From Burkholderiaceae bacterium (GTDB lineage Bacteria > Pseudomonadota > Gammaproteobacteria > Burkholderiales > Burkholderiaceae_D), in the NCBI GenBank assembly GCA_019751755.1, contig JAIENA010000185.1, positions 559-64,558 of the forward strand: a DNA stretch of 64,000 nucleotides. Reading direction: 5' to 3'. Below the pieces are notes generated by a model. The model was not told where the DNA came from. It made no database searches and worked only from the letters and a program-made list of their open reading frames with translations. Numbering within the stretch: position 1 is the stretch's first letter; each line of letters starts with the position of its first letter. The position numbers were made by a program, and so were the translations under genes. Below are positions 1-64,000 of this stretch, in pieces.

Positions 1-579
1 CTCCTGGGCCGCACGGCGCGGATTGCATTTAATGCCGAAGACCCCGTCGCGGCGTTGGATCACGAAGGTTTCCACCTGGTGTTGAACCATCACTTCAGCG
101 CTCGCGAACGAGAGGACGTGCAGCGCCAGTTCGCGTACGGCGCTCCGCTCCTGGTGCGCACGGTTCGTCTTTTGCTCTCTCACGGCGAATTCGATGCAGC
201 CAAGCAGGCGATGGCGAGCTGGGAAGAGGCGGCCGCGCATGCGTACGCACTCTGGCGCAAAGGGCAGATGCCTCTGTCTCGCATGGAGAGCTTGGCGCAG
301 AGTGTCGAAGCGAGGGCCGGCGCTAGTCGAGTCCTTTCGAAGGTGTTCCCGAAGGCGCAAGAGCTGGTCAAATCGGTATGCAACTGGATCCGAGGTAGTG
401 GGGTCTCGCCTACCGACTTCCTGGCCAAGATCGTCCGCGCGCACAAGGAAGGCCAGCTTGCTGGCGAGATGGCGGCGGCGACGGACCTGCATGACGCCAT
501 GGACGCGCGCCAGCGCCAGGGCGACGATCTATACGAGTTGGCGCCCAGGGCAGGCATCCCCGAGCAAGCTTTCAACTGA
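1..579 (+). CDS. hypothetical protein, 5' end probably off-window
   Basis: Frame 1 is open from base 1 to the stop at 577-579; the listed ORF 55..579 only marks the first in-frame start. No motif recognised. Confidence 0.5.
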   Translation, partial: LLGRTARIAFNAEDPVAALDHEGFHLVLNHHFSAREREDVQRQFAYGAPLLVRTVRLLLSHGEFDAAKQAMASWEEAAAHAYALWRKGQMPLSRMESLAQSVEARAGASRVLSKVFPKAQELVKSVCNWIRGSGVSPTDFLAKIVRAHKEGQLAGEMAAATDLHDAMDARQRQGDDLYELAPRAGIPEQAFN

Positions 580-594
580 TGAAAGATACGACTT

Positions 595-1425
595 ATGCGC
601 ATTGAATTGAACAGGTTTGATAACCAGGGGGCTATCAGTATCTCGTTTGTCGAGCTAAGCCAGGAGGATATCCAGGAGATCGTGCAGCGCGCGCATGAGG
701 TCGCACGCCTGCGCCGAGAGGGGCGATCGCTGGACGCCGCCCTGGAGGGCCTGGACAGCGCGATGGTGAGCGCCCAGGTCATGGAGCCGGCCAGCACGAC
801 TGACCAAGCCAAAGCAAGCCTGCCGGCAATCGCCCAGATCGACGACGCATTTGCGGCCCTGCGCCGGTCGGTCAAGCCGTGCGAGCCTGCCGACGGGATC
901 GTGGCCGTGAGCCAGGCGGCATTGGACGCTGTGGGGGACGCGCTGCGTGCCGCCGTCGGCGGCGGCGGTGTATCTGCATGGAAGTGGAACAAAGTGGCCT
1001 TGCCAGGCGCAGAGGCGTACGACCTGAGCAAGGTGCTGGAGAAGATGTCGCACGCAGCAGCCCTGGGCGGTGCGCCCAGCGCGAAAGAGGCGATGGTGAA
1101 ATTCCCGCTCTTGTTCTGCCAAGCGTTTGCCCAGTTGGTCGATCAGGACGAGAAGGAGCTCCAACGTAATGCGCAAGCAACGACCATCGTCCACCTGGAT
1201 AATGGCGATGGCCAGTCGATGGTGTCGCTCGGCGCGCCGGTGGGCATGAGCGAACTGGATGTTCTTGCGGCCGTGCAGTCAGCGGTAGCCAGCGCGGGGA
1301 ATTACGAGAACATTCCGAAGCAGCTGATTGGAGCTGGCTTCGAGCAGATCGAGCAGATAACGGTCAGCCTTCCCCCGCCGGGTGATGAATTTGATCTAGA
1401 GCCAGAGTCCGAGGTGCCGCGCTGA
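595..1425 (+). CDS. hypothetical acidic protein
   Basis: 276-aa ORF, ATG 16 nt after the previous stop, coding-like composition. No motif recognised. Confidence 0.55.
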   Translation: MRIELNRFDNQGAISISFVELSQEDIQEIVQRAHEVARLRREGRSLDAALEGLDSAMVSAQVMEPASTTDQAKASLPAIAQIDDAFAALRRSVKPCEPADGIVAVSQAALDAVGDALRAAVGGGGVSAWKWNKVALPGAEAYDLSKVLEKMSHAAALGGAPSAKEAMVKFPLLFCQAFAQLVDQDEKELQRNAQATTIVHLDNGDGQSMVSLGAPVGMSELDVLAAVQSAVASAGNYENIPKQLIGAGFEQIEQITVSLPPPGDEFDLEPESEVPR

Positions 1426-1662
1426 TCGGCGCAAGTAGCATCACGTCCCTGGCCAGATCGGGTTTTTTCTCTCCGAGGTTCTGTCTCCAACGGTTTCAGG
1501 CGTCAGGTATCCGCCGCCACCTGGCGTGACGATGCGGACGATGTTCACCCGCTTTCAAGGTACCGTTGCCTTGGTCAAATGGCTCTGAGGCACGAGCGGG
1601 GCGAACATTCCGGATTGACCTTGCTTGCCCCGGTGTGGAGCAGTTCAAATCAGCAGTCTGGA

Positions 1663-1815
1663 TCAAGTTGGCGCCAGCGCCAACACACAGGTGCTGCCCT
1701 GGATTGAAAACGATGCATCTGTGTTGGGCTGTTTGGCTTCCATGATCAGCTGCCTGACTTCGGTCACGTGCTCCGGGTATTCAAGCTCGACGAATAGGTT
1801 CAACGACGCTTTCAT
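1663..1815 (-). CDS. small hypothetical protein (50 aa, MKASLNLFVELEYPEH...)
   Basis: Its ATG overlaps the TGA of the upstream HU-like gene (ATGA at 1812-1815), suggesting translational coupling. It is the inner part of listed ORF 1663..1848. Confidence 0.3.
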   Translation of the reverse strand: MKASLNLFVELEYPEHVTEVRQLIMEAKQPNTDASFSIQGSTCVLALAPT

Positions 1816-2405
1816 CCGCGGGTTAGCGGGAATGCTTGACGCAGCCATTCTTTCGCCGCTTTCTTGGTCGGCACGATAGCTTCATCAGGCGCGGCGCCAG
1901 CAGCCATCTGCATACAGCGGTACTGCCCGATGTCGTCCCGGTAGACAACCAGTTTTCCGCCAGTCCCTTCTGCTGTGCATGCTCTGCCGGCTTGCAGCGC
2001 GCGTTCGCCCGCAGAGAAGCTGTTGATGGGCACCACGTCATCGATGACGCCGGCGGCAATACCAGGGAGCCCCTCGATCGCGACGGAGGAAGTCTTCTCG
2101 GTACGTGTCGTAGGGCGGAACCTGATCCTCACATCTGCGGAGGTCCCGCGTTTCTTAACGACCTTGAGCGTGCCTTGGCCGAATAGGAAGACGGTCTCGC
2201 CGGCAGCCAGACTTTCGGCCATGCGCTGGCCGATCTCATCGAAGAACAGCAATCCTTTCTCCTGAGTCACGCCGAAGCGCGAAGACAACAGTTTGCCGAA
2301 CTCGCGCTTGTTAAATCCTGCGGCGCGTGCTTGGTCGGATACCAAGGTAGGGGCGAGTGATTCGCATTCGCGACAGTTTCGTTGCGTTGAACTGGAATTC
2401 GACAT
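1812..2405 (-). CDS. HU/IHF-like DNA-binding protein with long C-terminal extension
   Basis: N-terminal segment FNKREFGKLLSSRFGVTQEKGLLFFDEIGQRMAESLAAGETVFLFGQGTLKVVKKR resembles the HU/IHF fold signature. Start is ambiguous (ATG 2405 or TTG 2429). Confidence 0.5.
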   Translation of the reverse strand: MSNSSSTQRNCRECESLAPTLVSDQARAAGFNKREFGKLLSSRFGVTQEKGLLFFDEIGQRMAESLAAGETVFLFGQGTLKVVKKRGTSADVRIRFRPTTRTEKTSSVAIEGLPGIAAGVIDDVVPINSFSAGERALQAGRACTAEGTGGKLVVYRDDIGQYRCMQMAAGAAPDEAIVPTKKAAKEWLRQAFPLTRG

Positions 2406-2425
2406 AATTTTGACGTGACCTAGTA

Positions 2426-2872
2426 TCAAAGAGGAACGTCGCTTAGTCCCACCAGTACACCCTCAAGCGGGACAGGGAATCCCGGGTCGGTTGGCGGTGC
2501 GGAACCCAATGAATTCGATTCTGCCCGCGCGACTGGTGTGGGACAGTGGCCGAAGAGATTGCGGCTGGCCGGTGCGGCAGGCGATGGTATGTTGACGCCG
2601 CGCGCTATGCGCGAAACGCGGTCAGGTGCGGCGATCGCCACGTTCTGATGCGTCTCGCAGTCGTACTCCAGCTTCCCGCTTATGCTGATGACGTCTCCGG
2701 CTGCAAAGCCCGAGCCTTGGTGCGTTACGACCTTGATGAGAGCTGGGTCACGCAGTTGCACTGACACCAGACTTTTGACTGGTCCAGTGCCGCCAATGAC
2801 CAAAGTGAGGCCCCGAGTGTTGCTCATAATCCGTTCGATGCGGCCGACAGCAATAAAGGTGTTCTCGTTCAT
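2426..2872 (-). CDS. possible SSB-like OB-fold protein
   Basis: N-terminus MNENTFIAVGRIERI... followed by a Pro/Ala-rich linker and a C-terminal tip ...LSDVPL, reminiscent of SSB layout. Weak, by eye only. Confidence 0.35.
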   Translation of the reverse strand: MNENTFIAVGRIERIMSNTRGLTLVIGGTGPVKSLVSVQLRDPALIKVVTHQGSGFAAGDVISISGKLEYDCETHQNVAIAAPDRVSRIARGVNIPSPAAPASRNLFGHCPTPVARAESNSLGSAPPTDPGFPVPLEGVLVGLSDVPL

Positions 2873-2988
2873 AAAAATTTCTTTAGTTGTTACGTTTTAT
2901 TAGTATGGCACAAAAACGTTGCTATGCGCGTAGAAACGCAAAAAGCACAGGTTTACCTCGCGTTAGGTGAGGCCAGATACCTAACTTC

Positions 2989-3327
2989 ATGCGATTGACC
3001 GAGGTTACTGTTTGTGAAATCATCTTGCCAACGGACAATAATGCGTCCATTTTTTGTGGAGTTTCAGTGCCAGAGGTTGATCAAAACAGTGTCGACAGCG
3101 ACTTCGAAAGCGACTTCCAAGCCTACCTTCGGCAGAAGGCGCTGAACGCTGCTTTGACGACATCAGCCGTGATCTCGAGTATCTGGTTTGCGGTCGGAGT
3201 CGTTGTCCTGGGCGTGGGGATTTTGGCGCAGCCTGCTGCAGATACGGTTGGCATGGACCCCGCCGGTCGCGAGCATCGGCTTTCAGTAATGACGATACCT
3301 ACTCAGGCACCAGGAGCAAAGCGATAA
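2989..3327 (+). CDS. small membrane protein, first gene of the T4SS run
   Basis: One hydrophobic helix (VISSIWFAVGVVVLGVGILA). Its stop overlaps the next ATG (TAATG at 3325-3329). Confidence 0.4.
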   Translation: MRLTEVTVCEIILPTDNNASIFCGVSVPEVDQNSVDSDFESDFQAYLRQKALNAALTTSAVISSIWFAVGVVVLGVGILAQPAADTVGMDPAGREHRLSVMTIPTQAPGAKR

Positions 3328-3992
3328 TGTCAAATCAGCAACAGACGGCAGATTTGTTTGGGATCGACCTGCACGCCGAGGTCACGCGTCTGCGCACACT
3401 GAACGGCAAACTGGCCAGCGGTATTGTCGTTGCAGCTCTCGCCGGCACCATAGGGCTCGTCGTAGGCATCGCCGGGATGACGCATAAGCCGGAACGCGAG
3501 CGCATCGCACTAGATGCGAACGGTCGAGCCTATCCGGTCCTGCCGCTGACCAAAGGCGATCCTCCTGACGCTCGCATCACTAGGATGGCAGGCGACTGCA
3601 TGAACTCCCTCTTCAATCACGCGTTTCACAATTATCAAACAACCGTCGAGCGAGCCATCGGCGAGTGCTTTACCGGCGGTGGTAGCGAATCGGTACGCAA
3701 GGTCATGGAGCCATTCCTGGAAAAGATGAAGAAAGACGATGTGAACCTGTCCGGTAGCTTTGTCATTCAGCCTTTCATCAACACTCGCAGCGTTATGGGC
3801 AGCGGAGCAGGAGCGCGAAACGTTTTCCATATCCAGGGTGTGATCGATATCGGGTATCGCGGCGGCAAAGCCAATACCACCTCGCGCCCTGTGCCCTATG
3901 CATTCCAGAGCGATCTTGTGCGAGTGTCGTACGATTCGCATATCGAAGGATTGCGTCTTCAAAACGTCGTCCTGGTCCCGTGGCAGCCATAA
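3327..3992 (+). CDS. icmL: IcmL/DotI (TraM)-family type IVB secretion protein
   Basis: About 220 aa with a single N-terminal TM segment (IVVAALAGTIGLVVGIAGM) then a periplasmic domain. It heads an icmL-K-E-G-C-D-J-B syntenic run. Confidence 0.55.
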   Translation: MSNQQQTADLFGIDLHAEVTRLRTLNGKLASGIVVAALAGTIGLVVGIAGMTHKPERERIALDANGRAYPVLPLTKGDPPDARITRMAGDCMNSLFNHAFHNYQTTVERAIGECFTGGGSESVRKVMEPFLEKMKKDDVNLSGSFVIQPFINTRSVMGSGAGARNVFHIQGVIDIGYRGGKANTTSRPVPYAFQSDLVRVSYDSHIEGLRLQNVVLVPWQP

Positions 3993-4031
3993 GCCGACCA
4001 GCCTTGCAGTAGAAGAAAGGAAGTATCACGG

Positions 4032-4316
4032 ATGAATATTGAAACAAAGGTGCTGAGCGATGCAGAGCTCGAGGCACTGCTGGCCGGGGACGAAGCCACG
4101 GTTATCGAACTGTGCCAGATCGAGCATGAGCGAGTGCTGCAGAAGCACCCGCAATTCGCCGAATGGATCGAGGACATTGATCCCTACATCTGTCCGCGAC
4201 AAGAGCTCATAGACGCATTGCGCACGTCGCCAAACGGCTTTGTCCGCCAATACCTGTATTCCATCTTCGCATTCCGCCAGAGCATCAATCTCGTGGCCGG
4301 TCGCAGCTTCTACTGA
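4032..4316 (+). CDS. hypothetical protein carrying a ~60-aa HPxFAxWIxxIDP...RQ domain
   Basis: 94-aa ORF. Its domain recurs twice in ORF 55081..55683 (see findings). Confidence 0.5.
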   Translation: MNIETKVLSDAELEALLAGDEATVIELCQIEHERVLQKHPQFAEWIEDIDPYICPRQELIDALRTSPNGFVRQYLYSIFAFRQSINLVAGRSFY

Positions 4317-4325
4317 GAGAATCCC

Positions 4326-5465
4326 ATGAAGTTAAAAGCGTCAGTTGTGGCTTTTTCTGCCTGTATTTGTTCTGTTGTATGCGCACAAAACGCGCCTATA
4401 AAGCCTGCTGATCATTTGGCGACTGCGCAACGCAAAGGTGCTGTCATCGAAAACTTTCCGACCCGCGAACAAGCACAGCAAAGCTGGCAGAAAGCAGAGC
4501 CGCCAGTGACCAGTTCCGTCGCGAACGGACCATCGACCAGCATCGGCCCGGGAAGCTCGTCACCAGCCGGCTCGACCAAGGGGGCCGGCCACGTATCCGG
4601 CCGCGAACTCCCCGATCCCAAGCTACCTGCCAAGGTCGACGATGCCGCCGAGGCTACCGAGCGCGTGTCGCCCATGAGTCCGGCCGAGATCCGTAAGTTC
4701 GCGGAGGCGATGGCCGCAAGTGCTCGGGCGATGGCTGAGGTCCCAGGCGGGCCGTACACGGTGCGCGGAAGCCGAATTATGCCGATAAGCTTCGAGCCGA
4801 ATTCCAAGCCAGGAACGGTCGAGGTTGCGCTCAACCTCGGCGCACTGCTCACGTTTGTTGATCGCTCTGGCACGCCACTGATTGTCGACGGCGCCAAAAG
4901 CTTCGCGAACACCTTTAGCGTTGGCGTGCTGTCGACAGATGAGGTGAGGGAACGCGGTTCGTCGACCGTCGAGGTAACAGCTCAGGCGCTCAGCGGCACC
5001 GGCAACATGATGGTCCGCCTCGTGGGTGTCCCCAACCCGGTCCTGATGCAAGTCCGTGTTGGCAGCGAGAACAAAACCGTGGACAGCGTTATCCAGGTTG
5101 TCGTGCCGGTGCTGAGCGCGGCGAAGAGCGTGCTTCCAGGTGATCGCCTCGAAGCCGACGGCGGCACTCAAGTCGGCGAAATGCAGGGCTTCCTGATGGG
5201 CATTCCTCCTGAAGGCGCTGTGGACGTGAAAGTGAGCCAGGTCGCCTCGACATCCGCATGGATGTGGCGTGGCCACCTCTACGTCCGAACGCCGCACACC
5301 ATCTTTAGCCCTGGCTGGTTCAAGCGTCAGGCAGCCGTTGATGGCACTGCTGTCTACAAGCTTCCTTACACGTCCCTTGTCCGCATGGGTGTGGACGGAA
5401 GCGAAGTGAGTGCCGTCATGGAGCTGCCCTATATCCCGCCAGTTGCGAGCGCTGCACGAAAATAA
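4326..5465 (+). CDS. IcmK/DotH (TraN)-like outer-membrane T4SS component, by position
   Basis: Signal peptide MKLKASVVAFSACICSVVCA, Pro/Ser-rich linker, beta-rich C-terminal part. It lies between the icmL-like and icmE-like genes. Confidence 0.45.
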   Translation: MKLKASVVAFSACICSVVCAQNAPIKPADHLATAQRKGAVIENFPTREQAQQSWQKAEPPVTSSVANGPSTSIGPGSSSPAGSTKGAGHVSGRELPDPKLPAKVDDAAEATERVSPMSPAEIRKFAEAMAASARAMAEVPGGPYTVRGSRIMPISFEPNSKPGTVEVALNLGALLTFVDRSGTPLIVDGAKSFANTFSVGVLSTDEVRERGSSTVEVTAQALSGTGNMMVRLVGVPNPVLMQVRVGSENKTVDSVIQVVVPVLSAAKSVLPGDRLEADGGTQVGEMQGFLMGIPPEGAVDVKVSQVASTSAWMWRGHLYVRTPHTIFSPGWFKRQAAVDGTAVYKLPYTSLVRMGVDGSEVSAVMELPYIPPVASAARK

Positions 5466-5479
5466 AAAGCAAAGGAAAC

Positions 5480-6778
5480 TTGATGGAACCGAACGACAAC
5501 GACCTGCAAGGTGCAATACCGACATCGAGCAACTCCATCGGCGGAGGCGCCGCGCCTGCGCCAGCAAAGCCGCGTTGGGATCCGAAGGGTAAGCGAAACA
5601 TGATGATCGTCGGCGGCGTCGTCGGCACGGCCCTCCTGCTGCTCGTCCTGCTGTTCGCTGGCGGTGGAAATCGCGAAGTGAGTAAGCCTTCATCGATCGT
5701 CCAGGTAGCAGCAGATCAACCGGTAGCTGCCGGGATGTTGAGCCAGGCGGATCGGGATGCCCTTAAAGCACAGGAAAACGCGCGAATTGCTGCTGCATTG
5801 AGTGGTGGCCAGAGTGCCGTTGGCACGCAAGTCGGTGCTGGCGCCACGACGGTTCAGACCTCAGTACATCAGCAGGCCAACGGGCCTTTGACCCAGCAGG
5901 GGGAGGTACGCCTCGATCAGCGTGGGCAACAGGCGCAGCAGCAGACGTCGCAAGCCGCTCCGCAGCAGCCAGATGGTTCGAGCGAGGCGAAATCTAAGGG
6001 GCTTGAATCGCAAATGCAACGCGTGATGATGGCGTGGGGTATGGGGGCTGACAATGGCGCCCAGCGTGGAAACTCGACATACGTCCGTGAGGTGGCAAGA
6101 AGCGGCCCTGCGGCGGTCGGGAATCAGCCGGCGCAGCAGGGCAGTGGTGGTGGCTCGAATCAGCGTCCTGCAAATGACGTGATGGTCGTGAAAGCATACG
6201 ATCAACCCTATGCGGCCGAAATGTTGAGCGCTACTGACTCGGATACTCCTGGCAAGCTACGAGCTCGCATATCGAGTGGTCCGCTGGCAGGCGCTGTCGT
6301 GGTCGGCGTAGCAAGGCGGATCGGTGATCAGGGTTTCCAGGCTGACTTTACCACCGCATCGATCAATGGCCGCACCATCAAGGTCAGTGCCTATGCTGTC
6401 GACGGCGAGGTGTCCGGCGATCTGGTCCGTGGAGACTACGATGGTCGGTATATGCAGCGATACGTATTCCCTGTGCTGGCGGAAGGAGTCAAGGCCTACG
6501 CCGGCGCGCGTGCACAAGTGGGGACAACCGTGATCGCTATCCCGGTTCCTGGCGCCGGCGGCGTTGTGACTGGAGGCCAGCAGACGCCTCCTCCGACAGC
6601 CGAGCAGGCGCGAAACGCCATGTATTCGTCTGGCGCCGGCCAAGTATCGCGCGCGCTCGCGACCGGACCGCAGGACGGGCATGTCATGCTCGCGGCCGGC
6701 ACCCAGATAGGTATCGTCTTCGAAGAGTCGATCTATCAATCCGATATCCCTGGCCCAACTCGCCAGACCAGCAAATAA
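5480..6778 (+). CDS. icmE: IcmE/DotG (TraO), VirB10/TrbI-like T4SS core protein
   Basis: N-terminal TM (MMIVGGVVGTALLLLVLLFAGG), Gln/Ala-rich linker, and a C-terminal TrbI/VirB10-like block (YDQPYAAEMLSATDSDTPGKLRARISSGPLAGAVVVG...). Confidence 0.55.
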   Translation: MMEPNDNDLQGAIPTSSNSIGGGAAPAPAKPRWDPKGKRNMMIVGGVVGTALLLLVLLFAGGGNREVSKPSSIVQVAADQPVAAGMLSQADRDALKAQENARIAAALSGGQSAVGTQVGAGATTVQTSVHQQANGPLTQQGEVRLDQRGQQAQQQTSQAAPQQPDGSSEAKSKGLESQMQRVMMAWGMGADNGAQRGNSTYVREVARSGPAAVGNQPAQQGSGGGSNQRPANDVMVVKAYDQPYAAEMLSATDSDTPGKLRARISSGPLAGAVVVGVARRIGDQGFQADFTTASINGRTIKVSAYAVDGEVSGDLVRGDYDGRYMQRYVFPVLAEGVKAYAGARAQVGTTVIAIPVPGAGGVVTGGQQTPPPTAEQARNAMYSSGAGQVSRALATGPQDGHVMLAAGTQIGIVFEESIYQSDIPGPTRQTSK

Positions 6779-6791
6779 GAAAGGGCACCAC

Positions 6792-7841
6792 ATGACTAGC
6801 ACAGGCTTTTACGGCGATCAGGCAGAACCGACGTTCGGTGAACAAATGGACCCGCTGGGCACTGCCAAGCCAGCTGAGTTCGCAGCGGAAAAGCCTGCGT
6901 CCCCAGCATCGCTCAACATTGGCAAGACGAATGTAGCGAAAAAAATGTCAACAAGGAAGAAAGTAGCATTCGGCGCTGGCGGTGTCCTCCTGGCCTTCCT
7001 GGCTTTGGTGGTCATCCTCGACTCGGCGCAACCCACGGTCAATGCGTCGCCGAAACCTCAAGCTGCGACTCCAGCGCCGGCGAATCCTGGTCAGATGATG
7101 GGGGCCGAAGTAGCCAGCGGAGCAACCGTGATGGGAGGTACTCCGACGTCGGCCGCAGCAGCGTCGCCGGCGATGCCAGATGTTGCTGACCAGTCGAAGG
7201 TAGCGGTGCCCGCGCCGGCACAGGCAACCCAGGCACCGACTTCCGCTCCAGTTGCACCTATGCCGAGCTCCGCACAAGTTGCGGCTACGGCAATCGCGTT
7301 AGCCCAGACGGCTCCAGCGGCCCCGGCGGCAGGGGCTGCAGCTGCGCCAGCAACACCTGCTGCAGCATCGCTAGCAGCGGCCACTCAAACCGCCAGAATT
7401 ACACCGTCTTCCAAGTCGAATGGTAAAGCCCAATCGGGCGAAAAAACCGAAGCCCCAAGCGTGACGCCCGAGCAGCTGGCATTGCGCGTCGCTGTTCTGG
7501 AGCGTCGCTTGGCTCGATACGAACGTGGCGACGCCCAAGAGCGCGCTCGCATTGTAAAAGAAGCGGTGGCCCGGACGAAGCCCGCCACTAGCGAAAAAGT
7601 TCTGCCGGTCGCGCAGCCGTTCGTGGAAGTGAAAAAGCCGGTGGTGCTGGAGAATGACTCGGTGCGGGTCGTTGGCATGTCGACGCATCACGGCGTGACA
7701 AGCGCGTTGGTGGACTACGGCGGGGTCAAGAAGCGCGTCGCGCAAGGTGACTCGATTCCAGGCCTGGGCACAGTCCAGGCAGTCGCGGCTGACGCTGCCG
7801 GAAATGTCGTAGTTGAGATCAACGGCGTTCGTTACCAATAA
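6792..7841 (+). CDS. IcmG/DotF (TraP)-like bitopic membrane protein, by position
   Basis: TM helix (VAFGAGGVLLAFLALVVIL), long Ala/Pro-rich linker, coiled segment and a small beta-rich C-terminal domain. Confidence 0.35.
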   Translation: MTSTGFYGDQAEPTFGEQMDPLGTAKPAEFAAEKPASPASLNIGKTNVAKKMSTRKKVAFGAGGVLLAFLALVVILDSAQPTVNASPKPQAATPAPANPGQMMGAEVASGATVMGGTPTSAAAASPAMPDVADQSKVAVPAPAQATQAPTSAPVAPMPSSAQVAATAIALAQTAPAAPAAGAAAAPATPAAASLAAATQTARITPSSKSNGKAQSGEKTEAPSVTPEQLALRVAVLERRLARYERGDAQERARIVKEAVARTKPATSEKVLPVAQPFVEVKKPVVLENDSVRVVGMSTHHGVTSALVDYGGVKKRVAQGDSIPGLGTVQAVAADAAGNVVVEINGVRYQ

Positions 7842-7859
7842 GCTCAGGGAGCGCTGAAC

Positions 7860-8363
7860 ATGGACCTCAATGCATTGCTGGCCTCGTTCTACACGGGCGC
7901 CCAAATTGTCAGGGAGTTCGCAATCGCACTGTGCTCGCTCACCTTGGGCTGGTACTTGGTCGGTAACGCGGCGTATCGGATGACAAGATGGGGCGACCCG
8001 CGCCGAACATACGGCTGGGCCTCAGTGTCTGCGAGGTTCATCGTCGGGACCTTCTTCATCAACGCGAATGCCTATATCAACATGCAGGTGCTGACGTGGA
8101 CCGGGCAGGCTATGCCGTCAACGAACTCGATGTCGGTGATGCCGGGTGGTGGAGACAGCGTGCCGAAGATGATCTTCCAGTGCGTTCTTGCGTGGCTGGC
8201 CACCCTCGGTGTCCTCGCCATCATTAAGGGCACCCGTTTGATTGTGAAGGCCAACGATGGTGGCCCCTCGCAAGTCGAAGACCCAGGCTGGACTGCTGCG
8301 GTATTCATCGTCGCGGGAGCATTTGGAATCAATTTATGGCGATTCGTTGCACCTCTAATTTGA
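7860..8363 (+). CDS. polytopic inner-membrane protein, IcmC/DotE (TraQ)-like by position
   Basis: 167 aa with about 4 hydrophobic helices. Confidence 0.35.
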   Translation: MDLNALLASFYTGAQIVREFAIALCSLTLGWYLVGNAAYRMTRWGDPRRTYGWASVSARFIVGTFFINANAYINMQVLTWTGQAMPSTNSMSVMPGGGDSVPKMIFQCVLAWLATLGVLAIIKGTRLIVKANDGGPSQVEDPGWTAAVFIVAGAFGINLWRFVAPLI

Positions 8364-8365
8364 GC

Positions 8366-8397
8366 TTGCAACCACGCAAAACGAATTCGGTTATACA
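8366..8397 (+). promoter_or_regulatory. box promoter A: TTGCAACCACGCA-N13-TATACA
   Basis: Box at 8366-8378 and -10-like hexamer at 8392-8397, 46 nt upstream of ATG 8443. Confidence 0.5.
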
Positions 8398-8442
8398 CCG
8401 GGTATGTAGTTTTAATCACTTAAACAAAAGGGAATTCCTTCC

Positions 8443-8826
8443 ATGAAAATCTCAAAACAAACTCTGCAACTCGCACTGCCGCTCTTCGCAATGGGTCTTA
8501 TAGTTGCATGCCCCGCGCATGCGGCAGGAACTGCAGATATTTTTGATCGCCTGTCGGCGATCACGGGCAAGCTGCCGGTTGTCAAAACAGCACTGATTTA
8601 CCTGTTCTTCCTGCTTGGCCTGGGCGCCATCGGCTGGGGCGGGATGGAGGCGCTCAAGAAGTCGAAAGGCCGGGATGGCGGTGATGTGACTTGGTCAAGT
8701 GTCGGCATCAAGATCGCTGCCGGCGCATTCCTTGTCGCCATTACTACGACTACCGACATCTTCACCCAAACCTTCGTCGGTACTTCGGCGTCGAGCACTC
8801 CGACCAACTCGACCAACGTACAGTAA
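8443..8826 (+). CDS. small membrane protein, IcmD/DotP (TraR)-like by position
   Basis: Signal/TM segment plus two further hydrophobic helices. 127 aa. Confidence 0.35.
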   Translation: MKISKQTLQLALPLFAMGLIVACPAHAAGTADIFDRLSAITGKLPVVKTALIYLFFLLGLGAIGWGGMEALKKSKGRDGGDVTWSSVGIKIAAGAFLVAITTTTDIFTQTFVGTSASSTPTNSTNVQ

Positions 8827-8832
8827 ATCGCG

Positions 8833-9516
8833 ATGGTCGAGCTCATTCCAGGCGTCAGCCGAAACACGTTCCGCGATCACGATCCTCAAGCGGAGGCGGC
8901 GGATGCCGCTTACCGCGCGAAGAGGCCTGCGGTCCTGCAGCGCGCGCATTACACCTGTCAGGCGTGTAGTGTGAAGTCGAGCGGCGGCCTGGAAGTTCAC
9001 CATAAGGATTGCAATCACGCGAACAACACGGATGAAAATTTCCTGCCCGAATGCGTGTTCTGCCACCCGGTGAATCACATCGGCGAGCTGGCAAGCCGTA
9101 TGTTGCGCGCCGACGAGTCCGAGCTCGCAGGAAGTGTGTCTCAGCTGGCCTATCTGCCTGACTTGCGGCAGGCTGACCTCTCCCACCTAATGCGCACGAT
9201 CGGCCACGTGTTGGCCAATCCCGATGCATCGGAAGATGAGAAGGGGGATGCGAAAGTGCTCCACGCGAGCCTTACGGAATACCAGCATTACATTGAGACG
9301 GTGTGGGGTTCGTCTAAGGCGGCGCACTTCGCGATCGCTTTGAAGGAGGTCTCTGCGCCCGTGTATGCGGCCCGCGCCGAGCCGATGAAGGGTCTGCGCG
9401 TGGTCTTTTCCCTTGGTGTGATTGTGAAGCAGGCGAAGAAGTTTAGCGATGAGTTCGCGTCGCTACCGATCTCATCATGGCCATCGATCTTCGCAAGACG
9501 CATCGCAACCCAATAA
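8833..9516 (+). CDS. IcmJ/DotN-position protein with an HNH-type Cys/His motif
   Basis: YTCQACSVKSSGGLEVHHKDCNHANNTDENFLPECVFCHPVNH matches the HNH / zinc-finger pattern. It occupies the icmJ slot upstream of icmB. Confidence 0.45.
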   Translation: MVELIPGVSRNTFRDHDPQAEAADAAYRAKRPAVLQRAHYTCQACSVKSSGGLEVHHKDCNHANNTDENFLPECVFCHPVNHIGELASRMLRADESELAGSVSQLAYLPDLRQADLSHLMRTIGHVLANPDASEDEKGDAKVLHASLTEYQHYIETVWGSSKAAHFAIALKEVSAPVYAARAEPMKGLRVVFSLGVIVKQAKKFSDEFASLPISSWPSIFARRIATQ

Positions 9517-9544
9517 TAACAACGAACCGAAGTACAAGGATCAG

Positions 9545-10825
9545 ATGTTTGAGGCGAATGTAAGGCACCGCAGCGCGACCCTGGCCGAGCCGAAGCCGAC
9601 GCCGCGTGAGGTGGCGGAGAAGCTCATGATCGGTATCGTCTTGCACGATAATCGTAACGCGCTTGCGGAAGGGTGGGCGTTCCTCCCGAACCGCGCGCCT
9701 TTTCGTGTCCGCGGGCTGTTTGACCTACCCAACGACGCCATGTGGATATCTTCGGGCGATTTTCAAGATTTCCGCAAGCTGGGTCAGGCCCAGTTGCACC
9801 ACGTGCGTCGCACCGGATACCTGGGTCTGAAGCTGTCCGAGATTGCGCAAGATTTCGGTATTCGCATCGACGGATATCACGCGATCGAAGGCGGCAAGGC
9901 GCTCGTGATCTACGTGCAGCACGCTGTGCGTATGGCCGTCGAGGTCTACGGACTGGACGACGTCATGCGCAATCTGCAGGACGAAACCCTGGTGGCGACG
10001 ATCAGTAAGGCTCTCCCGCCGGCGGCGCCTTCGAAGGACATGCTGTTGCAAAAGCTTGCGGCCGCGTATCAGAGCTGGTCATCAAAATACACCCCTTTCA
10101 TAGACAACAGCGTCCGTGTACGCCTGCGCTTCAACCGCATGGCCTACGCCGAATGGTTGCTGAGCAACCCAGTTCCGGACGCTGGCTGGTCGCATGCGCT
10201 ATCGGACGTTGGCTTTGACCATGACGCGGTCATGGCCGGCACGTTTCCTCCAACACTGATCCAAGCGGTAGTCGAATTCGACGGCGTGCCGTCGGAACTG
10301 GCGGAACTCATCGCCTACGGGGTCGGTGCGTCCAGGCAGCGCGCTAAGCGTACCTGGATGACTGATGTCGAATATCGCTGGATCAGCCGCTACGCTCGCG
10401 TGCACGTGCAATCGTATCTTGTGTCTTCGACGTGCCTACCCTTGCCGTCGGGGTGCCAGTTGCCGCATGGCCTCGTACAAGACAGGCTTGTAAAGGCGCT
10501 ACCAGCGTCCGGAATCGTGTCCTACATTCACTGCCAAGCGCTGATGTCGTCAAAATGGTCGAGGGTGACCGGCAGGAATGAATACGACCTGCACAGCACC
10601 TGGTTGCGAGCACACGACCGCGCGATCTGCTTTGAAGCCGCTCTCCGGTTGCAGCAGGCTGGGTTTCCGGTGTCGGGATATGGCAACGGCTCGGTGATAG
10701 TCAACGTCGATCGTGAGAAGTTGATCGATCTTGAAAAAGCTGCGATTGCGATGGACTTCACGAATCCTCGCTGGAACGCATTATTACAGGAGTTTGGCTA
10801 TGTCAGCCCCGATCATTCCCATTGA
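9545..10825 (+). CDS. hypothetical protein (426 aa) inserted between icmJ-like and icmB
   Basis: ATG 9545 is preceded by AAGGA. The longer listed ORF start (9449) overlaps the previous gene by 68 nt. Confidence 0.55.
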   Translation: MFEANVRHRSATLAEPKPTPREVAEKLMIGIVLHDNRNALAEGWAFLPNRAPFRVRGLFDLPNDAMWISSGDFQDFRKLGQAQLHHVRRTGYLGLKLSEIAQDFGIRIDGYHAIEGGKALVIYVQHAVRMAVEVYGLDDVMRNLQDETLVATISKALPPAAPSKDMLLQKLAAAYQSWSSKYTPFIDNSVRVRLRFNRMAYAEWLLSNPVPDAGWSHALSDVGFDHDAVMAGTFPPTLIQAVVEFDGVPSELAELIAYGVGASRQRAKRTWMTDVEYRWISRYARVHVQSYLVSSTCLPLPSGCQLPHGLVQDRLVKALPASGIVSYIHCQALMSSKWSRVTGRNEYDLHSTWLRAHDRAICFEAALRLQQAGFPVSGYGNGSVIVNVDREKLIDLEKAAIAMDFTNPRWNALLQEFGYVSPDHSH

Positions 10826-11087
10826 CCCGTTGGACCGCGCGCTCAGTCAGATCGTGTGGCGACTGCCGCTCGAGCTCACCGCCGAAATGGACAGCATCTT
10901 CCACATGACGCCGGTGGCTCGGATCGGACGCCTTATGGAAATCATTACCGCAGCCGCAAAGCGGGATCCGAATATTGTCGCCATCCTCAAGCAGCCTGAC
11001 GTGTTGCCCGGCCTCAAGCAAATGGCGGATGATCGCCGCGCGGAAATGGACGCTGCGGAGCAGATGAACCCAGCACGCGCTGGCTAA
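10800..11087 (+). CDS. hypothetical protein (95 aa)
   Basis: ATG 10800 is preceded by CAGGAG. It overlaps the previous gene end by 26 nt. Confidence 0.45.
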   Translation: MSAPIIPIDPLDRALSQIVWRLPLELTAEMDSIFHMTPVARIGRLMEIITAAAKRDPNIVAILKQPDVLPGLKQMADDRRAEMDAAEQMNPARAG

Positions 11088-11118
11088 TCGCAGTCCAATC
11101 TCAAACTCGAATTAGAAC

Positions 11119-14100
11119 ATGACAAACTTTCTGCTTTCAGTTGCCGAGGCGGTACATGACACCTTGGGCGGCGGTAGCGCGGAGGTCCACTGCCAATGGC
11201 GTGGCGCCGTGGTGCCATCCCAGCGTCTCGATCAAGGTGCATTCATCAGCGAGTTGTTGCAAGACAGCCATCTGCCCAAGAGTACGCACGGGGGCGCCGA
11301 CGGCGGCGACTCCGGCCCGTTTGCCGAGCCGTACTCGCTGGAGATGGCTGATGGCACGCTGGTGTCCTTCCTGTTGGTCAGGGGAGCACGCAATAACATG
11401 CGAGAGGCGGATGCCGCGCGCATGGCTGAATTGGTCTCGACCAAAGTAGCTGCGTATATGGCAAGCGGCAACGGCCGATCGTATTCGTTCGGGTTGTACT
11501 TCCTGCACGATCCGAATACCGCTGCGCAGGTGTTCGAGCAGAAAATCGCACCTATGCTTGCAACGGCCAAGCGCCTGGGCGGCGACGCAGAATCGTATCG
11601 CCGCGACCTGGCGTCGCGATTGTCAAATGGCGCGGCTGAAGAGATGACGCTGCTGACTGTGCGCACGCATATGAAGGCGCTACGGCCAGACGAAATGAAG
11701 CGCGCGACTGAGCAGTACCAGGACATGGTCAAAGCGATCATGTCGACGGGGAAGGGCATGAGGAATGTGCCGCTGGGCCTGATCTCCCCGTTCGGTCAAG
11801 CTCTGCTTAGCCGCAGTCCGGCTATCCTCCAGCGCCATGAAGGCCTGGTAAAAAGCTTGTTGAACGACTTCAACAGCCGGGCTATCGGCTTGTCGATGCA
11901 GCTTCTGGCGACGCGCGAGGCCTTCGAGCGCGTGCGGCGCTTCGCCGACCGCGAGATTCCGTTCCAGCCTGGCTGGACCGCACGCCTGATGGGACAGGAA
12001 GGCGCGATCTATTCAGCCACCGCAAATAAGGCGTCGCCGACGCCGCTGGACTTGGGGATGCAGGTGCTGACTCGCAAGGTGATCGGCCACATCAATAACT
12101 ACGAGACCGCCACCCTGGGGCATACCTGGTACGGTACCGCAGTCATGGAGGTCGGCCCTGTTTCGCCACGAAACCTCCCTTCGCAAACGATCTTCTCAGC
12201 TCTTTTGCAAAAAGTCAGTACCGTAGGGATTCCGATGAGCATCTCCTACGAGATACTCCCGAATGGCCTCGAGTATAACAAGCTGAACCAAGTCCTCAAC
12301 TCTTTCCTTGCTCCACTCAACTCAACGAATCGCCAGATCCGCGACGCCTATCAGGAGCTGCGCGAACATCATGAGCGCTACTCGGCAACTGACCCGATCA
12401 TCGGCCTGCGTGTATCGTTCGCGACCTGGGCTCCATCGCAAAAGGATGCTGAAAGTGCACTGCTCGAGCTCGACCTGGCGGTGAAAAGCTGGGGCGGTAT
12501 GCAGGCAAGTCACGAAACCGGCGAGCCGGACGTCGCCCGCTTGTCGTCGATCCCAGAATACACCAGCTCTAGCTGCGCGCCAGTGGTGCCGGCGCCATTG
12601 GCTGACGCGATCTACATGTCGCCGCTGATGCGGCCGGCGTCGCCTTGGGAGTTCGGCCAGCTCCAGTTCAAAACCAGCGACGGCGTGATCTATCCAGTGC
12701 AGATCGGCTCACGGAAACATGCATCGTTCGTATCCGGTTGGGCGGCGCCGTCAGGTTCCGGTAAGTCGTTCCTAGTGAATCGCGTGATGTACTGCCTGTC
12801 GCTTTCGCCTGGCGCGCAGCAACTTCCATATGGACTGGTGGTGGACGTGGGCGCCTCGGCTAAAGGGTTCCTGCGGCACCTGCGTACAGTGCTGCCTCGT
12901 TCGCTGCACGATCAGCTGCTGTACTTCAAGGTCATCAACGACGCGATGTTCTGCGCGAACCCGCACGACCTCCAGCTTGGCTGCACTCGACCTACAGGTG
13001 GCGAGATGGACTTCCAGGTGGCCGTGTACGAGGTCATTTTCAAGGGTCTGGGTGACGAGACCGGCGCATTCATTAAAGCGATGATCAACGAGGCTTACCG
13101 GATGTACGCTCCTGACTCCACCGACGCACGTATCTGGCAGCGGGCCCACAGCGAGAAGATCAGCCGCGAATTGGAAGAGATCGGCTTTTACATGGACGAC
13201 GATCGGCCACCTACAGTCTATCGTGTGGTAGACGCGCTATTCGCCGCCGGGCACATCGAATCCGCCCGGATCGCGCAGCGCTACGCTGTGCCGCGCATGG
13301 AGGATATGACGAAAGTGCTGCAGAGCGACCGCTTACGCCAGGTGTACGGCACGGCCAAAATCGACAAGGAGTTGATGATCGAGCGCGCCTCACGCGCCCT
13401 GCTCAGCGCTACGAACGAATTTGCTGTGCTGTCCGGGGTCACCCGTGTGGCCATCGATAACGCGCGCATCATCGTCGTCGACCTGCAGAATGTATTGGGC
13501 GGATCATCTTCCAGTGGCAAGGAGTTTGCCGGGATGATGTACCTGTATGCGCGGCACCTGGGTGCCCGAAACTTTTTCCTCGACGTCGACGAGATGGAGA
13601 CGCTCGTCCGCCCGGAGTATCGGGAGTACCAGATTCGCCGCGTGCGCGAGATCCAGCAGACTCCGAAGGTTCTTACCTACGAGGAATGGCACAACGTGAA
13701 TGCGGTGCAGGGGTTGCTGAACCTGAACATCAAAGAGACACGTGAGACGCGAAAATTCAAGGTATACCTGAATTTCGTGACGCAGTATGTCACCGACTTC
13801 CCGCAAGAGATTTTGGACGGCATGACGACACTGATGGTCGCCGGCCAGCAGTCCGAGGCGCAGAACAAGTTCGCGCACGAGAAGTTGAATTTGTCGAACA
13901 CGGACCTTGAGATCCTGCGTAATGGACTGGACCGCCAGGGCCGGATCTGGTCATGGTTCCGTCTGCGCGACGGCATGGTCACGGCGGTGTTCGATAACGA
14001 GGTGGGCCCGATCGAAGCCTGGTGCTATACCACCGACGATACGGACGCTCCGCTACGCAATGAGCTCGAGATCCTGATCGGGGAGAACGAATCTGTCAAG

Positions 14101-14271
14101 TTCTTGGCAAGCGAATTCCCGAAGGGCTCGGCCGGCTCGTATATCGAGCAGCGGAGCCGCTTGATGGGCACAGAGCGGGTGGGCGACAAGTCGACTACCG
14201 TCACCTCAATCCTCGCGAAAGAGCTGGCCGAGAAGTACCACGAATTCGCCCGCCAGCAGCAGGCTGTCTGA
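11119..14271 (+). CDS. icmB: IcmB/DotO (TraU) T4SS ATPase
   Basis: 1050 aa with Walker A GWAAPSGSGKSF. Its size and position at the end of the icmL..icmJ run fit the VirB4-like ATPase of type IVB systems. Confidence 0.7.
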   Translation: MTNFLLSVAEAVHDTLGGGSAEVHCQWRGAVVPSQRLDQGAFISELLQDSHLPKSTHGGADGGDSGPFAEPYSLEMADGTLVSFLLVRGARNNMREADAARMAELVSTKVAAYMASGNGRSYSFGLYFLHDPNTAAQVFEQKIAPMLATAKRLGGDAESYRRDLASRLSNGAAEEMTLLTVRTHMKALRPDEMKRATEQYQDMVKAIMSTGKGMRNVPLGLISPFGQALLSRSPAILQRHEGLVKSLLNDFNSRAIGLSMQLLATREAFERVRRFADREIPFQPGWTARLMGQEGAIYSATANKASPTPLDLGMQVLTRKVIGHINNYETATLGHTWYGTAVMEVGPVSPRNLPSQTIFSALLQKVSTVGIPMSISYEILPNGLEYNKLNQVLNSFLAPLNSTNRQIRDAYQELREHHERYSATDPIIGLRVSFATWAPSQKDAESALLELDLAVKSWGGMQASHETGEPDVARLSSIPEYTSSSCAPVVPAPLADAIYMSPLMRPASPWEFGQLQFKTSDGVIYPVQIGSRKHASFVSGWAAPSGSGKSFLVNRVMYCLSLSPGAQQLPYGLVVDVGASAKGFLRHLRTVLPRSLHDQLLYFKVINDAMFCANPHDLQLGCTRPTGGEMDFQVAVYEVIFKGLGDETGAFIKAMINEAYRMYAPDSTDARIWQRAHSEKISRELEEIGFYMDDDRPPTVYRVVDALFAAGHIESARIAQRYAVPRMEDMTKVLQSDRLRQVYGTAKIDKELMIERASRALLSATNEFAVLSGVTRVAIDNARIIVVDLQNVLGGSSSSGKEFAGMMYLYARHLGARNFFLDVDEMETLVRPEYREYQIRRVREIQQTPKVLTYEEWHNVNAVQGLLNLNIKETRETRKFKVYLNFVTQYVTDFPQEILDGMTTLMVAGQQSEAQNKFAHEKLNLSNTDLEILRNGLDRQGRIWSWFRLRDGMVTAVFDNEVGPIEAWCYTTDDTDAPLRNELEILIGENESVKFLASEFPKGSAGSYIEQRSRLMGTERVGDKSTTVTSILAKELAEKYHEFARQQQAV

Positions 14272-14290
14272 GCCAGGCCCGATGTTATGC

Positions 14291-14324
14291 ACAAAAATGT
14301 GGATAACTAGGGCACATTTTTTAT
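14291..14324 (+). terminator. weak AT-rich hairpin terminator after icmB
   Basis: AAAAATGTG / CACATTTTT stem (9 bp) with an 11-nt loop, running into a T tract. Confidence 0.35.
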
Positions 14325-14440
14325 CGAAACCCAGCATCCATGCGCTTTCCATCGGTGCCGCTAAAAATTGAGCAGGGGCGAGGCCGCCGCTGCGTTACAT
14401 CGAAACATTGCCCGTTGACAAAATAGGCAGATGTGTAATG

Positions 14441-14470
14441 TGTGATTACATGTGATTACGTGTGATATCA
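14441..14470. promoter_or_regulatory. three phased 10-bp direct repeats (TGTGATTACA TGTGATTACG TGTGATATCA)
   Basis: Tandem repeats with one helical turn of periodicity, 57-86 nt upstream of the AbrB-type gene. TTGACA lies at 14415-14420. Confidence 0.5.
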
Positions 14471-14526
14471 TTCCACTCGGTAACTCAATAGCGCATGGTT
14501 GTCGTGCAACTACATCGAGGGCAGTA

Positions 14527-14784
14527 ATGAAACTTAGGCGGATCGGGAATTCCTACGGTACGACGTTTAGCCGTGACGTACTCAATAGAGCCGGATTTGT
14601 AGAGGGGCAGGAACTTGATGTCGTGGCCTCTCAGGGAGAGATAAAGATCATTCCCGGACTCGGCAGCAGCATCACAGTTTCGTTCACAACTGCCGAGGCG
14701 AAGGCTCTTGCAACGGGCAAGCTGGATTCTGAATCTGGGGAAACAGCATTAAACAAAGTGCGCCGCATAGTCGGCGCTGAGTAA
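14527..14784 (+). CDS. AbrB/MazE/SpoVT-family antitoxin-like DNA-binding protein
   Basis: MKLRRIGNSYGTTFSRDVLNRAGFVEGQELDVV is the typical looped-hinge-helix signature. GAGGG lies 7 nt upstream of ATG 14527. Confidence 0.6.
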   Translation: MKLRRIGNSYGTTFSRDVLNRAGFVEGQELDVVASQGEIKIIPGLGSSITVSFTTAEAKALATGKLDSESGETALNKVRRIVGAE

Positions 14785-14797
14785 AGGAAACCGGATC

Positions 14798-15172
14798 ATG
14801 GTCATGAGTCCGCAATCTACGGAAGCGCTCGAAAGGCGTGTGCGCGAACTGGAGGCTGCTTTGGAAGGCGCTGTGGCCTACATGAAGCGTTTGCCGTTGG
14901 TGCCGACAACACTGGATGAGGTCCGCCGTGCGGAAAAGGTATTACTTCAAGTGGCCCCACCAGCAGTGCTTCGTGGCGAGCGCCACTACTCGTCAGGAGT
15001 AATGGTCGTGAGGGCCGAGTTGATTGGTGATGTGCTCACTTTGACGTCAGGTGACGTCGACAATCTGCCGCCGGAAATGGCCGAAAAATACAAGCTTTCG
15101 TTTTACGAAAAGTGTAAGAACGGCTACCAGGTCAAGCTCGCACCAGTGGTTGGGCCGAAAATCTTGTCCTGA
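14798..15172 (+). CDS. hypothetical protein (124 aa), partner of the AbrB-type gene
   Basis: Starts 14 nt after the previous stop behind AAGGAA. No known toxin motif recognised. Confidence 0.5.
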   Translation: MVMSPQSTEALERRVRELEAALEGAVAYMKRLPLVPTTLDEVRRAEKVLLQVAPPAVLRGERHYSSGVMVVRAELIGDVLTLTSGDVDNLPPEMAEKYKLSFYEKCKNGYQVKLAPVVGPKILS

Positions 15173-15633
15173 CGTGGATCCGATCGACGGCGCCGGCGTG
15201 CTGGCCACGTCGAGCAAGATGCGCGCGAATCGTCACCGCTGCCGGCGTCGACGGCCCTCAAGCAGGATCTGCCAGCTCCTCGATGTCACCGGCTGGCGCG
15301 GGCCACTCTGCGCCCCACTACTTTCCTTCCTATACTGAAACTGATCGACCGCCGTGTCGGTTATCGACGCGGTGCCCACTGCTCCCTCGGCCGAAATCTT
15401 CCGTGCCGCCAGCATTTACGTCACAGGGGCCTCGACGGTTTCTGATGCTTTCTTGTGCCTGTTCGCGGTGTTCGCGGCGCTGCGCTTTGGCTACGAGAAT
15501 AAATTTCACACAGAGCTTGTTGCAGCCGTGCGCCGCCAGATGCAGATGGTCACTGTAGGCCGAATGATGCTCGTGCCGGAGCAAGCTTTTCGTTCTGCAT
15601 AATTCGTTGCGCACGGCGAGTGCAAGCGTTTTT

Positions 15634-15665
15634 TTGCAACCACGCCTGACCGAAATTTCTATGAT
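15634..15665 (+). promoter_or_regulatory. box promoter B: TTGCAACCACGCC-N13-TATGAT
   Basis: Box at 15634-15646 and -10 at 15660-15665, upstream of ATG 15799. Confidence 0.55.
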
Positions 15666-15798
15666 GGGTCCATCAGCAATCGCATCAAGCGACCAGTTGA
15701 AGCAGCTTAGGCAGTAGAAGTTTTTTATGTGAATGGCATCGTCGACGGCCCAGACGTTGTCTACCAGATCTGGGCCAATTTCTGAAAAGGGACTCATC

Positions 15799-16590
15799 AT
15801 GTTCGGTACCATCCCCGGCCGCGGTAACGGCACCACCACCTTCGTGAACTACAACGGTAAAGCCGGTCTGTTCGTCATCGATCACAATGCCCAGAACGCG
15901 GAGGGTACCCTCCGCGAGCACACCACGACCACCGGTCGCAAGGTGTACAAGGAAGAGTACCCAGACCTGCTCTCGGCTTTCGTGCGCCGTGTCATCGTCA
16001 AGGAAGAAGACGTCTACCAGAAGCCGGGCGAGAAAGAAAACAAGATCCTGGTTTCGCTGCGCAGTCCGGACGGCAAGGACGCGGTGGTGAAGTTCAGCAT
16101 GGGCAGTGGCGCGCTGCAGGTTCTGGGCGCCATCAACGCCTCTGACCTGACTCAGCCGATCACCCTGAAGAATTACCTCTTCCAGGCTGGCAGCAAGGGC
16201 AAGGACAAGGAAGGTAACGAAGTCGTTCGCCTGAAGGATGAAGTGCGCCTGGTCGGTTACCAAGGCGACCAAAAGTTGATCAACAAGTATGGCGAAGGCG
16301 AAGTCGTGATTCCGAAGATCGATAAGATCGAAGTGAAGCACCCTGTCTCCGGTAAGCTGCTCGAGACAGTCAACGACTTCACCGCCCAGCACGAGTTCAT
16401 CGTGAATTTGGCGAAAAACGTCAACACCAAGGTCCAGGCCGCCAGCGGTTCGCAGCCGGCGCCGGTCGCACCGCAAGCCCAGCCTGCCCCGGCCGCAACC
16501 GCCGATGATGCCCAGCTGAGTGCCTCGGACATCCTGGGTGAGGACGACGGCGGTGCGGGCGATGCCGCGGCCTTCGCCCAAGGCGCATAA
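15799..16590 (+). CDS. hypothetical protein (263 aa), Lys/Glu/Gly-rich with a Pro/Ala/Gln linker and acidic tail
   Basis: ATG 15799 after AAAAGGG. Its codon choice looks like that of a well-expressed gene, and it is followed by a strong terminator. Confidence 0.6.
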   Translation: MFGTIPGRGNGTTTFVNYNGKAGLFVIDHNAQNAEGTLREHTTTTGRKVYKEEYPDLLSAFVRRVIVKEEDVYQKPGEKENKILVSLRSPDGKDAVVKFSMGSGALQVLGAINASDLTQPITLKNYLFQAGSKGKDKEGNEVVRLKDEVRLVGYQGDQKLINKYGEGEVVIPKIDKIEVKHPVSGKLLETVNDFTAQHEFIVNLAKNVNTKVQAASGSQPAPVAPQAQPAPAATADDAQLSASDILGEDDGGAGDAAAFAQGA

Positions 16591-16626
16591 GCAGTCCATT
16601 TCCCGCGAAAGCGGTAGTAGAAAAAA

Positions 16627-16652
16627 GCCTCGCAACCATGCGGGGCTTTTTT
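16627..16652 (+). terminator. rho-independent terminator
   Basis: GCCTCGC / GCGGGGC stem with loop AACCAT, then TTTTTT. Confidence 0.75.
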
Positions 16653-16657
16653 ATTGC

Positions 16658-18509
16658 GTGCGCCCAGCATGGGCGCACTCCTGCGGGTGTAAGTCCCGCC
16701 GCAAGCTGACCACAGCGAGCGAAGTGAAGCGCAACTGCGGAAGGGTGACCGACCGTGGGAAGGAAGCGTGGAGCATAAATCACGAGCCGATGTACAAGAA
16801 CCGTATAGAAGGCGCTGCCAATCAGGGCGAGCGGGCGCGAAACCGCGAAGCTCTTGTGGTCAAGGAAAGGTGGCGTAGATGCGGCGGTTGTGTGATGAAG
16901 GAGTGCGGCCCTTACCTGGGGACGCCCCGCCTTGGGCCTGAAAGGGCGACGGTGAGAACCGGAGCGGGGTCTCAGCAGAGGTCATATTAGTCGGAGGTAG
17001 CGCCGGGAAGGCTCGACCCCTCTGGTGAAGGACCGAACGAGAAGGAGTGAATCCGATATGTCGATGCAGCCAGCCATGCGTCAGATGCCCGTGCGAACGG
17101 GGCGGAAGGCCGAAGGGCAAGGTGAAGCCTTGTTTGATGCCTTCAGCGACGAAGCAAACCGCCCGCGACATGCCACCGGAAACACGGGAACAGCGCTGCT
17201 TGCTGCGGCGCTGACAACAGAGAACCTGCGGCGGGCGTTCAAGCGTGTCCGCGCCAACAAGGGAGCGGCTGGCATCGATGGTCTGGATATCGACCAGGCA
17301 TCGCGTCATCTGGTGACGGCGTGGCCGGGCATACGCGAACAACTGCTGTCAGGGACGTACCGGCCCAGTCCGGTGCGTCGGGTGACGATCCCCAAACCCG
17401 ACGGTGGCGAGCGTGAGCTTGGCATTCCGACGGTGACGGATCGCCTGATCCAGCAAGCACTGCTGCAAGTGCTGCAACCGATACTTGATCCCACTTTCAG
17501 TGAGCACAGCTACGGCTTTCGTCCGGGCAGGCGTGCGCAAGACGCGGTGTTGGCCGCGCAAACGTACGTCCAATCCGGATTACGGGTCGTGGTTGACGTT
17601 GATCTGTCGAAATTCTTCGATCGGATTAATCATGACATTTTGATCGACCGTCTGCGTAAACGCATTGATGACGCCGGGGTGATCCGGCTGATCCGGGCGT
17701 ATCTGAACAGCGGCATCATGGACCATGGCGTTGTTGTGGAGCGAACTGATGGGGCACCCCAAGGGGGCCCGCTCAGTCCGTTGCTTGGTAACGTGATGCT
17801 CGATGAAGTGGACAAGGAACTGGAACGGCGCGGCCATCGTTTCGCCCGCTATGCCGACGACTGCAACGTGTACGTGCGTAGCCGGAAAGCTGGCGAGCGG
17901 GTGATGACGCTGTTGCGGCGCTGCTATGCCAAGTTGCGCCTCGTGGTCAACGAAGGTAAAAGCGCGGTGTCCAGCGTCTTCGGTCGAAAGTTCCTTGGTT
18001 ACAGCCTGTGGGCGGCGCGTGGGGGCGAAGTCAAACGCAAGGTGGCGGCCAAGCCGCTGAAGGCGTTTAAGCAACGCATCCGGGAACTGACCCGCCGATC
18101 CGGCGGGAGCAGTATGGCTGATGTGGTGGCAAAACTACGTTCCTACGTGCTGGGTTGGAAGGGGTATTTTCAGTTGGCACAAACGCCGAGGGTTTTGCGA
18201 ACACTCGATGAATGGCTGCGCCATAGGCTGCGGACTATCCAGCTCAAGCACTGGAAGCGTGGCGTCACCATGTATCGGGAATTGCTCAACCTTGGCGCGC
18301 CGCCCTCGGTCGCGCGGCAAGTGGCGGCCAACAGCCGCTGCTGGTGGCGCAACAGTGATCGACTGCTCAAAACAGTCCTCACGATTGGCTACTTTGACCG
18401 ACTGGGCGTACCTCGCCTGTCCTGACCTCAACTTCTCGAACCGCCCGGTGCGGACCCGCATGCCGGGTGGTGTGGCAGGGGACTGGCTGGTTATACTAGC
18501 CACCCCTAT
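16658..18509 (+). mobile_element. group II intron (class C-like)
   Basis: 5' GTGCG at 16658, a few nt after the terminator T tract. It has an RT/maturase ORF and a domain V-like helix (CCGCCCGGTGCG gacc CGCATGCCGGGTGG, about 18440-18470). A domain VI-like helix ends at ...CCCCTAT 18509. Ribozyme boundaries are approximate. Confidence 0.65.
17058..18425 (+). CDS. group II intron reverse transcriptase/maturase (no endonuclease domain seen)
   Basis: RT motifs (GIDGLDI..., RRVTIPKPDGGERELGIPTVTDR, YADDCNVYV) and a maturase X-type C-terminus (LRSYVLGWKGYFQLAQ...). ATG 17058 follows GAAGGAG. Confidence 0.9.
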   Translation: MSMQPAMRQMPVRTGRKAEGQGEALFDAFSDEANRPRHATGNTGTALLAAALTTENLRRAFKRVRANKGAAGIDGLDIDQASRHLVTAWPGIREQLLSGTYRPSPVRRVTIPKPDGGERELGIPTVTDRLIQQALLQVLQPILDPTFSEHSYGFRPGRRAQDAVLAAQTYVQSGLRVVVDVDLSKFFDRINHDILIDRLRKRIDDAGVIRLIRAYLNSGIMDHGVVVERTDGAPQGGPLSPLLGNVMLDEVDKELERRGHRFARYADDCNVYVRSRKAGERVMTLLRRCYAKLRLVVNEGKSAVSSVFGRKFLGYSLWAARGGEVKRKVAAKPLKAFKQRIRELTRRSGGSSMADVVAKLRSYVLGWKGYFQLAQTPRVLRTLDEWLRHRLRTIQLKHWKRGVTMYRELLNLGAPPSVARQVAANSRCWWRNSDRLLKTVLTIGYFDRLGVPRLS

Positions 18510-18522
18510 GCCGATCACCAAG

Positions 18523-18554
18523 GCGCAACCACGCCTCACGAGTTCATTTACCGT
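18523..18554 (+). promoter_or_regulatory. box promoter C: GCGCAACCACGCC-N13-TACCGT
   Basis: Box at 18523-18535 and -10-like at 18549-18554, 14 nt after the predicted intron 3' end and 48 nt before ATG 18602. Confidence 0.45.
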
Positions 18555-18601
18555 AGAGCCATCAGTCAGATGCAATCCAGAATTCATAAACAGGAGTAGA
18601 T

Positions 18602-21600
18602 ATGCCAAGTTGGTTCGATCTCGGTACGGAAGCAGTGAAGCTGCGCTTCATCAAGGAGGAAGGCTTCAAGGAGAACCTGTTGATTCTCGTGGGCTTGGCG
18701 ATGGGCTCGCCGGAGTGGGAGGCGTGCCAGCGCGCGCCGCTGAACTTCAAGCCGGTCCCCACTGGCAAGCCATTTCTGATTCGCCCGTTCTCGCCGACGA
18801 AGACCCCGATGCTTTCCGAGTTCCGGTCTGTATTTCCGCTGGCTCGCGAAGTGAAGATCGGTAGCGCGCAGGACGTACGCCTGCGCCTGCAGGGCGGCGC
18901 CAAGCTATCGCCGCAGGAGATCGCGATCACGGCCGCGATGCGCGTGGCCGCGCCGATCGGCATGAACCTGATGAGCAATCGCGTGTTTGAACGTCCGGAA
19001 GGCAGTCGCTTCTTGGTCAATGCTGCGGGGCAGCGTTTAGAGGAGGGCACCATGCCTGCAGCCTACCTGCTGCGTGCTGACGAAACCAACCTCGTGAGCT
19101 GCGTGCGCGGCTTCATCGCAGGCCTGATGGCTGGCTCGCACGCCGACGTCGCCGACGTCAACCGCTTTGTTGACGTCCTCTACGGCCGTGGCGCTTCGCT
19201 CGATCGCTTGAAGGTCGAGCAAGTCGCCCAGACCATCGAAGTTGAAATGGCAAATCGTGTCCTTGAGCGTCACGAGCTGGCCGGCGACGCAGCCTACCGC
19301 GAGGCACAGCTACTGTACGAAAACTCGCCCTCGTACGTCGGTCCGCAGAAGGGCACCGGTGCGATCCCGCTGCCGGCGGCGGTTGCTGCCCAGGAGCTGG
19401 TCCGGGCCTTCGGTGGCGAAGGGCAGATCCCCATCTACATTCCCCAACTGAGCGATGGTACCGTCGCATCGCTGTTGGGTACGTCGTACGTGACCCTGAC
19501 GGATCCTACCGATCCGGAATCGAACGAAGCACGACTGCGCACCTTTGTCCCTCCTTCCGTCATTGTCGTCGAGCGCTCGTTCTCCGAATCGGTGCCTCCG
19601 CACCGCCAGTCGCTGATCAGCCGCGACGATGTGACGACCGAATCGCTGGATGAAATGCGAAACGCAATGGCGCGCCGCCACCCCAACGGCCTGACAATTC
19701 TGACCTTCCCTGAGTACTCCAGTGCCGTCGAAGTCGATCGCCAGGCCGAGAAGGAGCGCGTCACTGGCTTCCTGCGCGCCCTGCAGGCGGAATACGACGT
19801 CCTTGGAATCGGCCTGCTTTCGCCGGTCATGCGTCGCAAGATGAACCTACAGTCCGGCCTGATGATGGTCACCGTCGGCCGCAAGTTCAGCCCCAAGGAG
19901 CGGGAACTGCGCGGCGAAGATTGGGTACCGCGCCGCCAGGATACGATGTACGACTGGGATGCGCTGCGTACCTTTACCAACGATGTCCTGGTTCGCGTCC
20001 ACGAGTCGGCCGGCCACAAAATGACGGCGGAAGAAGAAGCAGCCCTGCGCGCCAATGAGAGCGCCGAAAACAGCTACCAACTGCCGTACGACGCATTCTC
20101 GAAAAACGGCGACATTCAGCTGATGATTCCTCGAAACCTTGCCGGCCCGACTTATAAGGCGCTGCAGAACCTGCAGGACCGTAGCGGCAACGTCGACGAG
20201 TACGTGCGTAACGCGATCGGCTTCAGCGACGAGCAATTCGCCTATCTCGCGCCCGAGCAGGTCGATGCGTCGGCCTTGATGGTCAGCGCGCTGGACCGCG
20301 ACAAGGGCTTCGTGCTGGGCGACCAGACTGGCGCCGGCAAGGGCGCGACCATTGCGACGGCCGTCTCGTATGCGTGGCAGCGCGGGCTGGCCGTGATCTT
20401 CGTGACCAAGCAGGACAGCCTGTTTTCGGACTTCTACCGGGATCTGAAGAAGACTGGGCTTCATACCCAACTGCGCCCGATGGTGCTGAACCATTCCGCC
20501 CAGGTGGTCGACCAGTTCGCCGAAAACCTGGACAAGATCGCCAGCGGCGTCTCGCGCAAGAAATTCACCGAGAACTTCCAGTTTGGCCTCGAAGGCTTCG
20601 ACAACCCGAACCTAGTCTTCTGCACTTACTCGCAGTTCAGCAAGGGTGAGGATTCGGACAAGAGTGAGTGGATAAAGTCCATCGCGCCAAAATGCATCGT
20701 GATTTTCGACGAGGCACACATTGCCGCCGGCGACACCTCTCAGCTGGGCTCGGTGTGCACCTCGGTGGCCAATAACGCGAAATCGGTCGTGTATTCTTCT
20801 GCAACCTGGCTGAAGGACGCGCGCCAGATGAGTTTCTATAGCCGTATGTTACCCGCCTCGATCGACACGTCGATGGTATCCGAAGCGATGCAGGCCGGCG
20901 GCGAGAGTATTCAGGAAGTGTTCACTGCCATGCTGGCCGAAGATGGCCTATTCATCCGCCGCGAGCGCGACGCTTCGCAGCTGGACATTATGATGGCGGT
21001 TGATGATGCGCGCCTCGTTGCGAACGAGAAGATCTCCGACCAGGTCGCGATCATCCTTCAGGGGCTCCAACGTCTCTGTGGGGTGACCGACCAGGTGGGG
21101 CGCCGCCTCACCCGCGCGCAGGTGCAGAAGCTCGACACAGCGCAACGCTTCATCGCTGCCACCCTCGAGCGCGCAAATTTTTCGTCCCGCCAGGCTATCG
21201 AGGCTTTGCGCTCCCGCGCCGCCCAGGATGCCAACGCTCCGGAGGACGAGGCTGATGGCGGTAACGACGATGCGATCAACGAGGCTGCACGCCAGGCTGC
21301 GGCGCTGGTGGCCAATACGTACGCCGAGCAGCTTGCCAACGAAGACGCGATCGCTAACCAAGCCGAGCCGGAGAACGAAGAGTTCCTCGCAGCTGGTCAC
21401 TCCGCGCGCGTCATCGACGCACAGTCGCTGGCAGCCGATGCGGCCGAGGCGCTGCTCGATGGCGCCCGGCCGATTGAAGGCAGGCTGACGAACCTGCTGG
21501 ACTTGCGTATCGAGGACCTGGGCCTCACCGCCGATATGACGACCAAGCTCACAACCGATATCGGCATGCTGGGCGAAGATGGTGACGCGCTGCGCCGCCT

Positions 21601-24598
21601 GCAGGGCGAGATGCGCCGCATCAAGCGCATGATCGACGGTGTAAAGACTCAGACAACTAGCTTCGGAAGTCTGCTGTTCACTACGCAGCGCACCCTCAAC
21701 GTCGCGCTGCAGGCACGCTTCGCCGGCGAACGTGCGGTGCAGAAAATCCGCGAGGGCAAGAAGCCGATTATCTTCCTGGAGCAAACTTTCGAGCAGCGCA
21801 TCAAGGAAGCGCTTGATGATCCTGACACCGTGAAAAATGCGGATGGTACCTACAGCATCCGCCCGCAGACCCTCAAGCTGACACTTCGCGCGATGTACGA
21901 TACGGTCGTGCGTATGGCCCACGTGGACGCCGATGGCAACCGAATCGAGGGTAACGTGCTGGATTCGCAGTTCATGGCATCGGAAACGGAGCGCGATGCG
22001 ATCGTCGAAGGCCTGCGTACCCTGGACGACATGATTGACCAGTTGCCGGATGATCTGTACTGCTCTCCGATCGATACGATCTGCCATGCGATTCGCCAGG
22101 CCGGATTCACGGTCGGCGAGGCGACTGGTCGTAAGTACAAAGTGATCGACATGCAACTGGATCACTGGACCGTCGCGCCGCGCCCAGCCCACGAGTCGAA
22201 GATCAGCAACATCGAGCGCGGCTTCAACTTCGGTGATTACGACGCCCTAGTGGGCAACAAGGCCATGTCGACTGGCATGAGCCTCCACGCCTCCGAAGAT
22301 TTCACCGACCAGCGCCAGCGCACCGAGATGTTCTGTCAGGTGTTTGGCGACATCGTCGACTACGTTCAGGCTATCGGCCGTGCTGATCGCCGCGGGCAAG
22401 TTATTCCGCCGGAAGTTGAGATGCTGGCATCCGGCCTGCAGTCCGAGGCGCGGATTATGATGGTGCACTACGGGCATTTGCGTAAGCTGTATGCATCGGC
22501 CACCAGTAACCGCTCCAGTCGCTTCGAGCTGCACGAGTTGCCGGACCTGTTCAATAACGTCGGCGATGCGTCGGTGCGCGACTTCCTGCAGGCGAACCCT
22601 GCGATCGCAACTCGCCTGGGCATTGAATTCCGCTCGTTTATGCCCGAGTCCATCCACGCGGACGGTACCGAGGTAAATGCCTCGACGCATGGTCTGGCCA
22701 AGCGCACGGTTTCACGTCTGGACCTGCTGCCGGACAAGGAGTCGCGTCAGGTGTACCAGGAAATCTCCTACAACTTCAATGAAGTGGTGGCCGAGCTGGA
22801 TGCCCAAGGCATCAATCCGTTGCGCACCAACGTGCTGAACATGGCTGATTTCGACGCGGCTGCCATCACTGCGTCTGAAGACTTGCTGCCGGCACGCCTT
22901 AACGATCACGGTGACGTCGATTCCGTCTTTGACGAGGCCGTCGAGCTTCAAACCGTGACCACCCGTATGAAGGTCGCTGCACGCAAGTGGGACGATGTGC
23001 TCGCTGAGATCGAAGTCAACACCCAGCGCATGTTCTTCGAATCTCGCCAGGCGCGCCAGTCGGGTCAAACGCCTGACTTCGTGCCGGATATCGAAGCCCC
23101 TGCGATCTACAGGTCCGCCGGCAACGAAGTCGTCGGGCCGATGACTGGCGCGATCCGCATGTTGCCGTCGGGCCTTCGCGCCCGCGTCAACCAGATGTTC
23201 GACGCGATGCTGTTGATGATGCGCTCGTCCGACGCCGCACGCCAAAGTGCTGACGAAACGGTCAGCACCCGCACGAGCGACGAGAACGGCAATCAACTGA
23301 TTACGCCGACCCAAGTCATCGAACGCCGGAGGGACTGGCTGCTGTCGCACTTGCAGCATTTCATGCCCGGCCAGTACGTGATCGTCCGTGAGCGCAACTT
23401 CGGCATCGGCGAGGTCAAGGTCATGAAGGGCGCCGTGACCTCGCTCACGCTCCCCCCTCGCGGCCGCGAGACCAACCTGGCGCGCTGGGTGGTTACGATT
23501 CAGATGGCTGGCTGGACGTCGCCCGAGCGCTTCACGTTGGCTGACCTCTACAAGAAGCAGTTCACCGGCCTGGATCTATGGCTGCCAGGCGCCCAGCGGA
23601 TTGACGACGGTCTGCTCAGCCGTGAAGTACCGGACGAGTTCAACGCTTACATCGAACGCGATCACGTGCACAAGCGCTACGTCCTGTGCGGGAACCTGTT
23701 CCGTGCAGCGTCCATCGCGGCAAAGCACAAGATCGGCGCCGGCGCCGTGCTGCAGATGCCTGCGGAAGCGCCACGCCGCGTCATCAACATCCGCCCCTAC
23801 ATGACCAAGGAATCGATCTATTCGACCGTGCCGGTCGAGCTGGCGCCGGAGGGGGTGACTTCGCTGTTCTGCTCGACCTGGGCGGCGCTTAATCGCCCTC
23901 CGTCGAAGAATGCACACTACTGGAAAGAATTCCTCCGATCGAGCCTGGAATGCCGCGCGCTCCACTCTGCTGCCGACTCGAAGAATGCCAACGTCTCGGT
24001 CTACTGGCTCCCGATCCGAACCACGTGGCAGCAGGATGTGCAGGAGGAGCTGAGTATGGACGAGATAGCCGAGCGCGGCGAAGTGCGCACGCCTCACGTT
24101 CAGGCCGAGCACCTTCTAGCCGGTGTAGGGGCACGCATCCGTAAAACCTGCTTGGATCGCAATGAGCAATCTGCGCTGGCGACCGCCATCAACGAGGAGC
24201 TGGGCACCGAGGCCGTAAAAATTGAGCGCGGCAGTCAGACTTCGGCCTCCGTTCGCGTTCTGTTGCGTTTTACTGACGAAGAAGGGAACCGTGACAGCGA
24301 CGAGAAGATCCGCGACAAACTCGCTATTTTCACTCGCCACGTCATGCGTGCGACCGAAACCCGTCAGTTCTACTCGACTTCGCCCGCAATGCGTCTGCTG
24401 GCGATGGCGGTCACCGAGCGCAACCGCGAGCAGTCCCGCGCGATCCGCGAGGCCGCCCACGAGGCTACGATGATGCGGCGCCAGATGCAGCGCCTGCACC
24501 TTGAGGGGGAACAGCCAGAACAGGTGGATGAGATCGACGGCGACCACAGCGATAACGACGCAGGCGAGGGCGGACCAGGCGAGCAGCGCGCAGCATAA
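18602..24598 (+). CDS. giant Strawberry-notch-like (SNF2-related) helicase, 1998 aa
   Basis: GFVLGDQTGAGKGATIATAVSYAWQRG (P-loop), VIFDEAHIAAG (DEAH box), and NKAMSTGMSLHA as in Sno C-terminal helicase domains. It has about 590 aa of unknown N-terminal region and a long unknown C-terminal region. Confidence 0.75.
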   Translation: MPSWFDLGTEAVKLRFIKEEGFKENLLILVGLAMGSPEWEACQRAPLNFKPVPTGKPFLIRPFSPTKTPMLSEFRSVFPLAREVKIGSAQDVRLRLQGGAKLSPQEIAITAAMRVAAPIGMNLMSNRVFERPEGSRFLVNAAGQRLEEGTMPAAYLLRADETNLVSCVRGFIAGLMAGSHADVADVNRFVDVLYGRGASLDRLKVEQVAQTIEVEMANRVLERHELAGDAAYREAQLLYENSPSYVGPQKGTGAIPLPAAVAAQELVRAFGGEGQIPIYIPQLSDGTVASLLGTSYVTLTDPTDPESNEARLRTFVPPSVIVVERSFSESVPPHRQSLISRDDVTTESLDEMRNAMARRHPNGLTILTFPEYSSAVEVDRQAEKERVTGFLRALQAEYDVLGIGLLSPVMRRKMNLQSGLMMVTVGRKFSPKERELRGEDWVPRRQDTMYDWDALRTFTNDVLVRVHESAGHKMTAEEEAALRANESAENSYQLPYDAFSKNGDIQLMIPRNLAGPTYKALQNLQDRSGNVDEYVRNAIGFSDEQFAYLAPEQVDASALMVSALDRDKGFVLGDQTGAGKGATIATAVSYAWQRGLAVIFVTKQDSLFSDFYRDLKKTGLHTQLRPMVLNHSAQVVDQFAENLDKIASGVSRKKFTENFQFGLEGFDNPNLVFCTYSQFSKGEDSDKSEWIKSIAPKCIVIFDEAHIAAGDTSQLGSVCTSVANNAKSVVYSSATWLKDARQMSFYSRMLPASIDTSMVSEAMQAGGESIQEVFTAMLAEDGLFIRRERDASQLDIMMAVDDARLVANEKISDQVAIILQGLQRLCGVTDQVGRRLTRAQVQKLDTAQRFIAATLERANFSSRQAIEALRSRAAQDANAPEDEADGGNDDAINEAARQAAALVANTYAEQLANEDAIANQAEPENEEFLAAGHSARVIDAQSLAADAAEALLDGARPIEGRLTNLLDLRIEDLGLTADMTTKLTTDIGMLGEDGDALRRLQGEMRRIKRMIDGVKTQTTSFGSLLFTTQRTLNVALQARFAGERAVQKIREGKKPIIFLEQTFEQRIKEALDDPDTVKNADGTYSIRPQTLKLTLRAMYDTVVRMAHVDADGNRIEGNVLDSQFMASETERDAIVEGLRTLDDMIDQLPDDLYCSPIDTICHAIRQAGFTVGEATGRKYKVIDMQLDHWTVAPRPAHESKISNIERGFNFGDYDALVGNKAMSTGMSLHASEDFTDQRQRTEMFCQVFGDIVDYVQAIGRADRRGQVIPPEVEMLASGLQSEARIMMVHYGHLRKLYASATSNRSSRFELHELPDLFNNVGDASVRDFLQANPAIATRLGIEFRSFMPESIHADGTEVNASTHGLAKRTVSRLDLLPDKESRQVYQEISYNFNEVVAELDAQGINPLRTNVLNMADFDAAAITASEDLLPARLNDHGDVDSVFDEAVELQTVTTRMKVAARKWDDVLAEIEVNTQRMFFESRQARQSGQTPDFVPDIEAPAIYRSAGNEVVGPMTGAIRMLPSGLRARVNQMFDAMLLMMRSSDAARQSADETVSTRTSDENGNQLITPTQVIERRRDWLLSHLQHFMPGQYVIVRERNFGIGEVKVMKGAVTSLTLPPRGRETNLARWVVTIQMAGWTSPERFTLADLYKKQFTGLDLWLPGAQRIDDGLLSREVPDEFNAYIERDHVHKRYVLCGNLFRAASIAAKHKIGAGAVLQMPAEAPRRVINIRPYMTKESIYSTVPVELAPEGVTSLFCSTWAALNRPPSKNAHYWKEFLRSSLECRALHSAADSKNANVSVYWLPIRTTWQQDVQEELSMDEIAERGEVRTPHVQAEHLLAGVGARIRKTCLDRNEQSALATAINEELGTEAVKIERGSQTSASVRVLLRFTDEEGNRDSDEKIRDKLAIFTRHVMRATETRQFYSTSPAMRLLAMAVTERNREQSRAIREAAHEATMMRRQMQRLHLEGEQPEQVDEIDGDHSDNDAGEGGPGEQRAA

Positions 24599-24603
24599 AG
24601 CTG

Positions 24604-24640
24604 AGGCCGACGAGATTTCTTCGGCCTTATTTACTTTTAG
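24604..24640 (+). terminator. rho-independent terminator
   Basis: AGGCCGA / TCGGCCT stem followed by a T-rich run. Confidence 0.6.
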
Positions 24641-24750
24641 CTACTCATTTGCAGATTTTTTCAACGCACAATAGAAGTTGCTAACTTTCAATTCCAGTCC
24701 TATTCTTGTACCATAATCATCTTACGAAACAACGACTTTGGAATCTATAC

Positions 24751-26262
24751 ATGCCGCGTACTGTGATTCTCGCCGAGAAAGCTGCGGTAGCGAAGGAGAT
24801 CGCCTCCTTCCTGGCGCAGCAGCAGGGGGGGCGCTCTCGGCGTGAGGACTGTGGGTATCGGTTGCCAAATGGTGATTTCGTCGGTTATACAAACGGCCAT
24901 CTGATCGACATGGCGCCGATTGATGAGTATGTCGGCGCCGAACACACCTGGTCGGATCCGTTCGACTACCTGCCGGTAATGCCGTCGGTGCACAAACGCG
25001 CGCCCAGACCTTTACGTGCTGAAAATGGGGCAATCATGGTGCGTGACGGCGTCGCGGTACCCGATCCTCTATTTCTGGTGATTCAGCGGGAAGTGCAGGC
25101 AGCCGACATTATCATCAATGCCGGCGACAAGGGGAGGGAAGGGCAGCTCGTGATGGACGAGCTCTTCCGTGAGATGGGCATCGACCCTGCTGCCAGCCAT
25201 ATCCTACGTGCGGCGGTGACCGACATGCATCCCTCGGCCCTGGAGAAGGCGTTCTCGCAGTTGACGCCCAACGGGATGCCGCGCTGGCAGCTCTCCGGCG
25301 AGGCTGCGCGAGCGCGCCAAGAAGGTGATTGGCTTGTTGGCTTCAATGGATCACGAGCTTACCAATCGCTCCTTCACGACAAATCGGTCGCTGTAGGCCG
25401 CCTGAAAGGCCCGATCCTGTGGCTCGCGGGAAAGCGTGAGCGTGAAATCGCTGAATTCGTTCCAACTCATTTCTACACGCCGATCATTACGCTGCAGGAC
25501 GGTACCGAGCTGCGATGGAAGGCCCGGCCAGAATCCGAGAACACTGAAGGGATCGACGCTCAGGGCCGGATTACGAGCGAAGCGCTCGCCCGTTCCATCG
25601 TTGACAGGATCAATGGAGGGTTGGAAGGCCGGTATAAGAAGGCTGCCGTGCGCCGCAAGCGTAAGCCGCCGCCGATGCCGTTCACTAAGACGACGCTGGA
25701 GATGGAGGCGAGCCAGCGCCTGGGCATCCCGATGGAAGACGTCACCGAGGCGATGCACAACCTGTACCTGAAGCACCGCTTGATTTCGTACATAGGCACC
25801 GACTGCCCGTACATCCCGGAGACTATGCTGCTGGAAGCGCGTGGAATCATGGCCGGGCTGTCTCCCATGTTCGGAAAAATCATGCGTGGCGCGAACGCAA
25901 GCGCGCACCCGTCCTCGGTGGACGACGCCAAGATCGGTGAGCATGAGCACCATGCGATTGTGCCCCTGGGAACGTTGCCGACGTCAGGTCGCGACCTTAG
26001 TTCAGCCGAGCGTGAAGTCTTTGAAATGGTTACTCATCGATTCGCAGCGCAGTTTTATCCTGACTTCGAATACGACGTCACCACGGTTGAGGCTGTGTTC
26101 GGGGACGATGTGTTCGTGTTCGACTCTACCCAAGTGGTGCGCTACGGCTGGACCGAGGCTGATTCGCAGCTGCCTGATATGGATGTCGGGGATGATGATG
26201 TGTCCGAAGCGCGATCAGTAGAGATTGATGTGGACGATGATAACGAAGCGGAGGCCGCGTGA
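24751..26262 (+). CDS. topB: type IA topoisomerase (Topo III-like), N-terminal about three quarters
   Basis: MPRTVILAEKAAVAKEIA (Toprim Glu), AGDKGREGQLVMDEL (Toprim DxD position), and active-site region HRLISYIGTDCPYIP. It ends in an acidic tail. Confidence 0.75.
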   Translation: MPRTVILAEKAAVAKEIASFLAQQQGGRSRREDCGYRLPNGDFVGYTNGHLIDMAPIDEYVGAEHTWSDPFDYLPVMPSVHKRAPRPLRAENGAIMVRDGVAVPDPLFLVIQREVQAADIIINAGDKGREGQLVMDELFREMGIDPAASHILRAAVTDMHPSALEKAFSQLTPNGMPRWQLSGEAARARQEGDWLVGFNGSRAYQSLLHDKSVAVGRLKGPILWLAGKREREIAEFVPTHFYTPIITLQDGTELRWKARPESENTEGIDAQGRITSEALARSIVDRINGGLEGRYKKAAVRRKRKPPPMPFTKTTLEMEASQRLGIPMEDVTEAMHNLYLKHRLISYIGTDCPYIPETMLLEARGIMAGLSPMFGKIMRGANASAHPSSVDDAKIGEHEHHAIVPLGTLPTSGRDLSSAEREVFEMVTHRFAAQFYPDFEYDVTTVEAVFGDDVFVFDSTQVVRYGWTEADSQLPDMDVGDDDVSEARSVEIDVDDDNEAEAA

Positions 26263-26789
26263 GCAAGCCCTTGGATATCTGTCGCGTACGGGTTGGGGCA
26301 ATTGTCGGCGCAGTCGCAGCACGAGTAGAGGTCATGCAGGACGCGCCTCCACCCAGTCATACCGAAGCCAGCCTGCTGGAAGATATGCTTCGCGCTGCGC
26401 GCCACGCCGAGAATCCTGCCGACGCGGCGGTTCTCGAGGCGACCAACGGGATTGGTACGGCCCGAACACGTAGCGAAGGTATTATCGAACTGATTCGAAA
26501 TAAGTCACTAGCACGAGAAACGCGTCTCGTTGCCGGCCGTCAAACTACTGTGGTTGTGTTGACAGAAACAGGAAGAAGGCTAGAAGCAGCTTTGCCGACA
26601 GAGCTCAAGAGTGTGGGCCTGACGGCGAAGTGGGAGATGTTGTGTCGGCGTATCGAACGAGGCGAGGTCACTGCGGAGAGCTTCATAGCGGTGATCCGGA
26701 AGTTTGTAGCAGCTGTGGTTGCGGATGCTAAAAAGCGAAAGGCAAGTGGTCGAGTTGCAACCACGCCAGCCAGTGTCCGCCAAAATTAA
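26259..26789 (+). CDS. Topo III-like C-terminal fragment as a separate ORF
   Basis: The GTG start overlaps the previous stop (GTGA). PPPSHTEASLLEDM...GIGTARTRSEGIIELI...LTAKWEMLCRRIERGE matches the conserved C-terminal domain of TopB. Confidence 0.65.
   Translation: MSKPLDICRVRVGAIVGAVAARVEVMQDAPPPSHTEASLLEDMLRAARHAENPADAAVLEATNGIGTARTRSEGIIELIRNKSLARETRLVAGRQTTVVVLTETGRRLEAALPTELKSVGLTAKWEMLCRRIERGEVTAESFIAVIRKFVAAVVADAKKRKASGRVATTPASVRQN
26755..26786 (+). promoter_or_regulatory. box promoter D: TTGCAACCACGCC-N13-CAAAAT, inside the 3' end of the topo fragment
   Basis: Box at 26755-26767 and -10-like at 26781-26786. ATG 26827 lies downstream. Confidence 0.45.
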
Positions 26790-26826
26790 CGAACGGTATA
26801 TCCGTGCAAATTCGAAGGACAACCAC

Positions 26827-27162
26827 ATGAGAACGGAGCAAATAATGAAGACGCTGAACGGTGCGCGACGCGCTATTGGACTGAGCGGCCAGGGGCTCGG
26901 CTGCAGCCCGGTCGTTATCACCAATACGCTCAGGCAGCTCGATCGCGAGAACTGCTCCGCAGTCCTGCCGCTGACCGTGGCCGCGCTCCAGAGCGTTCTG
27001 GAAAAGAAGGCGCCGGTGTCGGAGAAAGTTGCGGTCGGCTCACTGTCGGAAATCAATGCCGTGCGTGAGCAGGTCAGGCAGCGCATGGCGCAAGAGCAGA
27101 TTGAAAACGTGTCCGATCTGAACGATGAATCGGAAGGGATGGCTCCAAGCCGTCCATCCTGA
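26827..27162 (+). CDS. hypothetical small protein (111 aa), possible regulator
   Basis: Inner ATG of listed ORF 26719..27162. First gene after box D. Confidence 0.45.
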   Translation: MRTEQIMKTLNGARRAIGLSGQGLGCSPVVITNTLRQLDRENCSAVLPLTVAALQSVLEKKAPVSEKVAVGSLSEINAVREQVRQRMAQEQIENVSDLNDESEGMAPSRPS

Positions 27163-27174
27163 TCGGAGCCAGTC

Positions 27175-27402
27175 ATGAGTAGCATCAATCAAGGCACCTC
27201 GATAGCGGTTCGCGCGCTCGACGAGTTGCCCGAAAATCAGCAAGCGCTCTACAGAGCGCGGTATATGGCTGAAGAGACGCGTGAGGCGACCTGTAATCGC
27301 CTGAGAATTGAGCCGGCGCAATACGACCAGTTGCTGGCCGAGACCTTGCGTTCCTTGCGCCGGATGGTGGCTGCCGTTCCCGCCTGCCCTGCAGTCGCTT
27401 AA
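27175..27402 (+). CDS. small sigma-70 region-4 / LuxR-type HTH-like protein (75 aa)
   Basis: LPENQQALYRARYMAEETREATCNRLRIEPAQYDQLLAETLRSLRRMV follows the LPxxQRxxfxLxyxxxxsxxEiaxxLxisxxtVxxxlxrArxxLR pattern of region 4.2. Confidence 0.4.
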   Translation: MSSINQGTSIAVRALDELPENQQALYRARYMAEETREATCNRLRIEPAQYDQLLAETLRSLRRMVAAVPACPAVA

Positions 27403-27412
27403 AGGAATCGAC

Positions 27413-27871
27413 ATGCCAAAAATCGTGACCGATTTCGCCAAAGATGTGCCCGCTGAGCTGGTTGTTACGGAGGGGCGAGACGCCTTCTCTGAACGCGGCC
27501 GTGGTCTTCTGTTTATCGAGATGATCGGCGGCGCTGCCGCCGATCTCGCGTCGCCGGACGGGGAGTTTTACGACGAAACGCTCGCCTGGGTGAAAGACCC
27601 TCGAAACCTCGAAGCTTGGCTCCAAATCGTCGACGCATCGCCGGCGGTGATCCCATCCCTTCAAACTGCATTCCTCGAGCGCCCCAAAGAGTTGAAGGTA
27701 GCGTGCGAGTACCTTTCACGCTCCGCTGCGCGCACTGGCGGCTCCCTGGAACGCTTTATGCGCGCAATGGGTATGGATTCGCTCCAAGGAGCATCGTCTC
27801 TTGGCGATATGGACGAATACGACGAAGTCTCCGGCGCAAACGCGAACGGCCTTTCGGCATCCTCGTTTTAA
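27413..27871 (+). CDS. hypothetical protein (152 aa)
   Basis: ATG 27413 after AAAGGA. Inner part of listed ORF 27308..27871. Confidence 0.5.
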   Translation: MPKIVTDFAKDVPAELVVTEGRDAFSERGRGLLFIEMIGGAAADLASPDGEFYDETLAWVKDPRNLEAWLQIVDASPAVIPSLQTAFLERPKELKVACEYLSRSAARTGGSLERFMRAMGMDSLQGASSLGDMDEYDEVSGANANGLSASSF

Positions 27872-27924
27872 CCTCTTTGCTGGCTGTGACCGGCTGGATA
27901 ACCAGGAGAATAGAATTGAACTTG

Positions 27925-28395
27925 ATGGAAGCGTTGCTCGCAACGGGCGAGCAGGAAGACATCCCCGAAGACCAGCGCACCACCTACTGGCTCGGCGGCG
28001 GCATCATTTATCCCGACGAGCTATTTTCGGCGCAAGGCTTTATGCCGCTTCTCGGACGCATGGCCGAGCGCAAACTGGCCCGTACGCTCACCTCGACCGA
28101 GATCAACTGCGGCTTTTCGTACATCCCTGATCGCGCGGGCATTTTCGGTGAATGTTTCATGGCTGCAGCGCCGACCGGCGGGGTTCTGGAAGACGGCCTC
28201 CGCTTGGCCGCGCTGTGCGAAGCAGCACGCGATGTCCTGGGTATGGGTACGCCCGGCATCATCGACATTACCCTGGTATTCGAATATTTCCGTGCGATGC
28301 CTCGCGAGCAGCGCGCCGATCTGAAGCAGGCAGAAGACAAGGAATTGAAGCAATGGCCGCTCTATCAGCAGATGCAGACCAAGCAAGCGGCGTGA
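27925..28395 (+). CDS. hypothetical protein (about 156 aa)
   Basis: ATG 27925 (or TTG 27916) after AGGAGA at 27905-27910. The upstream part of the listed ORF is Arg-rich and non-coding-looking. Confidence 0.45.
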   Translation: MEALLATGEQEDIPEDQRTTYWLGGGIIYPDELFSAQGFMPLLGRMAERKLARTLTSTEINCGFSYIPDRAGIFGECFMAAAPTGGVLEDGLRLAALCEAARDVLGMGTPGIIDITLVFEYFRAMPREQRADLKQAEDKELKQWPLYQQMQTKQAA

Positions 28396-29420
28396 CGCCG
28401 GCGGCAGACGGCGCCCTAATGCCGCGCGCCCCGGTCGAGTTGGTGCAGAAGGTGATGGAACAGCATTTCCGCTCTGCCGCAGGCGACTCGAAGGATCTTT
28501 ATTCAGCAGCTTGGAAGGACGCGAACGTCTCGATCCGGTATCTGAATCACATGAGCCCACTGATGTTGGGCATCATCCAGCGCCCTGGTACGAACGCTAG
28601 TATGGAGGAGCGCAAGGCTGCGCTGGACTTTATGATTGCCTCGACGGACGGCCTGGCGAAGGTGATGTCCGACCGATTCGGTGTCAATCCGAATGCTAAG
28701 GCCTATGACCGCGTTGAGCTCAACTCGATGCTGTCGCACATCGTCGGCCAGATCTGGGAAAAATCCACTCAAGAAAACCAGCAGGCACGCGTCGACGACT
28801 TCGTGCGGACGGTGGCTGCGGTTTTTGCAGATCCTGAGTTCCTCAACCAGCGCCAGACGCATGCCGAGCTGATGATGAGCAAGATGGGCTATCAGCGGGT
28901 CGATTCGCCGGAAACCATGCAAACCCGGCTCCAACTCGCGATGCACCAGGCGACGCTTCGGTTCTTTGAGGGTATAACCGATCAACGCTTGATGAACTCG
29001 AAGGGTTTGTCTTACACGTTCGGGCAGAAGAAGTCGGCTGTGGTCTCGGCAATGCAAGCAGACTTCGCGGGAGCGATGGATTCCTTCTTGACCGACATAA
29101 AGTTCGCGCCGGCATTGTCGAACGATCAGCGCACGGCTGTCATGCAGTCGTGGATACGTCACGCGTCAGAGATCTACCGCGCAGAATATGTGGCAAGCAC
29201 CCAGCGGGTAATGGCCTGGTTCCGGGCCGGCCAAGCGATTTCCCAGGCGACGTTCGAGGATCGGTTCGTCAAAGCGTCGCAGAGCCTTCCTGATGTGCTG
29301 CACAAGGCGAGGACCGTGACAGTCGAGACGCTTTCTGACCTAGTGGCCGTCGCTGGTTTCGATGCGGTCACGGCGCCAGTAGAACAGGATGAGCCAGGTC
29401 CGAGCGCAGGGTCGCAGTAG
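28353..29420 (+). CDS. hypothetical protein (about 355 aa)
   Basis: ATG 28353 (alternative 28419). The upstream part of listed ORF 28152..29420 is Arg/Gly-rich junk-like. Confidence 0.5.
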   Translation: MAALSADADQASGVTPAADGALMPRAPVELVQKVMEQHFRSAAGDSKDLYSAAWKDANVSIRYLNHMSPLMLGIIQRPGTNASMEERKAALDFMIASTDGLAKVMSDRFGVNPNAKAYDRVELNSMLSHIVGQIWEKSTQENQQARVDDFVRTVAAVFADPEFLNQRQTHAELMMSKMGYQRVDSPETMQTRLQLAMHQATLRFFEGITDQRLMNSKGLSYTFGQKKSAVVSAMQADFAGAMDSFLTDIKFAPALSNDQRTAVMQSWIRHASEIYRAEYVASTQRVMAWFRAGQAISQATFEDRFVKASQSLPDVLHKARTVTVETLSDLVAVAGFDAVTAPVEQDEPGPSAGSQ

Positions 29421-29473
29421 TGGCGTAAGAAATGTTTCCGTGCGACACTTACGTATTCCTCCAAAGGCCAGAA

Positions 29474-30001
29474 ATGAAACGCCAAATTTTTTTACCCACA
29501 TTTGTTCTGTTTTATGTACATAGTACGGGTATAAGTGCTGCCGCCACGTGCAATGAGTTCCGTTCCGACCTGCAGACCATTCAGCAGCAGGTTCGGCAGA
29601 TCGAGAGCAACCGCTCAACCTCCGTCCTGACTGCTGTCCAGCAAGCGAGTCAGGTGATTAAGTCGGGTTGCCTGGACCAGATCTCCGCTGTCGACATGAG
29701 TGCATTCGGATTTACGCCTGGCGCGTCTGCGTTGGTCACGAAGCTGGCCAACCAGGCGTGCCAGAAACTGTCGCAGGAGTTATCTAAAAAAATCAACGAG
29801 GTCCACCAGCAGGCGGTGCAGGGCGTGAACGGCGCGCTCAGTGGGGTGAACATCCCAGGCGTGTCGACCGCCTCGATCATTGGCGCTCCTGGAGGTCTGC
29901 AGCCGTCAATGACGATGAACAGCGAGCCGTCGATGACAAGTCAGGCGGCCGGCTACGTTACCAATGCCTGGGATAAGCTCAAAAACATGATCATGCCCTG
30001 A
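29474..30001 (+). CDS. secreted protein (175 aa)
   Basis: Signal-peptide-like N-terminus MKRQIFLPTFVLFYVHSTGISAA. Confidence 0.5.
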   Translation: MKRQIFLPTFVLFYVHSTGISAAATCNEFRSDLQTIQQQVRQIESNRSTSVLTAVQQASQVIKSGCLDQISAVDMSAFGFTPGASALVTKLANQACQKLSQELSKKINEVHQQAVQGVNGALSGVNIPGVSTASIIGAPGGLQPSMTMNSEPSMTSQAAGYVTNAWDKLKNMIMP

Positions 30002-30009
30002 GGTGCGCA

Positions 30010-31296
30010 ATGCGATATAAGAAAACCATAATTGCTTTGGCCGCGATCGCGACCGTGAGCGCATCTACATCTTCCTTCGCGATTGGCGACTCCGCAGTCC
30101 TGGCTCCCTTGATTAACCTGACGACGGCAGCAGTGAACGCCACAACTGGTGCGGTCACTGCGGGCTTCTCGACCATCGGCCAGCAACTGCTTCGCATCGA
30201 GAACGTGATGACCGCTAATTCTGCGAAGGTTGCGAATCAGATCGCGGAAGCGAGCCAGAATCAGGTTGAGCGCAACATCGATATTGAGCGCACTAAGCAA
30301 GCTGTCGACCTGGAACGCAAGACCAGGTTGCCACTCGACCCATGCGCCAATGCTTCCCGCGGCCTGGCCGATCCGAGCTTCGATCGGATCAATCCAGGCT
30401 TCCGTGGCGCCAACGGCGGCGCCTTCGGTCCACGTGGGTCCGGCGGTGGCGGCGGCCGGCCATCCACAGGATCCTCTTCGATGGATAAGGCTGTCGCGAT
30501 CGCACGCAATGACGACTTCGCGCCACCGCCGGAGGTGCAGGCCGTCATGGCGCAGCGCGGCGCGTGCGAGGCGTACGCCAGCGGAAAGGTGCGCGCCCAG
30601 TCGTGCACCTGGGCCGGCACTACGCCTTCCGTCTCGACGGGTCTTCCAGATGCCGACATCCGCGCTTCGACAATTTTCGACGGCGCCCAGACAACGGCCG
30701 ATCAGGGCAAAGTTTCGCTTTCGTTCAGCGACAAGCAACTGGCGGCCGCCACCGCGTACGTGCGTAATCTCTCGGCGCCGGTGCAGCTGCGCGACCTGAC
30801 CCAGGTCGAAGCAAAGACTGATGAGGGCCGCCGTTATCTCGCCCTTCGCGACAGCTACCAGGCGCGGGTCGACCTGGCCATGCGTCCAATCGAGGAGTGG
30901 ACGAGCAATCGCACGAAGTACGCGGCAACCATCCCGATCCTGAAGGCGATGCAGGAGGGCGGTGGCGCGGCAGCGCGCTACCTCGCCCAGCACCTCCCCG
31001 AGGCAGCTCCGGACTGGCAGAGCAAGGGAATCTCCCTGCACCACCTGCAGTACATCGATGCAGCGCGCCGCTATGACAACCCCGAGTGGATCAAGGAGAT
31101 CGGCGCGGCTGATGAAGTGACGCTCCAGCGAGAGCAGCTGCTGCTCTCGGCGCAGATGGCGAGTCTGATGTCGAAGAGCCTGATGGAGACGCAGAAAGCG
31201 AATGCGCTACTGGGCGTCGTCTACCAGGCATCGCTTAACAAGGACTTCATGCCCGAACTGGCCGCCCAGCACAAGCGGGCGACGTCGACGCGCTAG
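30010..31296 (+). CDS. secreted protein (428 aa), possible periplasmic transfer component
   Basis: Signal peptide MRYKKTIIALAAIATVSASTSSFA and a Gly-rich internal segment. Confidence 0.55.
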   Translation: MRYKKTIIALAAIATVSASTSSFAIGDSAVLAPLINLTTAAVNATTGAVTAGFSTIGQQLLRIENVMTANSAKVANQIAEASQNQVERNIDIERTKQAVDLERKTRLPLDPCANASRGLADPSFDRINPGFRGANGGAFGPRGSGGGGGRPSTGSSSMDKAVAIARNDDFAPPPEVQAVMAQRGACEAYASGKVRAQSCTWAGTTPSVSTGLPDADIRASTIFDGAQTTADQGKVSLSFSDKQLAAATAYVRNLSAPVQLRDLTQVEAKTDEGRRYLALRDSYQARVDLAMRPIEEWTSNRTKYAATIPILKAMQEGGGAAARYLAQHLPEAAPDWQSKGISLHHLQYIDAARRYDNPEWIKEIGAADEVTLQREQLLLSAQMASLMSKSLMETQKANALLGVVYQASLNKDFMPELAAQHKRATSTR

Positions 31297-31352
31297 GAAT
31301 GGCAGGCTCCAGCCAACCCGTCTAACAGCTGCTTCTGCAGTGTCAGTCGAAA

Positions 31353-31377
31353 AGGCCGGGTTCATCGGCCTTTTTTT
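31353..31377 (+). terminator. rho-independent terminator
   Basis: AGGCCG / CGGCCT stem followed by TTTTTTT. Confidence 0.7.
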
Positions 31378-31397
31378 GTGCCCCAATTAAGCACGAT

Positions 31398-31781
31398 ATG
31401 AAAAATAATCCACATTACGCCCCTGGAAATCTCCTCGACATGCTCTTGCATGTACTTCGGGTCAAAAACGACCGACATCTCGCAGCGCGCTTCAGTGTAT
31501 TGCCGTCTCAGATCTGCAAGATTCGCAAACGCCGTGCGCCGATTTCGGCGGCCTTCCTGATCAATATGCACGAGGAGACAGGGCTCGGCCTGGCCGTGCT
31601 ACGGGCCCTGATGGGAGATTTCCGGGAACATACGGGTCGGTCGGCGAAGCACCCTGCCGTTCCACCGCCAGAGCGCCTGCAGGAGTTGCAGCGGCTTCAT
31701 GACCTGCACCGGCAGCCTTGCATAGGGCTACCAATAAAACGTTTAGCCAGCCACCTGGGGCAAGCCAACTCCGCAATCTAA
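31398..31781 (+). CDS. HTH transcriptional regulator-like protein (127 aa)
   Basis: LLHVLRVKNDRHLAARFSVLPSQICKIRKRRAPISAAFLINMHEETG resembles Cro/CI-like HTH proteins of mobile elements. Confidence 0.45.
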   Translation: MKNNPHYAPGNLLDMLLHVLRVKNDRHLAARFSVLPSQICKIRKRRAPISAAFLINMHEETGLGLAVLRALMGDFREHTGRSAKHPAVPPPERLQELQRLHDLHRQPCIGLPIKRLASHLGQANSAI

Positions 31782-31905
31782 GGAGCCCTTGATCTGCACA
31801 AAAAGCCCATTACTTTCGAATCGTGGGGGGCAATGGGCGGCTAATGAGCATCAGGATTCCTCAAAAAACACGAAGGAAATCTGAAGTTATGCCTCCTGGG
31901 GAAAG

Positions 31906-32844
31906 CTACTTCGCCCCTTCCTTCTTGGCTTTGTCCTTCGCTTCCTTGATGGCCTTCGCGGAACTGAGCACTGTGTTGACGTAGTCCATCGTCGTTGGCA
32001 AAGCGGCATCTTCGGCAACTACGTCGGCGCCGCAGCTTGCGCCGAATATCACCTTCCCTTTGTCAGGGAGCCGAAGTTGCTCTACCCAACCAGGTTCAGC
32101 TACGCGAACCGATGCGCTGCCTTGTAGGTCTGGTACTGCGGTATTCTTGACCTGTATGGTCACCGTTCGGCATGCACTGTAAAAAACCGAATCCGATTCG
32201 AACGGGAATGACGTAGGTGCCTGAATTGCATTCAACGGACGTGCGGAGATCACAACATCTGCGGTGTATGGGGTCGGAGCCCCGCCGTCGGCTACATGTC
32301 CACCTTTGGGGAACTTGAAGTCGGTGCAAACGACCTTGCCGTCCAACGCCGCTAAGCACTCCTTGGAAGTAAGCAACTCAGTCAGGGTTATCGCACCGGG
32401 GGCCTTAGATTTTGCAGACTTAGAATCGTCAATGGCGCCTGCAGCGAACAGGGGGATCGCATTAACGAGCGCGCTGGATACATCGGAGATAAGCTGCCTT
32501 CGAGTGTCCGCGATTTCGGAACCCAATTCCTGTAGGAGTAGGGTGTCGTTACGGTGCGTTGCTTTGATAGCCGTCTTGACGCCCCAATTGTCCATTACCC
32601 CCGTTCCGGAGATAGTGTAGGTCTTCGTCTCAAGTGGGACCGGAACAGACATAATCACCAGTTTGGAGGTATTTTCGGCCTTTACTGGCCCAATAGCCTC
32701 TACTGCGTAGTCAAACTTTATCAAAGATTCGGCCAGTTGGAAACGTACTCCTTTGTCGCCAGCCTTGGCTTCGTCATACTTGACCTTCGGCGCCGCACAT
32801 CCTGCCAATACAGCGGCTGCTCCGAATAATAGTACGATCTTCAT
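31906..32844 (-). CDS. lipoprotein (312 aa)
   Basis: MKIVLLFGAAAVLAGC lipobox. Visibly lower GC than the flanks. Confidence 0.65.
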   Translation of the reverse strand: MKIVLLFGAAAVLAGCAAPKVKYDEAKAGDKGVRFQLAESLIKFDYAVEAIGPVKAENTSKLVIMSVPVPLETKTYTISGTGVMDNWGVKTAIKATHRNDTLLLQELGSEIADTRRQLISDVSSALVNAIPLFAAGAIDDSKSAKSKAPGAITLTELLTSKECLAALDGKVVCTDFKFPKGGHVADGGAPTPYTADVVISARPLNAIQAPTSFPFESDSVFYSACRTVTIQVKNTAVPDLQGSASVRVAEPGWVEQLRLPDKGKVIFGASCGADVVAEDAALPTTMDYVNTVLSSAKAIKEAKDKAKKEGAK

Positions 32845-32867
32845 ATTTTATACCCCTGTTGGTATTG

Positions 32868-33680
32868 TTAATGTCCTGGTATCAGAAGCTCATCGAACTT
32901 CGTCGTCAGCATTTTCGAATGTTCTTTACACTCCTTTCTGATTTTGTTCAGTGATCGCCGATCATGAAGCGGGGCTTTGAGCTTTGGAATATCAGCAAAG
33001 CTGCGCTCAAACTGCCCAATGTATAGCCGTGCCGGCATGGGGCCAGGTACAAAAGGTCCTCGATCCATTGTCTTTAGGCCATCCTTTCCATATACCGCTT
33101 GGATAGCTCTCCCCTGATCAGTCACCCAGGCTAGCGTCCCGCCGGGCAGGACTTGGCGAGGCGACTTGATATTGCCGCAAAAGCTGTACGTCTTACCGGG
33201 AGAAGGTGCGGTATCGAAATACCAGGGAAAACAGAAGTCTGATACCACCCAGCCGCCCATCTGATAGGAATAGTGGTAGTCTTGACAGGGGTCGCATACC
33301 TCCAGGATGTACTTGCATGGAGCAGAGTCGTCCGGGGTTCGGCCAGCGACGAATTCGTTGGCGCTCGGATCGATCAACATCTCCAAAATTTCATGACTAG
33401 CTGCCAGCGACCATAGCGGTCCGGCCTGAACGACCGCATAGGGCAATCCATCCTCGGTGAAGTGAAAGCCTGAGAGGCCGCCGCCGACATTATCGACAAC
33501 GAAAATTGGTGTATAGCCCAACTGGGGCGTAGCACTGGCACCGACGACTGCGGAGCGCTTCCAAACCGGTGCAAAATCCCGCAGTATCTGTTCCTGAATG
33601 GCTAGTGCAGCAGAAGAGGCCTTCGCCACGCTTAGCGACGACGTTCGCGGAATGATAGTGACTTTCGCTAAAGTCCCCAT
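32868..33680 (-). CDS. hypothetical protein (270 aa)
   Basis: ATG 33680 after TAAGGAATC. Cys-rich middle region, lower GC. No family recognised. Confidence 0.55.
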   Translation of the reverse strand: MGTLAKVTIIPRTSSLSVAKASSAALAIQEQILRDFAPVWKRSAVVGASATPQLGYTPIFVVDNVGGGLSGFHFTEDGLPYAVVQAGPLWSLAASHEILEMLIDPSANEFVAGRTPDDSAPCKYILEVCDPCQDYHYSYQMGGWVVSDFCFPWYFDTAPSPGKTYSFCGNIKSPRQVLPGGTLAWVTDQGRAIQAVYGKDGLKTMDRGPFVPGPMPARLYIGQFERSFADIPKLKAPLHDRRSLNKIRKECKEHSKMLTTKFDELLIPGH

Positions 33681-33816
33681 TTTAGATTCCTTATGATGGC
33701 TTATTTCAGCAATATAGCCATTACCCACGCTAAGCAATCTCTCACATTGTCACTTCAGCAATTACGCAACAAACTAATTAAAAATAAGACATGTCCCGCC
33801 AGGTATTCGCCGCAGA

Positions 33817-34638
33817 CTATAAGGTGGTTAGAACCAGGACCCGCCGATCCGTCTCGACCATACCTTTTGTAGCGTCGGTGCCCATCAGTATTTCGCCGTT
33901 GGGGAGTGATGCTCCGTTTTTGACCCGGCGTCCGTTCTGCATGACGATCCCGTCAGGAAGAACCTCCCGAATGCCCAGCTTCTCGCCATTCGCGATGTCG
34001 GTCGGCTTGCCTTCGGCTGCCTTGCTCAAGCCGATCCTGGTGTCGCCGTCGGGCTTTGCCGAGGGAATTGCATCTGGCGACCTGGCCTGCTGGCGTTTAT
34101 CCGGCGCCGCAGGAGTCAGCGCCATGCTATCGGCCGCTGGGCCAGGTGCAGGGCCTGGCACTGAAGGTGCGGCCGCGAGCTGGGCTTTTGCTGGTGGCGC
34201 GGCCGTAACGATGCCAGCGCCACCTGGTGGTGCAATTCCCGTATGTTCGGCCTTTGCGGTGACCATCGCCGGCGCCGCAGCCGTGCCATGGGATACATTC
34301 GGCTTCCGCATGGCCGTGGACGCGACCTGGGGCGGATCGTGCGGTACCCGGCTGCCAAGTTCCTTCTGCTGTACCGGGATGCTTTGGGGGTGCGAGGGTG
34401 CTGGCATATGCAGTTGCGTCGCCGCCAGCTCTATCTCGTAGGACGATATGGAAACGCGGGGAGCAGGGTCGACCAGGTGATAGACCACTGCGCCCAGCAG
34501 CGCGCCCGTGGTGAGCATGCAGGTGACGCCACCGAGGAGCATGCCAGCGCGGTGGGGCGACTTCATCCACCTATAGTCTTGGGGAACATATGGCTCCCCG
34601 AGCGCATCTTCGGCCCAGTAGCGATTAAACTCGGTCAT
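33817..34638 (-). CDS. bitopic membrane protein with Ala/Pro-rich linker and small beta-rich C-terminal domain
   Basis: ATG 34638 overlaps the upstream stop (ATGA). TM helix AGMLLGGVTCMLTTGALLGAVVY. Confidence 0.5.
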   Translation of the reverse strand: MTEFNRYWAEDALGEPYVPQDYRWMKSPHRAGMLLGGVTCMLTTGALLGAVVYHLVDPAPRVSISSYEIELAATQLHMPAPSHPQSIPVQQKELGSRVPHDPPQVASTAMRKPNVSHGTAAAPAMVTAKAEHTGIAPPGGAGIVTAAPPAKAQLAAAPSVPGPAPGPAADSMALTPAAPDKRQQARSPDAIPSAKPDGDTRIGLSKAAEGKPTDIANGEKLGIREVLPDGIVMQNGRRVKNGASLPNGEILMGTDATKGMVETDRRVLVLTTL

Positions 34639-34955
34639 TCCGGGGCGCTTTTCGACTTCTGTTCGGCGAACCTCAACACTTCCGCCAGTGGCCAGAGCAG
34701 CCGTCCACTCTTTCGAGTCGGTACCGGCAAACCGGCTGGCGGCACCTGCAGCTTGCGCACGGCACGTTCCTCGCTGGAGAGTGAGTTCAGCCAAACGTAA
34801 TTGCGCAGGGTCGCCTCCGAAAAGCCCATCAATACGGCCGCCTCCGGCGTGCTGATTGGTTCCTGATCCGCCTGAACTCCAGCGACCTGTGCTGCTATCA
34901 CCCGGGCGGCCGCATTGGCTCTGCTAAATACGGAGTGCATGGCTTTGACCACCAC
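34635..34955 (-). CDS. AlpA/excisionase-type (MerR-like) HTH protein
   Basis: ISTPEAAVLMGFSEATLRNY...PTRKSGRLLWPLAEVLRF fits the AlpA/Xis HTH pattern. Confidence 0.5.
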   Translation of the reverse strand: MVVKAMHSVFSRANAAARVIAAQVAGVQADQEPISTPEAAVLMGFSEATLRNYVWLNSLSSEERAVRKLQVPPAGLPVPTRKSGRLLWPLAEVLRFAEQKSKSAPE

Positions 34956-36270
34956 GAAGCGCTTGTTGGATGACCCTGTCCTGTACTCGCGTCGGGCGTG
35001 AGGCAGCTGCTCCAGCTGCAGGTGCCGTTGGTGCGACGGTACCAGGCGCGGGCGTGTCTGGTACCTTTGGCAGCTGTGGGAGGGTCGACGTGTACCGCGC
35101 CGTCTGCGCCCGCCAGAAGAGCTGTATCAGCGCGCCGGGAAGCTGGCGAGACCAATGGAGGATCGCGGAGTTCTCCTGCTGCTGGGCGACCATCAGCGCA
35201 CTCATCCGCGCGGCATGATCAATCAGTCTGCTCATCGCGCCCGGCAGGTCCGCAGCCGGCTCGACAACTTGCATGTCGACAGGTGCGTTGTGTCGAGCAA
35301 GGGCCTCCGACAGGCGGTTGCGAGTACTGAGCATTGATTCGTGCCACGACGCGACGACTTCCCGCGATGCGCTGGTGGTGGCGTCATGCGGGGCGGTCTC
35401 ATCAAGCAAGCGCAGGAATGGCTCGACGTCGCGCTCAGCGCGGTGCAGTAGGTCGAATAGGCGATGCGCGGCTTCGATTCGCGGGTCGGCCTTGATCTGC
35501 TCCTGGGTACTTGCGGCAACTCCGGCCGCGTGAGCGCGTTCTCGCTCGGCGGCTTCTGCAGCAGCAGCCTGGGCGGCACGTTCATGTTCGAGTCGCTGAG
35601 CCTCCTCACGTGCGGCAGCTGCCGCACGCTCTTGCTCTACTGCGCGCGCGAACTCGGTGTCACGCTTTGCTTGTGATGCTTTTCGATCGCGGCGACGAAG
35701 CAGTGCAAAAGCGAGGATCGACAAGGCCGCTACGCTAATGCCGAGATACAGGGGCCAATACGAAGGTTTCTCTCGTTGTAGAGCTGGCGGTGCCGAGATA
35801 GACGTCGGCGCCCGAGCGGCCGGCGCTGACGTCGAGTTTTCAATCTCCGCGCGGCCAGGCTCTTGTGATAGGGCCATCGGTCCCTCCAGTCGAGGGTGAT
35901 GTAGATCCTGGCCAGCTTCGGGCGCAACGCCGGTATCCCGTGAGGCAAGGCTACGCGGCGATAGAGCGGTGACTTTGCTGGCGGTGGTGTCTTCCGAAGG
36001 CGCAGCTGCAGGCTCAAGGCGAGCCACATTCGGCTCCGGAGCCGCGTGCGCAGTACGAATCACCCCTTGCTTTGACCGCTCTGTGGGCGGCTGGGGAGAG
36101 GCATTGTGAGCAGAAGCGGCGGCTCGCCCCGAAAAGTGCTGCTCATCTCTGGCGAAAGAGTGGCGGGGCTCTCCACCATGCGAGCAGGCGGAAAACGACG
36201 CCAGCAGGGCCAGTGCGATGACGCGCTGCGCCCCGTGCGGCCGCGATGGCGTGTTCCGGATGTTAACCAT
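34924..36270 (-). CDS. membrane-anchored coiled-coil protein (448 aa)
   Basis: N-terminal signal/lipoprotein-like segment (ALALLASFSAC), central TM helix (YWPLYLGISVAALSILAFALL), then an Ala/Glu/Arg-rich coiled region. Confidence 0.5.
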   Translation of the reverse strand: MVNIRNTPSRPHGAQRVIALALLASFSACSHGGEPRHSFARDEQHFSGRAAASAHNASPQPPTERSKQGVIRTAHAAPEPNVARLEPAAAPSEDTTASKVTALSPRSLASRDTGVAPEAGQDLHHPRLEGPMALSQEPGRAEIENSTSAPAARAPTSISAPPALQREKPSYWPLYLGISVAALSILAFALLRRRDRKASQAKRDTEFARAVEQERAAAAAREEAQRLEHERAAQAAAAEAAERERAHAAGVAASTQEQIKADPRIEAAHRLFDLLHRAERDVEPFLRLLDETAPHDATTSASREVVASWHESMLSTRNRLSEALARHNAPVDMQVVEPAADLPGAMSRLIDHAARMSALMVAQQQENSAILHWSRQLPGALIQLFWRAQTARYTSTLPQLPKVPDTPAPGTVAPTAPAAGAAASRPTRVQDRVIQQALRGGQSHALRI

Positions 36271-36823
36271 GATCCGCTTCCGAGCGCGGGATCATCTGGC
36301 CGCGAACGCCGCGGTTCGGAACGGCGACGCTTAGGGTGTCGTAGGTGCAGTCGCCGATGACCTTGGAATTGATGCCCAAGTGCAGATCGCCAGCGTCGAC
36401 CTGCGCGGGCTTGCCACTCGCACCCACATCGCCCTCGATCCAAAGGGCGGACGCCAAAATGCGCCCGTGCACCTTCCCGCCCGGCATGATGAGGACACGG
36501 CCGGCGCATTCGATGCTGCCCATGACCGTGCCGCGGATCACCAGGCTCTTTTTGCCGCCGATGCGGATATTGCCATCGATGACATCGTCGACCCCGATTG
36601 CCATGCTGATGTCGAGGCTTTCGCAAAGTACATCGGCAGTAGTGCCCTTGCCGACGTGTTCGGCGAAGCTCGATTCATTCGGATTGCCGCCAGGGTTGAA
36701 CGTGCTCACGCGAGGCGGTGCAGCGCTGGCCTGAGCCTGATGCCCGTGCTGGGTTCCTTGCTGGTGAACGTGAGGGGTGTCGAGGGACGGCAGGCTGCCG
36801 AGGTTGAGGTCCGAATGATTCAT
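36263..36823 (-). CDS. bactofilin-family protein
   Basis: Repetitive beta-helix pattern VIDGNIRIGGKKSLVIRGTVMGSIECAGRVLIMPGGKVHGRILASALWIEGDV is typical of the bactofilin (CcmA) domain. Confidence 0.7.
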   Translation of the reverse strand: MNHSDLNLGSLPSLDTPHVHQQGTQHGHQAQASAAPPRVSTFNPGGNPNESSFAEHVGKGTTADVLCESLDISMAIGVDDVIDGNIRIGGKKSLVIRGTVMGSIECAGRVLIMPGGKVHGRILASALWIEGDVGASGKPAQVDAGDLHLGINSKVIGDCTYDTLSVAVPNRGVRGQMIPRSEADHG

Positions 36824-37437
36824 TTTTGAAGAGCTCCTGGTTGAGGTGTGACGAGTTTTTGATCGGCCTGGAATACGACGGTCCGGCGATCAGTAGTGCG
36901 GGTTGCGGTGAACCCGTGGCGAACTGGATCAACCGCGTCAAGTAGATAGCGGCCGTCCGGGAAATATTTGCCAATGGCAACTTGTACGGTTTGCTCACCA
37001 ATACGGCAGCTGATCGCGGCGTTTTCGATACTCGCAACAAGGCATGGGGCCGAGGTCATTTGTCCGAGAGAATTCACACTCTTTTGCCACCACAGCATCG
37101 CGACGAAGGCTGCAGTCGCGACGATCAGGCCGATTCCGACGCCGATAGCGACACTCTGCCTGGTCGCTTTTTTGAGCATTTTCGCGGCCAACAAGCGGTA
37201 TTCATCGGGCTGAACGCGGACGATTGCGACCCTGGTGATCTCGAAGCTGCCATCCTTTCGCATTTCCAGCCCGTTCGGCGGACCTGGCGGCAACTTTGTG
37301 GCGCCAACGTAACGCTCCTGGATCACGAGCGACGTTGAAATCCGCAGTCCCTCTTTCGGAAACGTGAGCGCAGCAATCTGCGCGTCGCTCAAGCAGTCGA
37401 GGCTGCGTATCGTGTCGTGAAGGGAGTCTCGGTGCAT
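36820..37437 (-). CDS. membrane protein (205 aa), first gene of the bactofilin operon
   Basis: Central TM helix VAIGVGIGLIVATAAFVAMLWW. Its stop overlaps the bactofilin start (ATGA). Confidence 0.5.
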   Translation of the reverse strand: MHRDSLHDTIRSLDCLSDAQIAALTFPKEGLRISTSLVIQERYVGATKLPPGPPNGLEMRKDGSFEITRVAIVRVQPDEYRLLAAKMLKKATRQSVAIGVGIGLIVATAAFVAMLWWQKSVNSLGQMTSAPCLVASIENAAISCRIGEQTVQVAIGKYFPDGRYLLDAVDPVRHGFTATRTTDRRTVVFQADQKLVTPQPGALQK

Positions 37438-37445
37438 TCGAGGAG

Positions 37446-37474
37446 TTGCTTGAAAGTGTGTTGTTGCGTATTAT
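37446..37474 (+). promoter_or_regulatory. sigma-70-type promoter TTGCTT-N17-TATTAT
   Basis: Canonical spacing, in the divergent intergenic region upstream of 37539. Confidence 0.45.
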
Positions 37475-37538
37475 GGGCAAGATGCGTAACTAGAGTCTAG
37501 TGATATATCATTAGGTTGTCCAGCAGAACTATTGCCTC

Positions 37539-37850
37539 ATGCCCACGAATCTGAACAAAACACCAGTCGACTACTTCGAATTCAGCGCTCAGGCGGAGAC
37601 GCCGTTTGTTGTTCTGGAGCATCGCGAAGGCCGTTTGCCTATTCAACGCTCGCTCGTCACGTCAGCCGGCGCAATCGAAATCACTGGCTCCGACGGCGCG
37701 GTCGAGGTTCTCGGTTCTGCCGAGAATCCCTGCAGCACGGCTGTGCTCAAGCGCATTCGTACACACCACGACGGCCTTCTACTTGTTCAGGTCGACGTCG
37801 CGCGTGTCGACGGGGTCAGTGAACAAGTGTTGAGCGCCCGATTTCGTTAA
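37539..37850 (+). CDS. hypothetical protein (103 aa)
   Basis: ORF with ATG start. No motif recognised. Confidence 0.45.
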   Translation: MPTNLNKTPVDYFEFSAQAETPFVVLEHREGRLPIQRSLVTSAGAIEITGSDGAVEVLGSAENPCSTAVLKRIRTHHDGLLLVQVDVARVDGVSEQVLSARFR

Positions 37851-37877
37851 CCTCATCTCAGAAAAGATATATTCCAC

Positions 37878-38609
37878 ATGCTGAACTTATCAATCGTCCG
37901 CCGTGCAGCCGATACCTTGGTAGCACTTGCACTGACGGCCGCCACAGCACATGCATCGCCCGACCTCGATGCTGTAAAAAATTCCGTAAAGACGGTGACA
38001 AAGCTCGATGTCGTAAAGATCGAACCATCAAAGATCGCTGGCCTGTATGAAGTGCAAACTGCTGGTCAGATCTTCTACACTGATGCGAAAGGGGAGTACA
38101 TCCTTCTTGGTGCACAGGTGTTCGCCACCAAGGACAACGCGAACTACTCGGAAAAGCGGATGAACGAACTTGCCGGCTACAAATTTGCGGACTTGCCCTT
38201 GCAAGACGCTATCAAGATCGTGCGCGGGAATGGAAAGAGGGTCGTGGTTACCTTTGAAGATCCGAACTGCGGATACTGCAAGCGCCTGAACAAGACGCTC
38301 GATGAGATGGGTGACTCGACGCACTATGTTTTCATGATCGGCATGCTCGGAGACGAATCGACCACCAAGGCGAAAGCGATCTGGTGCTCGGCAAATCCGG
38401 CGAAGGCATGGACAGACTGGGTGATCGGCGGCAAGCAGGTATCGACTCAATCGAGTGAATGTGAGACTCCCCTCGCGCGCAACGCCAAGATGGCTGAAAA
38501 ATATCGAGTCCAGGGTACGCCAGCGCTCTTCTTCCCGAACGGAGAGCGCGCGCAAGGCTCGATGCCCAGTGATCAGCTGCTCAAGCACTTCGCCAAGCAG
38601 GCGCGGTAG
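37878..38609 (+). CDS. dsbC: DsbC/DsbG-family thiol:disulfide interchange protein
   Basis: Signal peptide, then a thioredoxin-fold motif FEDPNCGYCKRL (CxxC), then GTPALFF near the C-terminus. Confidence 0.8.
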   Translation: MLNLSIVRRAADTLVALALTAATAHASPDLDAVKNSVKTVTKLDVVKIEPSKIAGLYEVQTAGQIFYTDAKGEYILLGAQVFATKDNANYSEKRMNELAGYKFADLPLQDAIKIVRGNGKRVVVTFEDPNCGYCKRLNKTLDEMGDSTHYVFMIGMLGDESTTKAKAIWCSANPAKAWTDWVIGGKQVSTQSSECETPLARNAKMAEKYRVQGTPALFFPNGERAQGSMPSDQLLKHFAKQAR

Positions 38610-38622
38610 AAGCTGCACAATA

Positions 38623-38665
38623 AAAGTAACGGGCCGGAGGGTTGATCCCCCGGCCCGTTACTTTT
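38623..38665. terminator. bidirectional hairpin terminator
   Basis: 15-bp perfect stem AAAGTAACGGGCCGG / CCGGCCCGTTACTTT between convergent genes. Confidence 0.75.
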
Positions 38666-38682
38666 AGGTCTGTGAAATGAGT

Positions 38683-39114
38683 CTATGGGCGCTGATCTTG
38701 CGCCTCGGGCATCTCCACGCTGCGGCCGGTCAGCAGTGCCAAGTGGTAAATCGCGTCGTTCTCGGGCGTGGCATTCGGGAATTCACCACTTTCCTGCATC
38801 ATGCTGGCCACCATGCCGACCAGCGCTCCGACGTTACTCAGATCCGGGCAGGCACCTTTAATCGGGACCGCCAGCACCGGGCGAACGCCGTGGTCGAAGG
38901 AAATCGACACGTTTGCGGCGGTGATGGCCTCGTCGGCGGCGAGCGTGAGCAGGTATTGGTTGAAATCCATGCCAGAATCGTTCAGCGAAACGCCGGTCAC
39001 GTTCTCTTCCGGGTCATAAAGAAAGCGCTTGGTCTCGGGACGTGTGGCGCCGGCGCGCGCCACTGCAAAGTCGACGCAGGTGATATTTGGCGGGGTGTCG
39101 GGGACGACGAACAT
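38683..39114 (-). CDS. hypothetical protein (143 aa)
   Basis: ATG 39114 (MFVVPDTPPNITC...). The longer listed ORF overlaps the upstream gene and looks non-coding there. Confidence 0.5.
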   Translation of the reverse strand: MFVVPDTPPNITCVDFAVARAGATRPETKRFLYDPEENVTGVSLNDSGMDFNQYLLTLAADEAITAANVSISFDHGVRPVLAVPIKGACPDLSNVGALVGMVASMMQESGEFPNATPENDAIYHLALLTGRSVEMPEAQDQRP

Positions 39115-39244
39115 AATGTTGTGCACTAGTGGGTTAATTGATAACGCGATTATATGGCAGTCAGGAGGCACTTGAGGGCGTGGTTTCAGTGGCTGCCGGG
39201 CGAGATGGCTGGGCGCCCGACCATTCGTATTCAAGATCCCAGGA

Positions 39245-40030
39245 TCAGCCGCGCGGTGCTTCCGGCGCATCGCCCGCTTCATCGGCTTCCTGAATGCCGA
39301 GCCGATCCTGCAGTTGCTGGATGATGAGGCCGTGCAGCTGCAGAGCCTCCAGCGCATCTTCCGGCTGCGATTGGCGCCCTGCCGCAGTCAGAGGGCCAAC
39401 GGCACGGCTCAGTTCCCGATCGAACACTTCAGCATCGAGGATAGGCTGGTTAAGGTAGCAGATCACGTCGAGTACCTCCGGCTTGGCCAAGATGCGAAGC
39501 ACGGCGAGGCGCGACGCGTCGTCGGGCAGATGGGGGAAAACTGGATTGGCACAAAACGCGTTTTCGATCAGGCCGATGTCTGGTTCAGCTGCGTACCCGT
39601 CATAGCCGTGTAGGACGACATCGCCTATCCAGTCGTCTTCGCCGCTGGACTGCCAGGCCTTCCGGGTTTCGATCATGCCGGTGATGAGGTGCTGGCGTTC
39701 GTCTTCGGTCAGGATCACCATACGGTCGCGTGCATGCTGGCGCACGATAGTGGCGACCGCCATCTCGACGGCGCGCCGAGCTGCCGGCGTGTCTGCGATG
39801 ACCGATTCCAGCATAAGCAGGAGAGCTGCGGAAGCCGAGTGTGGGGCTGAGACTCGGATAGCGCCGATTTCAGTGGATTCATCTGCGAGTGGTGTGAGCA
39901 AGCCCTCGTTGCGGGCGATGTTGATGCCCAGCTCGATTCCTGCTCGCATGGTCGAAGTATCGATCTCTTGCGTGCTGGCCGCGCTGACGCTGATGAGGAA
40001 TTGTTCCTGGTGGGTGGTGGCAATCTGCAT
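39245..40030 (-). CDS. hypothetical protein (261 aa)
   Basis: Clean ORF. No motif recognised. Confidence 0.55.
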   Translation of the reverse strand: MQIATTHQEQFLISVSAASTQEIDTSTMRAGIELGINIARNEGLLTPLADESTEIGAIRVSAPHSASAALLLMLESVIADTPAARRAVEMAVATIVRQHARDRMVILTEDERQHLITGMIETRKAWQSSGEDDWIGDVVLHGYDGYAAEPDIGLIENAFCANPVFPHLPDDASRLAVLRILAKPEVLDVICYLNQPILDAEVFDRELSRAVGPLTAAGRQSQPEDALEALQLHGLIIQQLQDRLGIQEADEAGDAPEAPRG

Positions 40031-40053
40031 GGTTTGTATAGAGTGAAGTGTCG

Positions 40054-40950
40054 TTACATACGGGGTGCGTCTGCTTCTTCTAAAGTAGGAGATTCAGGAC
40101 CTGAGAACGCGCGAGCAGGGATCTCGCCGTCGATACGCAGGTCGAGGCGCGGGTCGTCGCGCGCGCGTGGTGGCTGCGCCAGGTATAGGGTTTGCATGAG
40201 GGGATTGACCATCGTGAGATGGCCCTTGTCTTTGCCGGCCTCAGCCCATGCCGAGCCAGAGTCAATGGCATACAGATTGCCGAGCTTCTGCATTCCTTCA
40301 AACAGCACGGTGTGGCCGACGAACACGCGGCCGACGCCAGGGACGCCATCGGTGCGGCGGGTTTGAACGCGCTGGCGTGATTCGTGGAAGGAATCGCTCA
40401 GGTCCATGCCCAGGGCCATCCTGGTCGCGTATTCGTCACCCTCCTCGATCTTTGCCGTAAACGTCTGCCAGTCCATCCCAGGAGGGACGTCCGCGTGCAC
40501 AATGCCAACCAGGCCGCGCGAGGTTTCGACCTCGATTACAAACGGCAGGTCGTCAAAAGTCGAGGCTAGTACCTCCAGGTCCTCGATCGAGACGTCCTTC
40601 ATCCAGCGCATGCCGTTGTAGTTCATTCGCGCGAGGGCATCGACGATATCGCGATCCAACGCGCCCTGGCGCCAGGCATCGACCAGCATGCGTTCGTGGT
40701 TCCCGGCGACCGAGTGGACGTACGGCTGGCGAAGAAATTTGCCCGCGCGCGCGGAGCCAGCGCCACGGTCGATCAGGTCGCCGCCGACCAGAAGGCGATC
40801 GCACGAGGGGTCGAAGTTGGCTGCCTTCATTGCATCCCAGACCAGGTCGTACGCGCCGTGCGGATCGGTGATGATAAGGTCGCGGCCACGCGTGTTTCGC
40901 GGAAGTCTCAGTACTCGGCGCTTCCGAGTGGTGATGGTCAGTTCAGGCAT
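40054..40950 (-). CDS. metallophosphoesterase, Ser/Thr protein phosphatase (PrpA/lambda-PP type)
   Basis: ITDPHG, GGDLIDRG and AGNHE motifs in canonical order. Confidence 0.8.
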   Translation of the reverse strand: MPELTITTRKRRVLRLPRNTRGRDLIITDPHGAYDLVWDAMKAANFDPSCDRLLVGGDLIDRGAGSARAGKFLRQPYVHSVAGNHERMLVDAWRQGALDRDIVDALARMNYNGMRWMKDVSIEDLEVLASTFDDLPFVIEVETSRGLVGIVHADVPPGMDWQTFTAKIEEGDEYATRMALGMDLSDSFHESRQRVQTRRTDGVPGVGRVFVGHTVLFEGMQKLGNLYAIDSGSAWAEAGKDKGHLTMVNPLMQTLYLAQPPRARDDPRLDLRIDGEIPARAFSGPESPTLEEADAPRM

Positions 40951-40962
40951 GGTGGGTGCTCC

Positions 40963-41292
40963 TCACATCGCTGGCGCGGCTGGCACGTCGTCGTCCGCCA
41001 GGTCCGGAGCGTCCGGCTGGACGACCTGAGAGGAGAACTGAGGAGCAAGCAGCTTCAGACTGTCGGTGCCCAGCATCTCCAGCACGTACTGATATGTGGT
41101 GCGTTGTGCCCGGTGCCAGATAGCGGCTTGCGCGAAATTCATCGGGAACGGGGCATCAGCGTGTTTCGCGCGAATGGCCACCGCCAGGCATTTCTCGATG
41201 GTGTCGGCGCCACTGGTTACGCCGAATTTGCCGAACAACGTCTCCGCCATGAGATGATTCTGCGCGACCAGCGCCGCATCATCGGTGGGCAC
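40963..41292 (-). CDS. hypothetical protein, paralog B of a tandem pair
   Basis: Shares ...EKCL..(K/R)..DAPFP......H........Y...LEM...D....L with ORF 41217..41600. Start is GTG 41292 or ATG 41250. Confidence 0.45.
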   Translation of the reverse strand: MPTDDAALVAQNHLMAETLFGKFGVTSGADTIEKCLAVAIRAKHADAPFPMNFAQAAIWHRAQRTTYQYVLEMLGTDSLKLLAPQFSSQVVQPDAPDLADDDVPAAPAM

Positions 41293-41600
41293 CGGCCCAG
41301 GGAATTGAAGAGCTCACGCACGCAGTCGCTGGATACCATTTCAAGGCTATGAGCATAGGCGGCCGTGGCTCCCTGATGGTAGGTGAGCGCTTCCTCGCCC
41401 ACCAGGGGGAACGGGGCATCTTCCGGGGCAGCACGTTTCGAACTTGCCAGCTTTTTCTCGAGCAGCGCGATGCCTCGCAAGAGACCACATGGCCCGGAAA
41501 GGGAATCTCGCAAAGTGTCGTTATCGGTGCGCGCGGTCGTGGTGGCGGAGCGAACTGGAGCCGCGATGGCTTTTGGAATCGGGAAAGTCGAGTTGGTCAT
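41217..41600 (-). CDS. hypothetical protein, paralog A (MTNSTFPIP...), nested in frame in the GNAT ORF
   Basis: ATG 41600 is preceded by AAAAGGA and by box promoter O. Confidence 0.45.
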   Translation of the reverse strand: MTNSTFPIPKAIAAPVRSATTTARTDNDTLRDSLSGPCGLLRGIALLEKKLASSKRAAPEDAPFPLVGEEALTYHQGATAAYAHSLEMVSSDCVRELFNSLGRCPPMMRRWSRRIISWRRRCSANSA

Positions 41601-42305
41601 GTTGGATCCTTTTAGCGGTGGGAGTAACGAGGCGATACTAAGCTGGAGCGAGGCGCGTGGTTGCGCCTCAGGCCTGCGCGGGCGGCGTGCCGAGCGGGGA
41701 GGAGGCAGGTACACGTTGACGCCGGCGTCTGTGACGATCTCGATGCATCGGGCAGTTACGACGTCGGCCGGCGCGCGATACGCGACGTAAAGACGCGGCG
41801 CGCGTCCGCGTGTCTCCCGATCGAAAATCGACGCGCGTTGGAGCTCGAGCCTAGTGGCGATCGCGCGTGCGCCCTGGTTGCCTGCTTCGGTCTGGATGTT
41901 GACGAATTCCAGATCCGGCGCGTCGCCCCGGCACTGCTGGTACGCGATGGCGCTCAGGATCGTGGCTAGACCTTTTCCGCCGTACGCTGGGCGCACGCCG
42001 AACGAGACATTGCAGCCCTGGGCGCCTGTTTCGCGGCTGATGATGGTCCCGGCCCAGGCGGCAGCAACAACCTGGTCGTCGATGCAGGCGGTGACGCAGA
42101 AGGGCAGCATCTGGCCGTACCAGTCAAGCAGGGGCATGATGAGGCCTACGGTGCGGCCGCATAAATCCGAGTACCTGTCCGGGTCGTCGGCGAGCATGTC
42201 GCGAACGCGTGGCAAAGCGAATCGTTGACCCTCGGCAAAAAGGTCTAGGCCCAGGTGATGGCCGATTAGGACAGGGGGTAGTGGTTGGAACTGGTCAAGG
42301 TACAT
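41217..42305 (-). CDS. GNAT-family acetyltransferase ORF that reads through into paralog A without a stop
   Basis: GVRPAYGGKGLATILSAIAYQQC is a GNAT acetyl-CoA-binding motif. No stop codon occurs between the GNAT domain and 41217. The likely start is ATG 42305 (the listed start 42326 is GTG). Confidence 0.45.
   Translation of the reverse strand: MYLDQFQPLPPVLIGHHLGLDLFAEGQRFALPRVRDMLADDPDRYSDLCGRTVGLIMPLLDWYGQMLPFCVTACIDDQVVAAAWAGTIISRETGAQGCNVSFGVRPAYGGKGLATILSAIAYQQCRGDAPDLEFVNIQTEAGNQGARAIATRLELQRASIFDRETRGRAPRLYVAYRAPADVVTARCIEIVTDAGVNVYLPPPRSARRPRRPEAQPRASLQLSIASLLPPLKGSNMTNSTFPIPKAIAAPVRSATTTARTDNDTLRDSLSGPCGLLRGIALLEKKLASSKRAAPEDAPFPLVGEEALTYHQGATAAYAHSLEMVSSDCVRELFNSLGRCPPMMRRWSRRIISWRRRCSANSA
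41635..41666 (-). promoter_or_regulatory. box promoter O: GCGCAACCACGCG-N13-TAGTAT (minus strand)
   Basis: Box at 41666-41654 and -10 at 41640-41635, 35 nt upstream of ATG 41600. It lies inside the long GNAT reading frame. Confidence 0.5.
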
Positions 42306-42332
42306 GGCGATCGCGGTGGTGGACACGCGATC

Positions 42333-42364
42333 ATGGTGCCGTAGGGCGCGGGGCGTGGTTGCGC
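42333..42364 (-). promoter_or_regulatory. box promoter N: GCGCAACCACGCC-N13-CACCAT (minus strand)
   Basis: Box at 42364-42352, between the recombinase stop and the GNAT start. Confidence 0.4.
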
Positions 42365-42377
42365 CCGGCGTAAGGAT

Positions 42378-43529
42378 CTACTTGGCGCCGACGTCCTTGA
42401 GGGCCTGCTTGAGCCTGGAAACCGATTTGGCCTTGTATCGGCGCGTGGTGGTGATGGAGCCGTGCCTCGCTATCTCCTGGCCCAGGGTAATGTCGCCTGT
42501 CGCGTCGACGATCATAGTGACCTGGGTGTGTCTCGCGCAGTGGGAGGCGAAGCTTTTGAGGCGCCCGGCTGCGGCAGGATTCTCCGATGCCATTGCAATA
42601 TGACTCGCACGGTCGAGAAGCTTCTTGACCGCCCTGTTGATCGTCTCCGGGTGCACGTTCCGAAAGGTGCCGCGCATGGGAAGGATCAAGGGTGTAGTGT
42701 CCTTGCCCTGAATGCTGTGCGCAGGCAGCGCAGACAACCCACGGGCGAGCCGATACTCGCGCATCCCGGCCATGAACTGGTCGGCGAGGGGAATGGCGGA
42801 CTCGACGTTGCCTTTGCCGCACACGTCAAGCATCCAGGTGAGCTCTCCGTCTTCGTCGTTGTCCTGGTAGACGTCCCCGGCCACAGCCGCCGCCAGCTCG
42901 TGCCGGCGTAGCGCGGCCCAGAGGAGGGCCGTCCATATCCACTTTTGCTGATGGTATTCGAGTAGGTGCCCCTCTCGCTTTACCTCGTCCAGCGCCTCAT
43001 CGACGTACCCGCGTTCCAGCGCCGACAGCGCCTTCTTGCGCGGCGAGGCCTTCTTCATGATCGAGCTGACCTTGAGGCGGCTGAAAGGGCTCCGCTCGAT
43101 CCTGTACCCGCCCTCCAGCTGCATTTCGATCATGTCGGCGTACATCGCCTTGAGCGCACTGACGGCGCGATCGACGCTCGCCGACGCCAGCGGCGCCGGT
43201 TTGAATGGCTGGCGCTCCAGCCCCGCCCGGTCCAGCACCTCTTGCGGCAGCTGAACTTGCTTTGGTCCGGCCAGAAAATGGGAGTATGCCGCAGCGTCGA
43301 GCGAGCTGGCTTTATCGAGCCATCGGCTGAAAGGCTGGCCAGCCTTCGTCCACATCAACCAGGCGAGCCAGCGGCGCGCCTCGAAACCGAAGGCGCGCTG
43401 GGTATGCTCGGAATTCCGCTTTGAGGCGATCCACGCCACGATAGCTGCCAGGTCGTCGCGAGCGATGGTCGGAGCCGACACAAGGGATGACGAGGCCTGC
43501 TCGAATACGCTCAGGTCACCAGAAGGCAT
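42378..43529 (-). CDS. tyrosine recombinase / integrase
   Basis: Catalytic signature ...LRRHEL..., SHCARHTQVT (HxxR) and HGSITTTRRY (catalytic Tyr). Confidence 0.85.
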   Translation of the reverse strand: MPSGDLSVFEQASSSLVSAPTIARDDLAAIVAWIASKRNSEHTQRAFGFEARRWLAWLMWTKAGQPFSRWLDKASSLDAAAYSHFLAGPKQVQLPQEVLDRAGLERQPFKPAPLASASVDRAVSALKAMYADMIEMQLEGGYRIERSPFSRLKVSSIMKKASPRKKALSALERGYVDEALDEVKREGHLLEYHQQKWIWTALLWAALRRHELAAAVAGDVYQDNDEDGELTWMLDVCGKGNVESAIPLADQFMAGMREYRLARGLSALPAHSIQGKDTTPLILPMRGTFRNVHPETINRAVKKLLDRASHIAMASENPAAAGRLKSFASHCARHTQVTMIVDATGDITLGQEIARHGSITTTRRYKAKSVSRLKQALKDVGAK

Positions 43530-43762
43530 GCATTTCTCCTTTCCTTGCCTGGTTTTCCCCAGATGACTCAGTGGCGCAGCCGCTGGGGATAGTCAGCGCG
43601 CGGGGCGCACGAGCGCAATGGGTCGAGCGGCAATGGGCCACAGGCGAAAGTGCGATAAAAAACTGGTCGGACATGCAGTCATTGTAGAGGGGCGGTGCTC
43701 GGCGCGCAAAGAAATCGCACGCCCCTGAAGCGAAATGGGGAAGGCGTGAGGATTCCTCCGTC

Positions 43763-43794
43763 TTGCAACCACGTCTGATGTGTTTCCAGATAAT
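43763..43794 (+). promoter_or_regulatory. box promoter E: TTGCAACCACGTC-N13-GATAAT
   Basis: Box at 43763-43775 and -10 at 43789-43794. Confidence 0.55.
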
Positions 43795-43825
43795 CGCCGG
43801 ACCAACACAGCCGGAGATTCGACTC

Positions 43826-43963
43826 ATGTCCGAGATTAAAACCAGCAACATCGCGCGTTCTGCTGTAGCGCCGATCCCATTCGAATCCATGAATGGCCGG
43901 GGTTCTCTCGCTTCGAACTATGCGACTGGCGTAAATGCGCCGGCGCCGAGGAAAGTCCGATGA
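43826..43963 (+). CDS. small ORF (45 aa, MSEIKTSNIARS...)
   Basis: GGAG lies 11 nt upstream. Its TGA overlaps the ATG of the next gene (ATGA at 43960-43963). Confidence 0.3.
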   Translation: MSEIKTSNIARSAVAPIPFESMNGRGSLASNYATGVNAPAPRKVR

Positions 43964-44670
43964 GCGATCGCGATGTGGATCTCGCCAAGAAGGAGGCGAG
44001 GAGGAGAAAGCAATCGGGAAAGGCCAAGTCGTACACAGCGGCGCTGGCGCAGCTGGCTGCCGAGAACGGTCACGACGACTGGACGGCGTATGCAACGGCC
44101 CTTGCTGCAGAACCGGGGCCAGCGCCCGACTTCCAGGTTCGCTTGGTCAGCGCAGGCCGTAATGAAAGGACGCTTGTTCTCTCACTTAAAAGGGTGTTGA
44201 GCGTTACTGGCGTGGATAATGCGAGCTGGGAGCAAATGCTTCCTGCAGAGCGCGTTCAGCACGTATTGGATTGCGCGCTTTCGTCGCGGCGCGCTCGCGG
44301 CGATATGACGCGTTATAACGCCGAACTCATCGAGTCCAACGTCCCTTCTGTCGTAGCTTCGGGGCTTGCGCAGGCCGGCCAGGTTCGGATGTCTCTTGGT
44401 GCCGACGGCAGCCAACCAGATTTTGTCGTAGAGCTCGAAAGTCGTTCGAGCGGCGTGAAAGAGCATGTCGGCGTGCCGCTGGTAGAACTGCTCGAGTTTC
44501 ACGGGATTGTCCCGGCCGACTGGGAATGCAGTGGTCGCGAAGAGAAGGAATCCTTGATTGAAGAGATGGCGTTGTGGTCGAAACGTAGCTCAGGTGACTT
44601 CGGCGCCTACTTTTCGCAGGTTGTGTCCGGGTTCGATGGAGAGGATGAACCCGGCGACTCGCCGCGGTAG
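43960..44670 (+). CDS. hypothetical protein (236 aa)
   Basis: Clean ORF. No motif recognised. Confidence 0.55.
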   Translation: MSDRDVDLAKKEARRRKQSGKAKSYTAALAQLAAENGHDDWTAYATALAAEPGPAPDFQVRLVSAGRNERTLVLSLKRVLSVTGVDNASWEQMLPAERVQHVLDCALSSRRARGDMTRYNAELIESNVPSVVASGLAQAGQVRMSLGADGSQPDFVVELESRSSGVKEHVGVPLVELLEFHGIVPADWECSGREEKESLIEEMALWSKRSSGDFGAYFSQVVSGFDGEDEPGDSPR

Positions 44671-44745
44671 TCCCGTGACGCGGCGGCGTGCACTGCCGCG
44701 TGTAATCGCTAGCGGTTACACGGGCGCGTCGGTAGATGCAGATGC

Positions 44746-47166
44746 TTATTCGCTGGAGCGCCACTGCAGGTAAGATTTGATGGACATAAAGCCGGCTGCT
44801 GCAGCATTGCGCTCCAGTGACCATTGTGTCTCATCGGGTCGCACAAGTTGCAACAACTCCGTCTCCAGCGGCCGTCCGTAGGTATCGCAGATCGCGGTCG
44901 GGGTGGCGTCCGTTGGCTCATCCGAATTGTTGTGGACGTTCGCATCGTCGTAGGCACCGGCGGCCATATCAGCCATATATTCCTTATATTCGGCAACCGT
45001 CGCTTTGATAGCTTCGTCACTCTGGTTCACGATCGCTTGGGCGTCACCAAATATATCGTTCAGATAGTTCCAAGTGCCGTCAGAGCACTCGCCGAGCAGC
45101 GCGGTAAGGCGCTCATGAGCGGCGTTTTGTGCAGCGAGTTCTGCCCCCCTCTCCTCTTTCATCAGTTCTTCGTATGCTGCGTCGAGTTCCTCAAACTCCG
45201 CGGCCTCCGCCTCCGCTTCTCTTTTACGCTGCGCGATGGCTTCCTTTTGCTGTTCATCGAGCGCTTGCTGTGCTGCCTCCGCGCGGCTGATGACCTCAGC
45301 CCAATTCGGTGGTGGTGGCATCAGGCCAGCCTGCAGGAGGCGGCCGTTGATCAGGTCGAGTAGCGCGGAGTTCTCCTGGGGCAGATCCTTGGCCATCGCC
45401 GGTAGGTCAGCCGCATTGTCAACCAAATCCGGCAAGCCTTTCTTTTCTCGGCCGCTGCCGGCGCGAGAAATAAGCGCGCGCTCGCGCCAGGCGGCGGCGC
45501 CGCTTCCGCGCTTGCCCTCGGTTTCCAAACTGGTCGTGTACTTGGTGAGCCAGAGGTGCATGTAGCGCTGGCGTTCCGCGCTGTATCGCAGGCTGATGTC
45601 GTGGTAGCGCTGGTAGAACGCTTCATCGTGGCCGCAATCCAGACTGTCACCCGCGTGTGCAATTTCGTGTTCGACCAGATTGAACACATAAGCGACTGTC
45701 TGCAACGCCTTACCGCTCAGGCGCTGAACGATCTTTTTGTCGATCGCGATATACGTTTCTCCATCGGTCCAGGCCTCGGCCTTGTTCGAGTCACCCAGGA
45801 TAATGTCAAACTGTTTGCCGCCGCGGACCTGATTTCCGTATCGTATATTGCCACCAGTGCACAGGCCAGCGTAGCCGTGGAGGCACCAACGCAGTGCCGT
45901 CCATGCTCGTCGTGTTTCCTTGTCCAGGGTCTTTTCGCTTACAACGCTGGTGCGCTCAACGAACGAATCGCGCATCGTCCCGAAGTCCACCATTTGAGGC
46001 GCGTGAACCTGTGCGTAGTAGCGATTGTCTGGGTAGCTGTCGCGCAAGGTGGCGCAAATTTGTTCGATACACTCGTGAAGGTCGGCTGCGTTGTAGCAGC
46101 CGAAACGCTCGATGGTCTGTGGGTGGACGAGGACTGCGGCCCGGCTGCGGGCGATTGACTCCGCTTTCGGGACATCGAACGCATTTTCTACCACGGCGTA
46201 TTTGGCCTGGTCAAATCCACGCCGGCAGCGGAAGAGGAAATCTTGCATGGTCAGATGTCTTTTGCCAGGCAGGATAGAGATCACCTCCTCTTTTGAGAAA
46301 AGCTGCTGCATGGTGGGATCTCCGCTAAGAAGCGCACGTGCGCTTTTCTCGCGGCGAGCTTCCGTCTTCCGATGGTCGCCCAGCCTCGATGCCACCTCGT
46401 CGGCGAGCTTGCCGAAGCACTTGGCCACCGCCTTCCAGATCGGGCAAGTCTTGCGCAGGATCTCAGTACGCGAGACATTCAACGCAATGGCCTGCTTAGT
46501 CACGATCAGGCCGCCGGCGCCCCACAGGTGAGCAGGGTCGTGGCGGACCAACACGCCGAGGTTGTAGATGGACACCGCTCCTTCGGTCTTTGCGCGGTAG
46601 TACGCGTAGTCGTCTTCGAAGTCCCAGGATTCTTTCCGCGGGTCGCGGGTGATGACGCGCCCATTGAGTTCGACTTCGATCGGGGTGTAACGAACCAGGT
46701 CACGAATTTCCTGAACGGTCGACATATACTCGGCATCGGACAGCACCTCGTACCAAGTTCCCGATATGCGGCATCCGTGTTCTGGCGCCGGCAGCGTGAC
46801 CAGATCGTAGTTGTAGCCCATGCTGCGGGTATCGACATTCATCGTCCACAGATTCGACGACCAGGTAGTTTTTGCGTGAGCCATGATCTGGCCACGCCCC
46901 AGTCGGAAGCGGCCATAGGTGGCATCGCCTTCCTGGTGTGGTGTTCCGAAACGGCCAAAGTACATCCGTACGTCTTCTTCGGTCGCAAATCCATTACCGT
47001 CGTCGGCACAAATGAAGCCTTGGTGGTCGATATTCAGCTTGACGCGACTGGCACCGGCGTCTACGGAGTTCATCAGCAGTTCAATGATCGCCTTGCCGAT
47101 CGAACCGGCCTGGCTGTAGATGATGTGGTGGATGATCTGCGGGTCGAGTTCAAATGGGAGAAGCAT
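44746..47166 (-). CDS. GHKL-superfamily ATPase (Hsp90/MutL/MORC-type) fused to an HExxH region and an acidic coiled C-terminus
   Basis: N-box IELLMNSVDAGA, G1 box ADDGNGF, and later NLVEHEIAHAGDSLDCGHDE (HExxH). Confidence 0.65.
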   Translation of the reverse strand: MLLPFELDPQIIHHIIYSQAGSIGKAIIELLMNSVDAGASRVKLNIDHQGFICADDGNGFATEEDVRMYFGRFGTPHQEGDATYGRFRLGRGQIMAHAKTTWSSNLWTMNVDTRSMGYNYDLVTLPAPEHGCRISGTWYEVLSDAEYMSTVQEIRDLVRYTPIEVELNGRVITRDPRKESWDFEDDYAYYRAKTEGAVSIYNLGVLVRHDPAHLWGAGGLIVTKQAIALNVSRTEILRKTCPIWKAVAKCFGKLADEVASRLGDHRKTEARREKSARALLSGDPTMQQLFSKEEVISILPGKRHLTMQDFLFRCRRGFDQAKYAVVENAFDVPKAESIARSRAAVLVHPQTIERFGCYNAADLHECIEQICATLRDSYPDNRYYAQVHAPQMVDFGTMRDSFVERTSVVSEKTLDKETRRAWTALRWCLHGYAGLCTGGNIRYGNQVRGGKQFDIILGDSNKAEAWTDGETYIAIDKKIVQRLSGKALQTVAYVFNLVEHEIAHAGDSLDCGHDEAFYQRYHDISLRYSAERQRYMHLWLTKYTTSLETEGKRGSGAAAWRERALISRAGSGREKKGLPDLVDNAADLPAMAKDLPQENSALLDLINGRLLQAGLMPPPPNWAEVISRAEAAQQALDEQQKEAIAQRKREAEAEAAEFEELDAAYEELMKEERGAELAAQNAAHERLTALLGECSDGTWNYLNDIFGDAQAIVNQSDEAIKATVAEYKEYMADMAAGAYDDANVHNNSDEPTDATPTAICDTYGRPLETELLQLVRPDETQWSLERNAAAAGFMSIKSYLQWRSSE

Positions 47167-47223
47167 TGTTACCTCAATAGGATAGATCGGTTACTCGTTT
47201 TTCCTTATTCCCGTCGGCGCCGA

Positions 47224-48120
47224 TCATGCTTTTGCCTCGCCGCCAAGTGCCTCGACGACATCAGCCATCAGCTTTGAGAGTTCGCCCGTCATTAGCATGA
47301 AGTCGCCGTCGAATCGTTCGTCGTCGTTGCGTGTGGTGTTTTCCGTTTCCTTCAGCACGTCCAGCGGCTTGATGCCTTTCAGCGCCAGCGATTCCGTCAA
47401 CGTGAACGAAATCTTGCTGTCCCAGGTCATGGCCAGGCGCGTGCACTGCTTGCCGGCCGTGATGTGGCGGCGCACTTCATCGGCTTCCAGCGTGTGGCGC
47501 ACGTAACGCACGGCTGCCTTGCTTTCGCCGGTGGCGCGCAATTCGGTATCCATGTCGACCGTGAAACCGGCCGGCGCATCGTCGGCCTGCAGCCATTCCG
47601 TCATCACGCCCACCGGCGAACGGTTCACGCGCAAGCTTTCCACCGGCATGCGGTCCACTGCCTTCAGTAGCAGCTTGATCACTTCATCTGCCTTGGCAGG
47701 GCTGGCCGCATCGACCACCAGCCAGCCATTGACCGGGTCGATCCAAGTCCACACGTTGCTGCGGATCGGGAATGCGCGCGGCAGCAATTCGTCCGCCACG
47801 CGTTCTTTCAATTCTTTCATGACTTTTTTGCCCGGAGCGAAGCCTTGTGCTTCTTCTATTTCTTCAGCGCGAGCCTTTGCCACCTGGTTGATGACGGTAG
47901 CCGGCAACAGTTTTTTCTCTGCTCCCAGCAGGATCAGCATCTGCTTGTTCACCACGTGCACCAGTCCGCCGTTGGGACGAGGCTTGTCCCAGCCCTGGCG
48001 GAGCAATTCATTGCTGCTGGCAGGCGTGAACGCATGCGGTGTCAGCGCCGCTTCGAGTTGTTCAGGAGTAAATGCCCAGGGCGCGGGCAGGCGGTAAATC
48101 TGTGCGTTTCGGAAAAACAT
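47224..48120 (-). CDS. rdgC: recombination-associated protein RdgC
   Basis: MFFRNAQIYRLPAPWAFTPEQLEAALTPHAFTPASSNELLRQGW parallels the RdgC N-terminus. The length (298 aa) fits. Confidence 0.75.
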   Translation of the reverse strand: MFFRNAQIYRLPAPWAFTPEQLEAALTPHAFTPASSNELLRQGWDKPRPNGGLVHVVNKQMLILLGAEKKLLPATVINQVAKARAEEIEEAQGFAPGKKVMKELKERVADELLPRAFPIRSNVWTWIDPVNGWLVVDAASPAKADEVIKLLLKAVDRMPVESLRVNRSPVGVMTEWLQADDAPAGFTVDMDTELRATGESKAAVRYVRHTLEADEVRRHITAGKQCTRLAMTWDSKISFTLTESLALKGIKPLDVLKETENTTRNDDERFDGDFMLMTGELSKLMADVVEALGGEAKA

Positions 48121-48192
48121 TGTTGATTTCCTCGTGGTTATTTTGGTTGTATGACTATAATACATAACAGAAATTGCTTGTAGGTATTATTG

Positions 48193-48205
48193 GTGCAACC
48201 ACGCC
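48193..48205 (+). promoter_or_regulatory. box copy F1 (GTGCAACCACGCC), no -10 at the canonical gap
   Basis: In tandem with F2, 35 nt upstream of it. Confidence 0.4.
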
Positions 48206-48227
48206 CCGATCCCGGTGCCGATAGATG

Positions 48228-48259
48228 TTGCAACCACGCGCGAAGCTCACCGGTACGAT
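48228..48259 (+). promoter_or_regulatory. box promoter F2: TTGCAACCACGCG-N13-TACGAT
   Basis: -10 at 48254-48259. ATG 48293 follows AAGGAACAGG. Confidence 0.55.
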
Positions 48260-48292
48260 CAAGGCGTCCAAACCACACATAAGGAACAGGTA

Positions 48293-49231
48293 ATGTCCAA
48301 GCAACCATCCCGCGCTTTCGCCTCTGCCTTCGCTGCGGCCATGTCCGACACCGCTGTCCAGGCGGCGCACCATGAAGTCATTTCGAAGCGCATGACGGCA
48401 GCTGCGACAGCTGCAATCACTGCGCTGTTGTTTGGCCTGACCACGGCACCTGTGCCGGCACATGCGCAGAACGGTAATCCCGTCGCACGAGCGGCGCTCG
48501 ACGTCTTTGGCGGCGTGGTTGGTGGTGCGATTGGCAGCCAGGTCGGTGGCGGGAACGGGAAAAAGGCCGCGACCGTCGCTGGTGCAGCTGCCGGTGTCTG
48601 GGCGGCCGAAGCGCTGCAATCGGGATCTTCGCAACCGCAGCGCGGCCGGGCCTTCGCTACGAGTAGCGACTCCTTCGGCCCGGTCATCGCGTCGGGTTGG
48701 AGTAATACCCGCATGCCCAGCGCGACGCCGGTCGCAGTGTCTTCGCGCGGGATGCAGCCCGAAGCAGCTTACACGCGCTTACCGGATCGTCAGTCGCAAC
48801 TTCAGAGTGGTACCACTCAAATGTCGGATGAGCGCATGTCCAAGCTGATCGCGATCGAAGGTTCGTTCCTGAAAGCTCGCGACGGTTATGCGCGGGCCAT
48901 CTTTGCCTCCGAGCAGGCTGAAGACGATGCTGTGCTGGACGCTGGCAACCGCGGAGTACAACAGAACCTGAGCGCAGCCGGTGCACAGCAGCGTCAGGCG
49001 CAGATTGATTACAACTCAGCGCGGGTGACCTTCGTCAGCGCCGTCCAGCACATGGGAGAGCGTGGCTATGACGTGCACAATTTCGCGCACTCCTACAGTC
49101 TGTCGCAAGCCCGTGTGACGGCTGGCGATATGCGCCGCGGCGACGTGGTCCGCGTGACCCGCAGCGCCCGCATGGTGGAACAGTACGACGAGGCGGACAG
49201 CGTGCGCGGCGACAGCTTCAGCAACCGCTGA
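48293..49231 (+). CDS. membrane/secreted protein with a glycine-zipper segment
   Basis: Signal/TM segment (AAATAAITALLFGLTTAPVPAHA), then GGVVGGAIGSQVGGGNGKKAATVAGAAAGVWAA. Confidence 0.5.
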   Translation: MSKQPSRAFASAFAAAMSDTAVQAAHHEVISKRMTAAATAAITALLFGLTTAPVPAHAQNGNPVARAALDVFGGVVGGAIGSQVGGGNGKKAATVAGAAAGVWAAEALQSGSSQPQRGRAFATSSDSFGPVIASGWSNTRMPSATPVAVSSRGMQPEAAYTRLPDRQSQLQSGTTQMSDERMSKLIAIEGSFLKARDGYARAIFASEQAEDDAVLDAGNRGVQQNLSAAGAQQRQAQIDYNSARVTFVSAVQHMGERGYDVHNFAHSYSLSQARVTAGDMRRGDVVRVTRSARMVEQYDEADSVRGDSFSNR

Positions 49232-49321
49232 AGCCCTCGAACGAATAATGGCGCCAGCTGGCGCTGCCCTGGCGAAGTCGCCTATTGCGACGCCGCTGAT
49301 TTTCTTCAGATAGGTAAAACC

Positions 49322-49705
49322 ATGCAACGCACCACATTCAACGATGCTCTTTCGCACATAAGGATCCCGCCTCGCCATATCGTCACTATGATCCGCGAAA
49401 CTGCGGCGTCGCTTGGCGACCACCGTCTTGACGACCGGCTGCGCGGTGAACCAGGTTTTCACCTCAAGGCCGTGGACCTTACCCAGGGCCTGGTGATTGC
49501 TATGACCCTTGCCCAAACGCTTCGCCCAGAAGAGAAATTCGCGGCAATGTTGGGGCCTGATCGCTTTGGGGCCGGCGATGCCAGCCTGGAGAAGCTAGGA
49601 AGCGCGATGATCGATCAAATGCTGCAGGGGCCTCGTCTGGGCAGCGACCTGGTGCCCGATGAAACCCTGCAGGAACGTGTGCGTGTGATCCAGCACTGGG
49701 TCTAA
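49322..49705 (+). CDS. hypothetical protein (127 aa)
   Basis: ORF with ATG start. No motif recognised. Confidence 0.45.
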   Translation: MQRTTFNDALSHIRIPPRHIVTMIRETAASLGDHRLDDRLRGEPGFHLKAVDLTQGLVIAMTLAQTLRPEEKFAAMLGPDRFGAGDASLEKLGSAMIDQMLQGPRLGSDLVPDETLQERVRVIQHWV

Positions 49706-49741
49706 TCAAAATTGAAAAATACGGATACCCAGCGAAACAAT

Positions 49742-49767
49742 GCCTCGGACGAATCACGAGGCCTTTT
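49742..49767. terminator. hairpin terminator between convergent genes
   Basis: GCCTCG / CGAGGC stem followed by TTTT. Confidence 0.55.
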
Positions 49768-49777
49768 CATTTGCTGA

Positions 49778-50419
49778 TCATCCCCCGGGCGCCCGCTCCG
49801 ACGCGCCTTCACTTTCGTCGTCTTGTTCCGCGCTGGCGGCACCCTCCGGTGCTTGAATTAGCGTTCCCGCCATGTCGGCGATCACCATGCCAAAGCACCC
49901 TAGGCTCTCACCACGTTCCGGCTCGTACTCCTCGACCAGCAAGGTTGCCATCTGTTCTTCGGTTGGCGGTGTCGCGGACCAGGTCGTGTAATACGTCTCG
50001 CCATGCCGGTGCGAGTGCGTGATCACGTACGGCTGCAAGCCATCGAGTTGCTGGGCGCGCTCGAGGAGGGCGAGGGCGAGCGCGCGCAGTGCCCCGGCGG
50101 GGAGCGCGGCATTGTCTGGCGCAGCCAGCAGCGTTGTGGCGCGTGCGTCGGCCGCTTCGAGCTCCTTGATAAGGGCGGCATGCTCTTCCTGGACCGAATC
50201 TTCCTCGCCATGCCATGCGCTGAGAGACGCGCCGAGTTGGGAGTGAAGGTCGGTCGCAATTGCGGCAAGCGCAGGCGCGGCGGCCAGCAGGTGCCCGAGG
50301 GCATCAGGCTGGCGAGGCGGGACGATGCAGATGACGGAGTAGCTATTCTTCTCCATAACCGTGCGGGCTGCTGGGTCGTATTCCCAGGCTTTTTGCAAAT
50401 CACTCATTGGGGTCTCCAT
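49778..50419 (-). CDS. hypothetical acidic protein (about 213 aa)
   Basis: ATG 50419 abuts the upstream stop (TGATG). Confidence 0.5.
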   Translation of the reverse strand: METPMSDLQKAWEYDPAARTVMEKNSYSVICIVPPRQPDALGHLLAAAPALAAIATDLHSQLGASLSAWHGEEDSVQEEHAALIKELEAADARATTLLAAPDNAALPAGALRALALALLERAQQLDGLQPYVITHSHRHGETYYTTWSATPPTEEQMATLLVEEYEPERGESLGCFGMVIADMAGTLIQAPEGAASAEQDDESEGASERAPGG

Positions 50420-50976
50420 CAAGGGGTGGGGCCGGAAGTCGGCTCCGTTTCAAAATCTGGTTCGGATTCAGTCTGGACGGACTCAACGGCGCGGCGCTGG
50501 GCAGGACCGACGTGTACATAGGCGCAGTGCTTGCGTACGAGATCCTGTGTTCCAGAGCCATAGCGATTCGTCTCGCCGAATTTCAACGCATCGATGTCGA
50601 GCGTAACCAATGTTCCATTTGAAAATCGGATAGGCGCGTCAGCCGGCATGTCGGATGCTTCGTAGCTCACCAGTACCTCGTGGAGCCAGCGGTGCATGCC
50701 GAAAGCGTCCGGTACTGGATTTAGCGCATTACGGACCCACACGTAAGGGTAGAGCGCGTGCGGGGAGCGTTCGGCGAAGAACTGCTCGAGGGCGACGGTC
50801 GTGATGGCGTTCGTCACAGCGCGCGATTCGCCCGTGGATAGCCGGCTCAGGCTGTCGAGAAAGCTGGCCTTCTTCGCCGGGAAGGTGTTCCAGAGGGAGG
50901 GGAAGCGGCGCCATTCAGGCTCGCTGCCTCTGCGGCGAAGGGCCGCCTCGTGATCAAAAGCGCAGGAAGAAAGCAT
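50419..50976 (-). CDS. hypothetical protein (185 aa)
   Basis: ATG 50976 lies downstream of box promoter G. Confidence 0.5.
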   Translation of the reverse strand: MLSSCAFDHEAALRRRGSEPEWRRFPSLWNTFPAKKASFLDSLSRLSTGESRAVTNAITTVALEQFFAERSPHALYPYVWVRNALNPVPDAFGMHRWLHEVLVSYEASDMPADAPIRFSNGTLVTLDIDALKFGETNRYGSGTQDLVRKHCAYVHVGPAQRRAVESVQTESEPDFETEPTSGPTP

Positions 50977-51007
50977 AGGTGGCCTCGTTTATGAATAGAA
51001 CGTTGCC

Positions 51008-51039
51008 AATGTATCTGGCCTACCCGAACGTGGTTGCAC
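51008..51039 (-). promoter_or_regulatory. box promoter G: GTGCAACCACGTT-N13-TACATT (minus strand)
   Basis: Box at 51039-51027 and -10 at 51013-51008. Confidence 0.5.
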
Positions 51040-51202
51040 CTCGCGGACACATCAGCTGTTGCCCGTCGCCGCGCCGCGCGCGCCCACGGCGCCAATCTGT
51101 TACTGGCCGACAGGCTGCTGCGGGCCGGTACCCGCCCGCCAATGGGTGGTAGATCGCGTACATATGGACATCCGAGAGGCGGCGGACTGAGAAAGAGCTG
51201 GG

Positions 51203-51658
51203 TTATGCGAAGCTCTCGGTCGCATACTCGATCTCTTCGAGAGGATCGCCGTCGCCGCCGAAGCGCTGGTCGCCGACGTAGCTCACCATGTGCACAGCGT
51301 CGATGCGCGTGAATTTCGAGAATGCAGCAGCGACGTTGCCATCCACCAGGTCGACGAGGGCTTCGGGGACATACACGTGCTTGCCGATGCTGCTGTAGTT
51401 ACCGCCGTAAAAATTCATGTCGTACTCGACGCACACGTGCGGATGATCGACATCCGACATGATGGCGTTCATCTCCGCACTGGAGAGGCTGGCGGCCAGT
51501 TCGGCATTCTGGGAACTCGACCAGTTGCGGCCGGCGGCGCCGACCATCTTGGCGCGCAGCCGCCAGACGAAAGTGTCACCGACGGGCGTTCCATCACGAT
51601 CGCGGAAGCCCTCCGCGAAGATGCCGTTGGCGCGGTTATTAAAGTGGTAGGAATTCAT
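51203..51658 (-). CDS. hypothetical protein (151 aa, MNSYHFNNRANG...)
   Basis: ATG 51658 after GGAG. The upstream part of the listed 266-aa ORF is junk-like and contains box H. Confidence 0.5.
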   Translation of the reverse strand: MNSYHFNNRANGIFAEGFRDRDGTPVGDTFVWRLRAKMVGAAGRNWSSSQNAELAASLSSAEMNAIMSDVDHPHVCVEYDMNFYGGNYSSIGKHVYVPEALVDLVDGNVAAAFSKFTRIDAVHMVSYVGDQRFGGDGDPLEEIEYATESFA

Positions 51659-51685
51659 AGAGGCTCCAAGTGTTGACTTGGAGCG

Positions 51686-51717
51686 ATGGTAGAGGGCCAG
51701 GCTGCGCGTGGTTGCAA
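51686..51717 (-). promoter_or_regulatory. box promoter H: TTGCAACCACGCG-N13-TACCAT (minus strand)
   Basis: Box at 51717-51705 and -10 at 51691-51686, 28 nt upstream of ATG 51658. Confidence 0.55.
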
Positions 51718-51728
51718 GCCCGCGAAGG

Positions 51729-52193
51729 TTACGGTGCGGGCGCGCAGTGGTCTTGGTCGTCCTGTTCGAGCTCGGGTGGCGGTTCGGCGGCGTCAGCTGC
51801 GTTTTCGCACTGCACGAGCCTGTGCAGCAGTCGATGATATTCGCGATCGGCGTGGACGTAGACACGGCCGTAGTCGCCCCGCAAGAAGCTCCAGTCGTGA
51901 CGGACCAGGCGGCCATAATCTCGGCGGAGCTCATCGCTCGACTGGACGATCTCAAGGGCTTTGAGTTGCTGGTCCAGCAGGACCTCCATGCGTTTCTCGG
52001 CACAATCGTGTACGCGGTGCAGCGCCTGTCGGACCTGCGGTAGCGAACGAATCATCGGATTGGCGTGCAAGTTCGCGGCGAATTTCACGGCCTGCATGGT
52101 TGTGGAGGTTCGAATGCGGGCTTGGGCCGAGCCGCAGTCATTCGAAAGCTGGTTGAGTAGCCTTTCGAGGTAGTAATGGGTTGCATTGATCAT
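51729..52193 (-). CDS. hypothetical protein (154 aa)
   Basis: ATG 52193 (MINATHYYLERLL...) after GGGGAA. Confidence 0.45.
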   Translation of the reverse strand: MINATHYYLERLLNQLSNDCGSAQARIRTSTTMQAVKFAANLHANPMIRSLPQVRQALHRVHDCAEKRMEVLLDQQLKALEIVQSSDELRRDYGRLVRHDWSFLRGDYGRVYVHADREYHRLLHRLVQCENAADAAEPPPELEQDDQDHCAPAP

Positions 52194-52212
52194 GCTTCGT
52201 TTCCCCGATGGT

Positions 52213-52695
52213 TCACGGCGCTGGAGCGCAGCGCTCGCCTTCTTCCTGCTCGGCGGCGCCATGCGCGAGCGCGGCCTCGGCAGCCAAGTGCTCGGCTCGC
52301 ATCATCTTCTCGATGTAGCCCAGCAGATGATCCGCCAGGCCATCATCGACGCGTATGCGGCATTCGAAGAAGGCCATGTCCGGAACATTCATCTTGTCCG
52401 TGCTGACCCAGGGCACGTGTCCACCGTCCTTATTGGCTAGTACCATTGCGTGCTTCCCCAAGAAAAGCACAGTGCTGCACGAGGTGCTGCATGCGACATA
52501 GCTATTGCCGGCGTACCGTGCCAGCGAGGTCAGCATGATCTCGTTCCCGGCACTAGGTAGATCCGGTACCAGCTTAAGCACTTCGAGTGCCACACGCGTT
52601 GCCTTGTTTCGCAGCGGTTCGTCTCGAGGGTCGCTCAGGATTGCGGAGATCGCGGCTGGGTTGGCGCGTTGTGCTTGGCTCTCGATAGTGCTCAT
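52213..52695 (-). CDS. hypothetical protein (160 aa)
   Basis: ATG 52695. No motif recognised. Confidence 0.5.
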   Translation of the reverse strand: MSTIESQAQRANPAAISAILSDPRDEPLRNKATRVALEVLKLVPDLPSAGNEIMLTSLARYAGNSYVACSTSCSTVLFLGKHAMVLANKDGGHVPWVSTDKMNVPDMAFFECRIRVDDGLADHLLGYIEKMMRAEHLAAEAALAHGAAEQEEGERCAPAP

Positions 52696-52775
52696 GGGTG
52701 TCTTCTTTCTGCTTTAGATGGGCGTGGCGCTGGTGATCGGTGTCGAAATGTTATCGGGAATAGCCTCGGGCGGCA

Positions 52776-52788
52776 GTGCAACCACGCC
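52776..52788 (+). promoter_or_regulatory. orphan box copy I (GTGCAACCACGCC)
   Basis: Exact box but no -10 at the canonical gap and no plus-strand gene downstream. It points into the 3' end of the pseudogene. Confidence 0.35.
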
Positions 52789-52813
52789 GCTCCGGCCGCG
52801 CCAGAGCTGGCAC

Positions 52814-53648
52814 TAGTCGTGGGGAGCTTGGGCCGCTGGAGCGTGTTCTTCCTCGCGCTGTTCCAGCACCACGTCGAAGAGCTCGACGAACGCGTCGACG
52901 TCAAGGCAGGCGATGTCGCTGGGCGTGACCTGCTTGTCGTTGAATCAAACGTCGGGGCCGGTGGCAGGGGGAGGAACTGACCTCGATGTCGTATCCTCCC
53001 GCGAAATACAGGCCGGCGCTCAGGATCGGACGCTGGGTTGTCTCGGCGCCGGCGGCAACGCTGATGTACTTCACCAGCGTGAACGTGCCCACGCGCTCCC
53101 CGGTTTCCATCACCTCGATTGCTAAGAATCGCGACCCTGCCTCGCTGTTCGCGTGAACGGCCGCTTCGAAACCGCGCCGGCACAGCACCTCGGCCATCCG
53201 GTCGAATGGGGCGCGGGCCGCCGGCAGCAATTTGTCCAAAATGCTTTGTTGCGGTAGGCCGCGAGCTGCTCGGAGAGGCGCACAGGACCGCAGACGCTCT
53301 CCAGCGCCACCTCGCCAGCAGATAACGCGTCGACCGCGTCGACGGTGATCGTGATGGAGGCATCGCAGGTGTACAGGCGAATCCCGCCACCATCAGGCGT
53401 GGATTCCTTGACCTGCACGCTGATCGGCTCGCCTTGAGCGATCGGGTCAATTTTTGGTCAGTTGCTGAGCGCACGGTGTCGACGGTGTAGTTCCAACTCG
53501 GCAAGAATTCGCGTGCGTCGTCTGCTGCATATCTGCTGGCGATAAGACGGCTCGTTGCGGTCACTTGGATGTTGCTGGCGACGAGCGCGACGGCAAAGCG
53601 TCTGGCGTGAGAGGTAGCGCTGACGGTTGGTGTGGAAGAAGGAGGCAT
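52814..53648 (-). pseudogene. disrupted gene of unknown function (at least 3 frame changes)
   Basis: Protein-like segments lie in different minus-strand frames. These are MPPSSTPTVSATSHARRFAVALVASNIQVTATSRLIASRYAADDAREFLPSWNYTVDTVRSATDQK; then IDPIAQGEPISVQVKESTPDGGGIRLYTCDASITITVDAVDALSAGEVALESVCGPVRLSEQLAAY; then LLPAARAPFDRMAEVLCRRGFEAAVHANSEAGSRFLAIEVMETGERVGTFTLVKYISVAAG...GGYDIEV; then FNDKQVTPSDIACLDVDAFVELFDVVLEQREEEH...*. Junctions fall at homopolymer runs (T5 at 53451-53455, A4 at 53238-53241, G5 (C5 on the coding strand) near 52966-52970). Confidence 0.45.
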
Positions 53649-53703
53649 GGTGGTTGACTCGTTTTGTGATGAGTCACGGTAACGCGCCGCGCTCGGCTTT
53701 GCA

Positions 53704-53735
53704 GTGCAACCACGCCACCAAAAAACGGTGAAAAT
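53704..53735 (+). promoter_or_regulatory. box promoter J: GTGCAACCACGCC-N13-GAAAAT
   Basis: Box at 53704-53716 and -10 at 53730-53735. ATG 53814 is downstream, across an AT-rich leader containing the palindrome ACAATAA-tt-TTATTGT (53774-53789). Confidence 0.5.
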
Positions 53736-53813
53736 CATCAGGTAGATGGTGTTTATTCGAAATTATTCGGCGTACAATAATTTTATTGTGCTGTGAATAA
53801 AGGTAAATAAAGG

Positions 53814-55028
53814 ATGGATGCGTTCTACTATTCAAGGCCTGCGCTTGCTGAACACTTGGTTGCCGACCTCACCGGGGCAAATCCGTTTAGCGATGCGCCA
53901 AACGGATTGTTCTTGGCGGCGCCAAGGCGGACCGGCAAGTCGACGTTCCTGCAAAACGAGTTGCGGCCGGCATTGGAGGGAACTGGTCGTGTCGTCGTCT
54001 ATGTAGACCTGTGGAGCGACAAAAGCCGGAACCCTGGCGCCCTTATTGCGGACGCGGTCGGGGGGGAGTTGCAGAAGCACCTCGGTATCGTGGCGAAGAC
54101 GGCGAAGGGCGCTGGCATTAGCGAGCTCAACATAGCCGGGTGGATGAAAATCGACACGAAGAAGATCGGCACGATCGACGGGCTGACCCTCACCGACGCG
54201 CTGCGTGCCTTATGCGAGATGTCCAGGAAGCCAGTGGTGCTGATGATCGACGAAGCCCAGCACTCGCTCACAAGCGATGAAGGGGAGACGGCGATGACGG
54301 CCCTGAAGTCGGCGCGTGACCAGCTGAACACGCCCAGCGAAACCCGGCTGCTCTTGGTCATGTCCGGTTCGGATCGCGACAAGCTGCTACGCCTGGTGAA
54401 CAGCAACGCGGCGCCGTTCTTCGGATCAGCTATCACTCGCATGCCCGAGCTTGACCGCAATTTTATCGTCCACATCGCTACCCTGATCGAGCGCAGCTAC
54501 CCGCGCATGGCGCCTATCGCCGTCGACGTCCTGTGGGATGCTTTCGTGCGCCTGGCGCACCGCCCGCAGCCGCTCCTCCGCCTGCTGGGCATCGTACTGA
54601 ACCCCCTGAATTCTCCGGTACCAGGATTCGAGAGGGAAGTTCTGCTCATGGCCGAAGCGCAGCGCGCCGACGACGAGCGCACGATGGAATCAGCCTATCT
54701 GGTGCTGCGCCCGATCGAGCAGGCGGTCCTGTGGCGCATGTTCGAGCAGAAGAACCGCTTCAGGCCGTACGACGCCGAGGCGCTGGTCTTCTATCGCGAG
54801 AAGACGGGGGAAAAGATCACAGCGCAGAAAGCCCAGGCCGCGATCGCATCGCTGCGCGCGCAGACGCCGTCGCTCGTCTGGAAATCAGCCAAGGGCGAGT
54901 ATGCGCTGGACGATACCGGGATGTATCAGTGGTTCGAAAAACGACGCCAGGAGGGAACGTGGCCGCCAGTTGGCTTGGATCTCGCCGAGCCCGACCAAGA
55001 AGATGAGCCGGATACGCCGCGGCCGTGA
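53814..55028 (+). CDS. AAA+/P-loop ATPase (archaeal-ATPase-like)
   Basis: Walker A LAAPRRTGKSTFL and Walker B VVLMIDEAQH. Confidence 0.65.
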   Translation: MDAFYYSRPALAEHLVADLTGANPFSDAPNGLFLAAPRRTGKSTFLQNELRPALEGTGRVVVYVDLWSDKSRNPGALIADAVGGELQKHLGIVAKTAKGAGISELNIAGWMKIDTKKIGTIDGLTLTDALRALCEMSRKPVVLMIDEAQHSLTSDEGETAMTALKSARDQLNTPSETRLLLVMSGSDRDKLLRLVNSNAAPFFGSAITRMPELDRNFIVHIATLIERSYPRMAPIAVDVLWDAFVRLAHRPQPLLRLLGIVLNPLNSPVPGFEREVLLMAEAQRADDERTMESAYLVLRPIEQAVLWRMFEQKNRFRPYDAEALVFYREKTGEKITAQKAQAAIASLRAQTPSLVWKSAKGEYALDDTGMYQWFEKRRQEGTWPPVGLDLAEPDQEDEPDTPRP

Positions 55029-55080
55029 CACTTGAGCGCGACCGGGCGGCAAACTGCCGGCGGCCGCTTTCTATCTGGTA

Positions 55081-55683
55081 TCAAGTGAAGTCGTGCGTGG
55101 TGATGAGCGCCGCCACTTGACGGAAGCAGAAGGTCTCCCGCAGTACGTGACGGATCGTTGCGTTCGGGGCGAGCGTCATTGCTTCGGTAAGCGTGTAGCG
55201 TGAACAGGTCAATCTGTCGATGGTACTCAGCCACGCGGAATAGGCTGGGTGTGCGTTCAGGATAAATGCCCATTCGGCGCTGGCGGACGCTATCACACAT
55301 CTGGAGCGTTCATCTGGATGCGGAAATTCCAGCCCAAGAATGGGCGCCAACTGTTGGCGGCAATCATAGATTTCGCGTAGTACTTGGCGTAGAACGGCCG
55401 TCGGCGCGCGGGAAATCAACTCAGCCAAAGTGGTAAGACCGCAGACATGCGGGTCAATCATCTCGATTTCGTCCGCAAACTCTGGATGAGCGGAAAGGAT
55501 GCGAGTCCAGTCCTCTTGTAGGAGGTCGAAACTCCCCACAGCATCAGCAGTGGCAAGAGCGTCCATTAATGCAGCGTTATTGCGAGCGGACCGCGTCATG
55601 CCGAAAGGCAGTGTACTTAGGGTCACGCAGCTCGATTTTTTGGGAGACTGCGTTGGAACGCTAAGCGCCGAGAGGATACTCAT
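55081..55683 (-). CDS. hypothetical protein with two copies of the HPxFAxxIxxID...RQ domain
   Basis: Repeats ILSAHPEFADEIEMIDPHVCGLTTLAELISRAPTAVLRQVLREIYDCRQ and ILNAHPAYSAWLSTIDRLTCSRYTLTEAMTLAPNATIRHVLRETFCFRQ. Confidence 0.5.
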   Translation of the reverse strand: MSILSALSVPTQSPKKSSCVTLSTLPFGMTRSARNNAALMDALATADAVGSFDLLQEDWTRILSAHPEFADEIEMIDPHVCGLTTLAELISRAPTAVLRQVLREIYDCRQQLAPILGLEFPHPDERSRCVIASASAEWAFILNAHPAYSAWLSTIDRLTCSRYTLTEAMTLAPNATIRHVLRETFCFRQVAALITTHDFT

Positions 55684-55709
55684 CGCTATTCCTATTATTT
55701 ATTGGCAAC

Positions 55710-55739
55710 AAAGTTGCTATTAAGCAAAATAGCAACTTT
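55710..55739. promoter_or_regulatory. 12-bp perfect palindrome AAAGTTGCTATT-aagcaa-AATAGCAACTTT
   Basis: 27-56 nt upstream of the minus-strand ATG 55683. Operator-like. Confidence 0.45.
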
Positions 55740-56098
55740 ATAGCATATGTCTCATACAAGCAAGGCGTTGAAACATTTTAATATGTAAGGAACTATCCTC
55801 GTATCAGAAGCGCTACAAATAGTGTGATAATGATAATGTATTGGTAATAATTCGTGAGTATTGAGACAAAACTCTCTTTGCTAAATGTCCCATAAAATCA
55901 ATACGTTGAAACTTTCAAATTGAAAGGTGCTTTTTTGTTTAGCAGTGCAGTAGTGCTATTAATGGCGCGGTCCTACCGCTGTAACCGTGACAATTCGATG
56001 GAATTAAGGAAATAACAATATCACAATATTTTTGTGAGAATTTTTCAGTATTGAGGTCAATCGCTTTTTGCCGCTAGATTGGCTGACCCCATGCAACA

Positions 56099-57319
56099 TT
56101 ACCGGCAATTCGATTCATCATTAGTGCTTTGCTCATCGCCATCGCCCATTAACGTCTCGCCTGAATGTGCTGCAAAACGGGACACCTTAACTGCGTCCTT
56201 TGCGGCTTTGGCATTAATTAACTCACTGTAGCGAAAGGCAACCTCATCGGCGGTCGTGAAGCCAATCTTGAGGTTAAGGGTGTTCGCCACCTCATTGCGA
56301 ACGCAGGCAATGAGGTGAGCTTCTTCGGCTGTAACCGTTTTCGTGGGCCAGCCCTTTGTGTAGAGTAGTTCCTTTGGGATACGCGCTTCTGCCCGCTGGC
56401 GCATCACGGCCTTTTCCTTTGCGTCGACAATGGCTGCGCGCAGTTGTCGCGGCAGCAGGTGCGGGGCGACATCCGCCAACCAACGGTTTCCCTGGAAGGC
56501 GAATGTTGATTCTGCCTCGAGCTCTACGAGTTCAATGTAAACCTCGTGATTGTCGACGCAGCCGGCCGAGGCCATTAGGTCCGCCTCGGAACTCATGATG
56601 CAATAGGCGCAGGAGATCCGACTCATCCCATATTTGGAATACCCTTCGTGAAGGGCAAGCCCTGACGACGCGATCGTGCCCAACACTTGGTCGATGCTGA
56701 ATTCGATGACCGCATTCCAGGTTTGGCCCTCCAGCCCTTTGCGATCGAGACGCGGATCTGGCTTCGACACCGGTGCCTTGGCGCGGTTGTCGCTCTCCTC
56801 ACGGCGGATGCCAGCGACGTTCACGATGTGCTGACCGGGGAATCGCTTTTTCAGCGCGCTAGATATAACAGCAGCTTTTAATTCAGACGTACAGAACCTC
56901 ATGGAGGGGGGGCTCCAGGGGAGGATTAGCTTTACGCAAGAGAGGTCAGCATAGCGCGCGACGTTGTTCTTCCAACGGCCTTGCCAGCGATCCATCATGT
57001 CGCCAGCCTGGCGCCGGACTACGAGCAGCTCCCAGCCCAGATGTGCGGCCAAGCGCTCACACTGCGGCAGGCTCTCGGTCCACTCGATGCGGCCGAGGTC
57101 CGAGTGCACGAGTAGGCGATGTCCGCTGTGGCCAATCTCGTTGAGGTGCTTGTTGACGGCGATCGCGCAGGCGTCCGAGTCTTTGCCACCGCTGACGCCG
57201 ACCGCGACAACGCAGTCGCGCGCGAGCAGGCTTGCAATTTCGGGCGTCATGGCCACAGGTGGCACTTCGGCACCGAAGTGGCGGTTCAGCAGCTGCACTG
57301 GGAATACGCGGTCGTTCAT
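56099..57319 (-). CDS. PAPS-reductase-family PP-loop ATPase-like protein
   Basis: VVAVGVSGGKDSDACAIAV (SGGxDS PP-loop). ATG 57319 (MNDRVFPVQLL...). Confidence 0.7.
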   Translation of the reverse strand: MNDRVFPVQLLNRHFGAEVPPVAMTPEIASLLARDCVVAVGVSGGKDSDACAIAVNKHLNEIGHSGHRLLVHSDLGRIEWTESLPQCERLAAHLGWELLVVRRQAGDMMDRWQGRWKNNVARYADLSCVKLILPWSPPSMRFCTSELKAAVISSALKKRFPGQHIVNVAGIRREESDNRAKAPVSKPDPRLDRKGLEGQTWNAVIEFSIDQVLGTIASSGLALHEGYSKYGMSRISCAYCIMSSEADLMASAGCVDNHEVYIELVELEAESTFAFQGNRWLADVAPHLLPRQLRAAIVDAKEKAVMRQRAEARIPKELLYTKGWPTKTVTAEEAHLIACVRNEVANTLNLKIGFTTADEVAFRYSELINAKAAKDAVKVSRFAAHSGETLMGDGDEQSTNDESNCR

Positions 57320-57366
57320 GTCGGGCTCACGAGAGGAAATCAGGTGGGCGATCTTAGGCGCGGGAA

Positions 57367-57392
57367 GGCGTGGTTGTCCGTGCAACCACGCC
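57367..57392. promoter_or_regulatory. full palindromic version of the box: GGCGTGGTTG-tccgtg-CAACCACGCC
   Basis: 10-bp perfect arms between the methylase-like gene stop (57401) and the PAPS-reductase-like start (57319). A separate cgGACA-N18-TAAGAT sigma-70-like promoter overlaps it on the minus strand. Confidence 0.5.
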
Positions 57393-57400
57393 GACCAGGC

Positions 57401-58258
57401 TCAGCGGACGCGCGGCACTTCAGGTTCGGCGTGAGCGTCGCCGTCCGCATCGTCATTGCTCCTGCTGGCGCCAGCGAACATGGCTGCCGCAGCGGTTTCG
57501 GCGCGTGCACGCGACAGGCGCGCGCCCCAGTTGTCCATTATGTGCGCCGGGGTATACCAGTGCGAGTACTCCTCCAGAGTGAGGGTATTGCCGTGCACGA
57601 TGATTGCCGGCACGTGCATGAGGGATAGCTGGACGTAGGCCATCATCGCAGCCGTCCAATCCAAGTCAGTAGCAATCACGTGGACATGGCGCTGGTAACT
57701 GAGGCCTCGCTCCTGCATCGCCAGCATCATCGCTATGATGGTAGATCCAGAGCCCGATGCAGGCTCATTTACCGTGACAAAGCCATGCTTTGCGACTTTT
57801 TCCACGATATCGTCGGATATCGTGATCGCCGCCATCAGCTGGCAGATATCGTGCGGAGTGAAGAACTGCCCCATTTGGTTGTTGCCGAGCTCAAGTTGCA
57901 TGTAGATTTCGCCCATGATGTCGCGCGGCGACACGTGCAGGCCCTCCTGTAGCTCGGCGAACATATGCGCGATCGTCACTGCCTCCTCGCGGCTGTATTT
58001 GCGCACGGTCTGCATGTAGAGCTCTTCGCGTGTCTCCGCTTGGCGCAGGTCCATCTTGCTGAGCGCCACCGCGCTCATAGTCACGAAGTCGCGGAAAACT
58101 GTCCGCCGGTCGTGGCGCCGGCCGACCTCGTTGATCATCCTGATGATGTTAGTGCGGTGGAGGGTTGCCTGCTTCGACAGATTCGCTGCCCGGTCGTGCT
58201 CGCTGATGGAGGTGGCCTGGAGCGGCCACGCGAATGAAGACTCCAGGTCGCGTTTCAT
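57401..58258 (-). CDS. N6-DNA-methylase-like protein lacking the catalytic NPPF/Y motif
   Basis: GQFFTPHDICQLMAAI (motix X-like) and VNEPASGSGSTIIAM (SAM motif I) are present. The ORF ends shortly after HGNTLTLEE and no (N/D)PP(F/Y/W) is seen. ATG 58258. Confidence 0.5.
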   Translation of the reverse strand: MKRDLESSFAWPLQATSISEHDRAANLSKQATLHRTNIIRMINEVGRRHDRRTVFRDFVTMSAVALSKMDLRQAETREELYMQTVRKYSREEAVTIAHMFAELQEGLHVSPRDIMGEIYMQLELGNNQMGQFFTPHDICQLMAAITISDDIVEKVAKHGFVTVNEPASGSGSTIIAMMLAMQERGLSYQRHVHVIATDLDWTAAMMAYVQLSLMHVPAIIVHGNTLTLEEYSHWYTPAHIMDNWGARLSRARAETAAAAMFAGASRSNDDADGDAHAEPEVPRVR

Positions 58259-58370
58259 AAAGGTCTCCGCCGGAATGAATTGGCTGTGGTGCGCGAGGAG
58301 ATTAAGTGCGAGGACAGGATGAAGGCAGACAGAGCTGGCATTTTGGCGTAAAGGCGGTATGAATGCCCGG

Positions 58371-58402
58371 ATTACACCAGTTCGCCGGCGGCGTGGTTGC
58401 AA
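58371..58402 (-). promoter_or_regulatory. box promoter L: TTGCAACCACGCC-N13-TGTAAT (minus strand)
   Basis: Box at 58402-58390 and -10 at 58376-58371, upstream of ATG 58258. Confidence 0.5.
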
Positions 58403-58428
58403 TCTCACGAACGCACCAACTCACGTTG

Positions 58429-58452
58429 CCGTGGCCATTACCGTGGCCATTA
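58429..58452. repeat. exact tandem duplication CCGTGGCCATTA x2
   Basis: Seen directly, in the divergent intergenic region. Confidence 0.9.
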
Positions 58453-58472
58453 ATTAGCAGCTGCGGCCACCC

Positions 58473-58505
58473 GGCTCCGTTACGACCTGCGGTCGTAACG
58501 GAGCC
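58473..58505. other. 15-bp perfect hairpin GGCTCCGTTACGACC-tgc-GGTCGTAACGGAGCC
   Basis: Seen directly. It lies between divergent promoters L and M, has no adjacent T tract, and follows no upstream gene end. Confidence 0.9.
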
Positions 58506-58644
58506 GAATAGGACCACCACCCCTCAGACCTGCTTCATTTTTTCGTGAGCGGCGAAGTTGCCGACAGCAGCCCCCGCATTGGCCTGGTTAATGGAAACTG
58601 CCGGGAAGTTCTTGAATCAGGGAAAGGCCCGCGTGGGAAAAGCT

Positions 58645-58676
58645 GAGCAACCACGCCTGCGATCGCTGGGCAATAT
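58645..58676 (+). promoter_or_regulatory. box promoter M: GAGCAACCACGCC-N13-CAATAT
   Basis: Box at 58645-58657 and -10 at 58671-58676, 29 nt upstream of ATG 58705. Confidence 0.5.
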
Positions 58677-58704
58677 AGCGGGGGACTATTAGCGCGAGGA
58701 CGCC

Positions 58705-60255
58705 ATGCTCACCCAACCTATCATTACTCCCGACCGTCGCCTGACACTGGACGATATCCTCGGCTACTGCCAGGAGTTCAAACGGCGCCACGGCCGCTGG
58801 CCGCGTGTGACCGCGACCGGTGACGATTTCCTCGCCGCCGGCCTGCCGGGGCTCTCGGGCGCAGATATCGAGCGCGCGCTGCGCACATCTAGCAATGGGC
58901 TGGCGGAGGACCCGGACTTCCTGGAGATCCGGCACCTGGCCTTCGCCAACGGCGGCTGGGACGTCAACCTCCAGTTCATCGACCCCGAGCTCTGTCTGCG
59001 CTTGGCCGACGACGGTCTGCAGCGCCTGGTCGATTCCATCCACGTGCGCCGCGAGCAGGGCAGTAGAACTGCGACGCGTCCAGCGGACCACGTGTACGTT
59101 AACTTGCCGCAGGAGTCGGACTGGCGGACGGGGCATACTGCTTACGCGCCGGTGAGCGACGAGCTCATCGAATACATCGATGCGCGCGGGATGGTCTACG
59201 GTAGCCAGAAGACGGCGATCCCGACCGAGTACTACCTGGCGGTGAACCCGAATGGCCGGATCTATCTGAAATACGACCGCATCATCGGCTCCAAGTACGT
59301 TGGTACAGTCTCAGAGGAGCAACTGGAGCGGCTGCGCGCGCGCCTGGTCGGCGAGGCGGCCACCGAGCGCGCCAGGCCGTCCTCGCAGGCGTGCGACTCG
59401 GCCGCCGCGCCGGCGCCAGCCAAACTGACGATCGAGCAAGAGCTGGTGCTGCTGACCGTCTCCGGATCGAAGCTGCATCTGCCGGTGCAGCAATTGCTGC
59501 ACTACGACGAAATCAGCCAGCGCTTGGGCAAGGCTGGGGGCCGCTACATCACTGGCCGCAACAAGCATTTCGCCTTTGACGATGGCATTGACTGTACCGA
59601 TCTGCTCCGCCGCCTGGTTGCTGGCGAGGCCGTCAATTTCCAGCAGGAGTACCAGTTCTTCTCCACGCCGGAGAGCAAGGCGATCGAGGCGGCCGAGGAG
59701 GTGCGCAAGACGCTCGGTACGCTGCGTGGCAAACGAATTCTGGATCCGTCGGCCGGTACCGGTGCACTCGCCAATGTCGCGCGCCAGATGGGCGCCGATG
59801 TTGTGGTGATCGAGATGTGGAACGTCAACGCCATCAAGCTCCGCGCCCAAGGTTACGACGTGATCGAAAAGGATTTCTTGAGTGTGACGCCGGAGCAGAT
59901 CGGTACCTTCGACGCGGTCCTTGCCAATCCTCCCTTCACCCGAAACCAGGACATCCACCACGTGATGCACATGCTGCAGTTCATCCGGCCGGGCGGCGCG
60001 CTGTCGGTGATCATGTCCACGGGCTGGATTGAAGGGAGAACGAAGGTGCATGCCCAGTTCAAGGAATTCTTGGCCACGCATGACGTGACCGTGACGGCGA
60101 TCGAGGCTGGCGCGTTCAAGGAGTCCGGCACCGTCGTGCCGACCGTGCGCCTGGACTTCCGTGATGTGAACGTGCCGCGAGCTGCCGAGGACTTCCACTA
60201 CGAAGGCACTGCGGCAGGCGACGAGGAAGAGCCGTTTGCACTGGTGATGCAATGA
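58705..60255 (+). CDS. N6-adenine DNA methyltransferase with a long unknown N-terminal region
   Basis: FFSTP, ILDPSAGTGALA (motif I) and VLANPPFT (motif IV) in the C-terminal third. Confidence 0.8.
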   Translation: MLTQPIITPDRRLTLDDILGYCQEFKRRHGRWPRVTATGDDFLAAGLPGLSGADIERALRTSSNGLAEDPDFLEIRHLAFANGGWDVNLQFIDPELCLRLADDGLQRLVDSIHVRREQGSRTATRPADHVYVNLPQESDWRTGHTAYAPVSDELIEYIDARGMVYGSQKTAIPTEYYLAVNPNGRIYLKYDRIIGSKYVGTVSEEQLERLRARLVGEAATERARPSSQACDSAAAPAPAKLTIEQELVLLTVSGSKLHLPVQQLLHYDEISQRLGKAGGRYITGRNKHFAFDDGIDCTDLLRRLVAGEAVNFQQEYQFFSTPESKAIEAAEEVRKTLGTLRGKRILDPSAGTGALANVARQMGADVVVIEMWNVNAIKLRAQGYDVIEKDFLSVTPEQIGTFDAVLANPPFTRNQDIHHVMHMLQFIRPGGALSVIMSTGWIEGRTKVHAQFKEFLATHDVTVTAIEAGAFKESGTVVPTVRLDFRDVNVPRAAEDFHYEGTAAGDEEEPFALVMQ

Positions 60256-60563
60256 AGGAATTAAACATGGCGTTCGTAATCTATAGCGAAGAAGATGGCG
60301 TATTTATCGGCGAATGCATGGGACTTGGGTTCTGGTCTAAGCTCGATCCAGCCGATCAGGATTGCGCCGTGACTTTCCCAAGTGTGGATGCGGCTGAAGC
60401 GTTCATGGCCGGATGGGAGGGGGGCCGCCCAGCCCGAGCAACCTTGGTTCCTGTGGTCCCCGACCAGGCGGACGGATTTGCCTCCATCGCAGCTTGCATG
60501 CGCGCTGGGCTCCCAGAATGGATCACCGGCGATAGCGAGACCGGGAACTGCAGGCCGATCTAG
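60252..60563 (+). CDS. hypothetical protein (103 aa)
   Basis: Its ATG overlaps the methyltransferase stop (ATGA). Confidence 0.45.
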   Translation: MKELNMAFVIYSEEDGVFIGECMGLGFWSKLDPADQDCAVTFPSVDAAEAFMAGWEGGRPARATLVPVVPDQADGFASIAACMRAGLPEWITGDSETGNCRPI

Positions 60564-60627
60564 TCTCGCCCGCTCGGCCATGCCGATGTCGCGCCGCTGC
60601 ATGAGGACTGTAACTTGAAAAATTTCT

Positions 60628-60655
60628 AGTTTATCTAAAGAACTTTAGATAAACT
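60628..60655. promoter_or_regulatory. 13-bp perfect palindrome AGTTTATCTAAAG-aa-CTTTAGATAAACT
   Basis: In the AT-rich leader, 19 nt upstream of the abiEii ATG. Operator-like. Confidence 0.55.
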
Positions 60656-60673
60656 TCCAATAAAGGAGAATTT

Positions 60674-61573
60674 ATGGGAAAGCGACAACTAGCGCCAGCT
60701 GAGGCGTTCGATTTGCGCCAGGCGCTGCATGTGGCGGTGCTGGAAGCGTTGATGGCATCGCGCCGTTGGGAGCCGGGCGAATTGATTTTCCAAGGGGGCA
60801 CCAGCCTGCATCTGGTTCACGGCTCACCGCGGTTTTCCGAGGATCTCGACTTCCTCGTAGCCGACTCCCTGAAGCTGGGTTCAATCGGATCGTCGATCCA
60901 GTCGCGCTTGGCGGGGACCTCGTGGCTGCCTGAAGACATGGCGCTGAGCGTCACGACGCCCAAGGACGGCCGCAATCCGCATGTGTTCGACGTCGCCGTC
61001 AGCGGCGAGGGTGTCCTCGGGTCCGTGCGAGTCAAGGTTGAGTTCTGGCAGACCCCGGTCGAGGCCCTCAAGCCGCTGGATACGGCGGTCCACCCGGTGC
61101 GCCTGATTGTCGGCCGCGCCGCCGGCGCAAAGGCGTTCGTCCCGACGCTCGAGTTGAAGGAAATTTTCGTCGACAAGGTGTTCGCCGTGGTCGCCCGCCC
61201 CTACTTGAAGCCGCGCGACGTCTTCGATCTGTATTGGCTGGCCGAGCGCGGCGAGGCCCAGGCATGCACGGAAGAAGACCTGGCGGTCCGGCTTGCAACC
61301 TATCCAAACGAGACTCCGCAGAACTGGCTTGAGAAGGCTACAGCGAGGCGCAAGGAGCTGCTCGGCTCCGCAGACAAGGTTAAGGTCGACCTGCGCCGGT
61401 GGTTGCCGCCATCGTGGCCCCTGTCGGACGACAGGGTGCGCAGTATGATCGACGCGTCCGTGCTGGCGCTCGATCGCGGCGTGCAGAGCATGCGGGCGCT
61501 TGCCGATGCAGAATGCGAAGCCCCGGCCGATGAATCGGACCCCGAGCCTGACCAGGGCGCTCCAGCACCATGA
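60674..61573 (+). CDS. abiEii: AbiEii/AbiGii-family nucleotidyltransferase toxin
   Basis: FQGGTSLHLVHGSPRFSEDLDFLV is the family hallmark. Confidence 0.8.
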   Translation: MGKRQLAPAEAFDLRQALHVAVLEALMASRRWEPGELIFQGGTSLHLVHGSPRFSEDLDFLVADSLKLGSIGSSIQSRLAGTSWLPEDMALSVTTPKDGRNPHVFDVAVSGEGVLGSVRVKVEFWQTPVEALKPLDTAVHPVRLIVGRAAGAKAFVPTLELKEIFVDKVFAVVARPYLKPRDVFDLYWLAERGEAQACTEEDLAVRLATYPNETPQNWLEKATARRKELLGSADKVKVDLRRWLPPSWPLSDDRVRSMIDASVLALDRGVQSMRALADAECEAPADESDPEPDQGAPAP

Positions 61574-62196
61574 AAAAGACGATTTCGGCACACGAGCGAC
61601 TTGCCTCGCTGCCAGCAGTCTTTCGCGGCGCAGATCTAACGGTCCGTTTCCAGTGGTCATCTAAGACGGCATCGCACTACCTGTATTTGTGGAAGCGCCG
61701 CGGCCTAGTGGCCAGCCTGGGCGGTCACAGTGACGTTTTCGCTAACCTGGTCGTCGGTCGGGAACCTAACTGGGAAGCGGCGTTGCGGTTGGCAATGCCG
61801 TCGGCGGTGCTGGTCGGTGTGGAGATCCTCCGGCGCGCCGGCTGGACCACGCAGATCCCATATTGCCCCGAGGTGGCGGTGAACTCGGCCGAACCCACCT
61901 ACCAAGTCGAGCATTTCGACGTGAAGTCCAGGCCGCCCGGCTGGTTCAAGCTGCTGGGGCCGGGCATGACGCGGCCGGAGGGGCAGGGTGTCGCGCTTTT
62001 GTCCCCGAGCTGGGCGCTGGCCGAGATGCTCCGAAGCGATGGGTGGGGAGCGTGCGGGCTGGCGCCCGACGACATCTACTGGGACGAAGTGACGGAAAGC
62101 GATCGGGTGGAGTGGGCGGCAGCCTGCGAAGCCCTGGGCATGGCAAATTTGGAAATGAATCCCGATATGGAGGGCGACTGCGGCCGCTGCCGCTAA
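61570..62196 (+). CDS. abiEi: AbiEi-like antitoxin / transcriptional regulator
   Basis: N-terminal winged-helix-like segment (AVFRGADLTVRFQWSSKTASHYLYLWKRRGLVASLG). Its ATG overlaps the toxin stop (ATGA). Confidence 0.55.
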   Translation: MKKTISAHERLASLPAVFRGADLTVRFQWSSKTASHYLYLWKRRGLVASLGGHSDVFANLVVGREPNWEAALRLAMPSAVLVGVEILRRAGWTTQIPYCPEVAVNSAEPTYQVEHFDVKSRPPGWFKLLGPGMTRPEGQGVALLSPSWALAEMLRSDGWGACGLAPDDIYWDEVTESDRVEWAAACEALGMANLEMNPDMEGDCGRCR

Positions 62197-62360
62197 TGCC
62201 AGCGCTGCCATCGCGTGGGATGTTTGCGAGACATGCATTTGAACCGGGATAATAGAATGATCACCCCTAGGAAGAGTTCCCAGCAGAACCAGACGCCCGG
62301 CTCGACCGGGCTTTGGCGTTGAGAGGGTTGGGCACTGTGCTCGACTGGTGAGGATGTGAA

Positions 62361-62738
62361 TTGATGTCACAGATTTTTTTGCGTGCGCTGTATGAGGGCG
62401 AGCCAGTTGAAATTATGGCCGGCTGGTCTCCGATGGAATCACAAGTCTTCGTGAAAGTCGCAGCGCTCGACTGCGAAGGTGAATGGCGAGAAGACGTACC
62501 TCTCGGGCTCGATGCATGGAATGATGTCGATATCCTTCCCACTGAGATTGCGGCAGCCGTCGCATTGGTAGAGCCTTTAATGGAAAAGCTTGCGCCGCTT
62601 GGTTTGGACGTTCCTGACGAGATGCTTGTCGAGATTGCTTCCCATGTTGTTCTCGATCTTGGCAATGTAATTGTCCGCTATACCAGCGATGGACATCGGG
62701 AACTCGTTCGCGGTGGAGTCCCTGGGTACGACAACTGA
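62361..62738 (+). CDS. hypothetical acidic protein (125 aa)
   Basis: ORF only. Confidence 0.4.
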   Translation: MMSQIFLRALYEGEPVEIMAGWSPMESQVFVKVAALDCEGEWREDVPLGLDAWNDVDILPTEIAAAVALVEPLMEKLAPLGLDVPDEMLVEIASHVVLDLGNVIVRYTSDGHRELVRGGVPGYDN

Positions 62739-62751
62739 ACGGGAACAGGTC

Positions 62752-62991
62752 ATGTCGCACAACCAGAACGTACTTGCCAAGATGCTGGCAATTTTCGCGG
62801 TAAGAAAGGCGCAGACAGGGGTACAACTGTCGCCGCATCTGAAGCTGATGTCGGCGTTGGAGGAGGCTATCTGTGACGCCAGAGCGCGACGAGACGCCAT
62901 CTCAGCCGAAGGCGGCGCAGGGTCGGTGCAATACCTTCATCTAAACGACCAAGTTGCAAGGTGGGAAGCCGCCAGTCGCCAAAATCGGTAA
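62752..62991 (+). CDS. hypothetical protein (79 aa)
   Basis: ATG 62752, inner start of listed ORF 62671..62991. Confidence 0.3.
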   Translation: MSHNQNVLAKMLAIFAVRKAQTGVQLSPHLKLMSALEEAICDARARRDAISAEGGAGSVQYLHLNDQVARWEAASRQNR

Positions 62992-63183
62992 TCGGGGAAA
63001 TTCCCACTTTGATCAACGGTGCGGAATGGACCGCCTACCACCAAACACCAATTGGCTGGACAGTTGGTGGTAAATCGGACCCTGGTAGTGGATCCTGCAA
63101 GCCCGCAAGTGCTTTCGCAGTAAAAGCGCGATGCGTCACGTAAGGCTCGCCCGCGCGACGAGGCATTGATAGGAGAGGTAACC

Positions 63184-64000
63184 TTGGAGCAGATATGCAC
63201 ATTCGGTGCTTGCAGCACCACCATCGACGACCTCCAGCTGTTTCGCGGCGCGGCTGACCCGTACGTCGCTTCCATGCTGACCAACTGCCCCGTCGTGAGT
63301 GTGGCCTGCGGTGAGCGCGTCGACGATGGAAGCCGCGAGCGACTGTTCATTGTGCTGTCAGGTCAGCTTGAGATCGGCGCCGATGCGCGCAGTGGGGGGG
63401 AAGATGGCGGCACCCGCATTCTGCCTGGCGAAAGCGCTGGCGAACAGGCGGTGATTGACGACTCAGCCGAGCTGGCCACGATGACGGCGCTCGAGGATAG
63501 CGAGTTGTTGGTAATCGACTCCGTCACGGTATGGGCTTTGATGGAGCGGTCTCACGCATTGTCGCTCAACCTCCTGCGTCTCCTATCATTTCGCATTCGC
63601 GCAGCCAACGCGCTGGCACAGCGGCGCCAGAAGCTGGGCAATTTCTACCGCCAGCTGTCCCTCAACGACGCCCTCACCGGTCTGTATAACCGGGCCTGGC
63701 TCAACGATATGCTGCCAAAGCTGGCAGCGCGCGCGGCCCAGGACGGTGGTTCGCTGTCGCTGGTCATGGTCGACCTCGACCACTTCAAGCGCTTCAACGA
63801 CACCCACGGACACGTCGCCGGTGACGCCGCACTGATTGCTGCGGCGAGCGCACTTCGTGACGGACTGCGGCCGTCTGATTTCGCAGTACGGTACGGTGGA
63901 GAAGAGATGATGGTCATACTTCCGGGCACAAGCCTGGACCAGGCTGTCATGGTGGCCCAGCGGCTGTGCGAGAGCTTGCGCGAAGCCGTTGTGTTTGCGG
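63184..64000 (+). CDS. cyclic-nucleotide-binding domain + GGDEF diguanylate cyclase, 3' end off-window
   Basis: Frame 1 is open from stop 63121 to the window end, so it is absent from the ORF track. TTG 63184 follows AGGAGA. LQLFRG...ILPGESAGEQAVID fits a cNMP-binding fold. The remaining motifs are LTGLYNRAWL, MVDLDHFKRFNDTHGH and RYGGEEMMVIL. Confidence 0.8.
   Translation, partial: MEQICTFGACSTTIDDLQLFRGAADPYVASMLTNCPVVSVACGERVDDGSRERLFIVLSGQLEIGADARSGGEDGGTRILPGESAGEQAVIDDSAELATMTALEDSELLVIDSVTVWALMERSHALSLNLLRLLSFRIRAANALAQRRQKLGNFYRQLSLNDALTGLYNRAWLNDMLPKLAARAAQDGGSLSLVMVDLDHFKRFNDTHGHVAGDAALIAAASALRDGLRPSDFAVRYGGEEMMVILPGTSLDQAVMVAQRLCESLREAVVFA

Follow-up and report, generated by a model that had tools for sequence, protein, structure and literature searches.

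The plasmid and its box promoters

The window, by which is meant the whole stretch of 64,000 nt of Burkholderiaceae DNA analysed here, is a relative of the Janthinobacterium plasmid pJAB4160 and carries an I-type (Dot/Icm-like) transfer system; an identity as an ICE, entertained in the first-pass annotation of this DNA, is not supported. Plasmids of the pJAB4160 type are large, environmental and almost without annotation. In the window, copies of a 13-bp box are found together with -10-like hexamers, and about 14 predicted promoters of this form can be recognized, with a similar set on pJAB4160. The boxes, each with its predicted -10 and target, are as follows:

8366..8397, plus strand: TTGCAACCACGCA-N13-TATACA, before 8443-8826 (DUF6750) and downstream T4SS genes
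15634..15665, plus strand: TTGCAACCACGCC-N13-TATGAT, before 15733-16590 (285 aa)
18523..18554, plus strand: GCGCAACCACGCC-N13-TACCGT, before the gene for a 1998-aa strawberry-notch helicase (18602-24598) and a split topoisomerase
26755..26786, plus strand: TTGCAACCACGCC-N13-CAAAAT, before the operon of the sigma-4-like protein
41635..41666, minus strand: GCGCAACCACGCG-N13-TAGTAT, inside the GNAT ORF, with an in-frame internal start at 41600
42333..42364, minus strand: GCGCAACCACGCC-N13-CACCAT, before the GNAT-domain ORF 41217-42305
43763..43794, plus strand: TTGCAACCACGTC-N13-GATAAT, before 43826-43963 and 43960-44670
48193..48224, plus strand: GTGCAACCACGCC with a poor -10 (CGATAG), upstream member of a tandem box pair
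48228..48259, plus strand: TTGCAACCACGCG-N13-TACGAT, before 48293-49231
51008..51039, minus strand: GTGCAACCACGTT-N13-TACATT, before 50419-50976
51686..51717, minus strand: TTGCAACCACGCG-N13-TACCAT, before 51203-51658
52776..52788, plus strand: orphan box GTGCAACCACGCC, -10 absent at the fixed distance, facing a gene-poor 1.1-kb stretch
53704..53735, plus strand: GTGCAACCACGCC-N13-GAAAAT, before the AAA ATPase gene 53814-55028
57348..57379, minus strand: GGACAACCACGCC with TAAGAT 12 nt downstream, before the PAPS-reductase-like gene 56099-57319
57380..57392, plus strand: inverted partner GTGCAACCACGCC, without -10 or downstream gene, pairing with 57367-57379 in a hairpin whose arms are 10 bp
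58371..58402, minus strand: TTGCAACCACGCC-N13-TGTAAT, before the N6 methyltransferase gene 57401-58258
58645..58676, plus strand: GAGCAACCACGCC-N13-CAATAT, before the methyltransferase gene 58705-60255

These promoters serve the T4SS transfer genes, the giant helicase/topoisomerase operon, the orphan methyltransferases and many small genes, expression being inferred in each case. More broadly, promoters of the box type lie upstream of most backbone genes in a family of large conjugative plasmids of soil and water Burkholderiales; none of this has been tested experimentally. Two small genes of the operon at 26755 are central to what follows:

26845..27162 (longer ORF from 26827), plus strand: conserved gene for a partner protein of ~105 aa, directly upstream of the sigma-4-like gene
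27175..27402, plus strand: gene for a 75-aa free-standing sigma-70 region 4 domain protein, second behind the box at 26755 and the proposed box reader

Sequence and distribution of the box

The core CAACCACG occurs 19 times in the window, counting both strands, where ~2.3 copies are expected. This expectation rests on 100 dinucleotide shuffles (mean 2.32, maximum 7), so that the observed count is not reproduced by shuffled sequence, a check that the first-pass annotation had proposed. The extended 13-bp box KTGCAACCACGCS surrounds 17 of the 19 cores, and all 17 coordinates originally reported carry both core and extension; the two bare cores (17588 and 48514, both minus strand) lie inside coding sequence without a flanking box. 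In the alignment of the 17 sites, positions -3 to +9, counted from the core, are conserved, and information rises again between +23 and +28, where the sequence reads TAnnAT. In a weight-matrix scan, sites of intermediate score were nearly absent, and the box is therefore all-or-none. The suggestion that it represents one half of a palindrome did not hold, as the full GGCGTGG-TTGCAA-CCACGCC is found nowhere and each site is a lone, asymmetric box with a defined orientation.

Promoter geometry

The distance between box and -10 is rigid. When the 16 GCAACCACG sites were scanned offset by offset, a hexamer of the form NAnnnT began exactly 13 nt after the box (23 nt after the start of the core) at 11 of them (background 4%; binomial P 1.7e-12), and the other offsets yielded only 0-3 such hexamers each, with none enriched. 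The fixed spacing claimed in the first-pass annotation thus corresponds to a single sharp peak, and the 13 hexamers that it listed were correctly read. At 57367 on the minus strand, the better hexamer, TAAGAT, lies 12 rather than 13 nt from the box; the boxes at 52776 and 57380 on the plus strand, the latter the inverted partner of 57367, have no -10. As also proposed, boxes point at the next gene: 15 of them face a plausible start codon at a distance of 27-112 nt.

With NAnnnT at a fixed 13 nt, the box falls at -38 to -26, centred at about -32, and nothing is conserved upstream of -38. At the -10, the consensus reads YAcaAT, where A occupies both -11 and -8 and T occupies -7. Positions that played no part in site selection likewise agree with a sigma-70 -10 and start site, as judged from sequence: among 25 sites, A stands at -8 in 19 (P 8e-9), -12 is T or C and never A, and +1 is a purine in 20 and never C. 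An extended -10 is lacking (G stands at -14 in merely 8/25), and the exact spot where a 17-bp spacer would put the -35 hexamer is taken by 'CAACCA', which matches TTGACA at 2/6 positions. Canonical sigma-70 promoters between 41 and 59 kb occur at chance level (5 found vs 5.2 expected). The -35 does contain an AAC, as G(C/G)AACC at -36 to -31 and as GGAACC in lineages L013 and L015, and the -10 is YAcaAT instead of the CGT type.

These features bear on whether the box might be the operator of a global plasmid repressor instead of a positive promoter element. Repeated operators at promoters across a whole plasmid are a known design, exemplified by KorA and KorB of the IncP-1 plasmids. The sequence, however, is unlike a palindromic operator of the KorA/KorB type: the sites are asymmetric, always oriented to the gene and held in rigid register with the -10. 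Moreover, the promoters have neither a usable sigma-70 -35 nor an extended -10, and a repressor would have little to act on at promoters that nothing activates. We consider a repressor operator very improbable.

A free-standing sigma region 4 protein

Sigma region 4 normally binds both the -35 element and the beta-flap of RNA polymerase. The 75-aa protein encoded at 27175-27402, one of three candidate factors put forward in the first-pass annotation, proves to be a free-standing domain of this kind. Among 36 homologs, Pfam assigns Sigma70_r4_2 (PF08281) to 34 and Sigma70_r4 (PF04545) to 17; the window protein's own score is below threshold (E 0.021), and its profile-versus-PDB sequence matches are marginal. 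The AF2 model (pLDDT 79) has the four-helix HTH fold, and its best ~40 Foldseek matches in the PDB are all sigma region 4 (TM 0.7-0.8, rmsd 1.1-2 A), among them a structure of sigmaE region 4 on -35 DNA. Size is likewise conserved: the 36 close homologs all measure 74-77 aa, and of the 23 distant clusters 20 fall within 67-90 aa. The protein is near-neutral (pI 6.2) with a recognition helix poor in basic residues, which is unusual for a sigma region 4 that binds DNA sequence-specifically. A plasmid protein reduced to the -35-binding domain of a sigma factor is rare, and none was found described in the literature searched; it is the likely reader of the box.

Could such a protein act instead as a conventional class II activator at a genuine plasmid-specific box? 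In GerE-type activation, a stand-alone LuxR-type protein binds the -35 region. The plasmid protein would similarly bind there and contact the alpha subunit or region 4 of host sigma-70, which would keep its place on the beta-flap. The geometry and the co-occurrence of protein and box support this reading as well as they support the one favoured below, and the folds of sigma region 4 and the LuxR/FixJ HTH are related, with FixJ appearing at Foldseek rank 42. Foldseek nevertheless places sigma region 4 far above LuxR-type domains, and Pfam returns Sigma70_r4 and r4_2, not GerE. In addition, a box centred at ~-32 occupies the very spot that sigma region 4 needs, which leaves little room for an activator beside it, and nothing is conserved upstream of -38. 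An activator of this type thus seems unlikely.

The polypeptide, at 75 aa, comprises region 4 only and lacks region 2. The missing part would be supplied in a SigO-RsoA-type split sigma, with the 75-aa protein as the sigma-4 half and the sigma-2 half, reading TAnnAT, provided by some plasmid or host protein that has escaped recognition. Adjacent conserved genes of unknown fold, encoding the 105-aa partner and a 152-aa protein, offer conceivable candidates. No match to Sigma70_r2 at E<=0.01 was obtained, however, from the window ORFs or from the complete pJAB4160, whose 114 unannotated ORFs gave a single sigma match, the homolog of the 75-aa protein; a Pfam search could miss a very divergent region 2. 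The partner is predicted to be helical and has no known fold or family, no structural match, no recognisable anti-sigma domain and not a single aromatic residue, and the -10 resembles that of a primary sigma factor, not the CGT of the ECF type. We regard a split sigma as quite improbable.

Conservation among related plasmids

The box and -10 are retained in pJAB4160, Massilia and metagenomic relatives, while the spacers between them have diverged. In pJAB4160, the identical layout is found at 14/20 sites (P 2e-14), covering both orthologous and additional promoters. The promoter at 15634 has orthologs with an identical -10 in pJAB4160, L009 and L019, the same three replicons share the -10 of the promoter at 18523, and the 26755 promoter with its CAAAAT is kept in pJAB4160, L006, L009, L011, L019 and L020. 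The operon of the sigma-4-like protein is preceded by a box in every box-positive replicon, in L013 and L015 as the variant TTGGAACCACGCC. Overall, the private promoter class proposed at the outset, in which the box stands in for the -35 with constant spacing to an ordinary -10 and is read by an activator, appropriator or sigma-like factor that the element encodes, was supported by every computational test run.

Distant homologs of the sigma-4-like protein (~31-38% identity) are encoded at the equivalent position in the operon. Four lineages keep the box, sometimes in the variant form, and their proteins have (R/K)Y at positions 29-30, T39 and Y50; three lack it, with M-Y/I/L in L016, N-F/V/F in L018 and T-I/A/F in the Variovorax lineage L021 at positions 29-30/39/50. 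Overall identity of the protein fails to separate the two groups. The box-negative call for L016 and L018 is based on only 13-17 kb each, and the common descent of all box-positive replicons means that the observed co-occurrence of protein and box is confounded by ancestry.

It is also conceivable that another factor reads the box and that the sigma-4-like protein is a mere member or modulator of the regulon. The reader could be a host protein, e.g. an ECF sigma with a GGAAC-like -35, or a plasmid protein such as the 105-aa partner. Compatible with this are the generic ECF motif (AAC/GGAAC) within the box, the weakly basic recognition helix of the near-neutral sigma-4-like protein, the better conservation of its partner and the fact that box frequency in host chromosomes was not scanned. 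Against it, the -10 is not ECF-like and the invariant CCACGCC extension far exceeds a generic ECF -35. The three box-less lineages, furthermore, have changed the sigma-4-like protein at three otherwise constant positions but retained the plasmid backbone, and their hosts are therefore probably similar. Among alternative DNA-binding candidates, the CI-like HTH protein (31398-31781) nominated in the first-pass annotation is ruled out as the general reader, since it is absent from pJAB4160, and those remaining are of non-specific types (H-NS, HU). On balance, a different reader is a doubtful proposition.

Proposed mechanism

We consider it moderately probable that a plasmid-encoded, positively autoregulated factor consisting of sigma region 4 alone gives -35 recognition while region 2 of a host sigma-70-type factor reads the -10. 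The box KTGCAACCACGCS at -38 to -26 would form the upstream half of a plasmid-specific promoter, completed by a non-conserved 13-nt spacer, the sigma-70-type -10 YAcaAT and a purine start 7 nt further on. The 75-aa protein would read the box, thereby supplying -35 recognition in trans, and region 2 of the host's primary-type sigma would read the -10. Positive autoregulation is predicted because the operon of the sigma-4-like protein itself carries the box. The ~105-aa protein encoded just upstream may be a co-factor or an antagonist; as the invariant 13-bp box exceeds the typical footprint of region 4, a second protein such as this partner may also contribute to recognition. Unlike the motif, its geometry and conservation, the protein fold and the protein/box co-occurrence, all of which are observed, binding of the box by the 75-aa protein and its mode of RNA polymerase engagement are inferred; binding data are lacking and no experiment links protein to box. 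Start-up expression remains unexplained if all promoters upstream of the factor gene need the factor.

It is enticing to speculate further that the free-standing region 4 docks on the beta-flap in place of host sigma-70 region 4, although this docking is itself inferred and the proposal must be judged tentative and rather unlikely as it stands. Host regions 2 and 3 would then read the -10 and the plasmid's region 4 a private -35, and this hybrid holoenzyme would bring nearly all backbone genes under the control of a switch that reinforces itself and that host promoters do not see. Such sigma appropriation would amount to a 'domain swap' in trans, possibly with the 105-aa partner in an AsiA-like role. 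The cultured host of pJAB4160 is Janthinobacterium sp. HH102, which makes the system directly testable.

Comparison with known systems

Middle promoters of phage T4 combine a sigma-70-type -10 with a conserved box, centred near -30, that substitutes for the -35, and the beta-flap binds AsiA as a mimic of region 4 (PMC6755090). The plasmid promoters share this layout, with a box at ~-32 replacing the -35, and in T4 small element-encoded proteins likewise act at the position of sigma region 4; the plasmid's two small adjacent genes could co-operate too. The plasmid candidate, in contrast, has the fold of sigma region 4 instead of a double-wing domain; it belongs to a conjugative plasmid, whereas T4 is a lytic phage, and the box sequence is unrelated. 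No Pfam match to the MotA or AsiA families was found among the ~70 larger window ORFs or the 114 unannotated pJAB4160 ORFs.

ECF sigma factors are characterized by a -35 with AAC, a CGT-type -10, their own promoter type before the factor gene and a co-transcribed anti-sigma factor (PMC8103513). The plasmid system resembles these (group 4) sigmas in its Sigma70_r4_2-type region 4, the AAC or GGAAC of its -35 and a factor gene preceded by its own promoter type together with a small co-transcribed gene, whose product has no recognisable anti-sigma domain. It differs in the absence of region 2, the TAnnAT -10 and the 13-bp -35 block. With SigO-RsoA it shares a sigma region 4 function on a polypeptide of its own, but no region 2 partner was detected on the plasmid and the -10 suggests the host primary sigma.

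KorA/KorB and the SetCD/AcaCD regulons of SXT/IncC elements are similar in that one short motif at many backbone promoters affords element-wide control. KorA and KorB sites are palindromic repressor operators, and SetCD and AcaCD are FlhDC-type activators; neither system is known to use a sigma-domain protein. GerE, a 74-aa protein of Bacillus sporulation, is of similar size, has a related four-helix HTH fold and lacks a regulatory domain, whereas Pfam and Foldseek assign the plasmid family to sigma region 4 and not to LuxR/GerE. GerE sites are not known to stand at one fixed promoter position.

If the proposed mechanism is correct, it would explain how transfer, establishment and anti-restriction-type genes are coordinated as one regulon insulated from host promoter logic, and the 13-bp box and 75-aa protein would provide a compact orthogonal promoter/factor pair for synthetic biology in Betaproteobacteria. 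A single-domain sigma-4 protein from a conjugative plasmid would then join T4 appropriation and the split sigmas as a third way in which bacterial RNA polymerase is retargeted in the absence of a complete sigma factor.

Box promoters in the window

The core of the box, the invariant 8-mer CAACCACG, is found at 19 places across the 64-kb window, whereas dinucleotide-preserving shuffles average 2.3 copies and never exceed 7. At 17 of these cores the extended box (T/G)NGCAACCACG(C/T)N is present. The two bare cores (17588 and 48514, minus strand) both lie within coding sequence. The first-pass annotation had listed 17 box coordinates, all of which are exact and carry the extended box, and the shuffles, a check that it had proposed, do not reproduce the counts. 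In the 17-site alignment, numbered from the core, only -3 to +9 and a second block at +23 to +28 carry information; the second block reads TAnnAT (A at +24 in 14/17 sites, T at +28 in 12/17). An offset scan placed NAnnnT exactly 23 nt after the core start at 11 of 16 GCAACCACG sites versus a background of 4% (P 1.7e-12), with only 0-3 sites at each remaining offset; this single sharp peak upholds the proposed fixed distance between box and -10 and gives the pattern KTGCAACCACGCS-N13-NAnnnT. With the hexamer set at -12 to -7, the box occupies -38 to -26. Fifteen boxes lie 27-112 nt upstream of a plausible start codon and are oriented towards it, an orientation already noted for 13 copies. The box is all-or-none, since a weight-matrix scan returned almost no sites of intermediate score.

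Positions that played no part in site choice behave like those of a real sigma-70-type promoter. Across 25 sites, A is found at -8 in 19 (P 8e-9), -12 is T or C and never A, and the nucleotide 7 nt past the hexamer is a purine in 20 and never C. There is no extended -10, as G at -14 is not enriched (8/25 sites). The promoter class exists and its geometry is rigid; its -10 is of the primary-sigma type, and a long invariant box that includes the ECF-type AAC makes up its -35 region.

Several conventional readings of the box were rejected from sequence alone. TTGCAA as a sigma-70 -35 would require a 20-nt spacer, and the hexamer positioned for a 17-bp spacer, CAACCA, matches TTGACA at only 2/6 positions. 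A MerR-type long-spacer promoter is excluded by a spacer without dyad, and a sigma-54 promoter by the wrong GG-to-GC spacing in the reverse complement, GGCGTGGTTGCA. The initial view of the box as half of a palindrome was dismissed on the same basis. Between 41 and 59 kb, a region holding 13 boxes, canonical two-hexamer sigma-70 promoters are no more frequent than chance predicts (5 found vs 5.2 expected). A literature search with the box sequence returned eukaryotic primers only.

Two sites have unusual layouts. Head-to-head boxes, GGCGTGGTTG tccgtg CAACCACGCC, lie at 57367-57392, in the space that separates the end of the N6-methyltransferase gene from the next gene start, and could form a hairpin with 10-bp arms. 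Of the two, the minus-strand copy alone is followed by a gene; the plus-strand copy may be a terminator-like structure or a second binding site. Elsewhere, an orphan box at 52776 without a -10 points into a gene-poor 1.1-kb stretch (52695-53814), whose only long ORF, 52692-53738 (-), would encode an implausible protein of pI 12; Rfam gave no match over this stretch.

The element and its plasmid relatives

The window carries genes for the following:

DotI/IcmL-like and DotH/IcmK-like T4SS proteins
TraG-P-loop ATPase, 1050 aa
Strawberry-notch helicase, 1998 aa
24706-26262 and 26259-26789 (+), topoisomerase as two overlapping ORFs
TraW-like protein, bactofilin and DsbC
Tyrosine recombinase and RdgC
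Orphan methyltransferases
60674-62196 (+), AbiE toxin-antitoxin pair: AbiEii toxin gene (Pfam E 8e-23), then a 208-aa gene in the AbiEi antitoxin position

The AbiE module would count among the type IV toxin-antitoxin or abortive-infection systems, and it bears no box. In PLSDB, extended nucleotide similarity is found with one plasmid only, the 160-kb pJAB4160 of Janthinobacterium sp. HH102; by megablast against plasmids, the helicase was the sole match to pJAB4160, with matches to an intron besides. Besides synteny with the window, pJAB4160 shows rep, parAB, an I-type transfer system and a type IV pilus, which makes the window a stretch of a plasmid of the pJAB4160 family rather than of an ICE. 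Exact-protein lookup of the DotH-like protein yielded one 2-kb contig without context. The topoisomerase is likewise split in the Variovorax sp. RA8 plasmid 3, in pJAB4160 and in every Massilia and metagenomic relative, and the split is therefore a conserved two-gene arrangement rather than a frameshift error or pseudogene. In Massilia varians-type relatives (L006, L007, L008 5676-7264), a HipA/HipB-like toxin-antitoxin pair lies between helicase and topoisomerase and breaks what is one box-driven operon in the window.

Conservation of the box in close relatives

pJAB4160 contains 24 CAACCACG cores. Its central 50-kb piece, L003, holds 12 versus 1.9 expected, a count that no shuffle reaches; the other pieces have fewer cores and individually weaker enrichment. 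NAnnnT stands at the same offset in 14/20 GCAACCACG sites (P 2e-14), such that the related element repeats both the box and its spacing. At orthologous promoters of the window and pJAB4160, the box and the individual -10 are kept and the 13-nt spacers differ, as seen upstream of the 285-aa gene (TATGAT), the helicase (TACCGT) and the 111-aa operon (CAAAAT). Box and -10 are kept likewise in five Massilia and metagenomic relatives (L006, L009, L011, L019 and L020). The pJAB4160 regulon adds the DotD/TraH and DotA operons, ParM and a UvrD-type helicase; rep and parAB have no box upstream in their own orientation.

Within the GNAT-domain ORF at 41217-42305 (-) lies another complete box promoter (41635-41666), with a ribosome-binding site and an in-frame ATG after it, the internal start being at 41600. 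Because this arrangement is conserved in pJAB4160 (L003 13186-14493, minus strand), it suggests that a nested C-terminal GNAT product of ~127 aa may be made from the internal promoter.

A group II intron occupies approximately 16656-18505 of the window, with an RT/maturase ORF at 17025-18425 (RVT_1 + GIIM) and an Rfam match to group-II-D1D4-3 at 16739-16909; copies on Sinorhizobium, Ralstonia and Burkholderia replicons share ~75-78% identity with it. The intron is inserted directly after the terminator hairpin of gene 15733-16590, stops ~13-17 nt short of the helicase promoter box and replaces all sequence upstream of about -51 of that promoter. It is absent from L009 and pJAB4160.

Two unannotated gaps of ~3 kb each in pJAB4160 (4745-8473 of its piece L002 and L003 43879-47040) have ORFs open in six frames, with ORF boundaries recurring about every 400 and 250 nt, respectively, and look like long tandem repeats. 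The L002 gap is flanked by the 1050-aa ATPase gene and the 264-aa gene; at this position the window has three short ORFs (14452-15558).

A free-standing sigma region 4 protein as candidate reader

The operon behind the box at 26755 is conserved and consists of a ~105-111-aa gene, a 75-aa gene (27175-27402), further small genes and the TraW-like gene. Alone, the 75-aa protein matches Sigma70_r4_2 of Pfam below threshold (E 0.021); among 36 homologous clusters, all of 74-77 aa, Sigma70_r4_2 is matched by 34 (best E 5.6e-7) and Sigma70_r4 by 17, and some sources already name homologs 'sigma factor-like HTH DNA-binding protein'. The AlphaFold model (pLDDT 79) has four helices, and its top ~40 Foldseek PDB matches are all sigma region 4 domains (TM 0.7-0.8, rmsd 1.1-2 A), among them SigL, sigma-32, sigma-28, SigF and sigmaE region 4 on -35 DNA; LuxR/FixJ first appears at rank 42. 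Homolog matches and fold thus bear out the first-pass annotation's choice of 27175-27402 as a candidate factor. When 1.84 billion representative proteins were searched exhaustively with a profile, only 23 clusters emerged, 20 of them of 67-90 aa, so that the family, one of free-standing sigma region 4 proteins, is rare. The window protein is identical to one on an 87.5-kb Burkholderiaceae MAG contig, and a genome-collection scan with the sigma-4 profile confirmed at least two Massilia genomes among the matches listed.

Whether the protein might be one half of a split sigma factor, as in SigO-RsoA, depends on a region 2 partner. A single-sequence phmmer screen with RpoE, FecI and RpoD queries was too insensitive, barely detecting its sigma-4 positive control. 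Pfam scans found no sigma region 2 domain in the window ORFs or, in a batch scan, in 114 unannotated ORFs of the complete pJAB4160, where the only sigma-related match was the sigma-4-like protein itself (Sigma70_r4, E 5e-5). Behind one box promoter the element thus has a gene for a protein of region 4 alone, and no region 2 partner is detectable, which renders a split sigma factor less likely. The product of the gene just upstream is highly conserved and lacks aromatic residues; it has no Pfam, PDB sequence or fold match, and its model is helical with moderate confidence. The CI-like HTH protein (31398-31781), another reader proposed at first, is absent from pJAB4160 and cannot be the general reader.

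Protein and box across distant lineages

Distant sigma-4-like members (~31-38% identity) always occupy the same operon slot, after the split topoisomerase, and the only match of the divergent proteins to plasmids by tblastn is Variovorax plasmid 3. The promoter design is kept in three distant lineages. Upstream of the operon, L013 and L015 have TTGGAACCACGCC-N13-GAAAAT or CACAAT; L015 also has GTGCAACCACGTC-N13-TACGGT upstream of the helicase, and L017 has TTGCAACCACGCC with GACAAT. GGAAC, a variant seen in distant boxes, is the -35 motif that textbooks give for ECF sigma factors. Recognition of AAC at -35 and positive autoregulation are typical of these factors (PMC8103513).

The box is missing in L016 and L018, on 13-17 kb of sequence each, and in the Variovorax plasmid. 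A mismatch-tolerant motif search of promoters in 40 kb of the latter gave nothing above null; the control recovered the box in 14-15/17 window promoter regions. L016 and L018 offer too few promoters to define an alternative box. In L018, (T/C)GTACAAAAC appears only twice, in divergent promoter regions (663-821 and 9570-9740), and may be an alternative box for its divergent sigma-4-like protein, two occurrences being too few to judge.

The two groups cannot be told apart by overall identity to the window protein, as box-negative L016 (39%) exceeds box-positive L013 and L017 (31-34%). All box-positive proteins, the window family included, have (R/K)-Y at 29-30, T39 and Y50, the last at the start of the predicted recognition helix, whereas the box-negative proteins have M-Y/I/L, N-F/V/F and T-I/A/F at 29-30, 39 and 50. 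The apparent covariation of these residues with box presence is suggestive, and with few lineages it is not proof.

Proposed mechanism and relation to known systems

We infer that the 75-aa protein would bind the box and recruit or retarget host RNA polymerase, with host sigma-70 presumably reading the -10. How it would do so is open between two sub-models. In one, it would stand on the beta-flap in place of sigma-70 region 4, the position held by AsiA in T4, where a MotA box centred near -30 replaces the -35 (PMC6755090). In the other, it acts as a conventional class II activator. The reader model carries several caveats: the protein is near-neutral, with few basic residues in its recognition helix, the 13-bp box is larger than the usual region 4 footprint, and the first ignition of the positive loop is unexplained.

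Literature searches, of incomplete coverage, retrieved no description of the box or of pJAB4160-type plasmid regulation, nor of any mobile-element regulon under the control of a free-standing sigma region 4 protein. In its workings the system resembles T4 middle promoters, but the ORFs scanned with Pfam include no MotA or AsiA homologs; it also resembles ECF regulons, but without a region 2 domain and with a non-ECF -10; it differs from KorA and KorB plasmid operators, which are palindromic. The box promoters belong with an already known kind, in which a factor-specific box stands in place of the -35; their candidate factor, whose role is inferred, is of an undescribed single-domain type.

Follow-up and report, generated by a model that had tools for sequence, protein, structure and literature searches.

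A bactofilin-containing five-gene cassette of Dot/Icm-type conjugative plasmids as a possible envelope scaffold

The window, that is, the whole stretch of 64,000 nucleotides analysed here, carries five tightly packed genes on the minus strand at 33817-37437: g1 (36820-37437, 205 aa), g2 (36263-36823, 186 aa), g3 (34924-36270, 448 aa), g4 (34635-34955, 106 aa with a GTG start) and g5 (33817-34638, 273 aa counted from ATG). The ORF list and the junction sequences bear out the arrangement given in the initial annotation, with overlaps of 4 nt (ATGA, g1/g2), 8 nt (ATGGTTAA, g2/g3), 32 nt (g3/g4) and 4 nt (ATGA, g4/g5). The GTG start of g4 is supported because the homologous position in pJAB4160, a complete Janthinobacterium plasmid carrying the module, is ATG with an identical 32-nt overlap. 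The 4/8/32 overlaps are seen again in 7-8 of 9 close loci; across the close loci g4 and g5 overlap by 4 nt or 1 nt, with the exception of L002, which has a gap of ~80 nt, and in distant loci the five genes are still tightly packed, with different exact overlaps. The five genes form one operon. The overlaps had also been taken to imply fixed stoichiometry, which reads too much into them, since overlapping genes are evidence of co-expression only.

Divergent from g1 lies g0 (37539..37850, plus strand), encoding a soluble protein of 103 aa without a match in Pfam or PHROG searches. It adjoins g1 in 8/8 close loci and in L012, L013, L016 and L018, with 35-94% identity, L015 being the single locus that lacks it. 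Directly downstream of g0 is a gene for a DsbC-like periplasmic disulfide isomerase (37878..38609, plus strand; Pfam DsbC_N and Thioredoxin_2). L012 and L018, both distant loci, share this arrangement, and dsbC is missing at that position in pJAB4160, L003 and L013; the isomerase is a recurrent, non-constant neighbour and possibly an accessory of the module. The conjugative-element context assigned earlier is correct, the window containing genes for DotI, DotH, a DotO/TraU-like ATPase and a TraW/IcmX-like protein, together with a gene at the DotF position (6792-7841). An integrase gene (42378-43529) lies 7.4 kb from g4 and is not adjacent to the module. Further downstream, the window holds defence-like genes encoding methyltransferases, a PAPS-reductase-like protein and a HATPase protein.

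The 101-bp intergenic region between g0 and g1 contains a candidate operator, an 18-bp palindrome at 37497..37514 (half-sites CTAATGATA and TATCATTAG, one mismatch in the window's copy), which overlaps promoter-like hexamers. Across the 8 close loci L001-L008 the palindrome is perfect and does not vary, even though they include L002, whose bactofilin is 49% identical. One copy is present in the window, where none is expected by chance, and one in the entire 160-kb pJAB4160. A consensus scan of 33500-38000 returned three promoter-like sites. Two of them are overlapping sigma-70-like candidates upstream of g1 (37470..37522, minus strand; TGGACA-17-TAGACT and TAGACT-18-CATAAT), the hexamers of which are conserved across loci; the remaining site is located upstream of the module. 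That the only conserved candidate site occurs once, as a palindrome within the promoter of the operon itself, points to local regulation.

The candidate regulator within the operon is g4, which appears to be a small HTH_17/MerR-like protein with an excisionase-like winged helix. The initial annotation had called it AlpA/excisionase-like. The HTH_17/MerR likeness holds at sub-threshold level (HTH_17, 20 bits vs a Pfam cutoff of 27; among 9 family members, five match HTH_17 and four MerR, all below threshold), and the AlpA part was not borne out, Phage_AlpA giving no match; a PDB sequence search likewise yielded nothing significant. In common with small regulators of this type, g4 has ~100 aa and a helix-turn-helix followed by a wing, and the motif TLRNY...PP.G.P.P.R..GRL.W is conserved. 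In contrast to them, its matches all fall below curated cutoffs and its HTH bears an insertion of ~20 residues; the N-terminal 33 residues are variable, and the coiled-coil dimerisation and effector domains of MerR are absent. The palindrome could instead be bound by g0 or another regulator.

The identification of g2 as a bactofilin survives profile search (PF04519, E 1.7e-11, 44.6 bits vs a curated cutoff of 27.9), and PF04519 is found in all 29 clusters of its family obtained by word-indexed protein search. The beta-helix core spans residues ~76-167. The N-terminal tail carries a conserved LDTPH motif, joined by NESSFAEHV in close relatives. The family alignment, compared with the published consensus, shows no MFSKKKK-type membrane-targeting sequence in this tail, a sequence present in most bactofilins (PMC12448750), and g2 has no TM segment. 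It is predicted to be a cytoplasmic bactofilin devoid of the usual membrane-targeting peptide. A tblastn search found g2 on 1 of 72,556 PLSDB plasmids.

The other three proteins, g1, g3 and g5, each contain one hydrophobic TM segment, and their topologies were assigned from the charges flanking these segments. It is predicted that g1 and g5 are N-in bitopic proteins with a periplasmic C-terminus and that the C-terminus of g3 is cytoplasmic, in agreement with the topologies first proposed. In g1, a cytoplasmic N-domain of ~95 aa (conserved motifs SDAQ.A.L, RY.G...PPGPP.G and VAIVRV) precedes TM 96-114, flanked by 5 K/R on the N-side vs 1 on the C-side, and a periplasmic domain of ~85 aa in which two Cys are invariant (PC...C) and an FPDG motif occurs. 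P131, C132, C144, F159 and P160 are invariant in the family alignment (26-33 sequences), and no match was found in Pfam, NCBIfam, PADLOC or PHROG.

The 448-residue g3 starts with a lipoprotein-type signal peptide (lipobox LASFSAC, with Cys29 invariant in an alignment of 39 sequences), followed by a periplasmic stretch predicted to be disordered (30-172) and a TM helix (~173-191, with 7 K/R on its C-terminal side) that runs on as a long cytoplasmic helix to residue 261. A highly conserved four-helix bundle (263-395, AlphaFold2 pLDDT >90) and a short conserved C-terminal helix complete the protein, and the invariant columns of the 39-sequence alignment concentrate at 271-405. In distant loci the bundle is retained and the N-terminal half is variable or absent (soluble in L015). 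Foldseek returned only generic ferritin/Dps-like four-helix-bundle matches (E ~1e-2, rmsd 7-9 A), so the modelled bundle appears to be without an informative structural relative.

The cytoplasmic tail of g5 is 30 aa long and conserved (NRYWAEEALGEPY.PQDYRW); it is followed by a TM helix (~31-56), an Ala/Pro-rich disordered periplasmic linker of ~150 aa and a C-terminal two-sheet beta domain of ~55 aa, nearly invariant among 50 aligned sequences (residues 219-272, pLDDT ~90). This domain is 63% identical between the window and L013, whose T4BSS core proteins reach 39-44%; no other part of the cassette is as well conserved, which suggests a conserved binding partner. The best Foldseek match in the PDB is GspB (4wfw, E 0.38, TMt 0.44), and ranks 2-3 are 7MUC chains of 63 and 59 residues (E ~1, TMt 0.51/0.57), whose lengths fit DotF2 207-269 and DotF1 208-266 (PMC8486379). 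With only ~55 residues in the domain, these matches carry little statistical weight (E 0.4-1). The resemblance to the icmG-position protein claimed earlier is thus retained in part, as a weak fold match to L. pneumophila DotF (IcmG) and GspB; towards the DotF-position protein of the window itself, g5 shows no significant similarity by sequence or by profile comparison (P 0.06), and the profile comparison is not significant for g1 either (P 0.19). Small periplasmic beta domains are predicted for both g1 and g5, and hhalign finds the g1 periplasmic domain collinear with the g5 C-domain (P=0.005).

The initial annotation named co-occurrence in other genomes as a check, and gene-neighbourhood comparison shows the five genes to be conserved together: their order is identical in 13/13 related loci long enough to show all five, down to 26-30% g1 identity and across GC 44-60%. 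Every locus with the module belongs to a conjugative plasmid of the Dot/Icm type (MPF-I, IncI-like), and the g1 family comprises 25 representatives among 1.84 billion proteins. On pJAB4160 the module is accompanied by genes for Rep, ParAB, ParM, DotA, DotD, DotH, T4CP and the thin pilus, with ~20 kb of cargo between the cassette and the closest tra gene. The cassette adjoins the TraW/IcmX-like gene in the window, L002, L003 and L018, lies directly upstream of the dotI-dotH-dotG-dotF-position genes in L013, and is near T4CP in L016 and a shufflon/PilV gene in L015. Module proteins of the window are 28-63% identical to those of L013, a range that brackets the T4BSS core, and the cassette has diverged in step with it. 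Together, g1-g5 and g0 make up a cassette conserved in the backbone of Dot/Icm-type conjugative plasmids that form one small clade. Searches turned up no named family, defence model or paper that corresponds to the unit, in line with the earlier remark that no described role is known for a bactofilin in a conjugative element.

We tentatively propose, as a reading that is plausible while falling short of probable, that the cassette encodes a bactofilin-based, envelope-spanning scaffold anchoring or positioning the plasmid's transfer machinery, with the HTH protein as a local regulator. All protein-protein contacts, the partner of the periplasmic domains, the palindrome-binding protein and the biological role are what we infer here. 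The g2 protein would polymerise beneath the inner membrane and, lacking its own membrane-targeting peptide, would be held there by the conserved cytoplasmic parts of its partners: the N-domain of g1 (~95 aa), the tail of g5 (30 aa) and the g3 four-helix bundle. Near the inner membrane, g1 would place a small beta domain with a disulfide bond, whereas g5 would bear a related DotF/GspB/PilP-like domain on its ~150-residue flexible linker, which could span to a periplasmic or outer-membrane ring; g3 may provide a second periplasmic tether. Such a complex might fix, position or stabilise the T4BSS core complex or the thin-pilus secretin, and g4 would autoregulate the cassette by binding the unique palindrome in the divergent promoter. 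If this scaffold reading is true, the role is one not previously described for a plasmid-borne bactofilin.

In favour of the scaffold, g1-g5 are co-inherited in order and always found on T4BSS elements. The predicted DotF architecture of g5, whose modelled domain finds meaningful fold matches only in GspB and DotF1/DotF2, is consistent with it, as are the apparently collinear periplasmic domains of g1 and g5, a bactofilin that passes the Pfam cutoff yet has no MFSKKKK motif, and an invariant unique palindrome over candidate promoter hexamers combined with a probable HTH protein within the cassette. Against it stand the weak fold matches of g5, the non-significant profile comparisons with the DotF-position protein, the lack of an informative structural relative for the g3 bundle and the cargo gap on pJAB4160. 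To our knowledge, well-studied MPF-I plasmids (R64 and similar) conjugate without such a cassette; together with the occurrence of the bactofilin on a single PLSDB plasmid, this implies that any transfer role would be accessory. The linkage of cassette and backbone is equally compatible with a maintenance or host-manipulation function.

Several known systems share part of this logic. Like DotF/IcmG of Legionella Dot/Icm, g5 combines an N-in TM, a long spacer and a ~60-residue two-sheet C-domain, and, like the plasmid's DotF-position protein, it is alignable between lineages only over its last ~60 residues. What sets g5 apart from DotF and the related periplasmic adaptor domains of GspB, GspC-HR and PilP is that no Pfam family matches it and that its conserved cytoplasmic tail is specific to its own family; since the plasmid already has a DotF-position gene, g5 would be an extra copy at most. 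PilMNOP-type operons of type IVa pili combine a cytoskeleton-like protein, bitopic proteins and a PilP/HR-fold beta domain contacting an outer-membrane ring. The comparison with PilMNOP and with GspL/M/C of the T2SS is an analogy of logic only, based on the g5 fold class: the cassette has no homology to PilM (actin-like), PilN or PilO, its cytoplasmic component is a bactofilin, and an HTH gene is embedded in its operon. A precedent for the scaffold lies in BacA-LmdC (Hyphomonas/Rhodospirillum), BacA-PbpC (Caulobacter) and CcmA-Csd5/Csd7 (Helicobacter), where the bactofilin gene adjoins genes for single-pass proteins, and each bitopic client consists of a short conserved N-terminal cytoplasmic tail, a TM and a long periplasmic spacer that leads to a periplasmic domain at the C-terminus. 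In such modules, as described for BacA with LmdC and PbpC, the polymer recruits the client through its short N-terminal cytoplasmic tail (PMC10945521). In contrast to these, the cassette is plasmid-borne and not chromosomal, is linked to a T4BSS and not to cell-wall genes, contains no domain of the M23 peptidase, PBP or SH3 type, pairs its bactofilin with three distinct membrane proteins and an HTH protein, and has a bactofilin without the usual N-terminal membrane-targeting sequence.

This precedent also feeds the leading rival, a module that serves the host envelope or morphogenesis and has no part in DNA transfer; like chromosomal bactofilin modules, it would act on the cell wall, growth zone or division and could help plasmid establishment or host fitness. 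The best g5 fold match is GspB, GspB-type proteins are reported to bind peptidoglycan, and the periplasmic domains could do the same; moreover, the known characterised modules of a bactofilin and a bitopic client are all morphogenetic (LmdC and PbpC, PMC10945521; Csd5/Csd7). We nevertheless consider it unlikely, as Pfam finds no enzymatic or peptidoglycan-binding domain in any of the five proteins and the cassette is never away from T4BSS plasmids in the sampled loci.

It is rather improbable that the cassette is a plasmid DNA tether, in which g4 would attach the DNA to a membrane site by way of g3 and the bactofilin, forming a partition or docking system that needs no nucleotide and feeds the T4SS. 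The gene of a DNA-binding protein is indeed translationally coupled to scaffold genes, the plasmid has a unique conserved palindrome, and Myxococcus bactofilins organise ParABS complexes according to reviews. However, the DNA anchoring initially suggested is disfavoured by the sole conserved candidate site, one palindrome in the operon's own promoter, a geometry typical of an operator and not of a repeated centromere; in addition, the cassette has no NTPase, and pJAB4160 already carries ParA/ParB and ParM systems.

Entry or surface exclusion, or another barrier to incoming DNA encoded beside the transfer genes, is very unlikely. IncI plasmids have an exclusion gene near traW-traY, and here inner-membrane proteins with periplasmic domains are encoded next to a TraW-like gene; but known exclusion systems are built from no more than two small proteins whose specificity regions vary, whereas five co-conserved proteins are present here. 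PADLOC gives no matches in positive support of this earlier suggestion, and the near-invariance of the exposed g5 domain, seen across 57 clusters, argues against a specificity determinant. An anti-phage or anti-plasmid defence system, also raised initially, is highly improbable despite the defence-like genes further downstream and a marginal match of g4 to the PADLOC mad1 HTH model (E 8e-4), since the PADLOC search gave no positive evidence (g1, g2, g3 and g5 match no model), nuclease, NTPase or other effector domains are absent, and the fixed backbone position and vertical inheritance with the T4BSS are unlike those of a mobile defence island.

The window forms part of a Dot/Icm-type (MPF-I) conjugative element. 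It encodes DotI (3327-3992), DotH (4326-5465), a DotF-position protein (6792-7841), a DotG-position protein, a DotO/TraU-like ATPase (11119-14271), a TraW/IcmX-like protein (30010-31296) and an integrase (42378-43529), and further carries a strawberry-notch-like helicase, a topoisomerase, DsbC and RdgC. The closest complete relative is the circular 160-kb plasmid pJAB4160 of Janthinobacterium sp. HH102, which possesses Rep, ParA/ParB, ParM, DotA/TraY, DotD, DotH, a T4CP and an R64-like thin-pilus gene set. The integrase had prompted a reading of the element as an ICE; this was rejected and the element treated as a plasmid backbone, because pJAB4160 is a circular plasmid that has Rep, ParAB and ParM. 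Within this Dot/Icm-type conjugation system (T4BSS), the initial annotation had singled out five coupled genes at 33817-37437, and five consecutive minus-strand ORFs are indeed found there: g1 (36820-37437, 205 aa), g2 (36263-36823, 186 aa), g3 (34924-36270, 448 aa), g4 (34635-34955, 106 aa, GTG start) and g5 (33817-34638, 273 aa). The junction sequences bear out all four of the overlaps it listed, namely ATGA for g1/g2, the 8-nt ATGGTTAA for g2/g3, 32 nt for g3/g4 and ATGA for g4/g5. The GTG start of g4 is supported by pJAB4160, in which the homologous position is ATG with the same 32-nt overlap.

The proposed co-occurrence of these genes holds at two evolutionary distances. By tblastn, the five genes and the divergent 103-aa gene beside g1 (g0, 37539-37850, +) lie in the same order in eight of eight close loci (pJAB4160, five Massilia genomes and two metagenome contigs), the 4/8/32 overlaps being mostly kept. 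The families are rare: they occur in 5 of 185,579 species genomes and on 1 of 72,556 PLSDB plasmids, a 5.8-billion-protein index yielded 29, 46 and 57 homologue clusters for g2, g3 and g5, and g1, compared exhaustively with 1.84 billion representatives by phmmer, matched 25 proteins, all of about 200 aa. A distant sample was drawn from the contigs of seven g1 relatives (26-38% identity). All five contigs that were long enough carry g1, a bactofilin and g3-like, g4-like and g5-like genes in order, and the two short ones carry g1 followed by the bactofilin; pairwise searches found each gene homologous to its counterpart in the window. In the distant locus L013, the dotI-dotH-dotG-dotF-position genes lie directly downstream of the cassette, and the neighbours elsewhere include a TraW-like gene (L018), a T4CP and a primase (L016) and a shufflon/PilV fragment (L015). 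The loci with the entire cassette have GC contents of 44-60%, and the short contig L014 one of 66%. Compared with their L013 counterparts, the T4BSS core proteins of the window show 39-44% identity and the cassette proteins 28-63% (g1 28%, g2 core 38%, g3 bundle 29%, g4 43%, g5 C-domain 63%); hence the cassette was inherited along with this T4BSS lineage. The five co-inherited genes form an operon on T4BSS plasmids, accompanied by g0, and the periplasmic domain of g5 is the most constrained part of the cassette.

Bactofilins form filaments by nucleotide-independent polymerisation. By sequence, g2 belongs to this family: it matches Pfam PF04519 above the curated threshold (E 1.7e-11; 44.6 bits, cutoff 27.9), with profile positions 3-88 of 98 aligned to residues 76-167, and the domain is present in all 29 g2 homologue clusters. 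An N-terminal membrane-targeting sequence with the consensus MFSKKKK, typical but not obligatory, has been reported for most bactofilins (PMC12448750). The N-terminus of g2 reads MNHSDLNLGSLPSLDTPH, and a motif of the MFSKKKK type was found in no member of the g2 family alignment. Judged from its sequence, g2 is a bactofilin that lacks a membrane anchor of its own.

For the three remaining large proteins, g1, g3 and g5, neither Pfam nor PADLOC gave a match, and NCBIfam and PHROGs gave none for any of the five cassette proteins; a Pfam search across all 26 members of the g1 family gave only scattered single chance matches. Hydropathy and charge distribution point to one TM helix in each, with g1 and g5 predicted to be N-in with a periplasmic C-terminus and the C-terminal half of g3 predicted to be cytoplasmic. 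In g1, a conserved N-domain of 95 aa precedes the TM helix, and the periplasmic domain, which carries two invariant Cys and an FPDG motif, is collinear with the C-domain of g5 (hhalign P=0.005). A DsbC-like disulfide isomerase is encoded directly downstream of g0 in the window (37878-38609, +) and in the distant lineages L012 (6819-7565) and L018 (2907-3635), and is not in that position in pJAB4160, L013 or the close locus L003. Its substrate may be the invariant Cys pair of g1, or it may be a TrbB-type conjugation DsbC. The g3 protein begins with a signal peptide bearing the invariant lipobox LASFSAC. Its AlphaFold2 model, built with 39 homologues, predicts a disordered periplasmic stretch (residues 30-172), one long helix that comprises the TM segment and a cytoplasmic stalk (173-261), and a confident four-helix bundle (263-395, pLDDT >90). 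Foldseek returned for this model only generic ferritin/Dps-type four-helix bundles (E ~1e-2, rmsd 7-9 Å), and a ferritin-like function was rejected because the conserved residues form no ExxH di-iron motifs. The protein is modular: the version in L015 (2514-3530, 338 aa) lacks both signal peptide and TM helix, and that in L018 (5242-7350) reaches 702 aa. The cytoplasmic bundle is constant, as is the TM helix except in L015, and the periplasmic half varies and is missing in L015. Since the bundle is the sole constant part among the g3 versions, comparison of these suggests that it is the functional core.

The g5 protein consists of a conserved 30-aa tail followed by the TM helix, and AlphaFold2 modelling with 50 homologues places this helix at 28-56. 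A linker rich in Ala and Pro, predicted to be disordered, occupies residues 70-218, and residues 219-272 are confidently modelled as a two-sheet beta domain, which is almost invariant among 48 distinct sequences aligned from close relatives. This predicted succession of an N-in TM helix, a periplasmic spacer and a small C-terminal two-sheet beta domain resembles DotF/IcmG. In Foldseek searches, the domain weakly matched two chains of 7MUC (63 and 59 residues; E 0.9-1.1, TM(target) 0.51-0.57, rmsd 3.1-3.2 Å, 50-54 columns), whose lengths fit DotF2 (207-269) and DotF1 (208-266) of the Legionella Dot/Icm system, and the authors of that structure compare the DotF domain to GspC and PilP (PMC8486379). 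The top PDB fold match, also weak, was Dickeya GspB (4wfw; E 0.38, TM(target) 0.44). Low scores are to be expected for a domain of ~55 residues; these three top matches, the only meaningful ones in the PDB, are all periplasmic adaptors of secretion machines. The resemblance that the initial annotation saw between this domain and the icmG-position protein does not extend to sequence: hhalign was not significant (P=0.06-0.22), nor did it find significant similarity between the g1 periplasmic domain and that DotF-position protein of the window. No T2SSB, T2SSC or PilP Pfam match was found for g5, nor any sequence match in the PDB, and PDB sequence searches with the g5, g1, g4 and DotF-position profiles gave low-complexity or chance matches only. 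On the model, g5 is thus DotF-like in predicted architecture and fold class, but falls outside the family at the level of sequence. The periplasmic domains of g1 and g5 would accordingly fall within the secretion-adaptor fold class, g5 through weak matches and on a flexible linker of ~150 residues, and g1 through its alignment to g5.

We propose, tentatively and at chances somewhat short of even, that the cassette encodes a bactofilin scaffold that anchors, positions or stabilises the transfer machine. The putative g2 polymer would be held at the membrane by g1, g3 and g5, single-pass proteins that all have a conserved cytoplasmic part, by analogy with BacA, which holds LmdC through the N-terminal tail of the latter (PMC10945521). 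The periplasmic domains of g1 and g5 would dock on a ring belonging either to the T4BSS or to the thin-pilus secretin, and the complex would thereby anchor, position or stabilise either machine; the tethering of g2, the docking partner and the anchoring of the machine are what we infer in this model. It can further be hypothesised, with more doubt, that the cassette is a plasmid-encoded cytoskeletal positioning system, in which a g2 polymer tethered by DotF-like adaptors would set where, and how many, T4BSS or thin-pilus complexes are built. Functionally, such a system would correspond to DotU/IcmF, which directs polar targeting in Legionella, and g2 would be the first mobile-element-encoded bactofilin serving horizontal gene transfer.

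The closest known kind is the module of a bactofilin with a bitopic client, of the BacA-LmdC type, and the architecture is common to both: a bitopic protein with a conserved cytoplasmic N-terminal part (30 aa in g5, 95 aa in g1) is encoded beside the bactofilin. The clients there carry a cell-wall enzyme domain (M23 peptidase or PBP), whereas neither Pfam nor NCBIfam finds a domain in g1, g3 or g5, and the cassette thus lacks an enzymatic client; the genomic setting and the missing membrane-targeting motif of g2 also differ. Bactofilins are known from chromosomes, as scaffolds that serve morphogenesis, motility and the organisation of the chromosome. A role of the cassette in the host envelope or in morphogenesis, unrelated to transfer, is unlikely.

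The presence of a DNA-binding protein among membrane genes raises a further alternative, a DNA tether or positioning function. The initial description of g4 as an AlpA-type HTH is not sustained: HTH_17 scores 20 bits against a cutoff of 27, Phage_AlpA matches neither g4 nor any of the nine members of its family alignment, and five of these touch HTH_17 and four MerR, all below cutoff. It lies between g3 and g5 in all loci and is not paired with an adjacent integrase, as a recombination directionality role would imply, the integrase being separate and 7.4 kb away in the window. A scan of 33500-38000 gave three sigma-70-like promoter matches, two within the 101-bp region upstream of g1 and the third upstream of the module, and none inside g1-g5. 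The g0/g1 intergenic region (97-106 bp across close loci) contains a perfect 18-bp palindrome (CTAATGATA/TATCATTAG) in the eight close loci, to which the comparison was confined and which include one whose bactofilin is 49% identical; the window copy (37497-37514) has one mismatch. The palindrome overlaps conserved promoter-like hexamers. The window has a single copy (0 expected by chance), as does the entire pJAB4160, and a search for further centromere-like or regulon copies in both found none. A single palindrome at a promoter has the apparent geometry of an operator, not of a centromere. Partition systems (ParABS, ParMRC, TubZRC) combine an NTPase motor with a centromere-binding protein and a repeated centromere, whereas no NTPase is encoded in the cassette. 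Since the operator-like site is single and pJAB4160 already has separate ParAB and ParM genes, the DNA tether is quite improbable. The simplest reading would be that g4, or possibly g0, autoregulates the divergent promoters through the palindrome; as a local autoregulator, g4 would lose most of the oddity of an 'excisionase' among membrane genes.

Entry exclusion is very improbable given five co-conserved genes and an exposed domain that is nearly invariant. Defence is hardly credible: the mad1 HTH model of PADLOC matches g4 marginally (E 8e-4), but no PADLOC-DB system component matches g1, g2, g3 or g5, no effector domains and no PADLOC system are present, and the cassette is inherited vertically with the backbone.

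To our knowledge, the placement and stabilisation of conjugation machines in the envelope are poorly understood outside Legionella, and full-text searches found no paper that ties a bactofilin to conjugative plasmids or to any component of type IV secretion. The cassette is small and genetically tractable, and occurs naturally on plasmids of Janthinobacterium and Massilia strains that can be cultured, so that the question is directly testable. Should the link to transfer be real, a cytoskeletal layer would be added to T4BSS biology, and the g1 N-domain, the g5 tail and the g3 four-helix bundle would represent new families of bactofilin-binding modules; should it not, the cassette would still exemplify the uptake of a host-type cytoskeletal module by a mobile element.

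Several features of the surrounding backbone were also recorded. A cargo hotspot lies between the TraW-like gene and g5 (window 31398-33737; 22332-42844 in the pJAB4160 record): in the window it holds genes for a CI-like HTH protein (127 aa), a lipoprotein (312 aa) and a 289-aa protein, which have no counterparts in the related loci inspected, and in pJAB4160 it spans ~20 kb with imuA-imuB-dnaE2 and many small ORFs. A 261-aa protein without a Pfam match (39245-40030, -) may be a further backbone gene, as ORFs alike by length and position only are found between cassette and integrase in pJAB4160 (259 aa) and L003 (262 aa). The topoisomerase (Topoisom_bac) is encoded by two ORFs with a 4-nt overlap (24706-26262 and 26259-26789, +), and the same split in pJAB4160 (15497-17077/17074-17604), L003 and L018 makes it look like a conserved two-piece arrangement or a programmed frameshift rather than a sequencing error. 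Just upstream of the gene for the 1998-aa strawberry-notch-like helicase (18602-24598) is that of a group II intron reverse transcriptase/maturase (17025-18425, +; RVT_1 and GIIM, E 3e-36 and 1e-19). pJAB4160 (NZ_CP062063.1) is typed as 'non-mobilizable' by PLSDB/MOB-suite, although its Dot/Icm-like gene set is full and it also has thin-pilus genes and a T4CP; current typing models apparently miss the relaxase of this plasmid clade. The region past the integrase and RdgC (44746-60255) may be an island for defence or modification and encodes a HATPase_c_3 protein (806 aa), an AAA_22 ATPase (404 aa), a 516-aa methyltransferase and a PAPS-reductase-like protein (428 aa) that adjoins an N6_Mtase (335 aa); the corresponding arc of pJAB4160 encodes DndB, a cytosine methyltransferase and AbiEii.
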